Virus record (IMG/VR): IMGVR_UViG_3300039165_000048
Location: 1-64,000 of that record
Length of the DNA stretch: 64,000 bases
DNA from: a virus
Taxonomy: Duplodnaviria; Caudoviricetes
Strand: one strand, 5' to 3'
Positions 1 through 64,000 of the stretch are shown here, piece after piece (the first letter of the stretch is position 1; every line of letters begins with the position of its first letter). The notes beneath the pieces are model-generated. The model saw nothing but the letters and a program-made list of their open reading frames with translations. It was not told where the DNA came from and ran no database searches. The translations under genes and the position numbers were made by a program.

Positions 1-633
1 ATACCTGTAAGAATCGACGTTTTGCGCATCGCCGCCATCTACATCCAAAAAGTACTTCATGAGCTTTTTCTTACTGATTTTGCCATCAGAAGTAGCCCAC
101 TCAATTAAATCTTGTTTGGCTTTTTCAGGTGTCCAAGCAACGTCAGCATCGTTCGGTTCATTAGGATAATCATTGATGGGATCAGTTTCTTCAATTACCA
201 TGTCACCAGAAGCGGTAGCATACGCAGAATTTTCCTTGATACCGAGAACGTCTTTCATGCCGTCGGTAAGCATTTCCACACCAAAGTTTTCTTTAGCGAG
301 ACTAGCAGCTCTTTCAGCTAACTTTTCATGCTCAACTCCAGTATGAGAACCCATTGCCGCAGAAAAAGCAGCCTGCAATCCTTCTAGGTCATATTCAGGT
401 TTACCATCTACTATCTTGCCAACAGGATAACTATAATCAGATTCTACTAAACCATCGCCGTCGACCTTCAAAAAATAATTTTCTATTTTTTCTTTTTGAA
501 GATTGCCTTCCTCATCTCTCGCAAAATCAAAAAGTTGACTTTTGCTTGTCGCACCGTCCCAACCATTTTCTTTGATAGGTGGATCTTCCTCGACAACCAT
601 ATCAACAATATCTTTTTTGGTAATTGCAATCAC
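1..633 (-). CDS. Repeat-domain head protein (possible scaffold or prohead-protease-associated), runs off the window edge
   Basis: Not in the ORF track; translated by hand from GTG633 (ATG600 is in frame): ...DMVVEEDPPIKENGWDGATSKSQLFDFARDEEGNLQKEKIENYFLKVDGDGLVESDYSYPVGKIVDGKPEYDLEGLQAAFSAAMG...IKENSAY...AWTPEKAKQDLIEWATSDGKISKKKLMKYFLDVDGGDAQNVDSYRY. Two tandem copies of a W..YFLxVDG..YxY domain. Same strand as, and downstream of, portal and MuF. Confidence 0.6.
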   Translation of the reverse strand, partial: MIAITKKDIVDMVVEEDPPIKENGWDGATSKSQLFDFARDEEGNLQKEKIENYFLKVDGDGLVESDYSYPVGKIVDGKPEYDLEGLQAAFSAAMGSHTGVEHEKLAERAASLAKENFGVEMLTDGMKDVLGIKENSAYATASGDMVIEETDPINDYPNEPNDADVAWTPEKAKQDLIEWATSDGKISKKKLMKYFLDVDGGDAQNVDSYRY

Positions 634-651
634 CTATAAACATTTATAAAC

Positions 652-925
652 GTTAATCAAAATAAATCAAGACTTTTCAATTTTACGAAATATATATAAG
701 GTTGTCGTTTATTTGGATTTCTTTGTTCTCTTTTTGGATTTTTTTTCTGGTTCATCCATAACCTTAATATTATTCATTTTCTTCGACATTTCCAGAAACT
801 GTTCATTGGTAACGTATTTCCAATCATCGTTTGCAAATATCCACATGGTTTTTATTCTCCTAGATTTTTTATATTAACATATAAAAGTTAATCAAAATAA
901 ATCAAGACTTTTCAATTTTACGAAA
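652..925. repeat. Exact 39-bp direct repeat (652-690 and 887-925)
   Basis: GTTAATCAAAATAAATCAAGACTTTTCAATTTTACGAAA occurs twice. On the minus strand each copy sits just upstream of a TATA-like box and a gene. Confidence 0.9.
709..846 (-). CDS. Small basic hypothetical protein (45 aa)
   Basis: MWIFANDDWKYVTNEQFLEMSKKMNNIKVMDEPEKKSKKRTKKSK with a GGAG RBS; below the ORF-track cutoff. Confidence 0.55.
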   Translation of the reverse strand: MWIFANDDWKYVTNEQFLEMSKKMNNIKVMDEPEKKSKKRTKKSK

Positions 926-1007
926 ATCTCGTGAGAATACCTATACACTTTAGTACTAAGATGAATCCGACCGTAAACTTTATATACTAAAACAACGTTT
1001 TATAATT

Positions 1008-1120
1008 GTCCCCCAAAACATCAGAAGGAACGACACAAGGAACAACACCAATCTTTGTGTCATTCTTTTGATAAGGGACCGATTTTTCTATCCAGTTGGT
1101 CGCTTTCTGTTATTTTTTTT
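1008..1120 (+). ncRNA. Putative small structured RNA (hairpin family member 1)
   Basis: TATA box TTTATATA at 979-986; stems GTCCC/GGGAC, ATCAGAAGGAA/TTCTTTTGAT and GACACAAGGA/TCTTTGTGTC; followed by a T-rich tract; no ORF. Confidence 0.55.
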
Positions 1121-1322
1121 AAAATTATTATTTGCTTCCACTAGTAGAACCCATCAACAAAAATACTTATATACTAGGACGTATAACTACTCCTTAGAGG
1201 TATAATAAGATGTCTGATGAAGTACGACATTTATTGGGGAAGTTAGAAATGTCTTGAAACGTGGCATACAACGATCAATGTATTGTAGGATTTTTAATTA
1301 ATTTTTTATTTTTTTATGGCCT

Positions 1323-1361
1323 ACCAAAAACTATATATTCTTAGAAGTACTAGTAGTACTT
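1323..1361 (+). promoter_or_regulatory. Archaeal BRE-TATA promoter with palindromic operator AAGTACTAGTAGTACTT
   Basis: ACCAAAAACTATATATT, then a 17-bp palindrome at 1345-1361, then a GAGGTGA RBS before ATG1380. Confidence 0.7.
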
Positions 1362-1379
1362 GGTAAAAAGAGGTGACTT

Positions 1380-3194
1380 ATGTACGGACTAGGAAATATA
1401 GATCTACAAAAATATAATCCATTCCCGAGTTTTCAGTCTGGACAAGCAGAAGCAATAGCCCAGATATTAGGCCACTTTGAGAATGGCCAGAAAGTAGTTG
1501 AGCTTAATGCACCCACCGCTGCTGGTAAGAGCCTAGACCTATTTGTATTGGGCAGGATACTCAGCGAAAAGATGGGTGTTCGGGTAGTTTACACCACGCC
1601 ACTAGTAGCATTAGTCAACCAGCTTGAAAACGAGCCTGCTTTTGGTGCCATGCCAGTCCTGAAAGGCAAGCGTAATTACTTTTGCGGTCCGATGTCCGAA
1701 GTACTTGGCCGGGACATAACAGCGGATGACTGTCCATACGAGAGCTGGGAAGACGCAATCGAAGACTGCTCAAGCTGTGCTCAGTGTCAGTACAGGATAG
1801 CCTACAAGAAGTTCATGGACAGAGGATTTGGGGCCACAACATTAGCTCGCTACCAGATGCCCGGAGCCGTTCGCGACGAAACCGTAATCCTTTTAGTAGA
1901 TGAAAGTGCGGGCTTAGAAAAGGTCCTAATAGACAGAGCCACCCTTAAGATCCCGGACAGGATTAACTTGAACAATTTGTCCGAGAACTTGAGAAGGTAC
2001 TACCACGAATTGGAAGTCGAAATCGAGAAGTTAACACGGGAGGTTAGCCTAGAAAAGGACTTAGCCAGAAAGGTAGCCTTAAACCAGGAAAAGAACAAGC
2101 TCGGTCGTGAATCCAGGAAGTGTGTTAAGGTCCTAGCCCACATAGAAAAAGGCCACCCATACATAATAGACCGCGAGCGAAAGTTCCGGTTGTTAGATGG
2201 CAGATCCGAATTCGAGGACATGATTGAAGGACTACAATATGTAGTACTGGCATCAGGGACACCCACGACCCAGATATTAACCGAAAACTATAAGTCCGTG
2301 GTTATACAGCACCCGATCCCAGTTGAACGCCGGATCTGTTACTACGATCCAGTTGGGTCCATGAACTTTAAGGAAAGACAAACAACAGCACCAAAGATGG
2401 CCCAGAGGATCAATGAGTTACATGAACGGTTCGGCAAGAAAACCATGGTACACTGCGGTGCCTACGTAGTGGCCCAAATGATCTATGATAGTATGCCAAA
2501 CAAGGACATTTGCATACTACAGGATCAATCTGACAGGGAAGGCAGCAAAAACAAGTTCTTGACAACAGAAGGCCAGGCAATCTTCTTGTCCGTGAACTTC
2601 GAGGAAGGCTTAGACCTCAAGGGGCCAGAATACCCATTAAACATAATAGCCAAGTTGACCTTTGAGAACATTGCAGACGAATTCATAAAGGCCAGAAACG
2701 AGCGAGACAACTACAAGAGATACAATTTAAATACTGCAGTTGCTACTATGCAGGCTGCAGGACGGTGTACAAGGTCCGTTAAAGACTACTCCGAAACATA
2801 CATCTTGGATGCAAGCTGGCAGGGATTCTTCAATCGCAATAAAAGACTATTACAGCCTTGGTTCATAGCGAGTTTAAGAATAGGGAACCCGGAAGAAGTT
2901 AAGATAGAAAAGATTGAAACACCAAAAATAGAAATCAATACAGAAAACCAAAAACGACAAGAACAGCCAAAATACGGACAACTTGAAAAAGCCCTTATAT
3001 ACTTAGCAGGGAGGTGCGACGGTGCAATAAAACAAGACGGACAAGGCTTCAATGGTAGAGACACCGAGTTCGGGCACTCGTTAGCGGACCAGATACTAAG
3101 AGGCAGAACACTGAGTCCGAAACAGAGGTCCGCAGCTGAGAGAATGGTTAAGACCTACAAAAAGCAATTAGAAAAGGGTGGCATAATATTATAA
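1380..3194 (+). CDS. DinG/XPD-like SF2 helicase with C-terminal extension
   Basis: Q motif (FQSGQ), Walker A NAPTAAGKS, Cys cluster, variant Walker B LVDES, SGT, EGLDL, motif VI QAAGRCTR, YILD; extra C-terminal CDGA..DGQGFN domain. Confidence 0.85.
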   Translation: MYGLGNIDLQKYNPFPSFQSGQAEAIAQILGHFENGQKVVELNAPTAAGKSLDLFVLGRILSEKMGVRVVYTTPLVALVNQLENEPAFGAMPVLKGKRNYFCGPMSEVLGRDITADDCPYESWEDAIEDCSSCAQCQYRIAYKKFMDRGFGATTLARYQMPGAVRDETVILLVDESAGLEKVLIDRATLKIPDRINLNNLSENLRRYYHELEVEIEKLTREVSLEKDLARKVALNQEKNKLGRESRKCVKVLAHIEKGHPYIIDRERKFRLLDGRSEFEDMIEGLQYVVLASGTPTTQILTENYKSVVIQHPIPVERRICYYDPVGSMNFKERQTTAPKMAQRINELHERFGKKTMVHCGAYVVAQMIYDSMPNKDICILQDQSDREGSKNKFLTTEGQAIFLSVNFEEGLDLKGPEYPLNIIAKLTFENIADEFIKARNERDNYKRYNLNTAVATMQAAGRCTRSVKDYSETYILDASWQGFFNRNKRLLQPWFIASLRIGNPEEVKIEKIETPKIEINTENQKRQEQPKYGQLEKALIYLAGRCDGAIKQDGQGFNGRDTEFGHSLADQILRGRTLSPKQRSAAERMVKTYKKQLEKGGIIL

Positions 3195-3274
3195 TGCCAC
3201 CAAAACTTATTACTAGTAGTACATGAGGTGAAGTAACAACATGAAACCAATCACTTTTTTGGATGTGAGGATAT

Positions 3275-3472
3275 ATGACCTTACTTCCATGTGGTAAATG
3301 CTGGAACGTTCGATATTGTGAGGCCTTTAGTGAATGGTATTGCGCGAAGTACCATACGTTTCTGGGATATAGTACAAGTCCATATAAGTGCCGACAATGT
3401 GATGTAATTGGGATAGTTGGTGACACAACGTTGCTGAAAGCCCTTTGGAATATGATAATGGAAGAAGATTAG
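3275..3472 (+). CDS. Small Cys-rich (Zn-finger-like) protein
   Basis: CGKC...C..C..CRQC; GTGAGG RBS. Confidence 0.5.
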   Translation: MTLLPCGKCWNVRYCEAFSEWYCAKYHTFLGYSTSPYKCRQCDVIGIVGDTTLLKALWNMIMEED

Positions 3473-3564
3473 CGGTTATTTTTCTTTATCTTCTTCCTGT
3501 TCGGGGCCAAGACGCAATATTTTTATAGACTTTTCATTATTTTCAATAAATTTATTATCTTTTT

Positions 3565-6500
3565 TCATACAATCGCCTTTATAGTAGTTATTTTAACATG
3601 TTTCGCAGATCTATCTTTATACGATCCATTGTTCGGTGGTATAATGTCAGTATATCGTGTTTCTACAACTTTGAACTTGGTTCCACGATTCACTAAAATT
3701 TCAAACTCGTTTGGTAATCCGCTTTCTTCTGCAATAAATAAAGCCTTTGTACCGCTAGGCAATTGCAATTCTAATAATCTACCCATTCTTCCATTTTCAT
3801 CTGTTGTGAAGTTATTTGCCATGAATGGTAATGCTGACGTTGAACTAAAGCATGGAAACTCAATTTCTGATCCAGGAGTATCCAACGCATTTACTAACTC
3901 CGGATATTTTGATAATGTTTTATTAGATATTCCCCTATACGTAACTAATGGCTCCGATAAGTCGGAATTAGTAAATAATTTATCTAATTTTTCTATGAGT
4001 TGTTTTGATTCTTTTACAATAGCTTTATCAAATACATCATTACTATTTTCCATGTCTTTCATGGAACCATTTAAATATTCGTTTATTTGATGAAATCTAC
4101 CACCACTATACATAGTTAGTACATGGCGGTCATTTTTACTAAATTTTTTAAGTGGTTCCGCTGCTTTATTTAGTGATGCTTGTATCTGTTTGTTGGCTTC
4201 AATATCTTGAGGAGAGGAAAAATCGTGATCGGCTTTGAAACCAATGAATGTTTCCGAAGTGTGTTTTGAATCAGATGTATTGCTTTTTTCTTGCTCTTCC
4301 GGATTACACTTGTTGGAATCATCGACGGTTCCCTTTGGACACTTATAATTGAGTTTTATTGTTTCAAAAGCATCAGATAGGTAAGAGGAATTTTGTTTTT
4401 CTATAATAGATTCTACATCCCCAGGAACCCAGATTTCACCAGCGCCACTTAAACTAGGTATGATTTCATTAGTAGGAACTTCGTATTCATAAATGCTTTC
4501 TACGCCCATGCGCTTTTGATAGGCTTCTGCGACTTGTTTGTTTGGGAAAAAACTATTTGTCATGCCAGTTTTGGCTCGTCCAACTCTGTATAAAGTAGTT
4601 TTTTCCGGTATATCTAGTCCAAAGTGTTCGTGTAGTAAATAAGACTTGAGAAGTTTGTTGTTTTGTACAACACTTATAGCATCTTCACGAGCTTCTGGTT
4701 CTATGTTTCTTAACCATTTATCACCTAACTTATTAAATAAATTGTATTCTGGACTGCCTTCTACCTTTTCTTTTATCATGTCATATATTTCTGGATCGAC
4801 TTTCCAAAGTCTTGCATAAAATTCTAAACCATTTTCGGACTTGTTGTTTGATGATATAGGAAACATAGTAATATTTTTATGTTCATTACCAGAACTTCCT
4901 CCGCATGATCCTGGACCACTTCCAATTTTTTCAGAGTCCGGACAGTTATAATTCAGCTTGATGGTCTCAAAGGCATTAGCTAGGTAAGAGGAATCTTGTT
5001 TAGATTGATTTTGTTTATTATATGGTATAATTTCCCATACAACATTTGATTTATATGTGGAAGCATTTCCTCTGTATACATTATTATTATATTTATTATC
5101 AACAATTTCGAAATATCCTTCAACCATACTAACAGGTCTTCCGATATATACTTCTGTTATTGATTCATCCGAAATTTTTCCACGTATTCCTATTTCGCCT
5201 TCTGTAGTGCCCTTTTCATGATTTCCAGGATCTTTAATTTTAATCATAATAGCAGGTTTGTCTATTGTTGGTGCATATTGCCAAGGTGCGAATCCAGATG
5301 CATAATTAGCGGCAGTACTTTTTTCATCCGAAAAAAATGTCATATCGCCTTGAAAATCAAAATTATATTGTGCCTCTGTTTTTATATAACCATTATTTTT
5401 AATGCCTTCAAATTCTTCATAAGACATACCCCTAAATAAATAGCCTTTCTCTTTGCCGGAAGGTAACTTCATTTGATTTTCTATTTCTGGATTAATTGGT
5501 ATAACAACAGTACTTTTTCCATTTCCGAATGGAATTTCTTTCATATATGTTGGATCATACCAAATATTTTTATCATCCAATGCATCTTTTTTGTTTTTCC
5601 ATTCAATTGGTATTTTTTTTGGAATTACCCTTATTTTATATACTGTATCATACATACCTTGTTTTTTTTCTGTTTTAAATTTAAATTCATTTCTAGATAC
5701 CGCCTGTTTTGCTGATTCAAATTCCTTGCCCAATTTCAAATCTTGCGGAACACCATCAAATATTGGTTTTTCGGGTTCGTGTTTTTCATTTGGTTTGTTT
5801 CCTCCACAGCTTCCAGGTCCTGATCCAATCTTTTCTGAGTCCGGGCAGTTATAGTTAAGTTTCATGAAGTTAGTAACATCTTCCAAATATTCAGAATTTT
5901 GTTTCTGTTCATTAGTTTTTATATGAGCATTATACTCCAAATATAATCGATCATCATCCGCCGGTCTAATATATACTTGATCAATTACAATTGTTTGGTC
6001 ACGTCCTATTAAATATTCATCTATTTTTCCACCCAATTCGTCTTCAAGTCCTGTATAATCTGCTATTCGAATTGCTGGAGTGCCTTTTGGCACAATTAAA
6101 TTAATCAAGCCAGTTACGCCATATTTACTAATATCTCGGGACGGAGCAAGAAATCTATTCATAGTATTTTCTTTGTCACTACCAGTTGATAAATATGCTT
6201 TTTCCGTGTACTCATAACCAACTAATTTTTCTCGAATTTTATCTATCAGTTTATGATTTTTTATGAAATCTTCTAGGGTTAAACTTTCTTTTCCGAACGT
6301 ATCTTTAAATATGTTTGTTAATCCGGTCTTTTCAAACGCATCTGATGATATACCAGCGCTGTCTGCTCTAAATACCAATTTATCTGACTTTAATGGATTA
6401 TTTTCCATTTCAGAATCAATTGTTTTTATCATGTTCTGTATATTTTTAGTTTGCTGAGGATTTTGTTTAACATGATTAGTTTTTCTTAAATAATCGTTTA

Positions 6501-7644
6501 TAGCAGTGTATGCATAATTTTGATAGTCAGACAAAGCTTTATATGGTGTTATGGGTTCGGGATCAGTGACGATATCGTTAGTAATCTTTGCGTTGTCTGG
6601 GTTACGCAATTTTTCTTTCTCTAATTCTAAATCGAGTTCTTTCTGAATACTTTTATATTGCTCATAGGCTTCATCGAAAGTAGATTTTCCTTCCGAAACA
6701 GATTTCTCTAGTTCACGTATCTTATTTTTAAGCGTAGATACTTTATCTAGGTTAGAAGTATTGCCGCCAGAACAACTACCTGGACCCGATCCTATTTTCT
6801 CGTCGTCTGGACAGTTATAGTTAAGCTTTATTGTGTTTACCACATCGTCCAAGTATGCACTATCTTCTTTCATTTCGTTATAATCATCCTCTGAATACGT
6901 AACCATTGAACACCTGCATTGCGGGTGTCCCGTTGCAGTCATTTCTCCGTTACTAAAAGGTTCATTTATAGGCACGGTTTCCATGTCGTGTGACATACAC
7001 AAATCACAGCTACGTTCGTCACCAACTGCCCGCCATTGTTTGTATTTGTGATCGGCGATTTTGGCACGTTCCAATACCCCATTATATTCTGCAAGGTGGC
7101 GCTCACTTCGATAAATGTTTTCTAGCCGTGATTTACTAACTGGATATGAATCTTGAAATTCTTTTGAAAATGCATCAGGACCCTTGCCCCAATTATTTAT
7201 TAGGTCCTGTTTCATACTATTTAAATCTGTTTTTGTTAACGATTTACATAATTCGAGGCCATGTTCTGCAAAATATTTTTGTGCAAAATTTACAATTTGT
7301 TTTGGATCGGGAGCAGGTTCTTGTACGGTAACAACGGGTTGTGGTACAGACGGTTTTCCTGACATGCCGTTAATGATTCCAGGTAGTATAAATGGAGTAA
7401 AAATAGTTAACCATAATTTGTAATTCTTTGATATTAATTTGGGGGTTATGTCTTCTTGAAGTTCGTTCCATATATCCAATAAATCTTCTGGAATATCATC
7501 GATATTGATATCAATATTATTTTGTATATCATTGAGTTTTTCTTGGAAGCTTTTAGATTTAGATATTGGCGATAATGGGACTTTGGGAATTGTTTTTATA
7601 GTGTTTGGTACTATTTTAATCGGCTTTTTGGTGGTGGCTGGCAT
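3565..7644 (-). CDS. MuF/SPP1 gp7-like minor head protein fused to four ADP-ribosyltransferase-like domains
   Basis: MuF signature KQWRAVGDERSCDLC...HPQCRCS. Four repeated linkers K[EQ][DN]SxYL...KLNY[NK]CP. Domains 1 and 4 are VIP2-like (domain 4: INEYL, YRG, FSSTS, EFEILVNRG). Domains 2 and 3 have divergent R-S-E-like motifs (LFRGMS..FFS..GEI; LYRVG..SFF..GEIWV). Start set at ATG7644 because of a GAGGA RBS; the track start is 7668. Confidence 0.85.
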   Translation of the reverse strand: MPATTKKPIKIVPNTIKTIPKVPLSPISKSKSFQEKLNDIQNNIDINIDDIPEDLLDIWNELQEDITPKLISKNYKLWLTIFTPFILPGIINGMSGKPSVPQPVVTVQEPAPDPKQIVNFAQKYFAEHGLELCKSLTKTDLNSMKQDLINNWGKGPDAFSKEFQDSYPVSKSRLENIYRSERHLAEYNGVLERAKIADHKYKQWRAVGDERSCDLCMSHDMETVPINEPFSNGEMTATGHPQCRCSMVTYSEDDYNEMKEDSAYLDDVVNTIKLNYNCPDDEKIGSGPGSCSGGNTSNLDKVSTLKNKIRELEKSVSEGKSTFDEAYEQYKSIQKELDLELEKEKLRNPDNAKITNDIVTDPEPITPYKALSDYQNYAYTAINDYLRKTNHVKQNPQQTKNIQNMIKTIDSEMENNPLKSDKLVFRADSAGISSDAFEKTGLTNIFKDTFGKESLTLEDFIKNHKLIDKIREKLVGYEYTEKAYLSTGSDKENTMNRFLAPSRDISKYGVTGLINLIVPKGTPAIRIADYTGLEDELGGKIDEYLIGRDQTIVIDQVYIRPADDDRLYLEYNAHIKTNEQKQNSEYLEDVTNFMKLNYNCPDSEKIGSGPGSCGGNKPNEKHEPEKPIFDGVPQDLKLGKEFESAKQAVSRNEFKFKTEKKQGMYDTVYKIRVIPKKIPIEWKNKKDALDDKNIWYDPTYMKEIPFGNGKSTVVIPINPEIENQMKLPSGKEKGYLFRGMSYEEFEGIKNNGYIKTEAQYNFDFQGDMTFFSDEKSTAANYASGFAPWQYAPTIDKPAIMIKIKDPGNHEKGTTEGEIGIRGKISDESITEVYIGRPVSMVEGYFEIVDNKYNNNVYRGNASTYKSNVVWEIIPYNKQNQSKQDSSYLANAFETIKLNYNCPDSEKIGSGPGSCGGSSGNEHKNITMFPISSNNKSENGLEFYARLWKVDPEIYDMIKEKVEGSPEYNLFNKLGDKWLRNIEPEAREDAISVVQNNKLLKSYLLHEHFGLDIPEKTTLYRVGRAKTGMTNSFFPNKQVAEAYQKRMGVESIYEYEVPTNEIIPSLSGAGEIWVPGDVESIIEKQNSSYLSDAFETIKLNYKCPKGTVDDSNKCNPEEQEKSNTSDSKHTSETFIGFKADHDFSSPQDIEANKQIQASLNKAAEPLKKFSKNDRHVLTMYSGGRFHQINEYLNGSMKDMENSNDVFDKAIVKESKQLIEKLDKLFTNSDLSEPLVTYRGISNKTLSKYPELVNALDTPGSEIEFPCFSSTSALPFMANNFTTDENGRMGRLLELQLPSGTKALFIAEESGLPNEFEILVNRGTKFKVVETRYTDIIPPNNGSYKDRSAKHVKITTIKAIV

Positions 7645-7793
7645 ACTGTCCTCAAAAAAATAATACAATCAAAGTATTGTTTTATAACGTTCGGTATTAT
7701 ATTTTTCTTTTTTATTTTTATTATATACGACTATGTTATTATTATTTAAAATTGTTATTCCGTCAACTTCGTTATCTTCTAAAAGTAACTTCA

Positions 7794-9056
7794 TTATATC
7801 GCCTTCCAGTGAATTATCCTATATTTATCATTTTCTTCTATGTTTTCTATTTTAAATTGTTGACCAGTATTTAATAATATTTCCTCTTCATAATAATTTG
7901 AATTAAGATGCTTAGTCATATCCATAGCAGGTGTACCTTTTGGTATTTCACATTTTATTATATTTATTTTAGAATCTTTATTTTTCTGATTTGTTATCGC
8001 AAAATCATATGCAACAGCAATATTTTTAGAAGTTGAAGTAAAACGAGAACATTTGATTTCTGATCCAATTTTCATGCCCTTGGACACTAATTTATCATAA
8101 GCAGAATCCGAAATACCACGAAATGTGATAACATTATTTTCAATTTTATTTGAATTTATTATAGAACTTAATCTATTTATAAATTCAACACATTTTTTAG
8201 GTTGATTTTTTGAGTCTATAGTTCTATTAACTGTTTCATAATGTTCACTAGAATAATATTCTAATATACAATCAGTATCCCAATTTTTAATAGGAACGTA
8301 ACTATATCTTTTTTGTAGTGGTTCTAGTTCATTCAATATTACAATTTCTTTTTTTTCTGCGATTTTAGGATCTTTTTCATTTTTATATATTGTACTTATC
8401 TTGTTTTCTAGTTCTTTTATTTTAGTTTCTCTTTCTTTTTTCATATCTTCTTGGTATTTTTTTAATGGATCTAACTTGGGATTATCCAATATAAATTGTT
8501 GACGGTGTATTGGATTAGTTATTTGAGATATCTCATTAAGTTCGGAGGTTATTCTATCGATAGTCTTATTAGTATGAGGTTTTGATTCATTATCTGCAAA
8601 ATTTGTTTTTGATTTTTTATTTTTTTCTTTGATTTCGTTGTAAGTGTCTTTCTGGTGATTCAAGTTATTAAATTCTTTTAATGCAAGATCTTTAATATTT
8701 TTTAACTTTTTATACTCATTTGATGTAGTATCATAATTGTGTTCATTCAGATATTTATTTTCTTCTTTGAAAGCCTTTGAATATATAGATTTTGCTATTT
8801 CTAGTTTAGAATTTAAGTTATCATAATCTTTTTTTGTTATTTTTGAAGTATTTTTAGGCACCGATTTACTTTTGCTAGAAGGTAACTTTTCTTTTTGTTG
8901 TTTTTCATAATTCTTCTTAGCTTCTTCTGGCGTTTTGCCGCAACTAAAAGAACCTTCTTCAACGGTGCCTTCCTTGCATTTATAATTAAGCTTGATGCTA
9001 AATGGTTCCAGGTCTAGTTGATAAAAGGCACCTTTCTTACCAAGGAATTTATACAT
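7794..9056 (-). CDS. VIP2-like ADP-ribosyltransferase with shared N-terminal leader
   Basis: Leader MYKFLGKKGAFYQLDLEP..IKLNYKC; coiled-coil middle; C-terminal TFRGIS, FTSTS, PKGT, EEEILL. Confidence 0.85.
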   Translation of the reverse strand: MYKFLGKKGAFYQLDLEPFSIKLNYKCKEGTVEEGSFSCGKTPEEAKKNYEKQQKEKLPSSKSKSVPKNTSKITKKDYDNLNSKLEIAKSIYSKAFKEENKYLNEHNYDTTSNEYKKLKNIKDLALKEFNNLNHQKDTYNEIKEKNKKSKTNFADNESKPHTNKTIDRITSELNEISQITNPIHRQQFILDNPKLDPLKKYQEDMKKERETKIKELENKISTIYKNEKDPKIAEKKEIVILNELEPLQKRYSYVPIKNWDTDCILEYYSSEHYETVNRTIDSKNQPKKCVEFINRLSSIINSNKIENNVITFRGISDSAYDKLVSKGMKIGSEIKCSRFTSTSKNIAVAYDFAITNQKNKDSKINIIKCEIPKGTPAMDMTKHLNSNYYEEEILLNTGQQFKIENIEENDKYRIIHWKAI

Positions 9057-9061
9057 TGTGT

Positions 9062-9172
9062 TTACTCCAAAAATTTTTCAGGAACATTTTTTAATGTCAA
9101 TATTTCTAATTGAGACGGTACACCAAAACCCAGGAAATACATCTTACCCGGTTTACCAAGAAATTTATACAT
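9062..9172 (-). CDS. 36-aa leader-only mini-ORF of the ART cassette family
   Basis: MYKFLGKPGKMYFLGFGVPSQLEILTLKNVPEKFLE; GGAGG RBS; first 12 aa match the ART leaders. Confidence 0.6.
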   Translation of the reverse strand: MYKFLGKPGKMYFLGFGVPSQLEILTLKNVPEKFLE

Positions 9173-9218
9173 TTTATTCCTCCGGAACCTTATATACATA
9201 ATTATTTCCTCATTATTT

Positions 9219-10169
9219 TCATAAATGAGCTTCTAATATTATATGAGATACTGATCCTACTTTTTTGTTATTCAAAACGCTAAATCTCATATTTCTGTTT
9301 AACGTAATTTCTTTTTCTGATTTATATTGGTCATCTCTAGTATAATTTTCTATTGATAACGCTTTACTACCTTTTGGTAGGCGTATTTCTAACATAGCAG
9401 AATTTTCACCTTTCGCAAATGTTGATGCCATATTTTTATCAGGTGTAGTAGGTATAAAGGATTCTAATTTAAATTCTGATCCTTCAACTAATTTATCTGA
9501 TAAATTTTTAAAAACATTACTATTTATTCCTCGATATACTGTTGTGGCTTCCGGTAACTCTACTTTTCTAAATATATTGTCCATATTATTAATTATATTC
9601 TTTACTTCCTTTTCATCATACATAGATTCTTCGTCTATTTTCCCAGTACGTAAATATGAATTAATGTCTTTGGAATCAACACTATAACTTTTAATAGCAT
9701 CTTTTTGATTGTTTGTTAATTTTGAAAATAACTTATCTGAATATTTAATTAATGTAATTGGTGTTTCTCCTGAGGTCGCTTTGTTAGCAATATCAGAAAC
9801 GTTTGAATGTTTATCTGGTCCAGTTGTTTTATTGGATTCCAGTTTATTGTTTTTATTCAATTTTTCAATTTCTTTTTCTAGTGCTAGTTTTTTTCTAACG
9901 TATGATTCATAGAGTTTTTGACCTTTTCCTTTATCCCACATTTTTGGTCTAGCGATAAGCATTTTTCGTTCGATTACGGCATATTCAGCTTTAGCAGAAG
10001 AAAGTTGTGCTGCAATATCCGACCCTGTTTCAATATCTGATCCGCCACAAGAGCCAGGTCCCGATCCGGATTTTTCTGAATCAGGACAGTTATAATTAAG
10101 CTTTATGCGAATTGGTTCCAGGTCTAGTTGATAAAAGGCACCTTTCTTGCCAAGGAACTTATATAACAA
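9219..10169 (-). CDS. VIP2-like ADP-ribosyltransferase with shared N-terminal leader
   Basis: Leader YKFLGKKGAFYQLDLEP..IKLNYNCPDSEKSGSGPGSCGG; INSYLR, VYRGI, FIPTT (variant STS), LPKGSKAL, EKEITLNR. Confidence 0.85.
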   Translation of the reverse strand: MLYKFLGKKGAFYQLDLEPIRIKLNYNCPDSEKSGSGPGSCGGSDIETGSDIAAQLSSAKAEYAVIERKMLIARPKMWDKGKGQKLYESYVRKKLALEKEIEKLNKNNKLESNKTTGPDKHSNVSDIANKATSGETPITLIKYSDKLFSKLTNNQKDAIKSYSVDSKDINSYLRTGKIDEESMYDEKEVKNIINNMDNIFRKVELPEATTVYRGINSNVFKNLSDKLVEGSEFKLESFIPTTPDKNMASTFAKGENSAMLEIRLPKGSKALSIENYTRDDQYKSEKEITLNRNMRFSVLNNKKVGSVSHIILEAHL

Positions 10170-10187
10170 TTATTATCACTACCTAAG

Positions 10188-11048
10188 TTAAACTTTTTTA
10201 TTTTTTTTATCTAGAACAACATCAACATCAAGATACGTTATTCCTGTTTCTTTGTCTATAAAATTTTTAGTAACCTTAAAAGATGTTTCACGAGGTAATG
10301 TCCATTCTCTTTCACCTAAAAATTCTGTATTAACGATTGAAGTAGGTGCACATGAGGTACCTCGCGGAACATTTATTCTTAGCAATACTGCACCTTCTTT
10401 TATAGCATCATTTTTGTTTGCACTTAGAAAACTTTTTGCATGATTGATATTTTCTGTAGTACCTATAAAACCTTTATCTTTGAAAGTACTACCAACTTTT
10501 TGTTTTAATAATTGTTTTACTCCTGTTATTCCGCGGTATGTTTTTATATTATTATTTGTTTTAAATTTACTTATTGCAGAATCAAGACTCTTTATTACAT
10601 TTTTAGTTTCAGGATTAATATTATCAAAAGACTTACTTTTCCTCAAAATTTCATTAATAGGTGTTGACCAACCAGTACCAACCCAATTTTCATGAAGTGC
10701 CTTATATTCATTAAAAGATAGTGAATTATTATAATCAATTATATCTTTTTTAGAATGAGATGTATAATAATTTATATTTCTTGTACCAGACGCAGAATCT
10801 AAATCGTCTTGGGATTTTATTGCATCATCATATATTTTTTCATTAATCTGCGGAACTTCTGATATTTTATTATTATCATCATCTAGAAAATAATTATTAT
10901 TATCTGATTTATTTTCTTTTGATCCTCCACAGCTTCCTGGTCCCGATCCTACTTTTTCAGAGTCCGGGCAGTTATAATTTAATTTTATTGTAGTGGTTTC
11001 TGAATCCAGGGAATACATTTTGCCGGGCTTGCCAACAAATTTATACAT
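10188..11048 (-). CDS. VIP2-like ADP-ribosyltransferase with shared N-terminal leader
   Basis: Leader MYKFVGKPGKMYSLD..IKLNYNCPDSEKVGSGPGSCGG; INEILR, TYRGI, FIGTT, VPRGT, EREWTLPR. Confidence 0.85.
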   Translation of the reverse strand: MYKFVGKPGKMYSLDSETTTIKLNYNCPDSEKVGSGPGSCGGSKENKSDNNNYFLDDDNNKISEVPQINEKIYDDAIKSQDDLDSASGTRNINYYTSHSKKDIIDYNNSLSFNEYKALHENWVGTGWSTPINEILRKSKSFDNINPETKNVIKSLDSAISKFKTNNNIKTYRGITGVKQLLKQKVGSTFKDKGFIGTTENINHAKSFLSANKNDAIKEGAVLLRINVPRGTSCAPTSIVNTEFLGEREWTLPRETSFKVTKNFIDKETGITYLDVDVVLDKKNKKV

Positions 11049-11053
11049 TATGT

Positions 11054-12865
11054 TTACTCCTCAAGAACTTTGTCAAAGTACTTGGTCTTCTTAAGTATTT
11101 TCATGACGTCATTTTCAAGACTTCCCAGAATGTCTTCTGCTTCCGCGTCTAGTTTGTTTGGGGTTACAATGTCATCAAGGGTTTTGTTTTGTTTTATAGG
11201 GCTAGATTGAAATTCCATGCCCATAGGTTCCGAAAACTTATTAGAATCGTCAGGAATCGTTTCTGGAACAGTTTCTAGGCCAGTTTCTGGTTCAGTTGGT
11301 TCTTCAGCCATATTTCCTCTGCCTAGCAGTGCTTCTAAGTCCATGCCGCCCATTTCAGGACTTCCCATTCCCATTCCGGGCATTCCACCTTGTTGCTGCT
11401 GACCAGCCATCGGATTTCGCCACAACGCAAGTTCTTTTTCAAGAATTTCGCGAACGGTTAGGCCTTCCATCCAGGGAGCAGGATCCAGGGCGGGTAATCC
11501 AAGTTCTTCGCGAGCTTCATCAAGGGTAATAACGTGGTTAGTAAAACGTTGCAATGCTATGTTTTGTTTTACTTGTTCATCCTGGGGAATCAGGTCATCC
11601 CATTCAAAGGTTACTGACCAACCTTCATATCCATTATATTCCAGGAATTTATTCCAGATTTGTTCTTGGAACGCCTTGGAACACATGTTCTGCCAGCCCT
11701 GCACCATCATCTTGAGGAGTTGCAACAATGGCTGAGATGTCGCAGAAATTGCTGCCGCTTGAATTTCCAGCATATCTCGCGGGAATATATGAGAAATGGC
11801 TTCCTTAATAAGATAGTTGTCAATTTCTGTTGGATTGAAGGCCACATGACCCTGGTCCCAGCTAAGGTCTATACCGCGCGGTACTGCAACAGCGAGGTCC
11901 GCAGACTGATTTTCCACGAGCTGTCTAGCATAATCCCAGAGGTCTGTTAACATTATGTCGGCGGTATTTGATCCGGCGCCAGGTATTGCACTTGTAACGG
12001 ATAGCGGTACACCGCTTGCATTCTTGAGGGCATCCAGATATTCTGGAGGTACGCCAACTGTTGCAATTTGTTTTGGAGATCCAATTCTGGAAACAGTTTG
12101 CATGACACGCTTCCTTACAAATTCCAACTGGGAGATAGTGCTAACGATGCCTTGTAGATATGGCTCGCCGTCTACAAAAGGCGACGACTTATCCTTGATG
12201 TGAATAACTTGTTCAGTTGGAATATTAATTGGAATACCGGTGGTTCCGTAGTTGTTTTGAAGTTGCCAGTATTCATAGGACTTTGATTTTTTATTGTAAA
12301 TAATGCCCTTCAGTATATGCCCCACCATATATTTGTCACGGTCACCTTCGGCTTCTGGCGGTGCCTGCTTAAATGAAGCAGCCGGTAACCTATTCACAAC
12401 GTCGGGAACTATGTAACCGTCGTCGTCTTCCTTCCAGGTAACTTCTCCGATAAAAGATCCATACGTCATAATGTCGTAAAGGGCTTGTACGCAAAGTATG
12501 GTGGTGTCGATGTTGTGGTCCAGTTCATTGAGTTTCGATAAAATTTCATTAACAGTATCTGGATCTTCTTCTATGTCATCAGGCGGATTTAACTTAAAAT
12601 CAAATCTTGGAAACGCAATCAACTGTAATTGCCATAAGGAGCGGGCAACAGGTGGTGCCCTAGCAGTCTGTTCCAACAGCTTTATATCTATACGATTACC
12701 AGAATAAAATGAATATATATTTGGGAAAGGAGCGCCAACTGCTGCAGCCGTTATACTACTTCCACCATTGCCAACCGACGTCACTTGTGCGCCCGGCTTT
12801 TTCTTTAAGAAAGCCCGTGGTTTTTTCTTGGGCATTGTTGGAACCATATACTTTATTTCAGTCAT
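11054..12865 (-). CDS. Phage portal protein
   Basis: 603 aa; IPTEQVIHIK..DGEPYL, ITLDEAREELGLP and an acidic low-complexity tail are typical of portals; directly upstream of the MuF cluster. Confidence 0.75.
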   Translation of the reverse strand: MTEIKYMVPTMPKKKPRAFLKKKPGAQVTSVGNGGSSITAAAVGAPFPNIYSFYSGNRIDIKLLEQTARAPPVARSLWQLQLIAFPRFDFKLNPPDDIEEDPDTVNEILSKLNELDHNIDTTILCVQALYDIMTYGSFIGEVTWKEDDDGYIVPDVVNRLPAASFKQAPPEAEGDRDKYMVGHILKGIIYNKKSKSYEYWQLQNNYGTTGIPINIPTEQVIHIKDKSSPFVDGEPYLQGIVSTISQLEFVRKRVMQTVSRIGSPKQIATVGVPPEYLDALKNASGVPLSVTSAIPGAGSNTADIMLTDLWDYARQLVENQSADLAVAVPRGIDLSWDQGHVAFNPTEIDNYLIKEAISHIFPRDMLEIQAAAISATSQPLLQLLKMMVQGWQNMCSKAFQEQIWNKFLEYNGYEGWSVTFEWDDLIPQDEQVKQNIALQRFTNHVITLDEAREELGLPALDPAPWMEGLTVREILEKELALWRNPMAGQQQQGGMPGMGMGSPEMGGMDLEALLGRGNMAEEPTEPETGLETVPETIPDDSNKFSEPMGMEFQSSPIKQNKTLDDIVTPNKLDAEAEDILGSLENDVMKILKKTKYFDKVLEE

Positions 12866-13001
12866 ATAAAATGAACCTCAAAACAACTTATTCAATAAAA
12901 AGGAGCAAATACAGTTTTACGACTAACTTTTATTATAGGACCACCAAAAACTATAAATACAAAAACCCTATATACATAATTAACGTTAATAGGAGGCAAA
13001 A

Positions 13002-13433
13002 ATGATAATAATTGATTGGATCCGAAGAAAAAACACCAAAAACGCATACATAGAATTTGAAAAAGTAGTACGGTGTGGAGAACCGTGCTATGAAGTATTG
13101 ACCTTTAAAAACTTCCCAAAAATAGATGATTGCACAAAAGAATATTTACAATCGAATACGCATGTATTTGAAAGATATTACAAATTAGTGAACTTTGATC
13201 AAGTTCCAGTATTGACAATATATATACATATAGAAGACTTTGAATTTTGTAAGGAAATAGGAAAAGGCACCGTAATAACCAAGCAAGAATACGAACTATT
13301 AGAAAGGTGGATACCAATAGCCCTCACAAAATTTGAAAACGTATCGCAAATCAAAAAAACACACCACGGAAAATTCACGGTCTATTTTGAACCATACGTT
13401 AGTATGGTATCAGAATTTGAGGAGTGGTTCTAG
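13002..13433 (+). CDS. Hypothetical protein
   Basis: Own promoter (ACCAAAAACTATAAATA at 12943) and a GGAGG RBS. Confidence 0.65.
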   Translation: MIIIDWIRRKNTKNAYIEFEKVVRCGEPCYEVLTFKNFPKIDDCTKEYLQSNTHVFERYYKLVNFDQVPVLTIYIHIEDFEFCKEIGKGTVITKQEYELLERWIPIALTKFENVSQIKKTHHGKFTVYFEPYVSMVSEFEEWF

Positions 13434-13576
13434 CATTAATATTTTTCGAAAAAATTATACTATATCATTCAATTGTTTTGCGACTTTTCGAATGACTTCC
13501 ACGTTCTCAACCCATTCATCAAAGCATTCGTTAGAATGCGATATATTTGTTTGAAAATATGTCATATTATTATCAC

Positions 13577-13819
13577 CTAAACATCATAAAATTTGCATTC
13601 ATTTGCGAGGTTAAACCAAAAATTGATAACCACAAGACCTATAAACAATAATGGGAAAAATAATATAATACCCAGTAGCATATTCGTGCAAAATACATAA
13701 ATTTCTATACAAACAAATGAAAACCCAAATATAATCAATAATACTAGTGCAAATATTTCTACAAAGTCTTTTGTAGCTGATTTTATACTACACACGAATA
13801 CTTCCCATAAATTTTTCAT
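13577..13819 (-). CDS. Small two-TM membrane protein
   Basis: Two hydrophobic segments; paralog of 13829..14065. Confidence 0.65.
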   Translation of the reverse strand: MKNLWEVFVCSIKSATKDFVEIFALVLLIIFGFSFVCIEIYVFCTNMLLGIILFFPLLFIGLVVINFWFNLANECKFYDV

Positions 13820-13828
13820 GTATATCTC

Positions 13829-14065
13829 CTATAAGTTCCACTCAACCATAAGATCAAACCAAGTGCGTGTAATAACACAACCAATGAAAGCTAGTGGTAA
13901 AACCAATACCAGACCAAGCAATACACTTATAGTAGTTAATACATAAGCTTCTATAAATGCTAACAAAACTACAAATGCTGTTATTAATAGTATTGCAAGT
14001 ATTGTCTTAAACTTATTTGCAACAAATTTTGTGTTATTTATTAATAGTTCAAGAACATTTTTCAT
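13829..14065 (-). CDS. Small two-TM membrane protein
   Basis: MKN..E...IE.YV...LLG..L..PL.FIG...WF.L pattern shared with 13577..13819. Confidence 0.65.
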   Translation of the reverse strand: MKNVLELLINNTKFVANKFKTILAILLITAFVVLLAFIEAYVLTTISVLLGLVLVLPLAFIGCVITRTWFDLMVEWNL

Positions 14066-14086
14066 AAATACTCACCATTCACTACT

Positions 14087-14527
14087 TTATTTATATACTA
14101 ACTCGGTGCGGAGTGTTTGTGCTTCCTTTTCTCCCATTTTATATTCATCCTCATTAACCATATCCTCAAAATAACCAGCATGAAAATATGGTTTTTTATA
14201 AACCTTTTTACGTGTATCGGTTTTTATATTATTTTTCACGATTTCTATTAATTCTTTTGTGGCACCATCAAAATCAATTTCATCCGAATGCCAATTATTA
14301 ACTAAATCAATCAAAAAGTCCTTTACTAGGTCTTCACATGTAGGTTCTTGTATTTCCCAGTGGCCGGTATATACTTTTCTATTATTAATGATTCCAAATA
14401 AATCGCTTTTAATATTTTCCATGTAATGGACGGCAGCTGTATAGTCAGATGCCTTAAACAAAACAATCTTGTTTGGGCCGTGCTTTGCGTAAAAGATGCC
14501 TTTGTAGGTTTTCATGTTATACCTCAA
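14087..14527 (-). CDS. Hypothetical protein
   Basis: ORF within a tightly packed minus-strand cluster. Confidence 0.6.
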   Translation of the reverse strand: MRYNMKTYKGIFYAKHGPNKIVLFKASDYTAAVHYMENIKSDLFGIINNRKVYTGHWEIQEPTCEDLVKDFLIDLVNNWHSDEIDFDGATKELIEIVKNNIKTDTRKKVYKKPYFHAGYFEDMVNEDEYKMGEKEAQTLRTELVYK

Positions 14528-14718
14528 TATGTTTCACGTAACCAAGCAAACATAATAAGTCCAGTTAATGCAATTCCATAAATTACTACTGTTGTTCCAA
14601 ATTCTTCATAAATTTTTATTAGCCCCGCATAAATCAATATAAATCCCCAAAATGACGTCATGAATAATAATACTAATTCATATAATGTATCTTTTGACAT
14701 TTTATTACTTCCTATCAA
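14524..14718 (-). CDS. Small two-TM membrane protein
   Basis: Two hydrophobic helices. Confidence 0.55.
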   Translation of the reverse strand: MIGSNKMSKDTLYELVLLFMTSFWGFILIYAGLIKIYEEFGTTVVIYGIALTGLIMFAWLRETY

Positions 14719-14739
14719 GTTTTCAGGGTCCTTTGTGTA

Positions 14740-14955
14740 TTATCGCCACTTCCTTGAGTATGCTTCATCTATTATTGAACCAATAAATATAATAAATATT
14801 GTTAGATATGCTAACACGATTATACCAAAAATTACATCAATATAATTAAGTGCTATTGCAAAACTATAATTTATTATTGCATTAATAATAATTATAATTA
14901 TCGAAAACGGTATTAATCCAATTACAAAATACCGAATGTATTGTAATATCGACAT
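14740..14955 (-). CDS. Small two-TM membrane protein
   Basis: ILQYIRYFVIGLIP...YSRKWR; paralog of 15370..15582. Confidence 0.65.
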   Translation of the reverse strand: MSILQYIRYFVIGLIPFSIIIIIINAIINYSFAIALNYIDVIFGIIVLAYLTIFIIFIGSIIDEAYSRKWR

Positions 14956-15140
14956 CAGTAATCACGCATCTCCAATGTCCAATCAATAATTGTACCAATT
15001 GTATATATAACTAATAATATTGATCCTATTACCAAAGCATATACTATATATATTGTATAGTCCCTCAATAACCACACAAGCAATACTAGTAATACACACG
15101 GTATTGAACCAACTATGAACTTCATAATATACTTTGACAT
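14955..15140 (-). CDS. Small two-TM membrane protein
   Basis: KFIVGSIP...IGTIID; same family as its neighbours; translationally coupled. Confidence 0.6.
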   Translation of the reverse strand: MSKYIMKFIVGSIPCVLLVLLVWLLRDYTIYIVYALVIGSILLVIYTIGTIIDWTLEMRDY

Positions 15141-15157
15141 TATATGCCTCTATATTA

Positions 15158-15379
15158 TCAAAATCTTAGCATATCCCAAAATCCACCACTTTTTTTATAT
15201 TTACCAATTTGATATTCACGATCTCTAGAATCTTTATCCCCATAAATAATCATATTATATACTTTGCTATATTTTCCATTGGAAATATTTTTTATAGCTT
15301 CTTTTTCTTTTAGAACTCTTACAAGAAATATATTGAATATTGTCTCACTATAAGTAGGTTCTTTGTACATTACCGCCAC
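15158..15379 (-). CDS. Hypothetical protein
   Basis: ORF in a packed cluster. Confidence 0.5.
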   Translation of the reverse strand: MAVMYKEPTYSETIFNIFLVRVLKEKEAIKNISNGKYSKVYNMIIYGDKDSRDREYQIGKYKKSGGFWDMLRF

Positions 15380-15582
15380 TTCCGTAAGTAATCTTCATCC
15401 ACTATTATACCAAACACAATAATAACTGCTATCAAAAATATACCTACAAATATATTAAAAACTACTTGCAGCAAATTTGGCGCAACTTCATAGATATACC
15501 CAATTGCATGCATACTAAGTGTGATTATTAAAAGCGGTACTAGTCCAATTATGAAGTATCTAATGCCTTGCAATATCATCAT
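15370..15582 (-). CDS. Small two-TM membrane protein
   Basis: ILQGIRYFIIGLVP...YLRKWR. Confidence 0.65.
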   Translation of the reverse strand: MMILQGIRYFIIGLVPLLIITLSMHAIGYIYEVAPNLLQVVFNIFVGIFLIAVIIVFGIIVDEDYLRKWR

Positions 15583-15752
15583 ATAATACTCTTCCTTATT
15601 TCTAACCTAAATATACTATCCTTATTAATCATAATTTCTAAATATGGATTATTTGTCCAATAGCACAACCAACTGTCATTAATGTTATATCCGTCTACTG
15701 TTGTTTTTAAATATTTTCCATCCATTGTAATGATAGCTAAATCATGTTTCAT
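15579..15752 (-). CDS. Hypothetical protein (start revised to ATG15752)
   Basis: MKHDLAIIT...; GAGG RBS. The upstream part of the track ORF is a leader hairpin. Confidence 0.55.
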   Translation of the reverse strand: MKHDLAIITMDGKYLKTTVDGYNINDSWLCYWTNNPYLEIMINKDSIFRLEIRKSII

Positions 15753-15756
15753 TTTT

Positions 15757-15830
15757 TGCCTCTTCAAACAAAGAAAAACAAAACAACCAAAAGGCTGTTC
15801 TGTTCTTTCCTTGTCTGGTTTTGGGTGCAC
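15757..15830 (-). ncRNA. Structured 5' leader hairpin (family member 2)
   Basis: CAGACAAGGAAAGAACAGAACAGCC-TTTT-GGTTGTTTTGTTTTTCTTTGTTTG with G-U pairs; starts ~20 nt after the promoter at 15851-15867. Confidence 0.55.
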
Positions 15831-15892
15831 ATTAATAAACACTGTATGAGTATTTAAGTTTTTTGGTTATCCTGATTTTCAATACATATGAA

Positions 15893-16144
15893 CTACTGGA
15901 TCTCCTTTTGGCGGAGTTTCTGCACATTTTCTTCAGCATTTCCAGTGCCCTTACAATGAGGATAGTTTCCTTTTCTTTTATGATGCGATTCAGACTTATA
16001 TGGAACCATTATGATGGCTGGAAACTTTGAAAATCCTTCTCCTGTTATGGTTATTGAACCTTTTTTCATGTTTAGTATATAGTCAATTCCTTCAATTAAC
16101 ATAATACCATTTTTGCCTTCGATTGTAATTGTATTTTTAGACAT
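15893..16144 (-). CDS. Hypothetical protein
   Basis: ORF with a degenerate CxGxG motif. Confidence 0.5.
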   Translation of the reverse strand: MSKNTITIEGKNGIMLIEGIDYILNMKKGSITITGEGFSKFPAIIMVPYKSESHHKRKGNYPHCKGTGNAEENVQKLRQKEIQ

Positions 16145-16161
16145 TTTTACTTCCTTTGGAT

Positions 16162-16614
16162 TCAGTATATTGGTTCATTAATTTTATTTCCTTCAGTTTT
16201 AGAACTATCTATTGCAGTGTTTATATAAAAGTTACCACATTTTTTATGTTGTTTTTTGGATGCACTTTGTTTCATTTTTATTGCTGTTATGTACGCGCCT
16301 AGCAATGCCTCTGCTGGGGAATTTGCTTCTTTCCATGTTATACCTGATTCATGGTATTGGTTATAATAATCTCCGTCGTATCCAGGACCAATTTCACATA
16401 TTTCAGCATAATGTGATTTTTCTTCTTCGGGGGTTTGTTTATGTACGCTCCATGTCCATCCTCGGCTTTCGCATGCTCGCTGGATGCAACCTTGAATTAG
16501 TGCATGGCCGGATGTACTATTTTCGTTGATTAAGAATGACAATGATAGATCTATGTCATTCCAAGTCTTAGGATCGACTTGTTTCAAATCCTCCAGAAGC
16601 TCAGAGAGGGTCAT
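16162..16614 (-). CDS. Hypothetical phage protein
   Basis: 150-aa ORF with a GAGG RBS. Confidence 0.6.
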   Translation of the reverse strand: MTLSELLEDLKQVDPKTWNDIDLSLSFLINENSTSGHALIQGCIQRACESRGWTWSVHKQTPEEEKSHYAEICEIGPGYDGDYYNQYHESGITWKEANSPAEALLGAYITAIKMKQSASKKQHKKCGNFYINTAIDSSKTEGNKINEPIY

Positions 16615-16684
16615 CGAAAGGCCTCTGGATATTCCTCCGCGAGATTCGTGACGTATATTCTAGTTTCTGTATTATCTTCGGGGT

Positions 16685-16984
16685 TCATTGTTTTCTCCTT
16701 CCTGAGCCACCACATATAGGGCATTCTTCGTGTTCGTATAAAACAGGGAAATGGCAACGTTCACTAAATACTGGTATTGCTATGTTTCCGGTTCCAAGAC
16801 AACTTTGACAAACTTCTGTTTTTATTTTAGGAGGATGATCAATGTTAAAATGCTTTGGATTTTTCGGACCTTCTGGAATAACCACTGGATAGTTTATTAA
16901 TTCGATCTTATAGATATCCGAATCTAAAATCTTGTTCAGACGTTCTCTGTAATGTATTAGGTCTTCTTCATTATCAGGATTCAT
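16685..16984 (-). CDS. Protein with DnaJ-type CxxCxGxG zinc-finger repeats
   Basis: CQSCLGTG and CPICGGSG; GGAGG RBS. Confidence 0.65.
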   Translation of the reverse strand: MNPDNEEDLIHYRERLNKILDSDIYKIELINYPVVIPEGPKNPKHFNIDHPPKIKTEVCQSCLGTGNIAIPVFSERCHFPVLYEHEECPICGGSGRRKQ

Positions 16985-16999
16985 TATTTTCCTCCTTTA

Positions 17000-17233
17000 T
17001 CAGTACCAATGAATAATAGATATTGTGGTTGCTGGTTTCATTCCTTGCTCAGTAGTGGATATAGGAATAACCTCCCCGAAGGTAACTGGATAAGTGCTCT
17101 CATCGAACAGTAGATCATCTTCGCTGGATGATCTTGCAACTTTGCCACTTCCATTACATACCGGGCACACGATTAGGTCGGGATCGTACAGAATGCAGCA
17201 ACGGTAATATTGATGTTCTTTTTCAGTTATCAT
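17000..17233 (-). CDS. Small CxxCxGxG protein
   Basis: CPVCNGSG; coupled to the upstream ORF. Confidence 0.55.
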   Translation of the reverse strand: MITEKEHQYYRCCILYDPDLIVCPVCNGSGKVARSSSEDDLLFDESTYPVTFGEVIPISTTEQGMKPATTISIIHWY

Positions 17234-17463
17234 TTTTCCTCAAAGCTGCTGTATTTTCCAACAGTAAATCTGTTAAAATCTTCCTCGCACGTACATCTTC
17301 CATTCTTTTCCCTCCCACAGTCATCTTTTTCTTCTAGATATACATTAATTTTTATTATATATCCTTTGGTTATCCAGTCGCATAAATCCGACATCAAATT
17401 AAGAAGTCCGCCCAAATGATCGCTGCTTAAATTATATACCCTAGTCGGAATTCCATATCTCAT
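17230..17463 (-). CDS. Hypothetical protein
   Basis: GAGGTGA RBS. Confidence 0.55.
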   Translation of the reverse strand: MRYGIPTRVYNLSSDHLGGLLNLMSDLCDWITKGYIIKINVYLEEKDDCGREKNGRCTCEEDFNRFTVGKYSSFEEK

Positions 17464-17483
17464 ATCAATTCACCTCACTACTT

Positions 17484-17913
17484 TTATTTTATCCCTATGG
17501 GGCAAGACTGAATTTGGTTTTCACATTCAAAAGTTAGTTTTATAGTGAATGGATTATGTTTAACAATTGTAGCTTTGTTGCTTTTTAATAACTTTCTAGC
17601 TTTCGCTCTTGAACATGGCATTAATGGTTTGCCATCTACTGCTAATACATACACATTTGTCTTTAAGACCGCCTGTATGTGGGCGTTGTTCACTTCGGGA
17701 TTGTTATCAGAGGTCGAGAAGCTCCGCTCACTGAGAGTTTCCTCTCTGTTTAAAGACGGAACCACAGAGCTACAAGCTAGTGAAGCACTTGTAGGTGTGC
17801 TAATTAATTGTCTCTCTGATAACTTCTGCATAGATTTTCACCTAAGCTCCCTAATCAACTCTTGCGTCGAACGTCGCCGTTCAAGCCACGCCCTTCAGGA
17901 CGTGGTAGTTGAC
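17484..17913 (-). mobile_element. iscB: Internally deleted IscB (IS200/IS605) element: end hairpin, omegaRNA/HEARO-like region and PLMP domain only
   Basis: End sequence GTCAACTACCACGTCCTGAAGGGCGTGGCTTG. The ORF fragment VYVLAVDGKPLMPCSRAKARKLLK...PFTIKL matches the IscB N-terminus and stops before RuvC-I. Confidence 0.8.
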
Positions 17914-17987
17914 GTACAGCAATTTGGTTTTCTAATTCTTCAATCTTTTGTTGCATTGTTTTCATGTAAGTCACCTCATTTTCTACT

Positions 17988-18004
17988 AAGTACTACTAGT
18001 ACTT
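17988..18004. promoter_or_regulatory. Palindromic operator AAGTACTACTAGTACTT
   Basis: 17-bp palindrome upstream of a GAGGTGA RBS on the minus strand. Confidence 0.6.
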
Positions 18005-18012
18005 GATTCTAT

Positions 18013-18264
18013 TTATACGTTTTGGTCACCATACACTTCATCTACAATTTCATCGATATCCCTTGGATAATACCCAGATTCCTTTAGCATGTTTCTAAGA
18101 TCATCTTCTTTACTAATACCCGGCTCTGGTTCCATTATGTCAGAATATTCATGTAGAATCCACGACATTCTAGTACCGGCGTCATATCTATAATCTCCAC
18201 CTTCTCGGAGTAAAGCTAACTTTAGTTTATGTATTCTTGTTTTAGTGTCATATGTATACATCAT
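18013..18264 (-). CDS. Hypothetical protein
   Basis: ORF with a GGAG RBS. Confidence 0.55.
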   Translation of the reverse strand: MMYTYDTKTRIHKLKLALLREGGDYRYDAGTRMSWILHEYSDIMEPEPGISKEDDLRNMLKESGYYPRDIDEIVDEVYGDQNV

Positions 18265-18304
18265 ATTAATTCCATCTCCTAATATATTCCATACTAATTA
18301 TTCC

Positions 18305-18718
18305 TTACCTTGTCCTTATTGCAATCATTGGTACGTCTATCTTATATTCCCCAAACTTGCCGAATGACGGTGTTTCTTTTTCAACAGTCATGGCTTCGAC
18401 GCAGCAAAATACATCAACTTTCCAATGTTTCGGACACAATTGTTCCAATAGTTCTCTGGCACATTTTCTGTTATTGTAGATTATTAATGCGTCAACTACG
18501 TTTTCACGGTGGTGACTAGTTCCATCTGATAACACCAAATGAATTGTTTTTATGCAAGATTCTCCAGAAAGAGATATGCAATGGTCCTGTAATATGCTAA
18601 ATAAACTTTTTTCTTTACAATTTCCATAGAAATTTAATTTTGGTTCATTGATGGTTTTCATTTCTTTATACCTCCAATTTTTAAATTGGTCCATTTGTTT
18701 TTTGAAATTATCAAACAT
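18305..18718 (-). CDS. Hypothetical protein
   Basis: GGAGG RBS. Confidence 0.6.
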   Translation of the reverse strand: MFDNFKKQMDQFKNWRYKEMKTINEPKLNFYGNCKEKSLFSILQDHCISLSGESCIKTIHLVLSDGTSHHRENVVDALIIYNNRKCARELLEQLCPKHWKVDVFCCVEAMTVEKETPSFGKFGEYKIDVPMIAIRTR

Positions 18719-18735
18719 CGCAGTGCCTCCATGTT

Positions 18736-19209
18736 CTAATAATGAACGGATTTATTGGAGTCAGCCTTACTCATCACACAATCACTTGAAATCACGGCAT
18801 ACTTTATATTACCATCGTCTTTCTTGATTTCAACGACCAAGTGGCAATCCTTATTGTTGCCATTTTCTTTTTCTACATATTGCAAAATAGTGCCGACTTC
18901 CTGTTGACTACCATTCATGAATGATATAGTGTCGCCTACATCAGGTACCCAATCCACTGATATACACGGTTCTAGAGAACTTGGTGGAAACGAATGTTCG
19001 GTGTAACCGTTATTTATATATATTCGAATAACAGGACCTCTTTTATCATCATCTTGTTGTGCTAACCACATTCCCATTACGCGTCCTACTTTACCAATAA
19101 ATTTATTAGCAATATCTGGCAATAACGGTACCCAACCTTCTTCTGTTCGGTCCTTAACTACAATCACTTTCATACCAAGTTTAATGTCTTCTAACTTCAT
19201 ACTGGTCAT
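18736..19209 (-). CDS. Hypothetical protein, possibly tandem SH3/KOW-like beta domains
   Basis: IKLGMKVIV..GKVGRV and PDVGDTISF..VGTI patterns. Confidence 0.6.
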   Translation of the reverse strand: MTSMKLEDIKLGMKVIVVKDRTEEGWVPLLPDIANKFIGKVGRVMGMWLAQQDDDKRGPVIRIYINNGYTEHSFPPSSLEPCISVDWVPDVGDTISFMNGSQQEVGTILQYVEKENGNNKDCHLVVEIKKDDGNIKYAVISSDCVMSKADSNKSVHY

Positions 19210-19229
19210 CTCCTAGTTATCTTTTTCCA

Positions 19230-19294
19230 CCCTCAAACAAAAGAAACAAAACAGCAAACGCTGTCTTGTTGTCCTTTGCCTGTTTTGTTGGGCA
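19230..19294 (-). ncRNA. Structured 5' leader hairpin (family member 3)
   Basis: GCCC-AACAAAA-CAGGCAAAGGA..ACAAGACAGC-GTTT-GCTGTTTTGT.TTCTTTTGTTTG-AGGG; follows the promoter at 19316-19332. Confidence 0.55.
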
Positions 19295-19315
19295 TATACT
19301 ATACTATTGCTAAAG

Positions 19316-19357
19316 TATTTAAAGGTTTTGGTAGCTATTACCAAAACGTATTTATAC
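19316..19357. promoter_or_regulatory. Back-to-back BRE-TATA promoters
   Basis: TATTTAAAGGTTTTGGT...ACCAAAACGTATTTATAC; the same arrangement recurs near 50907, 57701 and 63456. Confidence 0.7.
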
Positions 19358-19379
19358 AACAACCACTAAACAAAGTATT

Positions 19380-19793
19380 ATGAAAATGATTCAAGCTGAT
19401 CAGATATTACAGAAAATTCCACCATTCTTAGAAAGCGACGTAAACGATAAAATAATAATATCTGTGTCTATTTCACCAACGAATATAAAATACATAAGTT
19501 ATGTAAGAATAAATAAATTTAACAGTACACTAACGTTTCGTGGTTGTCGATCACATCAAAATCAAATTTACAATTGGGCGGATAGTTATAACGCAGGAAT
19601 TTCTGTATTAGATTTGATTAATAAGGAATATAAAAAATTAACTTCTGATGGTTTTAAGGTAACATACTATATAATAGAATCCAAAAAAGAACTTAAAACT
19701 TTCATGCGAAGAAACAATATAGAAAACGGTTTATTGGGAATTGAATTATTCGAAGTTTGGAATAAACTCAAAGAAAACAAAAACATTAAATAA
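19380..19793 (+). CDS. Hypothetical protein (possible member of the NPxxxIP paralog family)
   Basis: Leaderless start after the promoter; KIPPFLESDVNDKIIISV. Confidence 0.6.
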   Translation: MKMIQADQILQKIPPFLESDVNDKIIISVSISPTNIKYISYVRINKFNSTLTFRGCRSHQNQIYNWADSYNAGISVLDLINKEYKKLTSDGFKVTYYIIESKKELKTFMRRNNIENGLLGIELFEVWNKLKENKNIK

Positions 19794-20241
19794 AATAATG
19801 AAATATCGCACAAGCTATAAGTATAACTGATATTAATACTACTTCCAATACAAACAACACATAACATATCCCAAACAGTGTGGAATCGGAATCAGTTGTC
19901 ATGTTTTCCTCTCGTATTCGTATTCAAGTTCGGACATTGATATTGAATGATTAGGACCGAATCGATTTCGCACTGCCTGGTAAATGGCTTCACGGTCTTG
20001 CCTTCGCAATGCCCTAAATTCCGGTCTTTGGAATTCCACGAGCCTGGTTTGTTTCATAGCAACCTTCTTATAATACTAGTATGACCACATTCAATATTAT
20101 GCCAACAATTGTACCGACAACGCATTTCAAACAAAATACATCATTTTCTTCCATTTTACATCACCTCACTTTTTACCAATTACTAATAGTACTTACTAGA
20201 ATAAATAGTTTACGGCTGAAAAAAATATGTTATTGTAATTA

Positions 20242-20418
20242 TTATTTTGTTATTATTACTGGTTCTTCGAATATGTCTCTACTTAATGATATTTGTTTAT
20301 TTATGCTTTCCATGAAGTCGACCAAATAACTTATTGTTTCGTCATATGTTCTGCCATTTTTAATATTATCTAATCGATCCTTTGTTGAATCACTCAACTT
20401 GATTGTTTTTGTCATCAT
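20242..20418 (-). CDS. Ribbon-helix-helix (CopG/VapB-like) DNA-binding protein
   Basis: Translated by hand: MMTKTIKLSDSTKDRLDNIKNGRTYDETISYLVDFMESINKQISLSRDIFEEPVIITK, which fits the archaeal RHH pattern KTIxLSxxTKxRL..K....YDExI..L; palindrome at 20441-20466 upstream. Confidence 0.7.
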   Translation of the reverse strand: MMTKTIKLSDSTKDRLDNIKNGRTYDETISYLVDFMESINKQISLSRDIFEEPVIITK

Positions 20419-20577
20419 TTATATATTCCACCTTATTTTATTAGTATACTATAGTAAGTATACTAAAATCATAGTATTTATAGTTTTTGCCTGATTTACA
20501 TTGATTTTCATTGACTTACTATATTTATAGAAATTATTAATATATTTATACAGTTTTTTTAAAAAACCAATATCTAT

Positions 20578-20720
20578 TACTTATACTTATACTTATACTT
20601 ACTTATACTTTATACTTACGTAATATAGTAGTAATATAGTAGTAATATAGTAGTAATATAGTAGTAATATAGTAAATATAGTTAGTAGTTATTGATTATA
20701 TAGTAATATAGTAGTTATAG
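20578..20720. repeat. Tandem short repeats (CTTATA)n and 11-bp (GTAATATAGTA)x5; candidate origin or iteron region
   Basis: Visible directly; very AT-rich, non-coding, at a point where transcription diverges. Confidence 0.8.
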
Positions 20721-20952
20721 TAAAAAATATAAAGAGCTTAAAACTTTAGTAGTATAGTAAAAGTTTTTACCGTATTACCTTATTAGACAATTTACGGGTA
20801 TTGGTTTTTGGAAAATTTTGCAATAGGGTATGGATAATTTTTAGGACGTTTACGGCCGAACCAGGTAGAAAGCCCACGATCTTTAGTCGTGGGATGAATG
20901 CCGTACGTTCTCCACAAAGCTTATATAGATGGCAAGCGTATAACATCTTAGC

Positions 20953-21354
20953 ATGGTAAGTACACGATGGACACATAGTACAACCACCGTCTATAACATC
21001 GGATACCACATTATTTGGTGCCCTAAATATAGACGGAAGGTTCTTGTTGATGTTGTAGAGGAAATGCTGAAACTTCTCCTCTACAAAAAGGCATACGAGA
21101 TAGGTATCTCCATTGAAGAAATGCAGATTATGCCAGACCACGTTCATCTATTTGTCAAAGCACCACCAACCGCAAGCCCACATTGGATAGTTCAACAACT
21201 GAAGGGCTATACTTCCCATGAATTGAGAATGCAATTCACGTCGTTGAAAACCAGGCTTCCCACCCTGTGGACTCGCAGCTACTACATTGAATCTTGTGGG
21301 CATATCTCGGAAGATACCGTCCGAAAGTACATCGAGGAGCAAAAGAAGAAATGA
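20953..21354 (+). CDS. tnpA: IS200-type HUH (Y1) transposase TnpA
   Basis: YHIIWCPKYRR, MPDHVHLF (HUH), KGYTS, LWTRSYY, YIEEQ. Confidence 0.95.
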   Translation: MVSTRWTHSTTTVYNIGYHIIWCPKYRRKVLVDVVEEMLKLLLYKKAYEIGISIEEMQIMPDHVHLFVKAPPTASPHWIVQQLKGYTSHELRMQFTSLKTRLPTLWTRSYYIESCGHISEDTVRKYIEEQKKK

Positions 21355-22358
21355 TCCTAACCTACAAAATCAAGCATGGTAGGGACTTCTCAGATGAACT
21401 GAGAAAGGCTAGGAAGGTGGCAAAGTTTGCTATCCAGACTCATAGCCTTAGCTCCAAGGATGTCAAGCATATTGGTTTGAAATCGATGATCTCTAACCAG
21501 ATTCTCAGAAAGTATAGCCGAAGCAATACCGCCAAATCTGTTAAGAGTGTCAAACTCGCAGTACCTAACCAGGGAATCAAAGTGGATCGAGATACAAAGA
21601 CCATATCGGCACCATGCTTGAAGCTTTCACTAAAATATGAGTTTCCTGATAACTTTGAGAAGGTCAATCAAATCGAAGTTGGCGAGGAATATGCCTATGT
21701 TTCAGTGTCCATTCAAGAAACAGAACTCATTAAGGCTGAGAAATGGATAGGGGTAGATCGAAACACCGTAGGACATATAGCCGTAGTTGCTGATCCCGAA
21801 AGTGGCAAGGTCATCAAGCTCGGAAAGTCCGCTCTCCACATCCATCAGAAATACAAGAACATTCGCAAAGGACTTCAGAAGAAAGGCAAATATGGCAAAG
21901 TCAAACAACTCAAGGATCGGGAAAGTCGAATAGTCAAGGATATCAACCACAAGGTATCCAGAAAGATCGTTGATACTGCCAAAGAAACTGGCAAAGGTAT
22001 CAAACTTGAAGATCTAACCGGAATCAGGAACGGCAAGCATAACTCAAAATCATTCCGCTATGCTAAGAACAGTTGGTCATTCTATCAAATCCAAAGCCAG
22101 ATAGAATATAAGGCTAAGCTGCTTGGTGTAGAAGTCGCTTATGTTGATCCGGCATATACTTCAAAATCATGCAGTAGATGCGGACTCATCGGAGACAGGA
22201 ACAAAAAGAATTTCAAGTGTCCTCATTGTGGGCACGTTGATCATGCTGACAGCAATGCGGGATTCAATATCGCAAAGCGTCCGTGCATAGATCGATTGCA
22301 TACAGACAGGGATGTATGCAAAGGGACCACTGATAGCCCTAAAGTTGCTCTGGCTTGA
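21351..22358 (+). CDS. tnpB: TnpB RNA-guided endonuclease
   Basis: RuvC-I IGVDRN, RuvC-II LEDL, YTSKSCSRCG..CPHCG Zn finger, HADSNAGFNI; ATG21351 overlaps the tnpA stop. Confidence 0.93.
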   Translation: MILTYKIKHGRDFSDELRKARKVAKFAIQTHSLSSKDVKHIGLKSMISNQILRKYSRSNTAKSVKSVKLAVPNQGIKVDRDTKTISAPCLKLSLKYEFPDNFEKVNQIEVGEEYAYVSVSIQETELIKAEKWIGVDRNTVGHIAVVADPESGKVIKLGKSALHIHQKYKNIRKGLQKKGKYGKVKQLKDRESRIVKDINHKVSRKIVDTAKETGKGIKLEDLTGIRNGKHNSKSFRYAKNSWSFYQIQSQIEYKAKLLGVEVAYVDPAYTSKSCSRCGLIGDRNKKNFKCPHCGHVDHADSNAGFNIAKRPCIDRLHTDRDVCKGTTDSPKVALA

Positions 22359-22506
22359 ATCCAGCTAACAACAGAACCCCAGGTGCTTTAGCCCTGGGAG
22401 TATGTCAGTGATAACGGTTTTTCGTGTAATAGGATTTACTGTACTTTAGAAGATTTTGATGTATCCAATACCAAAAAGCTTAAATACGATCATAGTGTTT
22501 TATAAT

Positions 22507-22572
22507 GTGCCCAACAAACACCGGAAAGCCAGGAGACAAGATTTTCCTTGTTTCCTAACTTTTCGATGAGGG
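22507..22572 (+). ncRNA. Structured 5' leader hairpin (family member 4)
   Basis: GTGCCC-AACAAAC..CGGAAAG..AGGAGACAAG-ATTTTC-CTTGTTTCCT..CTTTTCG..GAGGG after the promoter at 22470. Confidence 0.55.
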
Positions 22573-22579
22573 AAATGAG

Positions 22580-22822
22580 GTGACTAAAATGCAATCAACT
22601 GAGGAAGAAAGGTATCAACGTTCCAAAGCATCATATGAAAGAAATGGGTGGAGGATTGTCGAAAATGATATTGAAAAACCTTATAAAATATGTCCAGTAA
22701 TTCAAAGGGCTTGCATAAAAGAACAATGTCTTGCATATATAATTTCTGGGTTTTTTGATGGTGAAAGAGATCAAATGTGCTATAAATATAAATGCAGTAT
22801 ATTGAATGTAGTGTTGGGATAG
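22580..22822 (+). CDS. Hypothetical Cys-containing protein
   Basis: CP....C....C motif; first gene after the leader hairpin. Confidence 0.6.
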   Translation: MTKMQSTEEERYQRSKASYERNGWRIVENDIEKPYKICPVIQRACIKEQCLAYIISGFFDGERDQMCYKYKCSILNVVLG

Positions 22823-23071
22823 GTGATGCGCGTGAAAACAGACGTTGAATTGGCGCAAATAGGATACACATGCGAAGGGGTGGGGCATATTTTGCAGGCT
22901 TCGGGCATTTCCTCAGAAGCCCTGGCGGTTAGGCAAGAAATCGCCAATCTGATGAGATTGACTGCAGATATGCTCGAATCACAAAAGTTTGATATTAACG
23001 TTCCAAAGCGGGCGAAAGCTTTTGCAATGACAATGTGTGAACTGGGGGCTCTCGATGACCACAAAAGATGA
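22823..23071 (+). CDS. Hypothetical protein
   Basis: Adjacent ORF in the same operon. Confidence 0.55.
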   Translation: MMRVKTDVELAQIGYTCEGVGHILQASGISSEALAVRQEIANLMRLTADMLESQKFDINVPKRAKAFAMTMCELGALDDHKR

Positions 23072-23315
23072 GATAAAGAAATTGCTCGCGGAAACAGAAG
23101 CCAAAATTCGAGATCCGTCTACTTCAGGAACCGAATGTAATTTGGTTATCTTAGATTTCGCGGATCAGGTGTCGTTGAAGCTTCCAAAGCTCTTCTTGGA
23201 ATATGAGAAACTGGAAAAAGAACTAGAATCCAGCAGATCGTATTGTAGATGGTTAGACAAGCAGTATCACGCTGCCCATGAAAACGCAATAAAGACATTG
23301 AAGGGAGTACCATGA
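23037..23315 (+). CDS. Hypothetical coiled-coil protein
   Basis: Adjacent ORF in the same operon; true start probably MTTKDE. Confidence 0.55.
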   Translation: MNWGLSMTTKDEIKKLLAETEAKIRDPSTSGTECNLVILDFADQVSLKLPKLFLEYEKLEKELESSRSYCRWLDKQYHAAHENAIKTLKGVP

Positions 23316-23361
23316 AACTAGGAATTTGGCCGTTTGGCAATAAAAGCAACGAAAACAAAGA

Positions 23362-23802
23362 ATGCGTAGTAATAAAAACATGCCACTTGAGCAAGTATCT
23401 TGTGATATTTTGAAGGAAGAAATTGCAAGAAGAAAGAAAGAAAACCACGATAGGCGAGTCCGGGAAGCCAATGCAAAAGCAGACAAAGTAGACAAGCTCA
23501 TTGATGAACTATGTAATGAAATAATGCCAGTTATTGGAAAAAATACTTCTAACTCAACGTACAAGGAAACCATTATTAGAGAATTGGCAAGTTGTGTAAT
23601 GGAGTCAATAGAAAGATATAGTTATTATTATTATCATAGATATCCAAGTGAAAGAAATGACAACATGGAAACTATTTTGGATTACATTAATAGAACCATA
23701 GATGAAGTAGACCACGATGCCATCCACATAGCAAGTATTTTCAAATACATGAAAGCAGAATATCGAAAAACACTTCTTGCAAACATTAAAGAGGAATGCT
23801 AG
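23362..23802 (+). CDS. Hypothetical protein
   Basis: 146-aa ORF in the operon. Confidence 0.6.
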   Translation: MRSNKNMPLEQVSCDILKEEIARRKKENHDRRVREANAKADKVDKLIDELCNEIMPVIGKNTSNSTYKETIIRELASCVMESIERYSYYYYHRYPSERNDNMETILDYINRTIDEVDHDAIHIASIFKYMKAEYRKTLLANIKEEC

Positions 23803-24128
23803 CTAGGTGGTCACATTGAAAATTTTTGGTAATCCAAGAATTAAGATTCCGCAAATATTGGAAACCGAACCGAACTAGAAAAATTGGGAGCGAAAATATT
23901 TTCCCCTAAACCCTAATTTTTCAGCATTTAGTTTATATACTAGAGTCCGAAATCGCGGGGAAATCGATGCAAAAACCTACGATCTTTTTTATTTAATATC
24001 AAAACTACTGCCTAAATTAAAACTGATTTTAAGCGCTTAAAACGTTTATATAGCAAAGTAATTATTAAAAAACGTTTATAATAATAGCTACCAAAAGTTA
24101 TAAATAAAGGCAAAACTAACAGTTCGTT

Positions 24129-24575
24129 ATGAAAGATACAATTAAATTAATTCTTGAAGACGTAGACAAAATACCCAAGGACTTTCATGAATTAAAGGAC
24201 ATGCTAGAACAATTGGAAAATCCAAACGAAAAAATGCATATCGATGATATTTATAAATTCAAAAATCCGATGTTAAAAATTCCTAACATTTCGGAGGACA
24301 TAACCAAACAAATAATATTAGTTCATACAATTACATGTTATTCAAAATTCATAGGTATTGTGGTGAAGGTTTGCGAAAACGTATATGTGATAAAGGGAAC
24401 GCGAATCATAAATTCCCGCCATGATCCAGACATAACAACATGGTTAACTACAGGACATTCAATACTAGACACAATATCAAAATTTCGAATTGCCATGGGC
24501 GATAATTATGTAATGTTTTATGTAATAAGAAATAAGGAAGAAATGCTATGTGTCTTGAATGAATTGTTGCAATAA
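24129..24575 (+). CDS. Hypothetical protein (NPxxxIP paralog family)
   Basis: FKNPMLKIPNISEDITKQIILVH; promoter at 24090. Confidence 0.65.
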   Translation: MKDTIKLILEDVDKIPKDFHELKDMLEQLENPNEKMHIDDIYKFKNPMLKIPNISEDITKQIILVHTITCYSKFIGIVVKVCENVYVIKGTRIINSRHDPDITTWLTTGHSILDTISKFRIAMGDNYVMFYVIRNKEEMLCVLNELLQ

Positions 24576-24702
24576 CCAAAACTTATGAATACCAAAGCAA
24601 ACAATAAACCACATATGCAAGTCATAACTAATCCAAACAAAACGATACCTAACATTAATGAAGATACGGAATCTGAGTTCATTGTGGGAGTGTGAAAACT
24701 AA

Positions 24703-25206
24703 ATGACAAAGTCTATGGTAACGTTACAAGACTTGCAAAAAATAGATTCAACGATCCAGGAAATTAACAACCCATATAAAGAAATACCAAACATAAATGA
24801 AGACGATGATAGTAGAACGGTTATTTGTGTTGTTTATGTATATAAAAATTTATATTGCAAGACAATGGTGAATACAAAAAGAGGAGGTTTTGCCTGGATA
24901 TATGGAACCAGTTTTTTAGATAATGATTATACAGGACATGACTTATGTATTGAATCAAAATCAAAAATCGGCCTCATGAAATCCAAATATGAATTATATA
25001 ACTTATGTATTACATCTATATGCGGTCCTTGTAAGTTTTTTGTATGTGACACAAATAAAGCAAAAAAAATAGTGAAATTTATATACTATGGACGTGATAC
25101 ACATTACGGTGAAATTACAACGTATGCATTATTATTTGTATGGTTTGTATGGTGCTGTATAGTACTTTTTGAGTTGTTTGGTGGTGTCCAATTTGCAAGT
25201 ATTTAA
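24703..25206 (+). CDS. Hypothetical protein (NPxxxIP family) with C-terminal TM
   Basis: NNPYKEIPNINEDDDSRTVICVV; hydrophobic C-terminus. Confidence 0.6.
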   Translation: MTKSMVTLQDLQKIDSTIQEINNPYKEIPNINEDDDSRTVICVVYVYKNLYCKTMVNTKRGGFAWIYGTSFLDNDYTGHDLCIESKSKIGLMKSKYELYNLCITSICGPCKFFVCDTNKAKKIVKFIYYGRDTHYGEITTYALLFVWFVWCCIVLFELFGGVQFASI

Positions 25207-25266
25207 TAAACCAGATAAAGTATTTCACGTTAATGAAGACAATGATAGTAATTAGTAGGTGACATA

Positions 25267-25584
25267 ATGATAACATTCAAGAATCCCCAGGAAAAAATTT
25301 ATGACCTGGAAAATCTAGATGATAAAATAGTGCTGGTCCATGTGAATACACCATATAATGAAAATTATTATGGAATTGTACAAAAACATTCATTCAATGA
25401 TTATAAAATAAAAGGCGGCACAATAGGTAAAGGCAACGATGATATACACATATGGGGACTTACTGGAAAAACAGTTCTAGATATTCTTACAGAGTATTAC
25501 AATAATTCTATTGGAAGTAGATATGAATATACTTTCTATATTATAGAAGAAATGTCAGAACTTGGAGAAGTACTAAAAGTATAA
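25267..25584 (+). CDS. Hypothetical protein (NPxxxIP family)
   Basis: FKNPQEKIYDLENLDDKIVLVHV..YYGIV; GGTGA RBS. Confidence 0.65.
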   Translation: MITFKNPQEKIYDLENLDDKIVLVHVNTPYNENYYGIVQKHSFNDYKIKGGTIGKGNDDIHIWGLTGKTVLDILTEYYNNSIGSRYEYTFYIIEEMSELGEVLKV

Positions 25585-25604
25585 AAAAATCATTACGACT
25601 GGTG

Positions 25605-27212
25605 TTAGCCTGTCCAGCCGCCTCCAGTTCTTATAACTCTTTTTGGAATCCTTGTTGGAATAGAAACATTATTAGTAAACGTTGATAGGTAAAACAAAGC
25701 CTGTGTCATGCTATCAACCTGGTCGTCGTTTTTTCCAACCGGGAACGATGCAACTTCTTCCAAAAAATCATGTATCCAATCGGCGTTTTGTGGCATAGGT
25801 AACCATACGTTACCGGCTTCCACGTATGGTGTAATTGCGCGTGCCCTAACTACCTTTCCGCCTTGTGGTTCGACGGGAATAAGACCGGGTACAGACCGTT
25901 TTAACATAGTTATTATCGCAGGACCATTCGCCTTATCTTCTATGAGTTTTGCGGAAGATGTCGGCCATTTCGTTGAAAGCGTTGTAATACTTTGCATAGT
26001 GGCAATGACGTCCATTTGGGCACGAACCTGATCAAGTAAATAGAAGTCGGATTTTTTTCTTCCCCATACTTGACCGACGACATAATCAGTGTCTTCCGCA
26101 TCTTTGAAAGTGCAATCCCATGATTGTATTATGATATCCATATGGGGTTCGAGGTCTTTTGGTTTTTGGATGTAGAATTGGTTTTTGTGGGTTGGATCGA
26201 TGTCACCGGGTATTCCCCACCAGCCCCTATTAAATATGGCACCGCCCGATGGACTAGGATGCTGTTGGTAAAGTGACGCCCAAGTATAAGAACCGGCGCT
26301 AATTTTAGTAGCTTCCAATTCCTCAGCATTTCCGAAACGTTCGGGCCATAACGCTTCGCCGACTTGCCGTGGATCTTGTGGTTCCAGTGGATATTCAGCG
26401 ATCATTGGGAATTTTAATACTGTCCATTGTTCCGCTTTCGGATTAGATGCTGCTAACGCAAGGAGTCGACCGGACAAATCGTCTTCGTGCCACCTAGTTT
26501 GCGTGATCAATATACGGGCATCCATATTAAGTCGTCTAGTATAAAAGTCGTCTTTGTACCAATTATAGATACCGTTGCGAATGGTTTCTGATTCAGCGTC
26601 TTTCCTGCCACGAATTGGGTCATCAATAATACCATAAAAGAATCTTTTACCAGTGATAGATCCACCAACACCAGCGCACTTATAATAACCTACATGGTTT
26701 ACAATTTCAAAATTTTCAGTATTTCGTTGGTATGATCCGGATGTTGATATTGTTTTTACGTTTTTGCCGGATAGCAAAGTTTCTGGGAAAAGTTCGCGAT
26801 ATAAGTCATCGTCTATAATTCGCTGGACGTCTCTATTCATGTCGGATGCGAGTGAAGCAGAATAACTTGTGGCCATTATACCAATGTCGGGATTCTTGCC
26901 GAAGATCCAGGCGGGCAATCTTCTGGAAACCAATTCAGACTTACCGCTACCGGGCGGTAGAAAAATCATAAGTCGTTTTATGTCGCCAAATGCCCAGCGT
27001 TCCAAGTAATCACATATGATCTTGTGGTGCCAATTAACAGAATAATCTGGTTTTGTGTATAAGGTAAAGTCTAGTAAGTGTCTTCTTGCTTTTGCTTTTT
27101 GTATTGCAATGTCTCCTCTTTCTCCAAGTAACCAGGGAGCAATGTCACCACTAGGGGTTAAGATCGGCGACTTCAATACAGGAAGTGGATTTTCAAGTTT
27201 TGTTTTTTTCAT
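25605..27212 (-). CDS. terL: Terminase large subunit
   Basis: Walker A PPGSGKSEL, GVGGSITG, Walker B IIDDP, TRWHEDDL, nuclease SWD, IEDKANG, FPVGKNDDQVD. Start revised to ATG27212 (track 27311). Confidence 0.93.
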   Translation of the reverse strand: MKKTKLENPLPVLKSPILTPSGDIAPWLLGERGDIAIQKAKARRHLLDFTLYTKPDYSVNWHHKIICDYLERWAFGDIKRLMIFLPPGSGKSELVSRRLPAWIFGKNPDIGIMATSYSASLASDMNRDVQRIIDDDLYRELFPETLLSGKNVKTISTSGSYQRNTENFEIVNHVGYYKCAGVGGSITGKRFFYGIIDDPIRGRKDAESETIRNGIYNWYKDDFYTRRLNMDARILITQTRWHEDDLSGRLLALAASNPKAEQWTVLKFPMIAEYPLEPQDPRQVGEALWPERFGNAEELEATKISAGSYTWASLYQQHPSPSGGAIFNRGWWGIPGDIDPTHKNQFYIQKPKDLEPHMDIIIQSWDCTFKDAEDTDYVVGQVWGRKKSDFYLLDQVRAQMDVIATMQSITTLSTKWPTSSAKLIEDKANGPAIITMLKRSVPGLIPVEPQGGKVVRARAITPYVEAGNVWLPMPQNADWIHDFLEEVASFPVGKNDDQVDSMTQALFYLSTFTNNVSIPTRIPKRVIRTGGGWTG

Positions 27213-27268
27213 GGTAGCGCAACCAAAAACTATTAATATGCGTAAGCGTAATGTTAACTTGGTGATGG

Positions 27269-27613
27269 ATGTTGAAAATGATAAAGCCTGATGCAAATGG
27301 CGCATTCCCAATAATTAATGATGACCTTGATAGTAAGATTATTGTAGTGGTTGATGAATATAACGAGGAAAGATTACCGGTATCATATTTTCTGCTGGAG
27401 AACCAAAGCAAAGTACTTTATCATATACCGTCTATGAATGTTGTAAATACTCACGTGAACTTATGTCGAACTGAATTAAGTGATTATCAGAATTTGTTTA
27501 GGATACTGGGTTCGAAATATAAACCATTGTGGGCAACTACCCATTTTATTATATTTGATAGTGTATATGAATACAATGATTGGAAAGCGAAGACTATTTA
27601 CATGAGGGAGTAA
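27269..27613 (+). CDS. Hypothetical protein
   Basis: Promoter ACCAAAAACTATTAATA near 27222. Confidence 0.55.
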   Translation: MLKMIKPDANGAFPIINDDLDSKIIVVVDEYNEERLPVSYFLLENQSKVLYHIPSMNVVNTHVNLCRTELSDYQNLFRILGSKYKPLWATTHFIIFDSVYEYNDWKAKTIYMRE

Positions 27614-27957
27614 TCATGGATACCTATAAACTAGATAGTAATGGCATATTAAAGATTATTAATTTTGATAAATATGAATATATAGTAATGGTTTCTAGTA
27701 TTGTTATATTCAATGTATATAAATTAACATTTTATCACAAAATAGATAAAAATGGTAATATAATTAATTTACATAGTGGAGATGGTTTCAATATAGGATG
27801 TGACTATGATTTACAACATTTGGTAAGTAGTTTTATGAATGCTAATTCAGAGTGTCTTTTATTTAAAAATCGCATAGAATTCCTTGAATGGATCAAAAAA
27901 CAGCCAGGATTAAAAAATGGTGTATTCTACAGAAAAAATATTATGTCGGCTGACTAG
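27580..27957 (+). CDS. Hypothetical protein
   Basis: True start probably MDTYK, after a GGAG RBS. Confidence 0.55.
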   Translation: MESEDYLHEGVIMDTYKLDSNGILKIINFDKYEYIVMVSSIVIFNVYKLTFYHKIDKNGNIINLHSGDGFNIGCDYDLQHLVSSFMNANSECLLFKNRIEFLEWIKKQPGLKNGVFYRKNIMSAD

Positions 27958-28144
27958 TTTCTAGAATGTTCTCCCAGTCAAACTTTATTACATTAAGGTA
28001 TATTTTTCCGAGGCCATTTTTTTCACAATCAACACATACCTGGAAGTCTTTTAGGTGTTCCATAAGTTTTTTTCCAGAAAGTTGCTTTTCCACAGAAACA
28101 ATTGTTTCTTTATGGCAAGCAGGACATTTTAAAAAAATTTTCAT
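27941..28144 (-). CDS. Small Zn-ribbon protein
   Basis: CPAC...CVDC. Confidence 0.6.
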   Translation of the reverse strand: MKIFLKCPACHKETIVSVEKQLSGKKLMEHLKDFQVCVDCEKNGLGKIYLNVIKFDWENILETSQPT

Positions 28145-28155
28145 TTCAAGGCTTC

Positions 28156-28434
28156 CTAAATAATTTTCCCGGATTCTAGGTCAGATAGAATCTTTTTATT
28201 GTGATCGGCAACGTTGCTTTCAGTTGTGATGCCACAGCCGCCTTCACAAGTACAAGTTTTTTTATTTTTTCTTTCCAGCAACTTCATAGAAATCAATGAT
28301 GTTATAAAACATATGTTGGTATCAAGTTCTATGATGGCATGTGATAAGTTAGATTTTTTTTCTATTAATTCGTCGAGGGCGGTGGCAAGTTCCTCGGCAG
28401 TCATGTCTAGTTCTGGTATGTTTTCTTTGAACAT
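28156..28434 (-). CDS. Hypothetical protein
   Basis: Adjacent ORF in the same operon. Confidence 0.55.
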   Translation of the reverse strand: MFKENIPELDMTAEELATALDELIEKKSNLSHAIIELDTNICFITSLISMKLLERKNKKTCTCEGGCGITTESNVADHNKKILSDLESGKII

Positions 28435-38032: not shown

Positions 38033-38653
38033 TTAATGCATGTCATGAAGTGCAGCATAATTAGATGCTACATCCACGAAATGCTCGAAATTCATTCCAC
38101 CAGTTAGCATGTCGGTTCTGGCTGCATCTGTTTGTTCTTTTGTTGCACCATTTTCTACCATTTTTTCGATGATCTTGCCAACAATCACAAATCTATTTCT
38201 TTTAAGGCAAGTTATGTCAACCACCGGTAATGTAGGCGTAACGTCAATTACTGGAGGCGTTGTTGTAGCTGGTGTTGTGCATGGCGTCTTGCCGAGTACT
38301 CTCTTCTTGGTACTGTTAGCAATGAAGGTCCCAAATACTGCATCATTGGGAATTGGATCGCCTTCGTGGATTGCTTGGATCAGGACCCTGTTTCCATCAC
38401 GTGCTCTGACCCAGGTTAATGGTTTCTGGCATATCGCGCATACATCATAGTTTCTTTTGATGTGAGTACGCGCTGTTTCATTCATTACAAATCTGATTTC
38501 GTGATCGCTGGTGGTTGGATCAGCGATATGCATTCTTCGAACGGCGGATTCTGGTGTAGAACCCTTGGTTGTGTGGCCGTGATTTTCACTTGTTGCTATC
38601 CAGTTTCGGCTTTCATTGTTTCTTGTCAGTACTATCATATGTGTCATCTCCAA
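38033..38653 (-). CDS. Hypothetical protein
   Basis: 206-aa ORF; promoter near 38676-38692. Confidence 0.6.
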   Translation of the reverse strand: MEMTHMIVLTRNNESRNWIATSENHGHTTKGSTPESAVRRMHIADPTTSDHEIRFVMNETARTHIKRNYDVCAICQKPLTWVRARDGNRVLIQAIHEGDPIPNDAVFGTFIANSTKKRVLGKTPCTTPATTTPPVIDVTPTLPVVDITCLKRNRFVIVGKIIEKMVENGATKEQTDAARTDMLTGGMNFEHFVDVASNYAALHDMH

Positions 38654-38734
38654 GATATAACATGTCCTTGCTGGTATATATGTTTTTTGGTTGGAGCATA
38701 CGATAGTGGGGTTTTCTTGGCAAGTTATTTTTAT

Positions 38735-38850
38735 GTGACTTCCTCCCTTGCCCCTAAAGGGGCAGGGCTTCCTGCTTCATCGAGTCGGTTAATCCAATCT
38801 CTCGATAGGCTCTTCCCCTCAGTCCGAGGGTGCGGATATTCCTTGCGCGA
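38735..38850 (-). mobile_element. Orphan TnpB right end / omegaRNA scaffold
   Basis: The minus strand encodes the TnpB tail ARNIRTLGLRGRAYRE, then TCGATGAAGCAGGAAGCCCTGCCCCTTTAGGGGCAAGGGAGGAAGTCAC (IS605 right-end hairpin plus GTCAC). Confidence 0.75.
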
Positions 38851-38869
38851 CGCAAACAATCATGGTATT

Positions 38870-39442
38870 TTATGCATTTTTAATATTCAAAAAATAAATA
38901 TTGTCAAGTGTATCTACCATGCTTTTGTGATATGGCAATTGATGTGATGATGCTATTACAGCGTTGTACATAAACAAATCATCAAATGACACACTACGAA
39001 AATAAGTTCCATCATAGTTTTTAATGTCTTTTATGTTTTTGAATAATTCATATTTTCGTATAATATTTAGATCTGATAGATACCACTTCGATAGAATTCC
39101 ATTTTCTCCCCACCCATAAAAGTAGTATCGACATTTTCCTTGTTCGAAGATTTTGTGATATTCGGTATTTCGTCCGTTATATGGCACATACGAACGAATT
39201 GTTAGATCTTCGTATCTTGATAGGTATTTGGTTTGTCTGACTCGTCCAGCAATTCCGCCACCAGTATCAAAATAAAAATCAAAGGAATTTTTGGTATCAT
39301 CCTCGAAAGATGACGTGTTTACTGTAGTCAAATAAGGTACGCACGATTTTAATACCGCTTTTATTGCAGCATTAAATTGGTTGCTCCAATTTCGTTGTAC
39401 ATCGTAATTTTCGCGCATATTAATGACCCGATCCTTGCTCAT
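38870..39442 (-). CDS. Hypothetical protein, possible nuclease-fold partner of the methyltransferase
   Basis: Coupled to the MTase (ATGA overlap); EDD...D..GRVR..DLTIRS..TEYHKI..YYFYGW. Confidence 0.55.
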   Translation of the reverse strand: MSKDRVINMRENYDVQRNWSNQFNAAIKAVLKSCVPYLTTVNTSSFEDDTKNSFDFYFDTGGGIAGRVRQTKYLSRYEDLTIRSYVPYNGRNTEYHKIFEQGKCRYYFYGWGENGILSKWYLSDLNIIRKYELFKNIKDIKNYDGTYFRSVSFDDLFMYNAVIASSHQLPYHKSMVDTLDNIYFLNIKNA

Positions 39443-40656
39443 GTGAACGAAAACAAATCTTGTTCTTCGTTTGTTACAGATTCTGGCATTGCAAAATCAA
39501 TTGGTATTTGTTTTGGATTACCCTTGAAGAAAATTAATACATTCTGATGTGTTTTCCCAAGCTTCCTATATGAACCAAACTGGCGACCAACTCGAATCGG
39601 AAGCGATCCAACTGCCGTTACTAGTATAGCATCATTGTATAGTTTCATGCCTGCATTTTCAAAAGCATCAATGGTATCACAAACAAATCCATGGTAGAAT
39701 CCAGCCTTGTCGCGAATGTCACCAACTACGATGCAAGCAAATCTATTATTGTTTAGTTTTGCAACTGATTTTTGTATTATTTCATTATAGTTATCGATAA
39801 ATGAATCATATGTGTCACAATTACTGATGTCGTTTTCGTCATCACTGTATAATTCTAAATTAAAATAAGGTGGGCATGTCAGAAATCCTTCAAATGCTGT
39901 TTCAGGAATAAGATTATCTATGTTTTTGCTATCTCCAACAATCCAAGTAGGCTTTTCTTGGTCTTTTAGGATGTTATCTGCTTGGATATTATTGGCAGCA
40001 ATTTGTTCCGGTCGTAAATCAATACCGGTATAATGATATCCTAGATAGTTTGCTACAATGCCGCGAACACTTCCACCAGCAAATGGATCAAGAATTGTAC
40101 CGTTGATGGGTGTAAACCATTTATATAGTAATTCACATAGAACGGGATCAAATATGCTAGTGCCAGATTGTGGTTGAACATCAAGAATCTTGCTGCTCAC
40201 ATCGTCCAGCGCATCAAGCGGTCTACTTCCAGCAACCCATGTAAGCCTATTTCCAAATTTGTCGTTTTCGCCTTTCATTAGGTCTTGACCAAAGCACCTA
40301 GCGTAATGTTTGATTGGTTTACCTGTTCCATCACCGCGTTCTCGATTGCTATAGTTGGCGGCTGGACGTAATGAACCACCTGGTGCACAGTTTTTTTGAG
40401 GATTGCCACCTTTATAGTGACTTCTTGCTTGTTCAGAAATTCCGAGTAAGCCATTTTTAAGTTCCGGACGTTTTCTATAATAATTTAATCCATCTTCTGC
40501 TACATGGATCGACATGTCCATGCAGTTTTCACCCCTACCTAGTTCACTTTGTATACCAAGACTTATCCACCACCTTTTCCTGTCTTGCCATACGCCTTGT
40601 CTTGCGTCAAAAACAGAAAATGGAGGTAATCCAAATTTTTCACTAAGTTTTCCCAT
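39439..40656 (-). CDS. DNA N4/N6 methyltransferase
   Basis: SAM-binding ILDPFAGGSVRG, GIDL, catalytic TCPPY, HQNVLIF. Confidence 0.85.
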   Translation of the reverse strand: MGKLSEKFGLPPFSVFDARQGVWQDRKRWWISLGIQSELGRGENCMDMSIHVAEDGLNYYRKRPELKNGLLGISEQARSHYKGGNPQKNCAPGGSLRPAANYSNRERGDGTGKPIKHYARCFGQDLMKGENDKFGNRLTWVAGSRPLDALDDVSSKILDVQPQSGTSIFDPVLCELLYKWFTPINGTILDPFAGGSVRGIVANYLGYHYTGIDLRPEQIAANNIQADNILKDQEKPTWIVGDSKNIDNLIPETAFEGFLTCPPYFNLELYSDDENDISNCDTYDSFIDNYNEIIQKSVAKLNNNRFACIVVGDIRDKAGFYHGFVCDTIDAFENAGMKLYNDAILVTAVGSLPIRVGRQFGSYRKLGKTHQNVLIFFKGNPKQIPIDFAMPESVTNEEQDLFSFT

Positions 40657-41185
40657 GTATCCTCGATTTTTTTATTGCGTCGTTGTCATGCAACATTTGA
40701 TAAATTTTGTTTTTTATTGGTAGAACGATGTCGCTATCATGCATATCTAAATGATCACATAATGTTTTATAATATTCTTGTTCAAATAATAATTCTAGCG
40801 ATGCCTTGAATGCGATATATGCAGGTATTCCTGATGATTTTTCATAACATTTAAGTAATTTGTATCTATTTCGAACAATTAATGTGTCGTTGCTGTTCAA
40901 AGTAAATGGTGATACAATGCATCCAAATGGTTTATATTCGGTATTATGCAATGAACACAAGAATTCTTTTTTGAATACACAACAATCTTTGCATACCAGC
41001 AATCCATTCGATACCTCGTAACCAAGTTCGCGAATTTTGCATTCTTCAGATGGATGTATCGTAATCATAGTTCCATACTTAGAACTATTGCAACATGAAG
41101 AATGACATACGCTTTGAATATAGTCTGGATCACAACCATGAAATCTAAGTTTCATATTTTTGTTTGATATTTTAATGTATTTCAT
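40643..41185 (-). CDS. YkgJ-like (CxxxCC) Fe-S/Zn cluster protein
   Basis: CHSSCC...CVF....CSLH...KPFGCIVSPF. Confidence 0.7.
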   Translation of the reverse strand: MKYIKISNKNMKLRFHGCDPDYIQSVCHSSCCNSSKYGTMITIHPSEECKIRELGYEVSNGLLVCKDCCVFKKEFLCSLHNTEYKPFGCIVSPFTLNSNDTLIVRNRYKLLKCYEKSSGIPAYIAFKASLELLFEQEYYKTLCDHLDMHDSDIVLPIKNKIYQMLHDNDAIKKSRIHGKT

Positions 41186-41186
41186 G

Positions 41187-41468
41187 TTATTCCATCAAAT
41201 GGATTTCTTTTTTGGACTTATTCTTTTTATATGGCCTAAATGGAAACAGTGGGCATCTTTTGTTTTCGCAATCAATGTTACCATCTTGGAATAAATTCAT
41301 ACAGTCAGCACAAAAAGCTAACATCGCGGCTTTTCGTGATAATGGTTGAAAATCCTTACGATATTGCTCTAGTTCTTTTACACCTTGCGACATAGTATCA
41401 CCAACATTGTTTTTAAAAATAATAAATACACTATAATTTTTTATTGATTGATTGTAATATAGTACCAA
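41187..41468 (-). CDS. Small Cys-rich phage protein
   Basis: AMLAFCADC...C....CPLFPFR; true start probably MSQG. Confidence 0.6.
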   Translation of the reverse strand: MVLYYNQSIKNYSVFIIFKNNVGDTMSQGVKELEQYRKDFQPLSRKAAMLAFCADCMNLFQDGNIDCENKRCPLFPFRPYKKNKSKKEIHLME

Positions 41469-41585
41469 TTAGGGCGTGACATTCGCGATGTTCTCCCAGA
41501 ATATGGGCTCTACACATGAATCTTGGGTCTACCATCCACATACGCATATATGCATAAATAACGTTGTGGTATAAATAGTTATGTA

Positions 41586-42044
41586 TTAGAAGTCAAATAA
41601 AGTCTTTGTTTTTTTGACTTGTTTAACTTCCCTTTTAATTTTAATTTCAGATAAGCCGAGTAGTTTGCGCTCCTTGGTGTCACATCCAAGAGCTAATGCA
41701 ACCTCATTCCAATCTATGTAAGCAAAGTTGCATAGGTTACGTTGGCATTCTTGTTCAGACCAAAAATAAAAACGTTTGGCTAGGTCTTTTTGCAATTCAA
41801 AGACTTTGTCGGTAATAGTTTTAGAAGCTTTTGGATACTTTTGATATACATTTTTGTCTTGTAATCCTATGTATAATAATCCACGCATGATATTATTGTC
41901 AACAGAAAATAAATATTTGTTAACTTCTTGACACCACAATAAATCTTTTTGACTACCCGAACACCATCTAAGCAATGGCATTAACATAGAAGTATCTACG
42001 TTATTTAGTTGTCCAGATTTCAAATATTTGAAATTATTTAACAT
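41586..42044 (-). CDS. Putative second clamp-loader subunit (T4 gp62-like)
   Basis: Directly downstream of RFC and PCNA; ends in the PIP-like KTLFDF. Confidence 0.5.
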   Translation of the reverse strand: MLNNFKYLKSGQLNNVDTSMLMPLLRWCSGSQKDLLWCQEVNKYLFSVDNNIMRGLLYIGLQDKNVYQKYPKASKTITDKVFELQKDLAKRFYFWSEQECQRNLCNFAYIDWNEVALALGCDTKERKLLGLSEIKIKREVKQVKKTKTLFDF

Positions 42045-42086
42045 GATTTATTCATCCAATATTCGTTCACGTGGTTATCATGTGTG

Positions 42087-42953
42087 TCATCTCATAAGTT
42101 TTATTAAAATTGCTTCAATTAGTATTTCTTTCCATGCAACTTGCTGCAAAAACTTATAAGTGTCTGCGATATCTAGTATGGCTTGTTTTTTATATTCAAT
42201 ATTTTCAGTACTAGCATAAGTAACATCATACAAATCTTTAAGAAACTGCTCGGCATCTATGTGAGCATCTAAATATGTTTGACGTGCCATAACAAAGTTT
42301 TTTTCGCGCAATTGTTTGAATACAAGTTCAGCTAGTTTTGTTTCGTTGGACAACTTGGATAAAAGAACTCCACTTTTAAGTTCTTCAATTTTGTTAATAG
42401 CAGATCGTATATCTGAACCAGTACGATCCACAATTTTACCAAGTGCGCCAATTTCATATGGAATATTTTCTTGTTGACATATAAATTCAAGACGTTTTAT
42501 AATATCTTCTTTTTTGATGTTAGAAAAATCTATTTTAATACACCGACTTTGTAATGGATCAATGACCCGACTCACGTAATTACATGTTAACACGAATCTG
42601 CAGTTGCTGGAATATTGTTCCATTAGGTTTCTTAAAGAGTCTTGTGCCGATGAGGTAAGGGCATCGCACTCATCGAGAATGCAAACTTTAATGTTAGAAT
42701 CTTTACTTTTTGTAGATGCAAAAGTTTTTACCTTCTCACGAATTGTATCTATTCCTCTCTCGTCGGAGCTGTTTAGAATTATATAATCACAATTTAATTT
42801 TTTTACAATGACTCGTGCTAACGTGGTTTTTCCGGTTCCGGGTGGCCCGAAAAGCAAAAGGTGTGGCATGGCATCATCTATGTCAAAGTTAAGGTGTAAG
42901 CCAACCATACTTTCCAGATCTTGTGGTCTATATTTTTCTACTAACAATGTCAT
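42087..42953 (-). CDS. rfcS: Clamp loader, RFC small subunit-like AAA+ ATPase
   Basis: VEKYRP, GPPGTGKTT, NSSDERGID, LDECD, SRC, DIRSAIN. Confidence 0.93.
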   Translation of the reverse strand: MTLLVEKYRPQDLESMVGLHLNFDIDDAMPHLLLFGPPGTGKTTLARVIVKKLNCDYIILNSSDERGIDTIREKVKTFASTKSKDSNIKVCILDECDALTSSAQDSLRNLMEQYSSNCRFVLTCNYVSRVIDPLQSRCIKIDFSNIKKEDIIKRLEFICQQENIPYEIGALGKIVDRTGSDIRSAINKIEELKSGVLLSKLSNETKLAELVFKQLREKNFVMARQTYLDAHIDAEQFLKDLYDVTYASTENIEYKKQAILDIADTYKFLQQVAWKEILIEAILIKLMR

Positions 42954-42977
42954 CTAATATCCTCCAAAAAAGTTTAT

Positions 42978-43682
42978 TTAGGTTTCCTCAGTAACTAACG
43001 GAGAAACCATCCACTTAATAGTAGAATCAGGTTCTGTACTAGTAATAAGTATCGGATATTCTTCATTAAAGGATACAATTACTTTGCCAGTTATCACAGA
43101 AATAAACTCCAGGAATGTTATGCCATATTTGGTTCTAACGTTTTTGTAGTCAACTTTTGTTTTGGTGGTTAGTTCATCAGATTCTTTTTCACCGGTCTTA
43201 ACATAAAAAACATTGTCCTTGACTTCTGCAATAATGCCAGTTTTTTCTGACTTCAAGGTAGCTGTGTTCTTTTTAATGGTTACAAAAATATTGCTATCAA
43301 ATTCAAAACCGCCATCGTGTGCCAACGTAGGTAGAGTTTCTAGATCACATTTAATGTATTTTTCGTCTACCATAATAATTTTTGCATCATTATCGTCAGA
43401 ATTTATTAAAAAGGCATTTTCCTTAATGGATAGTTCAACGTTACCAGACATTGCATTTAGAACAGAAAGCAACCTTGGAATGTTTCCTATTGGTACATTC
43501 ATTGGAGTATAATCCAAGAAAACGTTTTTTCGAAGTAGGCCAGTTACCGCACCACAATTGCTAATATCTTTTACGGTCAGGGTTAGGCCTTCGGGACCAA
43601 ACTTAAGTATGCCTTCGGGTATGGCTCCGTTTATGCTAACTTTTTTTATAAAATCTGCTAGAGTTTTTGCACTTGTCTTTAT
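42978..43682 (-). CDS. pcn: DNA sliding clamp (PCNA-like), probable ATA start
   Basis: The frame stays open 55 codons upstream of the track start (IKTSAKTLADFIKKVS..GILKFGPEGLTL), giving 234 aa; C-terminal YPILI...WMVSP is clamp-like; adjacent to RFC. Confidence 0.75.
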   Translation of the reverse strand: MKTSAKTLADFIKKVSINGAIPEGILKFGPEGLTLTVKDISNCGAVTGLLRKNVFLDYTPMNVPIGNIPRLLSVLNAMSGNVELSIKENAFLINSDDNDAKIIMVDEKYIKCDLETLPTLAHDGGFEFDSNIFVTIKKNTATLKSEKTGIIAEVKDNVFYVKTGEKESDELTTKTKVDYKNVRTKYGITFLEFISVITGKVIVSFNEEYPILITSTEPDSTIKWMVSPLVTEET

Positions 43683-43831
43683 AGTATCACAACCTTCTAA
43701 AAATGTTATTAAAACAAGTTAACGTTGATAGTATTTAAAGGTTTTGGTAAACCTTGATTATTTTCCATCACATCTGATGTGGAGGCGGTCCGAATAATTA
43801 CATCCCAAACGACATGCTACCAAAAGTTTGA

Positions 43832-44557
43832 TCATAGAATACCTGTTTTTAACTTATTACAACATTCTAATACTTTGTCTAGTGGTCTTTCATATTTACT
43901 TCGTCTTTTAATTGATAGTGAACCATTTGATATTTGTATAGATGCTTTACTGTTTGTTACATCATTAGGAAATAACCATACATGCAGTGGATTTAAATCA
44001 TTGCGATTGTCAAATCCTAAACATAAGAAGTAGTCTGCCACAGTATTTCTGCGCGTGTAAAAAGTCCATATATTATTATGCAAACATGCACTTTTAACGT
44101 CTATTTTGAATCCTTTACCGCATATATAATCGAATCCGTGATGTCCAAATGGCATACGTGTAATATTATCAAAAAATGTACTTAATACGTTTTCCGCTAC
44201 ATAAACTCCTAAATATAAAGGACAATCTTTTGCTTCTTCCATTGGTTTACGTCGTTTAATATTTTCTTTCCAATTTTTACTATTAGGACCAGATACACTA
44301 ATTTTATATTCGGGTTTATTCAGTGATATTTTATTTGCATTTGATATTTTTAATCGAGTTTCTTCAGAAACTATACGTCCTTTTTGTGCATTAGATTGTT
44401 TAATTTTATCTTCAATTGAATGTAACCTACCTTTACTAGATTTTGAAACTTGTTCTTTTTGTTCTGGATGATCAATCCAATACTTCTTCTTACAATCTGA
44501 TTGTACTTTACGTTGTTCAATTGTCCATTTTCTACCTTTTCTAGTCATAATTATCAC
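43832..44557 (-). CDS. Free-standing homing endonuclease-like protein (NUMOD3 repeats plus PD-(D/E)XK domain)
   Basis: KGRLHSIEDKIKQS and KGRIVSEETRLKIS repeats; GFDY...IDVKS. Confidence 0.7.
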   Translation of the reverse strand: MIIMTRKGRKWTIEQRKVQSDCKKKYWIDHPEQKEQVSKSSKGRLHSIEDKIKQSNAQKGRIVSEETRLKISNANKISLNKPEYKISVSGPNSKNWKENIKRRKPMEEAKDCPLYLGVYVAENVLSTFFDNITRMPFGHHGFDYICGKGFKIDVKSACLHNNIWTFYTRRNTVADYFLCLGFDNRNDLNPLHVWLFPNDVTNSKASIQISNGSLSIKRRSKYERPLDKVLECCNKLKTGIL

Positions 44558-44589
44558 TAAATTTATAAAATATGAAAATAGTTAGTTAA

Positions 44590-45261
44590 TTATTTACCCG
44601 AATTTCTAATATGTAATCTATCAGAAAAATTTGTTCCCAAACGACATGCTACCTTCCAGGTGTTTTTGCCGGATATCGATAGTTTTTGGTTATTGTCGCC
44701 AGCTGGCATCAACCAGGTTCTGGCGGGATTCAAAGATGTGTTCTCAAACATGTCCTTGATTTCAGCTTCCAAGAAGGCCCACGGTAAATTACCAACAACA
44801 AACTTAAAGTAAATGTTTTTGCGGCCACTATCCGAAATTTTTAACCAATTGGTTATAAACTCATTGCGGTCCTTGGAGGAAGTAAAACAATCCTTCTTGG
44901 GACTAATAACCATAATATTGAAGCGTTTGAATAATTCTTCCTGGTTGTTTATGGTACCGTTGGTTTCGATGTCGAATAGTTGACCGGGTAAACCGTTCAT
45001 GATTTCAGAAATGGCAGTTGGCTGAAGTAACGGTTCGCCACCAGTAAAAATTATTCGACTATTTGGATGTGTTTTTAAGTAGTTTTGAACTCTACTTACG
45101 ATTGAAGACGATTCCACTTCTTCGAATTTGTTTCCATATTTCTTTTTTTCATCACAATCTAAACAATTTTTATTGCATCCAGCAAGTCGAACAAATATAG
45201 CAGGACGCCCAACTGCGGGACCTTCTCCCTGCAAGCTATAGAAAACGGTTGTTATTTTCAT
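44590..45261 (-). CDS. queE: 7-carboxy-7-deazaguanine synthase QueE-like radical SAM protein
   Basis: FYSLQGEG, FVRLAGCNKNCLDCD (CxxxCxxC), TGGEPLLQ, IETNGT, SPK, RLH. Confidence 0.85.
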   Translation of the reverse strand: MKITTVFYSLQGEGPAVGRPAIFVRLAGCNKNCLDCDEKKKYGNKFEEVESSSIVSRVQNYLKTHPNSRIIFTGGEPLLQPTAISEIMNGLPGQLFDIETNGTINNQEELFKRFNIMVISPKKDCFTSSKDRNEFITNWLKISDSGRKNIYFKFVVGNLPWAFLEAEIKDMFENTSLNPARTWLMPAGDNNQKLSISGKNTWKVACRLGTNFSDRLHIRNSGK

Positions 45262-45284
45262 AATTATGTATTAGTTTTAGTTGT

Positions 45285-45863
45285 TTAAATACTTTTTGGT
45301 TCAACACTATCAATGCCACTATGTCCCATAATAATATTTACCAAGGCATGTATAATATAACCTTCTTTTCGTAGATAATCAGTTGCATTATTTTTTTCGG
45401 CAATAACATAAGAACCCAGTACATTAACGTTAAAGGTTTTTAATGAATGTATAATACCTTTTAACGTTCCGCCCGTACTCACAATGTCATCTATTATTAT
45501 TACATTGTTTCCTGGTTTTACTCCATTTATGTACATGTCATTGTGAGAATATCCAGTTTTTTGAAATAGGTGTATTTCACCAAGCAAATTATATTGGCGT
45601 TTTCGTATTACCACCCAAGGAATATTTAGATTATCTGCAACAAGCGTTGTTACAGGAAGTGCCATTGCTTCCGGGGCAAGTATTAAATCAATGTGGGTAT
45701 TTTGAATGGTTTCATATATTTTGTTTATTATATGAACACTTGTGGATTTTAATAACTTTGATTCAATAGGAATTGCACCGTCTGTTAATGGATGTACAAA
45801 ATATGGGTAATTGCCTTTCATTACGATGGGACAATTATAAAAGGAGTTTATTAAGTCTTGCAT
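45285..45863 (-). CDS. hpt: Archaeal-type hypoxanthine/guanine phosphoribosyltransferase
   Basis: YFVHPLTDG, EAMALP, RKRQY, TGYS, PRPP loop IIDDIVSTGGT. Confidence 0.85.
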   Translation of the reverse strand: MQDLINSFYNCPIVMKGNYPYFVHPLTDGAIPIESKLLKSTSVHIINKIYETIQNTHIDLILAPEAMALPVTTLVADNLNIPWVVIRKRQYNLLGEIHLFQKTGYSHNDMYINGVKPGNNVIIIDDIVSTGGTLKGIIHSLKTFNVNVLGSYVIAEKNNATDYLRKEGYIIHALVNIIMGHSGIDSVEPKSI

Positions 45864-45910
45864 AAAAAGTAATTGTAATGCTAGTATAAAAAGATTTTGG
45901 TCTTATCTAC

Positions 45911-46285
45911 TTATTCAGACCATCGTGGATTACCAAAGCAATAATTAGCAGGAACAAATTGATGTTCAGCTATTCGAAGAGCATTAATGAATTCCATCCA
46001 TTGCTTGTTAGATGGTGCACAATACCACAAAGCTTCAAACACACCATCAGATTTTACAGCACCGAATTGTATTCGGGCGCCATATTCCACTCCAATTACG
46101 ACTAATTGTGGTAGATTTGTTTCTATCCGAATCGTTGGATAGCCAACTACTTCACCGTCATCACTTTCTTCGTACTCCGAATCAATAGTTTTTATCCACC
46201 ATTCATTAAATTCCGTCCATCCATTGTTTGTCGTGGATTTTTCCCATGGAAAATTAAATTCATGGTTGTTAATATTTATTTTCAT
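45911..46285 (-). CDS. Hypothetical protein
   Basis: GAGGTGA RBS. Confidence 0.6.
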   Translation of the reverse strand: MKININNHEFNFPWEKSTTNNGWTEFNEWWIKTIDSEYEESDDGEVVGYPTIRIETNLPQLVVIGVEYGARIQFGAVKSDGVFEALWYCAPSNKQWMEFINALRIAEHQFVPANYCFGNPRWSE

Positions 46286-46473
46286 GTTTAATCACCTCTT
46301 GACTGTTATGTGTTCACAATTTTCTCGAATCTGGGTTTTGTTTAACCAGGTCTTTCTTGATCTTATTGTAAATCCAGCTAGTCTTAATTCCTCTTTGACG
46401 TAGGCAGGAATTTTGGCTTTCCGGCCATATTGTGCCCAAACTCTTTCCATTTTTTGTCACCTCACTTTTTAAC

Positions 46474-46490
46474 AAGTACTAATAGTACTT
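46474..46490. promoter_or_regulatory. Palindromic operator AAGTACTAATAGTACTT
   Basis: 17-bp palindrome between the TATA box and the GAGGTGA RBS on the minus strand. Confidence 0.6.
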
Positions 46491-46688
46491 ACGAGAATAT
46501 ATAACTTACGGTTGAACAGCCAACCAAAAACTATTTATTCTAATAGTACGTATATGTGTTTAGTAGAAATTGAGGTGACATTGCATGAAGTACAACGAAG
46601 TAGTAAAACTTGAAGCAAAAAAGATTAAGGACAAAGATCAAAAAGCCAAAGAAATTGCCAACAAGGTAATTGGATTGGTGGTATTTAC

Positions 46689-47150
46689 ATGAAAAACCAG
46701 AAAACGACACTTTGTGATACAAGAACAATGCTTCGTGGTATAGTTGCTAATAAAGGTATTTCAATATCCGAAGGTCAATATAGCGGAAAGCCAAATACCT
46801 TATATATAATAAACGAAATAACTGATTACCTCGAAATACCTAAAAAGGCACTACTAGATGGTAATGTTGTTTCGGTTATTGACGTAACGTTAGTAGAAGA
46901 AATGCCGGATGTGTATCCGGAATTAATAACGCATCTAAAAAAGGCAAGTGAAATGCATTTAACTATGAAACCCGTTAACACAACAAAAGAAGATGTAGTA
47001 CAAATAAATGTTAATGGTTCTTGCATTGCATACTATGTACCAAGTACAAATAGTTTTGTAATGGGCAATTTGCTGTGGCACAATGACTATGTAACCATTG
47101 TAATGAAAAATATATGGCCACAAATAGTAGAAAAATTAAAAATACCATAA
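46689..47150 (+). CDS. Hypothetical protein
   Basis: GGTGG RBS; promoter at 46523. Confidence 0.6.
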   Translation: MKNQKTTLCDTRTMLRGIVANKGISISEGQYSGKPNTLYIINEITDYLEIPKKALLDGNVVSVIDVTLVEEMPDVYPELITHLKKASEMHLTMKPVNTTKEDVVQINVNGSCIAYYVPSTNSFVMGNLLWHNDYVTIVMKNIWPQIVEKLKIP

Positions 47151-47173
47151 AAATATTTTATTAAAATTTATTT

Positions 47174-47839
47174 TTAATATTCAAACTCAACATAATAATC
47201 CAGAAATGTGTTATAACCTTCTTCTAGTTCTTCTTTATTGAATATTTTAATAGTTGCCTTTTGTTCAGGATTCCTGTCCACAATACTATCCAGGTATACA
47301 AATATTACACTAGGTTTTCTTCTTAATGCATGCCAATATGCTCCGGCCTGAACAACATGACTATCATAAGGTAGACCAGTTTTAATATCTAGTAAGAATA
47401 AATCTGTTTTAAAATGAATTTCTAATAATTCGTTACTGCAACTTATTTTACCCAGAAGGTCTAATGTTCCGGCATATGATGGATTATTATTAAATAATGC
47501 TGTTTCTACAATCATCGGCGAAATATTAAGATTTAATTCATTCCACATTTTTATACATCTATTTATTCTGCCATAGACTTCAGATCTTGGGATATTCCAA
47601 ATCGGGTCACATGAAACAGGCAATACGGTTTTGGTGTATCGTTGTAATATTTTGTGATGCACTATGGTTCCTATATTTGCGCTGGGTCCCGGTCCCCTAG
47701 ATTTATAAGTGCTCTGATTTTGTTGGCCAATAATATTGGTTACAGAAGGAAACAACAAATCAGGGTCTTTATTTTTACAATAAAATCTACCATTTGCTGT
47801 TTGACGCCTATCATATTTTGTTTTATCTTTAATTATCAT
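47174..47839 (-). CDS. PD-(D/E)XK (Cas4/RecB-like) phage exonuclease
   Basis: PSVTNII, GTIVH, YAGTLDL, LLDIKTG, QAGAY. Confidence 0.8.
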   Translation of the reverse strand: MIIKDKTKYDRRQTANGRFYCKNKDPDLLFPSVTNIIGQQNQSTYKSRGPGPSANIGTIVHHKILQRYTKTVLPVSCDPIWNIPRSEVYGRINRCIKMWNELNLNISPMIVETALFNNNPSYAGTLDLLGKISCSNELLEIHFKTDLFLLDIKTGLPYDSHVVQAGAYWHALRRKPSVIFVYLDSIVDRNPEQKATIKIFNKEELEEGYNTFLDYYVEFEY

Positions 47840-47987
47840 TATATCATCTAGTCCGGAAAAGTATTTGTCTCTTTGTCATAGAAACCTCGATTATTGTGTA
47901 CATAATCATTGTGTTCGTAATATGTAATTTTCTTTCTTTTTACTATTATTATAGAATATCCAAGAAGGTTTATGATGATCATGATTA

Positions 47988-48727
47988 TCATCCTACGAAT
48001 TTTTCTAGGGGTATAGGCATTTCCTTTATTCTTTTATTTGCTATATCTACATATTTTTGTTCTTTCTCAATGCCTATGAAATGTCTGTTTGTATTTATGC
48101 AAGCTATTGCGGTTGTACCGGAACCAATACAATTATCAAGAACTAACTCGTTTTCGTTAGTATATGTTTTAATTAAATATTCAAATAATTCTACTGGTTT
48201 TTGTGTTGGGTGAAATGGTTTATGAACAGAATTAAATTCTAATATAGATTTATTATAATTTTTACCTTTTGATACATATTCAGGATTAAAATGTGCTAGA
48301 TGTGTCATTTGTTTACCGCCTTTTCTACTATTATAAAAATTTCCGGTAACTAAATTTTGTTGATTAAATATAGGTGTTTTTTATAGAAAACTAGAACGTT
48401 TTCATGTATTTTCATTGGATTGTATTTAGCCAATTGAAAATTACTTGCTTTTGTTTTTTTCCATATCCATTCATATTTGAATAATGACAAATTACTCATT
48501 ACTAGCATTGACGTGAATGGCTGACTACTTGTCAAAACAATTGCACCTCTATCTTTAATTATTCTAGTATATTCTTTCCACATCAGTTCAATATTAATTA
48601 TATTATCCCACTTACAATCAGTTATACCATAAGGCAAATCACATAAAATCATATCAATTGTTTTATCAAGAATCAAGGGCATTAATTCTAAACAATTCCC
48701 TTGATATATTTTATCTATTTCTAACAT
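47988..48727 (-). pseudogene. Beta-class N6/N4 DNA methyltransferase split by a frameshift
   Basis: 5' part has DLPYG..HENVLVF; 3' part has HPTQKP..VLDNCIGSGTT. One extra A in the A6 run at 48377-48382 joins the frames (YKKTPIFNQQ...). Confidence 0.8.
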
Positions 48728-48731
48728 ATTA

Positions 48732-49007
48732 TCATTTCCTGTAATCGTATTTATATTTTTGTATAGCCATAATTGACCATAAAATCATGGTGGTTGCGCC
48801 AGTTATCGTTGACAACCAAAATCCATTACTTATATAGACCAATGTGATTATCGCCATGAATATTGCAGTGGATATAGAAGTCTTGTAAGTAATTTCACAA
48901 AGTTTGTTTTTATGATTGAATAGAACTTGTGGTATCAAAGAAATAGTAAATACCAACGAACATATCATGAGAAGTTGGTCGGAAAAAGGTTGTATGAAGT
49001 CTAGCAT
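48732..49007 (-). CDS. PQ-loop/SemiSWEET-like 3-TM protein
   Basis: SLIPQV motif; three TM helices; 91 aa. Confidence 0.65.
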   Translation of the reverse strand: MLDFIQPFSDQLLMICSLVFTISLIPQVLFNHKNKLCEITYKTSISTAIFMAIITLVYISNGFWLSTITGATTMILWSIMAIQKYKYDYRK

Positions 49008-49375
49008 TATTCATCAAGTCCTTTTACTAATTCAATCAATAAATTATCAGCAAATCTTCTTGAATTATAACTTACGGAATAATACATTTCCCATACTTTT
49101 GTCTTTTCTGATTTTTTCCATTCGCCAGCTAGACTACCTAAATCTAATAGTTTTTGTAAATTATCACGAATTATTAATCTATCTATATGAGTAATACTTC
49201 GCATATCAGCAAAACTTACCTTTTCAAATATATTAACAACAATTACTAATTGTACCATAGGTGATAATACATGCCACCTATCCAATTTGGATATTTGGTC
49301 ATATAACAAAAGATTTTCTTTGGGCGTTCTTACTATATTGGTCAATGTTTTGCCTCCCTCACCAGTACCATGCAT
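49007..49375 (-). CDS. Winged-helix DNA-binding protein
   Basis: VSFADM...LQKLLDLGSL....YYSV; ArsR/MarR-like pattern. Confidence 0.55.
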   Translation of the reverse strand: MHGTGEGGKTLTNIVRTPKENLLLYDQISKLDRWHVLSPMVQLVIVVNIFEKVSFADMRSITHIDRLIIRDNLQKLLDLGSLAGEWKKSEKTKVWEMYYSVSYNSRRFADNLLIELVKGLDE

Positions 49376-49622
49376 TCAACATACCCCGGATATTCATTAT
49401 TTCATAACCAAGGAAAAGTAAGGAATATGGAATATTTTTTAATTTCAAAAATCCAATTAACATATAACCATTTGAAAAAATCCACAAAAAGAATCCTAAA
49501 CCTCTTATTCCTGCATCTAAATCAGAAGCAAAAGTTGCACCCAAAATTGCTAATACTAATGTAATGTATTCTAATGGATGCGACTTCAAATCACCAAATA
49601 ATTTATTTATATCTACGTTCAT
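49359..49622 (-). CDS. Small 3-TM membrane protein (possibly PnuC-like half transporter)
   Basis: LAILGA...GFFLWIFSN...NIRG...W. Confidence 0.55.
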   Translation of the reverse strand: MNVDINKLFGDLKSHPLEYITLVLAILGATFASDLDAGIRGLGFFLWIFSNGYMLIGFLKLKNIPYSLLFLGYEIMNIRGMLNAWYW

Positions 49623-49774
49623 TCAGTCACCTCAAAGTCGAATAAATCACATTGTACACTTTCTTCTTCTTGGACCTTCCGAAAACAAATTGGACCATAA
49701 CCTACCACCTGGCTATCTGGCGATGATAAGCGACGGCCACATCTTTTGCATTTTAAAAATTTTTGTTCATTCAT

Positions 49775-50005
49775 TTATGTTCCTTCAGGAAAAGCAATTT
49801 CCAGGCTTGGTATATGTTCGATTTCGATAATGTCCTTCAAACTAATGAGGTGTACCGAATCCTTACCACGAACAATTATGTAGTTTTCGTCGCCGGTGAG
49901 GATAGTTCCAGATATTCCGATAAGGTTACCATCTTCGTTAATCTTTTGGCAACAAAAGACTTCTTTGCCTTTTGTCATGGTCATGAAAAAATCAAGTGGT
50001 TTCAT
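49775..50005 (-). CDS. Small beta-barrel (Sm/SH3-like) protein
   Basis: GKEV...ISGTILTGDENYIIV...HLISLKDIIEIE. Confidence 0.5.
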   Translation of the reverse strand: MKPLDFFMTMTKGKEVFCCQKINEDGNLIGISGTILTGDENYIIVRGKDSVHLISLKDIIEIEHIPSLEIAFPEGT

Positions 50006-50465
50006 GGGAATCTATTAATCTCCGAAGATCGTTTGGTGATGATATTCTACAGGGTACATTTAAGTGTTCGTTATAGCGCCTTGTGATTAATGCAATGTTA
50101 TTGTAATTCTGAAAACCCGGAAAATCCTCCACGAGAATATCACCGTTTTTGAGGAAACCTAATTTATGTTTGCTACTTTTCGTATAAACCACGTCATACG
50201 GAATTTTTACATGACGACGTAGCCAAATTTCTGTGAAAGGGATCCAATCATCGAGCTGATTAGTAAGGATAGTAATGTTATCACATTTTTCATGAATTAT
50301 TGGTAAGTATTCACTTTCTGGACAAGTTGCGCACAATTCTGGATGTTCATTGACGATTTCTATTATTGTTTTACCATTATATGTATCATGCCAATTTTTG
50401 GGTTCATAACCAAGGACATAACTACCTAGAATTCTGAGAACTCCATCTAAATCCCAATATAACAT
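49992..50465 (-). CDS. HAD-family 5'(3')-deoxyribonucleotidase-like protein
   Basis: DLDGVL motif I, ILT, K...DILVED, YN. Confidence 0.75.
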   Translation of the reverse strand: MLYWDLDGVLRILGSYVLGYEPKNWHDTYNGKTIIEIVNEHPELCATCPESEYLPIIHEKCDNITILTNQLDDWIPFTEIWLRRHVKIPYDVVYTKSSKHKLGFLKNGDILVEDFPGFQNYNNIALITRRYNEHLNVPCRISSPNDLRRLIDSHETT

Positions 50466-50502
50466 TATACGGCTCCTAATAAAAAAATAATGGTGATTAC
50501 TA

Positions 50503-50871
50503 TTAGTTATTGGTTATTAACGTGTAGACACCTACTAATGTTATCATGGTGGTAAAGATAGTAACAATTCCACCAAATATTATGCTTAAGTAGAAAGCAA
50601 TGCTCAACAACACCATTACTTCTTGAGGTACCATGAAAGTACTTGTCATGAATGGTATTATATAATTGGTTAGTACATGATATTGTACAAATACCCCAAC
50701 AAATGGAATTAATCCAATTATATCGGTTAACATATATACCATTGATATTATGAATATTGCCAATCCAGTATACATGTTTTGTGTAATGGCTGTTGCTGCA
50801 ATTCCGAGTAATATTGAAATTACCGGAACACTTATCATACTACCTATGGTAGTCTTTTCCTTGCCTGCCAT
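50503..50871 (-). CDS. Membrane protein
   Basis: 3-4 hydrophobic helices; IPFVG motif. Confidence 0.65.
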   Translation of the reverse strand: MAGKEKTTIGSMISVPVISILLGIAATAITQNMYTGLAIFIISMVYMLTDIIGLIPFVGVFVQYHVLTNYIIPFMTSTFMVPQEVMVLLSIAFYLSIIFGGIVTIFTTMITLVGVYTLITNN

Positions 50872-51143
50872 ATAAATTCACTTCACTTACGTGTTATATG
50901 TTTTTGTATAAATACTTTTTGGTTTGTCATACACCAAAAGCTTTATAAACAAATAACATATTGCTATTATTGATGTACAACACAATGAATACCCAAATAG
51001 ATTGTTTTGAAATCCATATCGTGGATGGAATACCAGATGCGCCACCAGCGCTTCAACCAAAGTATCCGTTTATTGAACCGCACATGAAAAATAGCATGCA
51101 CTAACAACAATAATTTTTTTCAAAAAAAATATTTTTTTATTGT

Positions 51144-51398
51144 TCATGCTATAATATTTTTATTATTATTATTGTTGCTTGGGTTGCACCACGGCATTAG
51201 ACGTTCTGCGACTTCCTGTAGCCTTTCTTCTGGCACTTCTGTCCGCGCAGAAAATATACTACCGCATTCCGTACATCTGGAATGACCAACCAACTTATTG
51301 TATTTCCAGATGGTCATTTTTTTGCATGCGATACACCACCTTTCTGTTTCTGGAGGAGGCGACTTCTTTCTGACCCTATGCGTTTTTCCTTTTCCCAT
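51144..51398 (-). CDS. Zn-ribbon protein
   Basis: CIAC...CTECG. Confidence 0.6.
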   Translation of the reverse strand: MGKGKTHRVRKKSPPPETERWCIACKKMTIWKYNKLVGHSRCTECGSIFSARTEVPEERLQEVAERLMPWCNPSNNNNNKNIIA

Positions 51399-51483
51399 TT
51401 TAAATCACTTCCTTACGATTACATATATACGTTTAATACGTATTCATGATATTTAAGCTTTTTGATTACACAAAAAAGAAACG

Positions 51484-52422
51484 TCAAAAATCCTTAATTT
51501 TTAGTCCTCCTAATTGTTCGGCTGTGAAAAATTCTGGTTCTAATGCAACAATCTTACCATTTTCTGTATTATACTTTATAATGAGTCCACATACGTCACC
51601 AAACGTTCCTCGATTTACCTGAAAAGGCGTGTCTGACACAAAACAGCCAACCCCTAAAATATACTTGTCCATGAAGTTTGTTAGACATTTTTTATGACAA
51701 TGGCCATATATGAAGATGTTGCTATTGTTTTTAGAACTTAGGAGTTCTGATGTTTTTTGTTGTAATTTTGGTTCGCGTTTCTGGCCCAAATTAGAATTTG
51801 TACAATTACTTCCGTGATACATTGTTAGTTTTATGTTGCCGGGTATTGTAAATGGTTTTGTAACGTTGTCATTGCCAATATGATAAGTTACGTCTTTACG
51901 AACTTTACAAAATTCCTTACAAAAGTCATAGCTAGGATTTTCATATAGGGTTAGACTTTTGTCGTGGTTACCCATTATAATACCATTTGTGTTAAAGTCC
52001 GCTGGGTAATTTTCTTCACAATATTCTATATAACTGTCAGCGCAATGCAAAAAACGTTCCTTGTAATGTTCTGGAAATGTCATTGTGCCATCTACTAAAT
52101 CTCCGGCGCACAACAAAACGTCAATGGATCGTTCTTTACAAATCTTTATGAAGTTGTTTAATATGGTTTTTTGTTGACACATGTTTCCGAAATGTAGGTC
52201 ACTAACGATTGCAATTTCGTTATAAGGTGTATCTGGAATTAATTTCCAGGCAAGAGTTTTGTTTGGTTTTTCTAAGCCAATATCTATCCAATATTTACTG
52301 AAGCGTTTTGCCGAAACTTTAATGGCTTTTGCGGAATCTGTGAACGTTTTGTGCTTTGAAAAAATCCTAAGCAAGTCAAATTTGTTGTAAGTGTTAAGGT
52401 CAACGACTTCCCTCTTTCGTAT
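51484..52422 (-). CDS. Calcineurin-like metallophosphoesterase, probable ATA start
   Basis: SDLHFG, AGDLVDG, GNHD, YHG, GHCH; GAGGTG RBS precedes the in-frame ATA52422. Confidence 0.8.
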   Translation of the reverse strand: MRKREVVDLNTYNKFDLLRIFSKHKTFTDSAKAIKVSAKRFSKYWIDIGLEKPNKTLAWKLIPDTPYNEIAIVSDLHFGNMCQQKTILNNFIKICKERSIDVLLCAGDLVDGTMTFPEHYKERFLHCADSYIEYCEENYPADFNTNGIIMGNHDKSLTLYENPSYDFCKEFCKVRKDVTYHIGNDNVTKPFTIPGNIKLTMYHGSNCTNSNLGQKREPKLQQKTSELLSSKNNSNIFIYGHCHKKCLTNFMDKYILGVGCFVSDTPFQVNRGTFGDVCGLIIKYNTENGKIVALEPEFFTAEQLGGLKIKDF

Positions 52423-52456
52423 GAAAACACCTCAAAACTGTAAAAATAAAAATAAA

Positions 52457-53530
52457 TTAATAATCATTTTCCACAGTACGATAATTCACATATTGTGTTT
52501 TTGTGGAAACTAATTTTCCTTCTGATTCTTCAAATTCAAGTATAATACCACCAATATCCGGATTCAGACCTTTTCTACCCATATATGAAGGCGTTGAACT
52601 TTGAAACGCTGGCATTTGAATGGTATATATACCAACATAGTCTGGTAATATACATGTTGCGTGGTAGTGACCTATAGCAAGTATGTTTGGCGTAGGAGTA
52701 TCTTTGTTTTCAATTTTACTTAATGCTAGTTTTTGTGGTTTATAACTTCTGGCATACGCTACACCGCCATCTCCGTGATGTATACAAATATTTATATTGC
52801 CGATGTTGAAGTTGGCTAAATAAAATCCTTTGTATTTCATGTCCGGTCGTTGAATAGATACATCATAACAAATGTCACTACCATAACGTTTGTAGAAACT
52901 TTCGTCATGGTTTCCTCCGATCATTTCTGTGGTTATGCCATCAATTTTCGGATAGTTTTCTATAATGTATTGGGCTTGTGCTCGTTCGCCATGTAGGAAA
53001 ATTTCGAATTGCTGACCGTTATACATGTTAACACCATCTGATAAATCCCCGGCGTGAAAGATGGTGGTTATGCCTTCGCGTTCGCATTTTTCATAGAATT
53101 TCCAAAGAGACTCCATTTGTTGGTACTTAGATCCCAAATGTGTATCCGAAACGATTCCAACTTTATAAATGTTGGTTTCCGTAGGTTCAATATCTAAGTC
53201 AAACGTATAATTGCGTTGTAACGGTTTCTTAGTAACAAACCACCCAGCATTTTGAATGGTTTGAATAGCAGTATCCAAATCTGGTGTTATGCTATTATTA
53301 GTAATTGGTTTTAGAATATTATTTAGTGTATTATTCATATCATTACATAGCATATCCGCGTCATGATTGTTTATTTCATTTTTCTTACTATAATAATATT
53401 TTCTAAATGTCTTTGGATCACAACATAATTCTTTGGCACATTTTCTAAAAGATCCCAATTGTATATACAAACTTTCCATTTCATCTATTGTCCATTCCGA
53501 AAGTTTTTTATTCATGTTATATAGCCTCAA
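52457..53530 (-). CDS. HTH plus calcineurin-like metallophosphoesterase
   Basis: N-terminal SFRKCAKELCCDPKTFRKY; SDTHLG, AGDLSDG, GNHD, HHG, GHYH. Confidence 0.85.
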   Translation of the reverse strand: MRLYNMNKKLSEWTIDEMESLYIQLGSFRKCAKELCCDPKTFRKYYYSKKNEINNHDADMLCNDMNNTLNNILKPITNNSITPDLDTAIQTIQNAGWFVTKKPLQRNYTFDLDIEPTETNIYKVGIVSDTHLGSKYQQMESLWKFYEKCEREGITTIFHAGDLSDGVNMYNGQQFEIFLHGERAQAQYIIENYPKIDGITTEMIGGNHDESFYKRYGSDICYDVSIQRPDMKYKGFYLANFNIGNINICIHHGDGGVAYARSYKPQKLALSKIENKDTPTPNILAIGHYHATCILPDYVGIYTIQMPAFQSSTPSYMGRKGLNPDIGGIILEFEESEGKLVSTKTQYVNYRTVENDY

Positions 53531-53532
53531 TT

Positions 53533-53805
53533 TTAATGATTGTGTTTGTCGATGATCAATGACACCATTATTGGTTTGAATGTAAATTCCACAAGATACT
53601 GGTTGTTTTCATTGACTTTGATAGAAATGTCCGCGGCATTCTTAACAGAACTCTTTATTTGTTCTGCGAGGTCATCAACGGAAGTTTTTTCTGACTTCCA
53701 GGAATCCAATATGTCGTTTAGTGTTTTAATATCGGTTCGATACGAAATTGCAATTCTATTGAACTGCCTTATCTGATCTCCAGTTTCTGACATAAGCTTC
53801 TCCAA
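53533..53805 (-). CDS. Hypothetical protein
   Basis: Adjacent ORF in the same operon. Confidence 0.55.
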   Translation of the reverse strand: MEKLMSETGDQIRQFNRIAISYRTDIKTLNDILDSWKSEKTSVDDLAEQIKSSVKNAADISIKVNENNQYLVEFTFKPIMVSLIIDKHNH

Positions 53806-54015
53806 AAAAATTTATAAAAAATGGGGTTTATATTAAATGTTATAATAAGTTTTTAGTATTTAAACTTTTTGGTTCATGTTTTTATGATTATAGTATGACC
53901 AGATTTATATTTTATTATTATTTTTTCTATTGTATCATCGGTGGTGTCCATGATTTCGGTTAACGAACTTTTGTCAGCCCGGCAAACTAAAAGACTGTCT
54001 GTTCGTTCTGACAAA

Positions 54016-54243
54016 TTAGACACCTTCTGGTTTTTCTGGCCATTCTAATATTGCCCAATGCGTTACATCATAGTCGTCAGCAAAATGAACGTCTAGCCAA
54101 TCATGCCAATAACCTTCTTGGTATGTTCCAATGCTAATTCTTTCTGTTACGTCGTCATATGGATTTTTAGTATAGATTACATAAATATAGACAAGTGTTC
54201 TAGATTCTGGTAATTCCTTATTAACATCGATCCAACTATTCAT
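54016..54243 (-). CDS. DUF551-like phage protein
   Basis: WIDVNKELPE...VTHWA...PEKP. Confidence 0.75.
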   Translation of the reverse strand: MNSWIDVNKELPESRTLVYIYVIYTKNPYDDVTERISIGTYQEGYWHDWLDVHFADDYDVTHWAILEWPEKPEGV

Positions 54244-54252
54244 ACAAGGTCC

Positions 54253-54705
54253 TCATTCAATTATATGCCAAATAACTTCTTTGCCAAGTTTTTTTGCTTG
54301 ATTTCCTGTCCAGCATCCACCCGACTTCACATGATCAGAAGTTTTGCAATGATAACACAAATTAAATTTTTGACCATTATAATTTTCCGGATAATTCTTT
54401 ACTAGAATAACATGTAATGTATCACAAGACTTTGCTATATCTAGGTTTCGTTGTTTATATCCATACTGTGAATCCCATTTTTGTTGTTTAGGAATTTTGA
54501 GGTCTAGTAAAATACCCAGACCCAGTGCAATTTCTTCGGCCCAAATATCAATACCACCCATCGGAGAATGACCAGAAACCATGCAGACGTTACCATGCGT
54601 TTTTTCTGCATTATCCAAAAGATTATAAATAAGTTCTTTTGCAAGGAATTCCGTCCTTGCATCAAACTTATCGCTACCGTGACCAACAAAACCTATGTTA
54701 AACAT
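54253..54705 (-). CDS. SLOG-fold (YspA/DprA-like) nucleotide-binding protein
   Basis: IGFVGH, VSG...GGIDIWAE, RN..IA, SGG..T..QAKKLGK. Confidence 0.7.
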   Translation of the reverse strand: MFNIGFVGHGSDKFDARTEFLAKELIYNLLDNAEKTHGNVCMVSGHSPMGGIDIWAEEIALGLGILLDLKIPKQQKWDSQYGYKQRNLDIAKSCDTLHVILVKNYPENYNGQKFNLCYHCKTSDHVKSGGCWTGNQAKKLGKEVIWHIIE

Positions 54706-54832
54706 GATCTTTCTCGAATCCTACGATTCCCAAACTTCCAATATTACCGTCGCCGTCGTTATAATCATCATCATCTATAGGTTCATTGAGTTCAGTACCC
54801 AAAAATAATTCGTTGTATAGCATAAAACCTCT

Positions 54833-57367
54833 TTATGTGAATGCGAACAATCCAGTTTTGGTCTGTTTTGGGGTTAATACGGTTTTTGGTTTCTGATCGT
54901 CTGTTTCGGAAAATTCAAACAAACTTGATTCTTTTTCTAGTTTTTTACCAGTCTGAATTGAAATGCCTATGCATTCAAATATGCGTTCTAGTGGTGGTAC
55001 AATTTGATGAGTAACATACCAGTTGTTGTCTATGCGGCCGTCTGTATTCCTTACAAATTCTGGTGTATCGACACATTGGCTGATGCCACCATACTTTGCA
55101 GAAGAAGCACCTGGCAACGCATAGTACTGGATACGATCTCCCAGACCAGGTAACGTTTCTTTACGGGACTCCATTTTCTTATAAACAGTCACATGGGGCT
55201 GAATATTCTTGTAACTATTAATATTACCAATTTTTCTACTTAGTATCAATTTTTCTGCAAGTTCCGGATCATCACGAATATCTTGCAAAGAAGATACCCG
55301 AGTAACAATATCATTCGTATATTGCCAGGCTTCTTGGACCTTATTTTCTTTCAATATGAGTTCCAACACCTTTTCCATTGTTTCGCCGACAAGTGGAACC
55401 CAGTCCCGTCTTCTAAGTTCAATACCGCGGTATTTCATTTTGTCTTTCCAACCATCTTTGGAAGGTTCCATTATCCACATGGCATAATGTTTCTTCTTAA
55501 GAAGCAACATACTTTTAACTGCACATTCAAAATCTATTTCCATGGGTGGTGGCAATTTTTCCATCATGGCATCATGAATTATTTTAGCCGCCTTTTGTCC
55601 ATCTTCTGGTGTTTTGCCATCCAACAAATGGATGAAAATAGAATCCGTATCGCCACCAACCACCTTACAATTAACAAGACTTTCTGCGGTTTCCTTGGTT
55701 AATGTTATAGCTTGACGGCCCGCACTTGTAACAGAATTAGCCAACCTAGGATCGTATAATCGACTCAGAACGGCGCAGGTGTATCCATAAAAAGAATTGA
55801 GGAGTATCTTCACAGCATACTGTTTATCATCCAGAAATTTTCTTTCTTCTTCTGTTTTGGCACTTTTCATGGCGGTTTTTAATTCTACTCTATTATTATA
55901 AAGCTTAGTCAATATGCGTGGCATTATACCTTCATAAACGGAATGATCAACATACCTGACATTGTTTGGTGCCAAAATAGTTTTAACATTAACATTTTCT
56001 TCGTTGACTATAGAAGTCCAGCAAATATTATAGGCCCTGATAACGCTAGGATACAGCGACTTGTAATCCATAACAAGACCTTCTTTGTAAAGACCTGGTT
56101 CTGGATCAAAAACTTTACCACCTTCCACAACGTCAATTTCTTTTTTGCTACCACGTTTATCCTTCAATGGAAATAACCGACCTTCTTCAAAAAATCCGCG
56201 CAGTAGCATCGACTCAATACGACGAGACTGTCCACCATTTATGGATTCGTGGAGAAGTAGACCACATTCTTTGCTAATGGCAATATAGCGATCAATTAAT
56301 TTAAGTTCACTAATGATGTCTTGAAGAAGGTCAGCATCTCTTGCAGCATATGACACAAAGTCATGTAACTCTTGTTCGGAGCCTTCCAACCAAATACGCC
56401 GCATTTCGCTAGCTTTGACATCCAGCTTTGGTCTATTAAGTAAAGTCTTGGACACATTTTCCAAACTATAACTAGAAAGCGAATAATTAAGTTTGATGGC
56501 GTCCATTAGGTCTATTGATGCCCTTCCAACCATATTGGCTTCTTTTTGACTGCCAAATTCCTTTACTTGTAATGTAGAACCATCGCGTCCTATTTTCAAC
56601 GGTATATTCAATGCTTCTGACCTATCAGCAATATAAGGAAAGTCGAACATATGACCGTTATACGTTGCAACGACATCAGGATCAAACTTATTAAAATAAT
56701 CAATGAATGCTAACAACAACGAAGATTCATTGGGATAATATTTAACGTCTTTGGTGTCCTTGCCCGGTTTTCCAACCAATACAAGGCTCCTGGTTCCTTC
56801 AAAATCCATATTGAAGCTCAGACTCATTATGGTTATTGGGTCACCGTTTTTTGCCACTGGCACACCAACTTCTGGTGGTTGTACTTCAATATCCAAACCA
56901 ATATATCTTAATGGCGCATTTTCTATAACGTTATTGAGAGGTTTTATGTCGTTTCCATCGACTTCGACCCAACCCATTCCAAAAATGTTATAGTTCGTGA
57001 AAAACCGAGCAGTTGCATATATTATATCGGCTTCAAATATTTCCTGAACAGCTGGATGACTAATTAATGCGTCTCGTATTCTTGGAACGTCACCTGGTCT
57101 ATTAACATAAACTTGTAGGACTTCAGTGCGCTCAACTTGATAACCGTTTGGCATGAACTTATATTCTTCGTAATATTCGGTTACTTCTTGGAACGTATCC
57201 AACAATGATTTCACTTCGTCAAAATTTTTCGGCAACACATAAAAATACGGTTTAAACCCAGTTATTGTATAATTAACAGAATCACCGTTTGATTGACGAC
57301 CATATAATTTGATGGCAGGACCGTTAACCAAATTTTGGTAAGATGTTCCGATTAACTGAAATTGCAT
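54833..57367 (-). CDS. polB: Family B DNA polymerase
   Basis: ExoI DIE, ExoII YNGHMFD, ExoIII YAARD, DYKSLYPS, KILLNSFYG, GDTDS, KKHY; no intein. Confidence 0.96.
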   Translation of the reverse strand: MQFQLIGTSYQNLVNGPAIKLYGRQSNGDSVNYTITGFKPYFYVLPKNFDEVKSLLDTFQEVTEYYEEYKFMPNGYQVERTEVLQVYVNRPGDVPRIRDALISHPAVQEIFEADIIYATARFFTNYNIFGMGWVEVDGNDIKPLNNVIENAPLRYIGLDIEVQPPEVGVPVAKNGDPITIMSLSFNMDFEGTRSLVLVGKPGKDTKDVKYYPNESSLLLAFIDYFNKFDPDVVATYNGHMFDFPYIADRSEALNIPLKIGRDGSTLQVKEFGSQKEANMVGRASIDLMDAIKLNYSLSSYSLENVSKTLLNRPKLDVKASEMRRIWLEGSEQELHDFVSYAARDADLLQDIISELKLIDRYIAISKECGLLLHESINGGQSRRIESMLLRGFFEEGRLFPLKDKRGSKKEIDVVEGGKVFDPEPGLYKEGLVMDYKSLYPSVIRAYNICWTSIVNEENVNVKTILAPNNVRYVDHSVYEGIMPRILTKLYNNRVELKTAMKSAKTEEERKFLDDKQYAVKILLNSFYGYTCAVLSRLYDPRLANSVTSAGRQAITLTKETAESLVNCKVVGGDTDSIFIHLLDGKTPEDGQKAAKIIHDAMMEKLPPPMEIDFECAVKSMLLLKKKHYAMWIMEPSKDGWKDKMKYRGIELRRRDWVPLVGETMEKVLELILKENKVQEAWQYTNDIVTRVSSLQDIRDDPELAEKLILSRKIGNINSYKNIQPHVTVYKKMESRKETLPGLGDRIQYYALPGASSAKYGGISQCVDTPEFVRNTDGRIDNNWYVTHQIVPPLERIFECIGISIQTGKKLEKESSLFEFSETDDQKPKTVLTPKQTKTGLFAFT

Positions 57368-57414
57368 TTAATAATAACTCCAAGTGTGATTATGTTTCAT
57401 TTAACAACACATCC

Positions 57415-57696
57415 TCAAAACCTTCTAGGATATCCATTATCACATACATCACAATCACATTTGGTTTCTGAACACGTTTTGAAATAATTACAACCATAAG
57501 GAAATGGACAATATGATAATGTCTGATTTAATCCAATAGTTTTGAAATATTCTATATGCTCAGTAAAATATTTGTAATCAATTAACATGCAATTTGTTAT
57601 TATTTTGTTATATGCGTCATTTTCCTTCTCTAGTTTTTCCACAAGTTCCGATAATTTTTCAGACATAAAACCATCACTAACACGTATATTAACCAA
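57415..57696 (-). CDS. Cys-rich hypothetical protein
   Basis: C-terminal Cys cluster. Confidence 0.5.
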   Translation of the reverse strand: MVNIRVSDGFMSEKLSELVEKLEKENDAYNKIITNCMLIDYKYFTEHIEYFKTIGLNQTLSYCPFPYGCNYFKTCSETKCDCDVCDNGYPRRF

Positions 57697-57770
57697 TTTA
57701 GTATTTATACTTTTTGGTCATAATAACCAAAAACTACTTATACTTCTATACTAACACTAACTTGATAACT

Positions 57771-57947
57771 ATGAAATACAAAGTAACGCTATTTTCGGTG
57801 GCAACAATATCTGCCACAGTATTCGTGGATGCAATAAGCGAAGAAGATGCAAAAGAAATTGCAACGACTTCATGTAACGTCGATGATTTTGAAATCGATG
57901 AGATGAATCCAACAGACATCGAAATTATAAACGTCGAGGAACTATGA
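57771..57947 (+). CDS. Small acidic phage protein
   Basis: MKYKVTL...VDAISEEDAKEIA; leaderless start after a promoter. Confidence 0.55.
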   Translation: MKYKVTLFSVATISATVFVDAISEEDAKEIATTSCNVDDFEIDEMNPTDIEIINVEEL

Positions 57948-58201
57948 GAGATCCACGTCGTATCAAACGAATGTGCGAAAAGTTATGCATTATCTGGGAA
58001 TCGATGCCAGACCAGAGATTTGGCCAGCTACTTGAAAACGAAATCAGATTCAATCAATTATTTCCATTTGACTATAGAGGATCACAATTAATACCATTTT
58101 TATGGGCACAAGAAGACAATGTAACCGAAGAAACGTTAGATCAAATTATAGCAAATTTGGGAGCAACTCCAATAAAGCACTGGTATAGCAAAACTAAATA
58201 G
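57944..58201 (+). CDS. Conserved phage protein (MRDPxRI...W...PDxRFGQL type)
   Basis: Motif recognised by eye; coupled to the upstream ORF. Confidence 0.65.
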   Translation: MRDPRRIKRMCEKLCIIWESMPDQRFGQLLENEIRFNQLFPFDYRGSQLIPFLWAQEDNVTEETLDQIIANLGATPIKHWYSKTK

Positions 58202-58567
58202 TAAAAATAAATAAAAATAATAAAAAATACTAATTTTTTTTATTCTTTATTTTCTTTATTTTTTATATAGAACTCCAATGCTATCAACACAAATAATGCA
58301 AACATACCAACTATCGCAGCAAACGAATTCATTGATAGTATCATAAAAATGCAAAATACAAATAAAATAAATTGTATATAACCGATTATACTAATTGAAA
58401 TTGTCATAAATTCCTCGTATACTTTTTTATTTCTTATGCTAATACATTATGCAAGACTATTGGTATTACGAATATCATTACCACCAAAATAATTATTATC
58501 CAAATTCCATCTGAATCCAATCAAACCACCAACAAATATTATACTCCGTAGTATTAATAACTTTTGG

Positions 58568-60163
58568 TTAGCAAATCACTAACGCATCCAAAAACCATTT
58601 CTGGAAAAGATTTTTGTTTCTTGCGAGCAATGGTCCAAAACTTCCATCTAAAATATATGTCATGGAATTGTCTTTTGGTGTTCTGGTTGTTCGGCCACAA
58701 GCTTGTTGGACTTGAATAGCAACAGTTTTGGAATACCACATATAATTGTCATATTTGTTTCGTGCTTGTATCCAGTCGTCTCCAAGATTCGGAAAAGGAA
58801 CTTTGGCTACAATATTCATAGGATATTCTGGACCTTCCAGGTTTAGCCCTTGTTCAAATGCAACACTCAGGAAAATTGCATTATCTAATCGCATCCAATG
58901 TTTTAATACTTCATTTCGTTCACCGGGAAACTGCACCAAAACATTAGGTTGTAGCCTACATAAATGTTCATTAATGAGGTTTGCTATTTGGTAGTTTCCA
59001 CAATGAACTATTGATTTTTCTGAAAACATGTCATGGAGCTGGGATATTTTTTCAGCCATTGGTTTTGCAAATCGGAAACGTCCATCTTTTGTCATGGCGC
59101 CAACTGGATCGTAATATATGGTTCGACGATCAATTGGTATTGGATGCATAACGTCAACAGAAATTGCTTTGTTGGTTAGAAGTTCAGTTGTTGGCGTTCC
59201 TGATGCCAGAACCACGCAATCCAATTTCGCAACAAGGTCGGCAAACGGAACCTTACAGTCTAGTAGTTTAAAATAAGGACTAACCGTTAATTCTTTTCTG
59301 CGAGTACTAACATTGAATACTTCTTCGTTATCCGTTGTAAGTACATAAGGAACTTCCAGACTTAGGTATCGCAACGCCTGATTACAAGAATCTAAGTTGT
59401 TTCTATAATAGCTATATTCTTTTCGAACCTTCGATAGCATTTTTGTTTCGCGAGCAGTTAATTTTCTATTAGCACCTATAATGTCTTTTCGAACGTCCTT
59501 ACAATTTATGGTAACTTCTTTTAACTTTTTTTGCAACACTTGTGAATATTCATTGAGGTAATCCTTTATGTCTAATTTCAATAATTCCTTTTTTAGGAGT
59601 TCTTTTCTTTCTGCCAAGTTGGTTTTCTTAATAGCGATATTCAATTTTATTGTTGCGGAATCCAATAGAGCGTTCGGCAAATTTGTGGATTCATCGACTT
59701 CGAGGACTTTCGTGTCAAGGTAAAGACTTGGGTCTACTTGATACCGAGCAAATGTCGTTGCGCGGAAATTTGCTTTTTTGAAGGCAGCTTTTGCTATCCT
59801 ATATGGGCATTCAGAACACCGGGCAAAACCTGGTTCTCGTGAACCAAATGGACAATCCTCCGCGGTATATCCAGGAATTCCAAGACATTTATAATTGTGT
59901 TTACCAACTATTTTCGGAAGGCCGAAAAGGTTGCCTTCCTGGATTAATGAAACTTGCGGCGACGTGAACAAAATATTACTAACAAAATATTCTTTTTCTA
60001 ATATTTTTCCAAATATATATAAATCAAGAGTTTTTCCCGCAGCTGTTGGCGCATTTAAATTAATAATTTTGTTTCCTGATTCCCAAGATTTTAGCATTTG
60101 GGTTATTGCTTTTTCTTGACCTGGTCTAAAAGAAGGATAAACATTATATTTTTGTAAATTCAT
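58568..60163 (-). CDS. Second DinG/XPD-like helicase
   Basis: FRPGQ, NAPTAAGKT, VDES, ASGTPTT, QGLNL, QACGRTTR, YILD; start revised to ATG60163 (GAGGTG RBS). Confidence 0.85.
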   Translation of the reverse strand: MNLQKYNVYPSFRPGQEKAITQMLKSWESGNKIINLNAPTAAGKTLDLYIFGKILEKEYFVSNILFTSPQVSLIQEGNLFGLPKIVGKHNYKCLGIPGYTAEDCPFGSREPGFARCSECPYRIAKAAFKKANFRATTFARYQVDPSLYLDTKVLEVDESTNLPNALLDSATIKLNIAIKKTNLAERKELLKKELLKLDIKDYLNEYSQVLQKKLKEVTINCKDVRKDIIGANRKLTARETKMLSKVRKEYSYYRNNLDSCNQALRYLSLEVPYVLTTDNEEVFNVSTRRKELTVSPYFKLLDCKVPFADLVAKLDCVVLASGTPTTELLTNKAISVDVMHPIPIDRRTIYYDPVGAMTKDGRFRFAKPMAEKISQLHDMFSEKSIVHCGNYQIANLINEHLCRLQPNVLVQFPGERNEVLKHWMRLDNAIFLSVAFEQGLNLEGPEYPMNIVAKVPFPNLGDDWIQARNKYDNYMWYSKTVAIQVQQACGRTTRTPKDNSMTYILDGSFGPLLARNKNLFQKWFLDALVIC

Positions 60164-60203
60164 TTTTGACAAAATATACACCTCACGAATGGATAGTAGA
60201 AAT

Positions 60204-61420
60204 GTCAACTACCCGCCAATGAATTGGCAGGCTTGTAGCTGATGGTTAGTTAGCTCGCTACGATTGGCTGGTTGACGGACAGCCTGCTACGATCAGATCT
60301 ACTGAAGGTAGCGATGTTTCTGGATGCATTCAAATCAGCATCGATCTGGAAGCCGCAGCGTTTACATTTGAAGGTCCTACCATTACGGTTTTCTTTCTTT
60401 TGAAACCCACATTTAGAGCATGCACGAGAAGTATATCTTGGATCTATGGCAACTACCTTCTTTCCGATAGCAGCAGCTTTGTATTCTACGATACTTCGTA
60501 GTTCTGCAAAGCTCCATTTACCTAGCTTCTTATTCTTCTTACCGTTCCTGATGTGAGTTAGATCTTCCAGAGCAATTACGTCAAATGGTTTAGATAGTAT
60601 CCAGTTTGCGATTTGATGGTTACAGTCCTTCTGAAACAGTCTCTCTCGACCCGAAAGCTTCTGAAGCTTTCGTTTAGCTGATCGAGTGCCTATGGACTGA
60701 AGTTTTGATCTCAAATATTGATATTTGCCTTTAACCGCCTTAACAGGTCCAGACTCCCAAAACGTGTTATCGCTACATACTGCTATGTTATTGATTCCAA
60801 GATCTACACCAATCCTCCTATCCCCTGTGATGATTTCTGTATCAGGTTGCTCCACTTGAACGTTTAGGTAGCAAGCATTCTTGGTAATCTTTAACTGAGC
60901 ATTCGTGACTTTCCAAGTGGCATATTTCTGATAATAGTCTGCTAACTGGAAATCATATCGCAGTCTACCAAAAACAGTGGTGAGCTTGCAGTATCCAGAT
61001 TCCAAGAACACCTTCATGGTCCTAACGTCGAATCGGACAGCACCGAGAGGATGCTTGAAGGGCTTAGTTTCAAATTTGAGTCTCTTAAGCATGTCACTGG
61101 CTTGATCCCTCGCGGTTTGGATAAGGGCAGAAGGTAGTGTAGAATACTTCTCTCGGAGACCTTTGTATGTAGCTTTGTTGAGTCTGGTTTTGTTGTAATC
61201 ATGTGCCGCAAAGCCATAGTCTATGACATCCTGGCAGGCGGAATTCCAAAGCCGCGCTGTCTGGATCAGTTCATTAGACCTATCGAGCTTTATCTTAATA
61301 GTTCGGTACATGTTAATAGATAGTTAATACCTTTATTAGATTTATAGTTTTTGGTAATTAAACAAGGGCATGATTCATCCCACGACTGAAGTCGCGGGTA
61401 TTCTCTACCCCTTGACCCCG
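60204..61420 (-). mobile_element. Solo-tnpB (IS1341-like) element
   Basis: Left-end hairpin CCCGCGACTTCAGTCGTGGG; right-end hairpin CCTGCCAATTCATTGGCGGG then TAGTTGAC; no tnpA. Confidence 0.85.
60250..61311 (-). CDS. tnpB: TnpB RNA-guided endonuclease
   Basis: IGVDLGI, ALEDL, YTSRACSKCG..CKRCG, DADLNASRNI. Confidence 0.93.
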   Translation of the reverse strand: MYRTIKIKLDRSNELIQTARLWNSACQDVIDYGFAAHDYNKTRLNKATYKGLREKYSTLPSALIQTARDQASDMLKRLKFETKPFKHPLGAVRFDVRTMKVFLESGYCKLTTVFGRLRYDFQLADYYQKYATWKVTNAQLKITKNACYLNVQVEQPDTEIITGDRRIGVDLGINNIAVCSDNTFWESGPVKAVKGKYQYLRSKLQSIGTRSAKRKLQKLSGRERLFQKDCNHQIANWILSKPFDVIALEDLTHIRNGKKNKKLGKWSFAELRSIVEYKAAAIGKKVVAIDPRYTSRACSKCGFQKKENRNGRTFKCKRCGFQIDADLNASRNIATFSRSDRSRLSVNQPIVAS

Positions 61421-61449
61421 TTCTTCATAAAAAAATAAAATATGTTTTG

Positions 61450-62517
61450 TTATTCGCCTCGTTCCAATAAGTACTTTGTTGAAATTGCCTTAAATGATAA
61501 CCTCCCGATTTTGTAATCTGTGCTTTCGATTTCGGGTCGGAATACAAGACCTTCTCGCAATGTATCTGACAATACTGATTTTCCTGTTGCCATTTCAAGA
61601 AGATCATCTACGCTGTGATCCAAGGTTATTTGACCCAAATATGGAACCAGAAAATCTTTTCCTAGTCCAAATGAATCAACAGTATCCCACATAGTAGCAA
61701 CGTCAATATATTGGTGATTGGTCATGTCCCAGAAGTTAAATACGCGATATTGAATATCCGGTAACTTATATGGATTGCCTTGAATTCCGTTGCCAAACAA
61801 TTCACCTTGTATAGCGATTGTGCTGCCCAATTGTTTTAGGATTTCTTCTATGTTGTGATCAATTGCATATTTCCAGTATAAATCGCCATTCCATTTGTGC
61901 TCGACATCTGGAGCCAAATCCACGTTTCTTGAACAGACATGTAGCCCTGTTTCTGGATCTATATAGCAAGACATCGACGTGCCATCTAGTTTTTCTGTGA
62001 CATGAAATGTTTTGCCTTTATGTCTTTCAAGAACATCAGGAATGTTTTGAACCCGTGTCTCATCAGTTTTGGGAACTGCCAATCTAGAAATAGGACACCG
62101 TATTCTACCTCTAAGACTAACTGGAATCGGTTTCTCATATTTCGTGATGCCAAGAACATTTGTTACGTCGAACCCATTTTCTAGTTCATCGAACCCAAAT
62201 GGAACAGAATCCATACTATAATTTAGATTCCAATTACCATTATTCAAAACATCTAGCGGAAAGCATATTCCCTGGGAAATCTGACCTCGTAGTTTTGCAG
62301 TTCTGATTCTATAATGCTTATCTTTTAGGAATTCAAATTCAGGACGTTCCGGCAAAACAGAATCAACTTCACAATAAACGACTTTGTCTCCAACTTCAAA
62401 TTGTCCCTTTTTTACAACTACATTCCAGCCTTTTATTCGGGCAACTTCTATTTTATCCGCACCGCTAATTGGGTTTAGTTCGCTGATGGTTTCAATGGAT
62501 GCCAAAGTACGCGTCAT
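61450..62517 (-). CDS. RNA ligase (DRB0094/Rnl5-like)
   Basis: N-terminal OB-like IxGADKIE..GWNVVV..VYCEVDS; motif I EKLDGTS; QGEL; EGLV; FKAIS. Confidence 0.88.
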   Translation of the reverse strand: MTRTLASIETISELNPISGADKIEVARIKGWNVVVKKGQFEVGDKVVYCEVDSVLPERPEFEFLKDKHYRIRTAKLRGQISQGICFPLDVLNNGNWNLNYSMDSVPFGFDELENGFDVTNVLGITKYEKPIPVSLRGRIRCPISRLAVPKTDETRVQNIPDVLERHKGKTFHVTEKLDGTSMSCYIDPETGLHVCSRNVDLAPDVEHKWNGDLYWKYAIDHNIEEILKQLGSTIAIQGELFGNGIQGNPYKLPDIQYRVFNFWDMTNHQYIDVATMWDTVDSFGLGKDFLVPYLGQITLDHSVDDLLEMATGKSVLSDTLREGLVFRPEIESTDYKIGRLSFKAISTKYLLERGE

Positions 62518-62666
62518 GTTATGATATTATAGCTTCTATCTATTTATACTTTTTGGACGATGTATCATATTTTTATCACCTAGTCTGGCATTAAGCCACA
62601 ATAGCCATTGTGTCTAAGCATATCATGGCTTCCTGATTAATCATTTCTGTGAATCCATACATCCCA

Positions 62667-63071
62667 TCACCGCTTGTTTCGAACTACTGCCAACAACCCA
62701 TATCCAGTTATGTCCTGAAAGGCGTCTTCAGAACCCTGATTACCGTTGGCTATACGAAAAAGTTTATCGATGATACGTACAACCACTAATGCGTCTTCCA
62801 TTTGGTCAACGGAAATTCCATTTGGATACAAAACCTTTAAGATTTTTCCTGCATTTCCAAATGAATTACCGTATTGCAGTTGCTTTTCGGCAACAAGATT
62901 TCCGATAGCTTTAGCGGTGTTCTTGTAAATAGGATCTGGTTTTTGTTCCATATTATATCCATTTACGGTACAAGATACTGTATTTCTCAATTCACAATCC
63001 TTGCAATGCACTGGCAGGTCATATATGTTTTGTGTACATCCAACAGTCTTCCCATTTTCTAATATAATCAT
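62667..63071 (-). CDS. Nucleotide-modification-associated (DUF1599/MazG-like helical) protein
   Basis: EKQLQYGNSF...RIIDKLFRI...EDAFQDITGYGLL. Confidence 0.65.
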   Translation of the reverse strand: MIILENGKTVGCTQNIYDLPVHCKDCELRNTVSCTVNGYNMEQKPDPIYKNTAKAIGNLVAEKQLQYGNSFGNAGKILKVLYPNGISVDQMEDALVVVRIIDKLFRIANGNQGSEDAFQDITGYGLLAVVRNKR

Positions 63072-63117
63072 GGTTTACTCCTTTATGATTTTCTATTTAA
63101 ATAGTTTTTGGTCACCA

Positions 63118-63402
63118 TCATCGTTCCAATTTACTTTTTATGTATTCAATTGCTTTTTCGTTATCCTTGCACTGTGTCTTCAGCAAACTTTCAGACGATT
63201 CTTTTGTATTCCCGTCAACCACACAAGTTATATATTTTTCTTCTATTAAACTTAATGTAGCTTTTATTATTTCATTTTCTTCTTGTATTTCTTTTATGAA
63301 TTCTTCCCACGTGCTTTTTTCTGATACAAAATCAGCATCCATGTTAATAACATACATTTCATTGTTTATGTATACTTTTATAGTATTATATTCGTCTACC
63401 AT
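63118..63402 (-). CDS. Hypothetical protein
   Basis: Own promoter near 63456-63470. Confidence 0.55.
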   Translation of the reverse strand: MVDEYNTIKVYINNEMYVINMDADFVSEKSTWEEFIKEIQEENEIIKATLSLIEEKYITCVVDGNTKESSESLLKTQCKDNEKAIEYIKSKLER

Positions 63403-63651
63403 TTATATCATCTTCCAAATTTTCTCGTCATAAGCACATATTAATGTCTATATTATTTATAGTTTTTGGTTCTTGTATAAACCAAAAAGTACTTATACCA
63501 AAACATCCCATATAAACTTTGTGAAAACAATAATGGATTTTGATCATTAAGAACATATAGGAGAAATAATAATGAATAATGAACTTATTATAGGACATAT
63601 AAACACCATTGTACCAAAAATTTTAAATACTATTAATTACAATACGTTTTT

Positions 63652-64000
63652 ATGAAATTACTCGACCATTGCATAATATTTGCAACATATAAGCACTCCG
63701 GGCAACTAGACAAAGCAGGATTGCCGTATATTTACCATCCACTAAGAATTATGCTTAATAAAAACCTGACAACAGAAAACCAAAAATGCATTGCAATTTG
63801 TCACGACCTACTAGAAGATACGGATACAACCATTAAGGACCTTCATGACATTGGAATGCCAGATGATATGATAACCGCTGTTGTAGCATTGACTCATCTA
63901 AAAAATGAACCCAATGAAACATATTGGCAACGCATCTTAGATGAACCGAGCGGCGATGCGAGACTAATTAAACTCGTAGATATAGAAGATAATACATCTG
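63652..64000 (+). CDS. HD-domain (RelA/SpoT hydrolase, Mesh1-like) protein, runs off the window edge
   Basis: Translated by hand: MKLLDHCIIFATYKHSGQLDKAGLPYIYHPLRIM...IAICHDLLEDT...VVALTH...IKLVDIEDN; leaderless start after the promoter at 63613. Confidence 0.85.
   Translation, partial: MKLLDHCIIFATYKHSGQLDKAGLPYIYHPLRIMLNKNLTTENQKCIAICHDLLEDTDTTIKDLHDIGMPDDMITAVVALTHLKNEPNETYWQRILDEPSGDARLIKLVDIEDNTS

Follow-up and report, generated by a model that had tools for sequence, protein, structure and literature searches.

A family of covarying leader hairpins coupled to archaeal promoters in a large tailed virus

Four hairpins in a stretch of 64,000 nt (the window below; positions 1 to 64,000 of the 126.6 kb virus record IMGVR_UViG_3300039165_000048) belong to a real, undescribed RNA family whose fold is kept while the letters change. 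The virus is a large tailed virus with archaeal promoters, and its host is probably a methanogen; viruses bearing the family were found in wastewater and bioreactor samples. Promoter and hairpin make up one portable cassette with edges coincident with recombination breakpoints, a property missed by the sequence-only reading of the window that had pointed out the four hairpins. To our knowledge, cis-regulatory RNAs of archaeal viruses are almost unknown.

The hairpins, their promoters and their distribution

Hairpins are found at all four noted sites of the window, with MFE values of −24 to −30.6 kcal/mol and z = −3.9 to −5.3 against dinucleotide shuffles; at each site at most 1 of 200 shuffles equalled the native fold. 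The layout described earlier is seen at each of them: a basal strand that is short and C-rich, a C/A tract left unpaired, a long stem containing 2–7 G·U pairs and a GGG-type closing strand. The features in the window and the copies beyond it (coordinates prefixed G000) are as follows.

970–987 (+): BRE/TATA promoter of the ORF-less copy; perfect match to the window promoter consensus, kept in relative G001
1008–1079 (+): stand-alone leader-type hairpin, a predicted ORF-less small-RNA gene; MFE −27, z −4.6, CM score 64 bits
1083–1120 (+): T5 run (1083–1087) and T8 run (1113–1120), probable termination signals of the stand-alone RNA; read directly from the sequence, CCGA+T5 junction kept in G001
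15850–15867 (−): BRE/TATA promoter, from promoter consensus and TATA–hairpin spacing
15758–15830 (−): 5′-leader hairpin; MFE −30.6, z −5.3; sense −30 versus antisense −17.6 kcal/mol
19315–19332 (−): BRE/TATA promoter, from promoter consensus and TATA–hairpin spacing
19229–19293 (−): 5′-leader hairpin upstream of the 157-aa ORF 18736–19209; MFE −29.6, z −4.9
22470–22487 (+): BRE/TATA promoter and left edge of a conserved module; G001 homology starts at 22469/22470
22507–22572 (+): 5′-leader hairpin; MFE −24, z −3.9
G000:64120–64185 (+): shorter seventh copy, outside the window
G000:78598–78674 (−): hairpin copy outside the window, among the six most stable folds downstream of promoter-like sites
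G000:80317–80394 (+): ORF-less hairpin copy outside the window, among the same six folds

When the 107 BRE/TATA-like sites of the whole record were ranked by the fold downstream, the top six were the four noted sites together with 78598–78674(−) and 80317–80394(+). A CM search of the full genome and of related viruses gave seven copies in the record, four within the window and three beyond, and more in the relatives. Related viral contigs hold about 20 further distinct copies. In viral contigs a scan with an exact 17-mer gave no matches, and a gapped promoter+GCCC pattern succeeded in its place. Six copies are present in G001, and others in G002–G005 and G029–G032. A CM search for host copies beside TnpB relatives yielded none. 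We rejected CM matches in five Methanothrix, Methanosarcina and Ethanoperedens genomes as generic A/U hairpins, present on both strands and lacking the GCCC + C/A signature, and weak CM matches in G013, G015 and G016 as lying within coding sequence with no promoter. In a permissive Rfam scan of six hairpin-bearing loci no family matched the hairpins, even at E ≤ 1; the sole Rfam match in the window is HEARO at 17683–17913.

Every copy has a BRE/TATA promoter upstream at a fixed distance, and the orientation of the hairpin always follows that of the promoter. From the last base of the TATA box to the first CC there are 23 nt in 26 of the 33 distinct members and 24–29 nt in the remainder. The G of (U)GCCC lies 21–22 nt past the TATA box; by this spacing it sits at the expected archaeal start site, and nearly every copy has G as its predicted +1. 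The elements come in the order GCCC, 6–12 nt of C and A only, and a stem of 22–31 bp whose 5′ arm is rich in purines and whose 3′ arm is rich in U; the loop is usually NUUU, and the closing strand is of the GAGGG type. All copies have a single long hairpin with a short basal closing helix. The block from −13 to +14 is conserved in sequence. Another promoter class of the same virus has a palindrome at the equivalent place.

This G is paired to the closing strand, so the helix would begin within about 0–4 nt of the 5′ end of the transcript if transcription starts at the predicted position. In 14 of the 33 members the basal helix is better than 95% of random tails. Its core C–G pairs are invariant, so covariation is confined to the flanking pairs (UGCCC/GGGCA, GUCCC/GGGAC and GUGCCC/GGGUG).

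Covariation and strand bias

Among 33 distinct sequences, 85.5% of cells are paired, compared with 48–59% when the partners are slid. Both sides have changed in 16 of 22 pairs, including all eight pairs of the apical helix, and the covariation values observed were reached by 0–1 of 500 shuffles; the pair counts lean towards structure, since the rows include many close relatives and were aligned by fitting to the model.

The mean MFE is −26.8 for the sense strand versus −21.0 for the antisense strand. In four of six types the gap is 8–16 kcal/mol, owing to 4–7 G·U pairs (the hairpin at 19229–19293, with five G·U pairs, folds at −29.6 on the sense strand versus −17.8 kcal/mol on the antisense), while in the 22507 and 1008 types the antisense strand folds equally well. 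Since in most types the sense strand gives much the better fold, selection acts on RNA, as had been proposed from the divergent stems that stay paired with G·U pairs. The covariation, the sense-specific fold in most types and the rigid promoter phasing give good support for a cis-acting element under selection as RNA. The GCCC and C/A tract, for its part, could be conserved as promoter DNA (initiator or initially transcribed region) and not as RNA.

Downstream genes, cassette edges and ORF-less copies

The three other copies in the window head small ORFs, in agreement with the sequence-only reading; Pfam and PHROG searches of ten downstream ORFs detected no families. In five of the seven copies the SD and start codon of the gene block lie 3–30 nt downstream, and the real SD is usually free, downstream of the hairpin. 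The closing AGAGG strand of the hairpin at 15758–15830 is 6 nt upstream of the ATG at 15752, the 157-aa ORF at 18736–19209 has a Shine–Dalgarno sequence of its own, and the hairpin at 22507–22572 is followed by a 2-codon mini-ORF and then by the real SD and ATG at 22589. Downstream of the mRNA-leading copies there are A-runs and not T-runs.

Three of the seven hairpins have their 3′ edge within 15 nt of a G000/G001 homology breakpoint (expected 2.6%; binomial 6e-4). Homology with G001 stops 8 nt beyond the 3′ edge of the hairpin at 15758–15830. The 22507 hairpin is near-identical in G001, G004 and G005 despite different downstream genes. Directly adjoining the 22470 module is an IS200/605 element that carries TnpA and TnpB; the element is missing from G001, where the module is present. 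The RNA evidence consists of four runs over 13500–24500, in the form of Logan contigs of related strains, which give no start sites, ends or strand. One of the contigs joins 15754 to 15962 with the module absent, and loose contig ends at 22470, 22584 and 19332 hint that module edges are strain breakpoints. One X12 contig stops at 19274 and continues into Illumina adapter, a single observation.

The claim that the copy at 1008 has no ORF holds, with a T5 and a T8 run after it and the next promoter starting at 1157; it is not unique, as the copy at 80317 is ORF-less too. Directly downstream of both there are conserved T-runs, whereas T-runs on the sense strand of genes are elsewhere avoided about 4.7-fold. 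Both copies are kept in G001, where their stems change fast and the fold is preserved. The ortholog of the 1008 copy (G001:93397–93476) still folds after 17 substitutions and 11 gap columns; for the two copies the fold is kept with 23–38% of columns changed (p = 0.03 and < 0.001 against random mutation). G029 and G032 hold additional ORF-less copies.

Among described systems the cassette comes closest, by analogy, to the promoter-early stem-loops (PeSLs) known from T4-type phages (Arbiol et al. 2010, PMC2839356; Comeau et al. 2014, PMC4122927) and the class I/II intergenic repeats of halovirus HF2 (Russ, Pfeiffer and Dyall-Smith 2021, PMC8707807). In PeSL units of ∼100 bp a strong consensus promoter is joined to a stem-loop containing G-T/G-U pairs and to a 3′ SD; the criteria for them include termination of transcription by the stem-loop and mini-circles formed by cassette recombination (PMC2839356; PMC4122927). 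The units here, seven in number and with their fixed 23-nt TATA–hairpin spacing, are likewise repeated ∼100 bp combinations of promoter, stem-loop and SD, scattered among ORFans in plastic regions where close relatives differ by gene insertions, deletions and replacements whose ends fall at the cassette. They differ in having an archaeal BRE/TATA promoter in place of a sigma-70 one, a stem-loop always just past the predicted start site and thus a 5′ leader, stems that covary and are strand-biased, which points to RNA, a C/A-only loop with a helix closing the 5′ end, and some copies that stand alone as predicted small-RNA genes. There is no sequence relationship between the two, and the resemblance is one of analogy, not homology. 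The HF2 repeats, too, belong to an archaeal tailed virus and are repeated promoter units specific to a class; they keep their positions in relatives and head early–middle gene blocks. In contrast, they are promoter elements of 29–58 bp (BRE, TATA and alpha/beta/gamma motifs) that lack a transcribed hairpin with covariation, and their promoter activity has been measured, whereas the promoters here are predicted ones.

Candidate functions of the leader hairpin

The reading that we favour, and hold tentatively, is a portable expression cassette whose leader hairpin buries the 5′ end, displays the C/A strand and protects or tags ORFan transcripts. The cassette would comprise a BRE/TATA promoter of archaeal type, transcription starting on the G of (U)GCCC, a leader hairpin of ∼70 nt and a Shine–Dalgarno-like GAGGG/A-run tail. 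The hairpin would work as RNA, folding as soon as it is transcribed. As the first nucleotides of the predicted transcript pair with the GAGGG-type strand, the 5′ end would be buried in a helix under the long R:U-rich stem, and the strand of 6–12 nt of C and A only would be exposed in an asymmetric internal loop. This 5′-terminal structure may shield the ORFan transcripts, probably early or accessory ones, from 5′-end-dependent decay, for which the 5′-to-3′ exonucleases aRNase J and aCPSF2 of euryarchaea are candidate enzymes, while the C/A strand may mark the transcripts for a putative factor. The two ORF-less copies would yield the same hairpin as a free RNA of ∼75–115 nt. Being conserved and repeated, the cassette would also serve as a joint for the exchange of downstream genes among relatives. 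Protection fits better than repression because the real SD is usually free downstream of the hairpin.

Stem-loops that stabilize mRNA from its 5′ terminus are known from the E. coli ompA leader and from the B. subtilis phage SP82 5′ stabilizer, where the nucleases are RNase E and RNase J1. Such stabilizers resemble the present leaders in a hairpin at the extreme 5′ end (here a predicted one), almost no unpaired 5′ nucleotides and sometimes an SD-like purine run. They are, however, features of single genes, whereas the present hairpins are scattered, covary as a family and come fused to one promoter class, and archaeal beta-CASP enzymes are proposed here instead.

A simple 5′ protector would not need the conserved C/A-only tract or the stand-alone copies. 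We regard as possible but rather unlikely a dedicated RNA-tag system: a putative RNA-binding factor, viral or from the host, would read the closed 5′ helix and the C/A strand and control an ORFan regulon, with the fast-evolving stand-alone copies as titrating decoys, making an archaeal-virus counterpart of CsrA/CsrB or N/boxB on a gene-shuffling cassette. A free copy that could titrate a binding protein was suggested before; the two ORF-less copies, kept in a relative with many changes and a preserved fold, support the free copy, and titration itself is pure inference. A link to NAD caps or an ADP-ribosyltransferase was dropped given the predicted +1 of G.

It is rather unlikely that the hairpin is a PeSL-like insulator, which would stop or attenuate transcription (read-through from upstream and part of its own output) and isolate ORFan blocks, the repeat being mainly a recombination linker. 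The architecture and context are indeed PeSL-like, with promoter, stem-loop and SD beside ORFans and G-T pairs in the stems (PMC2839356); breakpoints fall at the cassette edges, the 3′ arms are 55–71% U, some with T5–T7 runs, and the ORF-less copies behave like promoter–terminator pairs. Nevertheless, for at least three of the seven copies (1008, 19294 and the 78680/80310 pair) the junction is divergent and offers no upstream transcription to be stopped. The 3′ arms show neither enrichment nor avoidance of T5+ runs (observed 9, expected 12, n = 27), most arms reaching T4 at most, the mRNA-leading copies are followed by A-runs, and a terminator behind its own promoter would starve the genes that it heads.

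Also unlikely is that all copies are primarily genes for trans-acting small RNAs, the active species being the hairpin freed by termination or processing and the downstream mRNAs arising by read-through. Two ORF-less copies per genome are kept in G001, with others in G029 and G032, their stems evolve fast with the fold retained, and the exposed C/A tract could serve as a seed. Against this, a search of the virus record for complements of the 5′ GCCC + C/A motif gave nothing convincing, with no G/U-rich target standing out, and a gene-block SD and start codon closely follow five of the seven copies.

We consider it very unlikely that the repeat is a DNA-level site, namely an operator, a cruciform or single-strand hairpin or a recombination site bound by a protein (operator-, attC- or IS200/605-end-like). 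The conserved −13 to +14 block, the palindrome in the other promoter class, the IS200/605 element beside the 22470 module and the likeness of the 5′ motif of some copies to the attC inverse core RYYYAAC would fit. But the stems differ in sequence among copies, so no single sequence-specific DNA binder fits; four types fold 8–16 kcal/mol worse on the other strand, through G·U pairs; orientation always follows the promoter; and the record has no tyrosine recombinase, no GTTRRRY partner and one hairpin per unit, not two ends. Integron attC sites were rejected: the 90%-complete record lacks a PF00589 recombinase (all 14 of the 14 control genomes were positive), the 3′ side has no GTTRRRY strand, and every unit has a promoter of its own where integron cassettes are promoterless. 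REP or IS200/605 ends were rejected given one promoter-oriented hairpin per unit and a module in G001 without the element. K-turn or box C/D RNAs were rejected on inspection: their motifs, namely a 3-nt bulge before tandem sheared G·A pairs, C box RUGAUGA and D box CUGA, are absent, the 5′ loop strand is 6–12 nt of C/A, and no GA dinucleotide precedes the long stem, the GA of the internal loop standing beside GGG on the 3′ strand only.

Antitermination in the manner of HK022 put, proposed earlier, is disfavoured. A nascent hairpin that makes RNA polymerase ignore operon terminators would be promoter-proximal, in several copies per genome and of conserved fold on divergent sequence, like putL/putR, yet it is highly improbable here: put consists of two adjacent stem-loops and acts directly on a bacterial RNAP domain, whereas there is one hairpin here, no Rfam match and no excess of sense-strand T-runs to read through (0.98 T5+ per kb in hairpin-led operons versus 1.18 per kb genome-wide in all genes), and the conserved T-runs right after the ORF-less copies would be pointless behind an antiterminator.

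The family is clean and testable: its promoter–hairpin geometry is rigid, its covariation strong and its loop distinctive in having C and A only, and ORF-less copies exist naturally. With breakpoints at the cassette edges, archaeal tailed viruses join T4-like phages as a setting for the PeSL idea, in which regulatory cassettes are the joints where genes are shuffled. If the 5′ end is protected or tagged, the cassette would offer a way into the mRNA decay and temporal control of methanogen viruses, and a compact promoter–leader part for expression work in methanogens.

The hairpin family and the virus that carries it

The four hairpins that the sequence-only reading had placed at 1008(+), 15830(−), 19294(−) and 22507(+) are indeed present there, with minimum free energies of −24 to −30.6 kcal/mol and z-scores of −3.9 to −5.3. 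When all 107 BRE/TATA-like sites of the whole virus record (G000) were scanned, the six most stable downstream folds were these four sites and two new ones. A covariance model (CM) built from the six best copies added a seventh, and the CM search of G000 gave no further copies.

Hairpin copies found in addition to the four
G000:78598–78674, (−) strand: new copy, among the top six folds of the 107 promoter-like sites
G000:80317–80394, (+) strand: new copy, among the top six folds of the 107 promoter-like sites
G000:64120–64185, (+) strand: seventh, shorter copy, found with the CM

Related viral contigs were found via terminase relatives and a gapped promoter+GCCC pattern. The collinear relative G001 (124.6 kb, 71% alignable, ∼91% identity to G000) has six copies and the partial contigs G002–G005 and G029–G032 have one to three each; the family totals 33 distinct sequences. 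The CM search of more distant terminase relatives yielded no hairpin copies, its weak matches being rejected on inspection. No Rfam family matches the hairpins, even at E ≤ 1.

The IMG/VR virus record G000 is 126,632 bp long, at an estimated completeness of 90%, and the window is its first 64 kb. The record belongs to a tailed virus, since a portal, a MuF protein, a large terminase and ADP-ribosyltransferases are encoded in the window.

ADP-ribosyltransferase genes of the window, confirmed by Pfam (PF03496 and PF04233 for the two together)
within 3565–10169, (−) strand: MuF-ART polyprotein, 1367 aa
within 3565–10169, (−) strand: stand-alone ADP-ribosyltransferase, 316 aa

The promoters of this virus are of the archaeal type, and the window has 27 matches to the BRE/TATA consensus, with 2.6 expected. 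Within genes of the whole record, sense-strand T5+ runs are 4.7-fold rarer than A5+ runs (1.18 vs 5.6 per kb), an avoidance consistent with a host in which oligo-T terminates transcription. The host is probably a methanogen, because the nearest named terminase (46% identity) comes from a virus assigned to Methanomicrobiales, the TnpB relatives of the IS200/605 element in the window (76–86% identical) lie in Methanothrix-like contigs of ∼50% GC, and the runs holding the virus were sampled from wastewater and bioreactors.

Anatomy of the leader and the genes behind it

Every member of the family begins with a BRE/TATA box. The distance from TATA to the first CC is 23 nt in 26 of the 33 members and 24–29 nt in the remainder; since an archaeal TATA box is centred near −26, the start site is predicted at the G of (U)GCCC. 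After GCCC comes a C/A-only tract of 6–12 nt (G or U is nearly absent in all members), and the stem has 22–31 bp with 2–7 G·U pairs, a 5′ arm that is 75–88% purine, a 3′ arm that is 55–71% U and an apical loop, mostly NUUU, on top of closing G-C pairs. Closing strands come in GAGGG, AGAGGC and GGGAC types, and most members have an A-run after theirs. The closing strand pairs with the 5′ GCCC, in a duplex that beats 95% of random tails in 14 of the 33 members; the C-G core of this basal helix is invariant and the flanking pairs covary. If transcription starts as predicted, the 5′ end of the transcript would be buried in a helix.

In a second promoter class the start-site position is taken not by (U)GCCC, as in the hairpin class, but by a conserved CTAGTAGTACT-type palindrome. 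The two together suggest that this virus has two or more promoter classes under separate regulation.

Sites of the second promoter class
1323–1365, (+) strand
18026–17985, (−) strand
30547–30510, (−) strand

Three of the window copies lead runs of small genes, as had been read from the sequence, and these runs consist of ORFs with no Pfam or PHROG family. The real Shine-Dalgarno (SD) sequence is mostly free, 3–30 nt past the hairpin; in a minority (the copies at 15830, at locus L124 and in contig G003) the closing strand doubles as the SD or the start codon. Just past a GAGGG-type strand, several cassettes have mini-ORFs of 2–3 codons (ATG, one or two codons, stop); these may be remnants of an SD and ATG that the cassette carried, or tiny leader ORFs.

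Mini-ORFs
window 22577–22585
G000:80391–80402
G001:79184–79192

A tRNA-Leu(UAA) gene, at G000:78170–78253(−) (L049:1073–1156 in locus coordinates), lies ∼350 nt downstream of the 78598–78674 hairpin on the same strand, and for this reason probably belongs to the unit led by that hairpin.

Homology breaks at the cassettes, and mobile or probably mobile elements

Between G000 and G001, homology breaks ≤15 nt from the hairpin 3′ edge in three of seven copies, against 2.6% expected (binomial 6e−4). For the module at 22470–22591 breakpoints fall at both edges, and the downstream genes are unrelated in the two genomes. In one RNA-run contig, placed at 90% likeness, 16 other letters connect 15754 with 15962; on moderate evidence this points to a strain lacking the 15754–15962 module. 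Judged from such comparisons, the hairpin cassette appears to be a joint between relatives.

A complete IS200/605-type element, ∼20870–22469(+), has inserted so that it directly abuts the BRE of the 22470 cassette; the guide region of its TnpB would thus run on into the promoter of the cassette. The element is absent in G001 and in one contig of X9 (an RNA run with assembled contigs), where other sequence extends up to 22469.

Genes of the IS200/605-type element
20953–21354, (+) strand: Y1 TnpA
21294–22358, (+) strand: TnpB

A match to HEARO, the IscB omega-RNA, was observed at 17683–17913(−) with 109.5 bits. Full-length IscB was not found after it; the only ORF there (115 aa, 17484–17831(−)) covers positions 1–55 of the RRXRR domain. 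The stretch 17505–17913 is 100% identical in G001 at a shifted position, its flanks being 88–92% identical, and other strains have 233 other letters in its place. It resembles an IscB element that has been truncated or has moved recently.

A 1.1-kb segment, G000:78889–80030, separates the divergent cassettes 78706(−) and 80285(+). The same cassettes are only ∼370 bp apart in G001, which has the segment elsewhere (G001:60249–61393), and a ∼200-bp repeat at G000:80031–80248 recurs at three other places. This segment is probably another mobile element.

The hairpin as RNA and its possible roles

Across the 33 distinct sequences 85.5% of cells are paired, vs 48–59% with the partners slid, in an alignment that was fitted to the model and in which many rows are close relatives; the observed pairing values were reached by at most 1 in 500 shuffles. 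Both-sided changes are seen in 16 of 22 pairs, including all eight apical-helix pairs. Folding provides a line of evidence separate from covariation: in four of six hairpin types the sense strand folds 8–16 kcal/mol better than its complement, and the 22507 and 1008 types have no strand bias.

The 1008 copy, as noticed earlier, has no ORF and ends at a T-tract; a T5 run and, further on, a T8 run separate it from the next promoter. In G001 the orthologous copy has retained both its promoter and the CCGA+T5 junction, and the fold is kept across 17 substitutions and 11 gap columns in the hairpin (P = 0.03 vs random mutation). Behind the G000:80317 copy lie a 3-codon ORF, a short GC hairpin and a T7 run, an arrangement shared by the G001 ortholog, which has nine substitutions and seven gap columns and folds better still (P < 0.001 vs random mutation). 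The ORF-less hairpins diverge faster than the surrounding genome (roughly 9%). Because folds are kept despite the changes, and further ORF-less copies occur in G029 and G032, these copies are selected RNAs and not decaying remnants.

As for function, we infer, tentatively, that promoter and leader form a portable cassette and that its hairpin works as RNA, at the 5′ end of the transcript. By burying that end the hairpin would protect against 5′-end-dependent decay, the exposed C/A strand could be a recognition handle, and the stand-alone copies would supply the same hairpin RNA in free form.

Among known systems, the nearest counterparts are the promoter-early stem-loop (PeSL) cassettes found in T4-type phages (PMC2839356) and, in halovirus HF2, the intergenic repeats that carry promoters (PMC8707807). 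A role as terminator or insulator in the manner of PeSLs would agree with the cassette architecture, but neither the copies at divergent junctions nor the A-runs after mRNA-leading copies fit it, and we consider it unlikely; the T-run statistics of the 3′ arm are neutral. That the copies are primarily a trans-acting small RNA is quite doubtful, as no target is visible. A DNA-level site is very improbable, being hard to square with the strand bias, and no integrase was found in the 90%-complete record. The stems moreover differ between copies, and therefore one sequence-specific DNA-binding protein could not recognise all of them; a signal at the DNA level, e.g. an initiator or operator, could also reside in the conserved −13 to +14 block. 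Hardly to be expected is the antiterminator like put of HK022 that the sequence-only reading had suggested, since it would have nothing to read through and T-runs stand directly behind the ORF-less copies.

Unlike the PeSL cassettes and the HF2 repeats, the hairpin described here covaries, is strand-biased and forms a leader anchored at the predicted start site; its loop consists of C and A only, and stand-alone small-RNA genes belong to its family. The RNA family is real and conserved, has not been described before, and is carried on a mobile promoter cassette.

Follow-up and report, generated by a model that had tools for sequence, protein, structure and literature searches.

How a tailed virus comes to carry, between its portal gene and the next head gene, a series of domains resembling ADP-ribosyltransferases (ARTs), each preceded by the same short cysteine-containing peptide, and what that peptide might do, are the questions raised by a block of genes in the 64,000-nucleotide stretch of DNA analysed here (the window), which belongs to a viral genome of 126.6 kb estimated to be roughly 90% complete. 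Its four minus-strand genes lie between the portal gene (11054-12865) and a helicase gene in the opposite orientation (1380-3194); portal and MuF stand to one side of the block, a scaffold-like protein and an HK97/encapsulin-like major capsid protein (G000 123056-123979) to the other, an order kept in two relatives, L003 and L015. An earlier note on this DNA had placed the block in the head module and had described four modules in tandem behind a MuF domain plus three separate genes, and the gene layout agrees on both counts. The features, by position, are these:

1-633, minus strand: N-terminal part of a scaffold-like head protein of about 716 aa, the rest of which lies at the other contig end (G000 126276-124762).
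3476-3568, minus strand: conserved 30-aa ORF overlapping the polyprotein stop; a near-identical peptide lies behind the L003 polyprotein.
3565-7668, minus strand: MuF polyprotein of 1367 aa (1359 from Met9), MuF plus four tagged modules.
3655-4152, minus strand: module D, ART with FSSTS and EFE (PF03496 E 1.7e-21, 77.3 bits).
4276-4419, minus strand: tag 4, with the type 2 loop CPKGTVDDSNKC (tag profile).
4417-4878, minus strand: module C (segC), small alpha+beta domain (YRVG, NSFF, GEIWV), possibly an ART (low-confidence model).
4879-5022, minus strand: tag 3 (tag profile); homology with P0022 and P0026 (95-96%) stops within it.
5020-5781, minus strand: module B (segB), beta-rich N-domain plus ART-fold domain (about 5011-5451; FRG, FFS, EGE; AF2 model and structural matches).
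5782-5925, minus strand: tag 2 (tag profile); homology with P0035 (98%) stops here.
5932-6543, minus strand: module A, ART with LSTG (PF03496 E 5.4e-16, 61.5 bits).
6748-6891, minus strand: tag 1, KEDSAYL...IKLNYNCPDDEKIGSGPGSC (tag profile).
6904-7644, minus strand: MuF head-morphogenesis domain (PF04233 at 44.6 bits, cut-off 29.6; also numerous minor-head or MuF families in PHROG).
7794-9056, minus strand: stand-alone cargo 3, 420 aa, with leader, type 2 tag (8913-9056, CKEGTVEEGSFSC), coiled-coil spacer and ART (7830-8264; FTSTS, EEE; PF03496 41.8 bits, phrog_832 E 7e-5).
9062-9172, minus strand: leader-only ORF (MYKFLGKPGKMYFL...) with neither Cys loop nor cargo, matching the leader of the gene at 10188-11048.
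9219-10169, minus strand: stand-alone cargo 2, 316 aa, with leader, tag (10023-10166; tag domain E 1.2e-24) and ART (FIPTT, EKE; PF03496 E 6.7e-23 at 9222-9734, PF01129 E 3e-5).
10188-11048, minus strand: stand-alone cargo 1, 286 aa, with leader, tag (10905-11048; tag domain E 1.5e-25) and ART (FIGTT, ERE; PF03496 E 3.6e-17 at 10215-10757).
11054-12865, minus strand: portal protein, 603 aa, bounding the block upstream (matches to Pfam Phage_portal/Portal_Mu and to phrog_12, all weak).

The polyprotein belongs among the MuF proteins by its PF04233 score and by the position of its gene in the portal-proximal head block; translation probably starts at Met9 (7644), the point at which the homologues begin. 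As regards the host, the hallmark genes point to a virus infecting methanogens or ANME archaea, in keeping with the archaeal virus that had been suggested: the closest database relative of the portal is that of Caudoviricetes sp. vir525, whose host is assigned to Methanosarcinales, and the MuF domain is 40% identical to the vir525 MuF. Host assignments from MAG bins were set aside as mutually contradictory (Bacilli, Bacteroides, Endomicrobiaceae, Methanofastidiosum), and were not used because the contigs in those bins are probably mis-binned viral ones.

The supposition of seven ART-like domains stood for six modules, five of them by sequence and one by fold, with enzyme activity predicted, and faltered at the seventh. 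PF03496 (Alt/VIP2/exoenzyme ART) matches five modules at 41.8-82.2 bits against a cut-off of 23.4, and the five central motifs listed beforehand (LSTG, FSSTS, FTSTS, FIPTT, FIGTT) are all present. A YRG/FRG motif, an STS-like motif and ExE follow one another in module D, P0002, P0003 and P0004, while module A displays FRA, LSTG and DEY without ExE; cargo 3 is in addition linked by BLAST to other ART modules. Neither segB nor segC matches PF03496, and the AlphaFold modelling of inter-tag segments, which the earlier note had recommended, separated the two. The segB model (pLDDT 79) has, in its C-terminal half, an ART fold as predicted: ARTs make up about 45 of the 50 top rows in VIA-align, the best structural matches are TreX (Z 9.7), KptA (9.3), pertussis toxin S1 (8.7) and LT (8.3), and the FRG, FFS and ExE motifs are conserved. 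The segC model is poor (pLDDT 61), its ART matches reach Z 5.7 at most and no HMM matches it, so that segC only leans towards an ART. Foldseek with both models returned nothing at E<=0.001, ARTs dominating the weak rows, and a PDB sequence search with segB, segC and P0002 gave no significant match.

What unites these domains is the tag, K-L-N-Y-[N/K]-C-x10-12-C, present in seven copies genome-wide, all within 3565-11048: four inside the MuF polyprotein, where KLNY[NK]C begins at aa 281, 603, 904 and 1105, and three at the start of the stand-alone genes (aa 22-23 of each protein). Aligned over 48 aa, the tag unit has K8, Y13, L14, K22, L23, N24, Y25, C27 and C40 invariant. Searched in six frames through the 126.6 kb of the genome, a profile of this unit recovers just these seven (domain E between 3e-17 and 1.5e-25), the sole further match being the leader-only ORF at about 9065-9172, which is probably the leftover of a deleted cassette; the claim that one common tag precedes all seven modules is confirmed in this way. 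From tag to tag the DNA is just 42-82% identical over 72 nt, and only about 45% of the shared amino acids have the same codon. Scrambled synonymous sites and low DNA identity indicate that selection acts on the tag peptide, and rule out recent duplication or gene conversion as the source of the likeness. The interchangeability proposed for the tag is likewise upheld, as fused and stand-alone modules carry an identical tag type under selection at the protein level. Both cysteines are nearly invariant in 256 tag instances. Tag residues score below pLDDT 50 in both the segB and the segC model, and the tag is thus predicted to be disordered, as a linear motif would be. A lipobox, a signal peptide and intein-like N|C autoprocessing are all ruled out from the sequence: the tag is internal, N or K precedes the Cys, and 40 predicted-disordered residues cannot accommodate a HINT/intein fold.

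Beyond this genome, the tag occurs in 227 metagenomic protein clusters (E<=1e-3), where it heads more than 250 modules with up to nine tags per protein; 22 of the 46 long tagged proteins possess MuF. A survey of this kind had been suggested as a means of listing other cargo, and it did reveal some: Alt/VIP2-type ARTs account for 99 of 221 cargo segments, and the remainder includes the segB and segC families, HExxH peptidases, GNAT, RelA/SpoT and YbaB. ART-PolyVal (PF18760) is also present in tagged relatives. That the tag heads non-ART domains too fits a portable address. In deposited phage and archaeal virus genomes, tblastn gave no match to the tag, and IMG/VR scans found no locus for segB and one for segC. 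A bacterial motif expected after MuF, 'DQPR/HPR...G.W', is absent from the MuF of Arthrobacter phage Edmundo; separately, it heads the untagged segB homologues P0171 and P0173.

The stand-alone genes begin with a leader of about 24 aa (MYKF.GK...Y.LD....IKLN) similar to the scaffold-like protein's junction peptide, and MYKF[ILV]GK leaders are found on ART, GNAT and further cargo. One cargo occurs behind differing tag versions, and one leader plus tag stands before differing cargo: the leader and tag of cargo 3 precede another ART in P0017 and GNAT in P0012 and P0014. The segC cassette stands alone in P0174 and P0175 and has other architectures in P0036, P0052 and P0023. Between cargo 1 and its L003 homologue, the cargo DNA is at least 98% identical, the first 150 nt only about 53%. 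Homology breakpoints between relatives coincide with tags, which is why we consider that the modules are shuffled as cassettes.

The scaffold-like protein provides a second view of the same peptide. In relatives, canonical tags bound modules inserted at two hot-spots of this protein, and K-x-N motifs are conserved at its domain joints, there without cysteines. Within a single alignment of six related sequences, 8 of the 11 K-x-N tripeptides of the family are invariant, against 17% of background residue pairs (Fisher p 6e-5; p 1.7e-6 outside the conserved core). Conservation of K-x-N at these joints points to a maturation cut site. The family also has an invariant GACS...GCGF motif (a conserved C-x5-C). 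Its assignment as a scaffold is weakly suggested by phrog_233 (E 3e-3) and DUF2213 (E 0.012), with ESM Atlas giving leads only; Pfam and PHROG scans of the copy in the window were empty, and the family profile retrieved only a spectrin-like coiled coil among PDB sequences.

The earlier note knew of no described system with this layout, and here it went too far, as the literature already describes polyvalent proteins with several effectors, fusions of MuF to ARTs and ARTs packaged in heads (PMC5512222, PMC9503650); the novelty lies in the recurring tag rather than in a head protein with several enzymes. In phages and conjugative elements, polyvalent proteins combine several effector domains per polypeptide among packaging or head genes, with ARTs as their commonest enzyme, frequent MuF fusions, and predicted packaging and injection (Iyer et al. 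2017, PMC5512222). T4 Alt is an ART carried in the head and injected with the DNA (PMC5512222, PMC9503650). The present polyprotein resembles polyvalent proteins in bringing at least two effector domains into one polypeptide among virion and packaging genes (MuF plus four modules between portal and capsid genes), rich in ARTs and fused to MuF, and Planktothrix phage Pag-Yong1 has a segB-family domain in what is annotated as its 'large polyvalent protein'. Here, however, one Cys-loop tag heads every module, also in stand-alone genes and in scaffold-like insertions, and the probable host is archaeal; the Pag-Yong1 protein has no internal repeat, and linkers between modules find no mention in PMC5512222 (0 occurrences of 'linker'). 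The tag design would best be read, by analogy, as a tagged version of the polyvalent-protein and MuF-effector theme that works like T4 capsid targeting.

With slightly better than even confidence, we read the tag as a signal that serves both to load capsid cargo and to have it cut; the cargo would then be injected with the DNA. The block would constitute the internal capsid cargo, mostly ARTs, of an archaeal tailed virus, and a module could enter the procapsid fused to the portal-associated MuF, inserted into the scaffold-like head protein as in relatives, or free-standing with its leader of about 24 aa. Each module opens with one junction element, some 40 aa that are predicted to be disordered, comprising one or two K-x-N/D motifs, then the C-x10-12-C loop and then a Gly/Ser linker; a maturation protease would cut at the K-x-N/D motifs and release each module, the latter keeping the Cys loop at its new N-terminus. 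We infer that modules so packaged and cleaved are ejected with the DNA and find their targets among host proteins or nucleic acids, which they would modify early in infection. The constancy of the junction element allows cassettes to be swapped among positions, carriers and viruses.

T4 offers the closest parallel. Its capsid-targeting sequence stands on Alt and on the internal proteins IPI-III, and is removed by the gp21 prohead protease. Here too a short N-terminal leader precedes unrelated proteins, an ART included, and closes with a motif, K-L-N, which other head proteins contain as well. The leader sequences are nevertheless dissimilar, no S77 protease match exists here, and the tag is also internal, repeated in polyproteins and provided with a two-cysteine loop. 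Several observations weigh against our reading. Searches for the prohead proteases S78, S77, ClpP and Mu-like_Pro gave no match in the roughly 90%-complete genome; two nearly invariant cysteines are superfluous for a simple cut site; targeting is redundant for modules already joined to MuF; and tagged P0021 sits among nucleotide-metabolism genes of a 154-kb relative, a non-structural neighbourhood.

A bolder form of this loading-and-cutting reading, which we offer tentatively, would make the Cys-loop element a portable 'load, cut and eject' address of one clade of archaeal tailed viruses: any protein behind it, whether joined to MuF, joined to the scaffold-like protein or free-standing with the leader, would be incorporated inside the capsid, freed at K-x-N and delivered, the cysteines having a dedicated role, for example in a metal site to which the scaffold-like protein also contributes or as an ejection signal. 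If true, capsid cargo would have a second addressing system, evolved independently of the T4 capsid-targeting sequence, and archaeal viruses would have their first.

It is rather doubtful, in our opinion, that the tag is instead an uncut docking peptide whose Cys loop attaches to the inside of the capsid, to the portal or to the scaffold-like protein, perhaps completing, as pure speculation, a metal site with the C-x5-C of the latter. The near invariance of both cysteines across the 256 instances, the GACS...GCGF motif and the failure to detect a protease in the genome would all suit docking, and so would the HK97/encapsulin-like major capsid protein, since the principle resembles that of encapsulin cargo-loading peptides. 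These are short and disordered and direct a variety of enzymes into a shell of HK97 fold, as the tag might, although they are usually C-terminal, lack a Cys loop and occur outside virions and polyproteins. Against docking, modules within fusions need no dock of their own, and the scaffold-like protein repeats the K-x-N half, minus the cysteines, where its domains join.

The coincidence of homology breakpoints with tags, together with the exchange of tag versions and cargo, could also be taken to mean that the tag is a demarcation or recombination motif, like VENN or PxxxxDPxGL in polymorphic toxins, or a tolerated linker, its conservation reflecting cassette exchange. We judge this improbable, as it is the peptide and not the DNA that is conserved, with its synonymous sites scrambled, and a passive linker would not hold K, N and two C invariant over 227 clusters; such a function is moreover compatible with a role in assembly, and both can coexist.

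MuF polymorphic toxins (Jamet et al. 2017, PMC5576092), reported only from temperate phages of bacteria, have one C-terminal toxin that is usually followed by a small immunity ORF. They share with our system an N-terminal MuF next to the portal gene, a variable toxin region behind it and toxins exchanged between phages, and differ from its four tandem modules plus three solo genes, its archaeal virus and its want of a credible immunity gene. In this last respect the earlier note was right: no same-strand ORF above 45 aa lies between or after the four cargo genes, no Macro or ARH gene exists in the genome, and the single downstream candidate is the 30-aa ORF for a charged peptide. Toxins for competition between cells or viruses, freed at lysis with immunity encoded elsewhere, are the least probable of these readings and in our view a very slim prospect, in spite of the MuF-plus-toxin architecture, the small conserved ORF after the polyprotein and cargo families common to Rhs/polymorphic toxin ARTs (e.g., TreX, TreTu), given four toxins per MuF protein and three solo genes against one 30-aa ORF, the missing Macro and ARH genes, a large virus that brings replication genes of its own, with no integrase in the neighbourhood of the block, and tags on the scaffold-like protein as well.

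To our knowledge, the choice of the proteins that travel in tailed-virus capsids is understood in very few model phages and in no archaeal virus. An address of about 40 aa heading more than 250 modules offers a direct way to catalogue what these viruses would inject, and, the arsenal being dominated by ARTs, it hints at an NAD-based host takeover or anti-defence in methanogen or ANME hosts. The tag offers a testable cleavage and loading motif, and might serve as a tool for loading foreign proteins into capsids. Finally, the polyvalent-protein strategy would reach archaeal viruses as well, and the mechanism by which cassettes are exchanged can be seen.

The tagged cargo genes belong to a virus whose genome is represented by a single contig of 126,632 bp (IMG/VR record), of which the window covers the first half, with a completeness of ~90% according to CheckV. 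The contig ends are near-identical over ~350 bp (window 1-356 versus 126277-126632 of the record), and this close but imperfect match suggests that the genome is circularly permuted or terminally redundant and that a mixed population went into its assembly. The block and its surroundings are arranged as follows:

11054-12865, minus strand: portal, first in the minus-strand order of the block
10188-11048, 9219-10169 and 7794-9056, minus strand: three stand-alone cargo genes, between the portal and the MuF ORF
3565-7668, minus strand: 1367-aa ORF with an N-terminal MuF domain (PF04233, 44.6 bits)
1380-3194, plus strand: DEAD/Helicase_C_2 helicase, after the MuF ORF on the opposite strand
1-633 of the window and 124762-126276 of the record (L004:16763-18631), minus strand: head protein of ~716 aa spanning the contig ends, after the helicase
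25605-27311: large terminase subunit

The 716-aa protein is followed by one of 228 aa and then by the major capsid protein, which is of the HK97 type. The helicase divides the head module, with the MuF polyprotein on one side and the scaffold-like 716-aa protein on the other, and the same interruption is found in the related locus L003. The capsid protein shares 42% identity with that of ANMV-1 and the terminase 46% with that of vir524 (host Methanomicrobiales), while the portal and MuF have relatives in vir525 (host Methanosarcinales). Since viruses whose assigned hosts are methanogens or ANME archaea supply the best or sole relative of every hallmark gene, it seems reasonable to keep the term archaeal virus used in the earlier note as a probable assignment; MAG bins containing related contigs are mutually conflicting. 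The genome also carries two TnpB/IS605 OrfB genes with a Cas12f-like TNB domain (window 21294-22358, plus strand, and 60250-61311, minus strand) and an adjacent pair of paralogous phiEco32-like COOH-NH2 ligase genes (114594-117751 of the record; L004:6595-9752, minus strand; PF14395, E 6e-19 and 2e-17).

The tag consists of KLNY[NK]C and, 10-12 residues later, another Cys. Four copies sit in the polyprotein (aa 281, 603, 904 and 1105) and one near the start of each stand-alone protein (aa 22-23), in agreement with the seven copies reported previously. The conserved unit is longer than first thought: K8, Y13, L14, K22, L23, N24, Y25, C27 and C40 are invariant in the aligned 48-aa units, and the polyprotein copies also have K-Q/E-N/D-S-x-Y-L in common, thirteen residues upstream. 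A profile of this unit run over the whole genome in six frames recovered those seven copies and no others, besides a leader-only remnant at 9062-9172. The latter ORF (minus strand) encodes the leader alone (MYKFLGKPGKMYFL...), with neither Cys loop nor cargo, and is probably what a deletion left of a cassette; solo cassettes number two in L003, versus three plus this stump here. Where tag copies share a residue, the codon also matches in only ~45% of cases, and nucleotide identity between copies is 42-82%; this argues for conservation of the peptide and not of the DNA. Tag residues have AlphaFold pLDDT values below 50 in both tag-containing models, as would be expected of a linear motif.

Five of the modules are Alt/VIP2-type ARTs scoring over the Pfam cut-off, and no other ART was found elsewhere in the genome at the Pfam level. 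Module B of the polyprotein (5020-5781) has no sequence match; in its AlphaFold model (pLDDT 79), residues 138-284 match ART structures almost exclusively (TreX, Z 9.7; KptA, 9.3; pertussis toxin S1, 8.7; LT, 8.3), and FRG, [YF]F[SA] and ExE motifs are conserved in its family. Because module C (4417-4878) is poorly modelled and its ART matches, at Z 5.7 or below, are intermixed with helical noise, the seven ART-like domains of the earlier note would be better counted as six predicted ARTs (five by Pfam, module B by its model) and one module of unassigned fold. In keeping with the earlier note, which saw no immunity genes, any same-strand ORFs between the block genes or beyond them are at most 45 aa long, and neither Macro nor ARH genes were found in the genome. 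A highly charged 30-aa ORF (MKKDNKFIENNEKSIKILRLGPEQEEDKEK; window 3476-3568, minus strand) overlaps the polyprotein stop codon and is near-identical in L003 (L003:15320-15415) despite only 66% identity of the adjacent ART module.

An exhaustive search of 1.84 billion cluster representatives with the tag profile identified 227 tag-bearing proteins (E<=1e-3), with up to 9 tags each and a maximal length of 3123 aa. Among 169 sequences examined, 256 tag instances were about equally N-terminal and internal, with loops of two types, PDSEKxGSGPGSC and [PK]xGTVDDSNKC. Of the long tagged proteins, 22 of 46 have a MuF domain, and PF03496 occurs in 58 of 140 proteins scanned. Among the remaining cargo are ART-PolyVal, GNAT, RelA/SpoT, YbaB and HExxH peptidases. 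When the 221 cargo segments are grouped, 99 prove Alt/VIP2-like, 24 join the family of module B and 14 that of module C, the remainder forming ~50 further clusters. The tag corresponds to no Pfam or PHROG family, and tblastn against deposited genomes of phages and archaeal viruses gave no match. The longest tagged protein, the 3123-aa MuF polyprotein P0028 (L015:4538-13909), has a weak LAGLIDADG_3 match within its MuF region (aa 498-560), perhaps from an intein or a homing endonuclease inserted ahead of the first tag. In a 154-kb relative, a tagged protein of unassigned fold (P0021, L001:10001-10813) neighbours nucleotide-metabolism genes (Metallophos, PRTase, dCMP deaminase, RNA ligase); tagged genes are therefore not confined to the head module.

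The block is head-associated and modular, and comparison with relatives points to cassette exchange. Two homologues, P0022 and P0026, match the polyprotein at 95-96% identity through residue 910, within tag 3, and a third, P0035, is 98% identical as far as tag 2, all diverging beyond. Gene 10188-11048 and its L003 homologue share at least 98% DNA identity in the cargo versus only ~53% in the first 150 nt (leader and tag). The leader and type-2 tag of gene 7794-9056 also front a different ART (P0017) and GNAT domains (P0012, P0014), and modules B, C and D recur at other positions and as solo genes. Untagged module B homologues, one of them in a cyanophage "large polyvalent protein", carry another N-terminal motif in the same position, HPRDDHGRW or DQPR...GGQF. 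Two of these, P0171 and P0173, begin ...W-N-E-D-A-HPRDDHGRW... or ...Y-S-E-DQPR...GGQF followed by a Gly run, and this motif, exactly where the archaeal tag stands, looks like a bacterial-phage counterpart.

In relatives the 716-aa protein is a second carrier of tag-bounded cargo, one that the earlier note does not describe: its homologues P0056, P0089, P0101, P0120 and P0020 bear canonical tags, each with an inserted module behind it. One insertion hot-spot follows FTERHMSA, and the other separates ...YVKSGKIP from the coiled coil at the C-terminus; at these sites the window copy and L003 keep only the remnants IKLNEY and KQNKCN. K-x-N tripeptides, found at domain joints in the context [IA]K[LMEY]N[SE], are invariant in 8 of 11 cases in this family versus 17% of background residue pairs (Fisher p 6e-5), and in 7 of 10 versus 8% outside the conserved core (p 1.7e-6). 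A junction of this protein, YVKSGKIP.SMKLN, is similar to the leader of the stand-alone genes, MYKF.GK.... Its head-module position, coiled-coil C-terminus, phrog_233 match (E 3e-3), weakly DUF2213-like core (E 0.012) and links in the ESM Atlas to clusters of S78, Mu-like_Pro and YonD_N weakly suggest a scaffold or protease-scaffold. A GACS-x3-GCGF (C-x5-C) motif is also invariant in it. No S78, S77, ClpP or Mu-like_Pro prohead protease was found in the ~90% complete genome.

The earlier note knew of no system with this layout; yet head proteins with several effectors, fusions of MuF to ARTs, and ART genes next to head genes are already on record (PMC5512222, PMC9503650, PMC5576092). The new element is the conserved tag before each module: the polyvalent-protein paper (PMC5512222) does not mention linkers, no internal repeat occurs in the single polyvalent protein of bacterial origin that was checked, and we could not find a description of a conserved peptide fronting every module and common to polyproteins, solo genes and a scaffold-like protein. 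The best-supported reading is that the tag is a junction element serving internal capsid cargo. Such an element would mark module boundaries, its K-x-N/D motif would probably be a maturation cut site (for which the two nearly invariant cysteines would be superfluous) and, together with the leader, it would let free-standing proteins join the procapsid. In view of gene position, the MuF and scaffold fusions, T4 Alt and the literature on MuF-ART and polyvalent proteins (PMC5512222, PMC9503650), we infer that the tagged cargo may be packaged, cleaved and injected.
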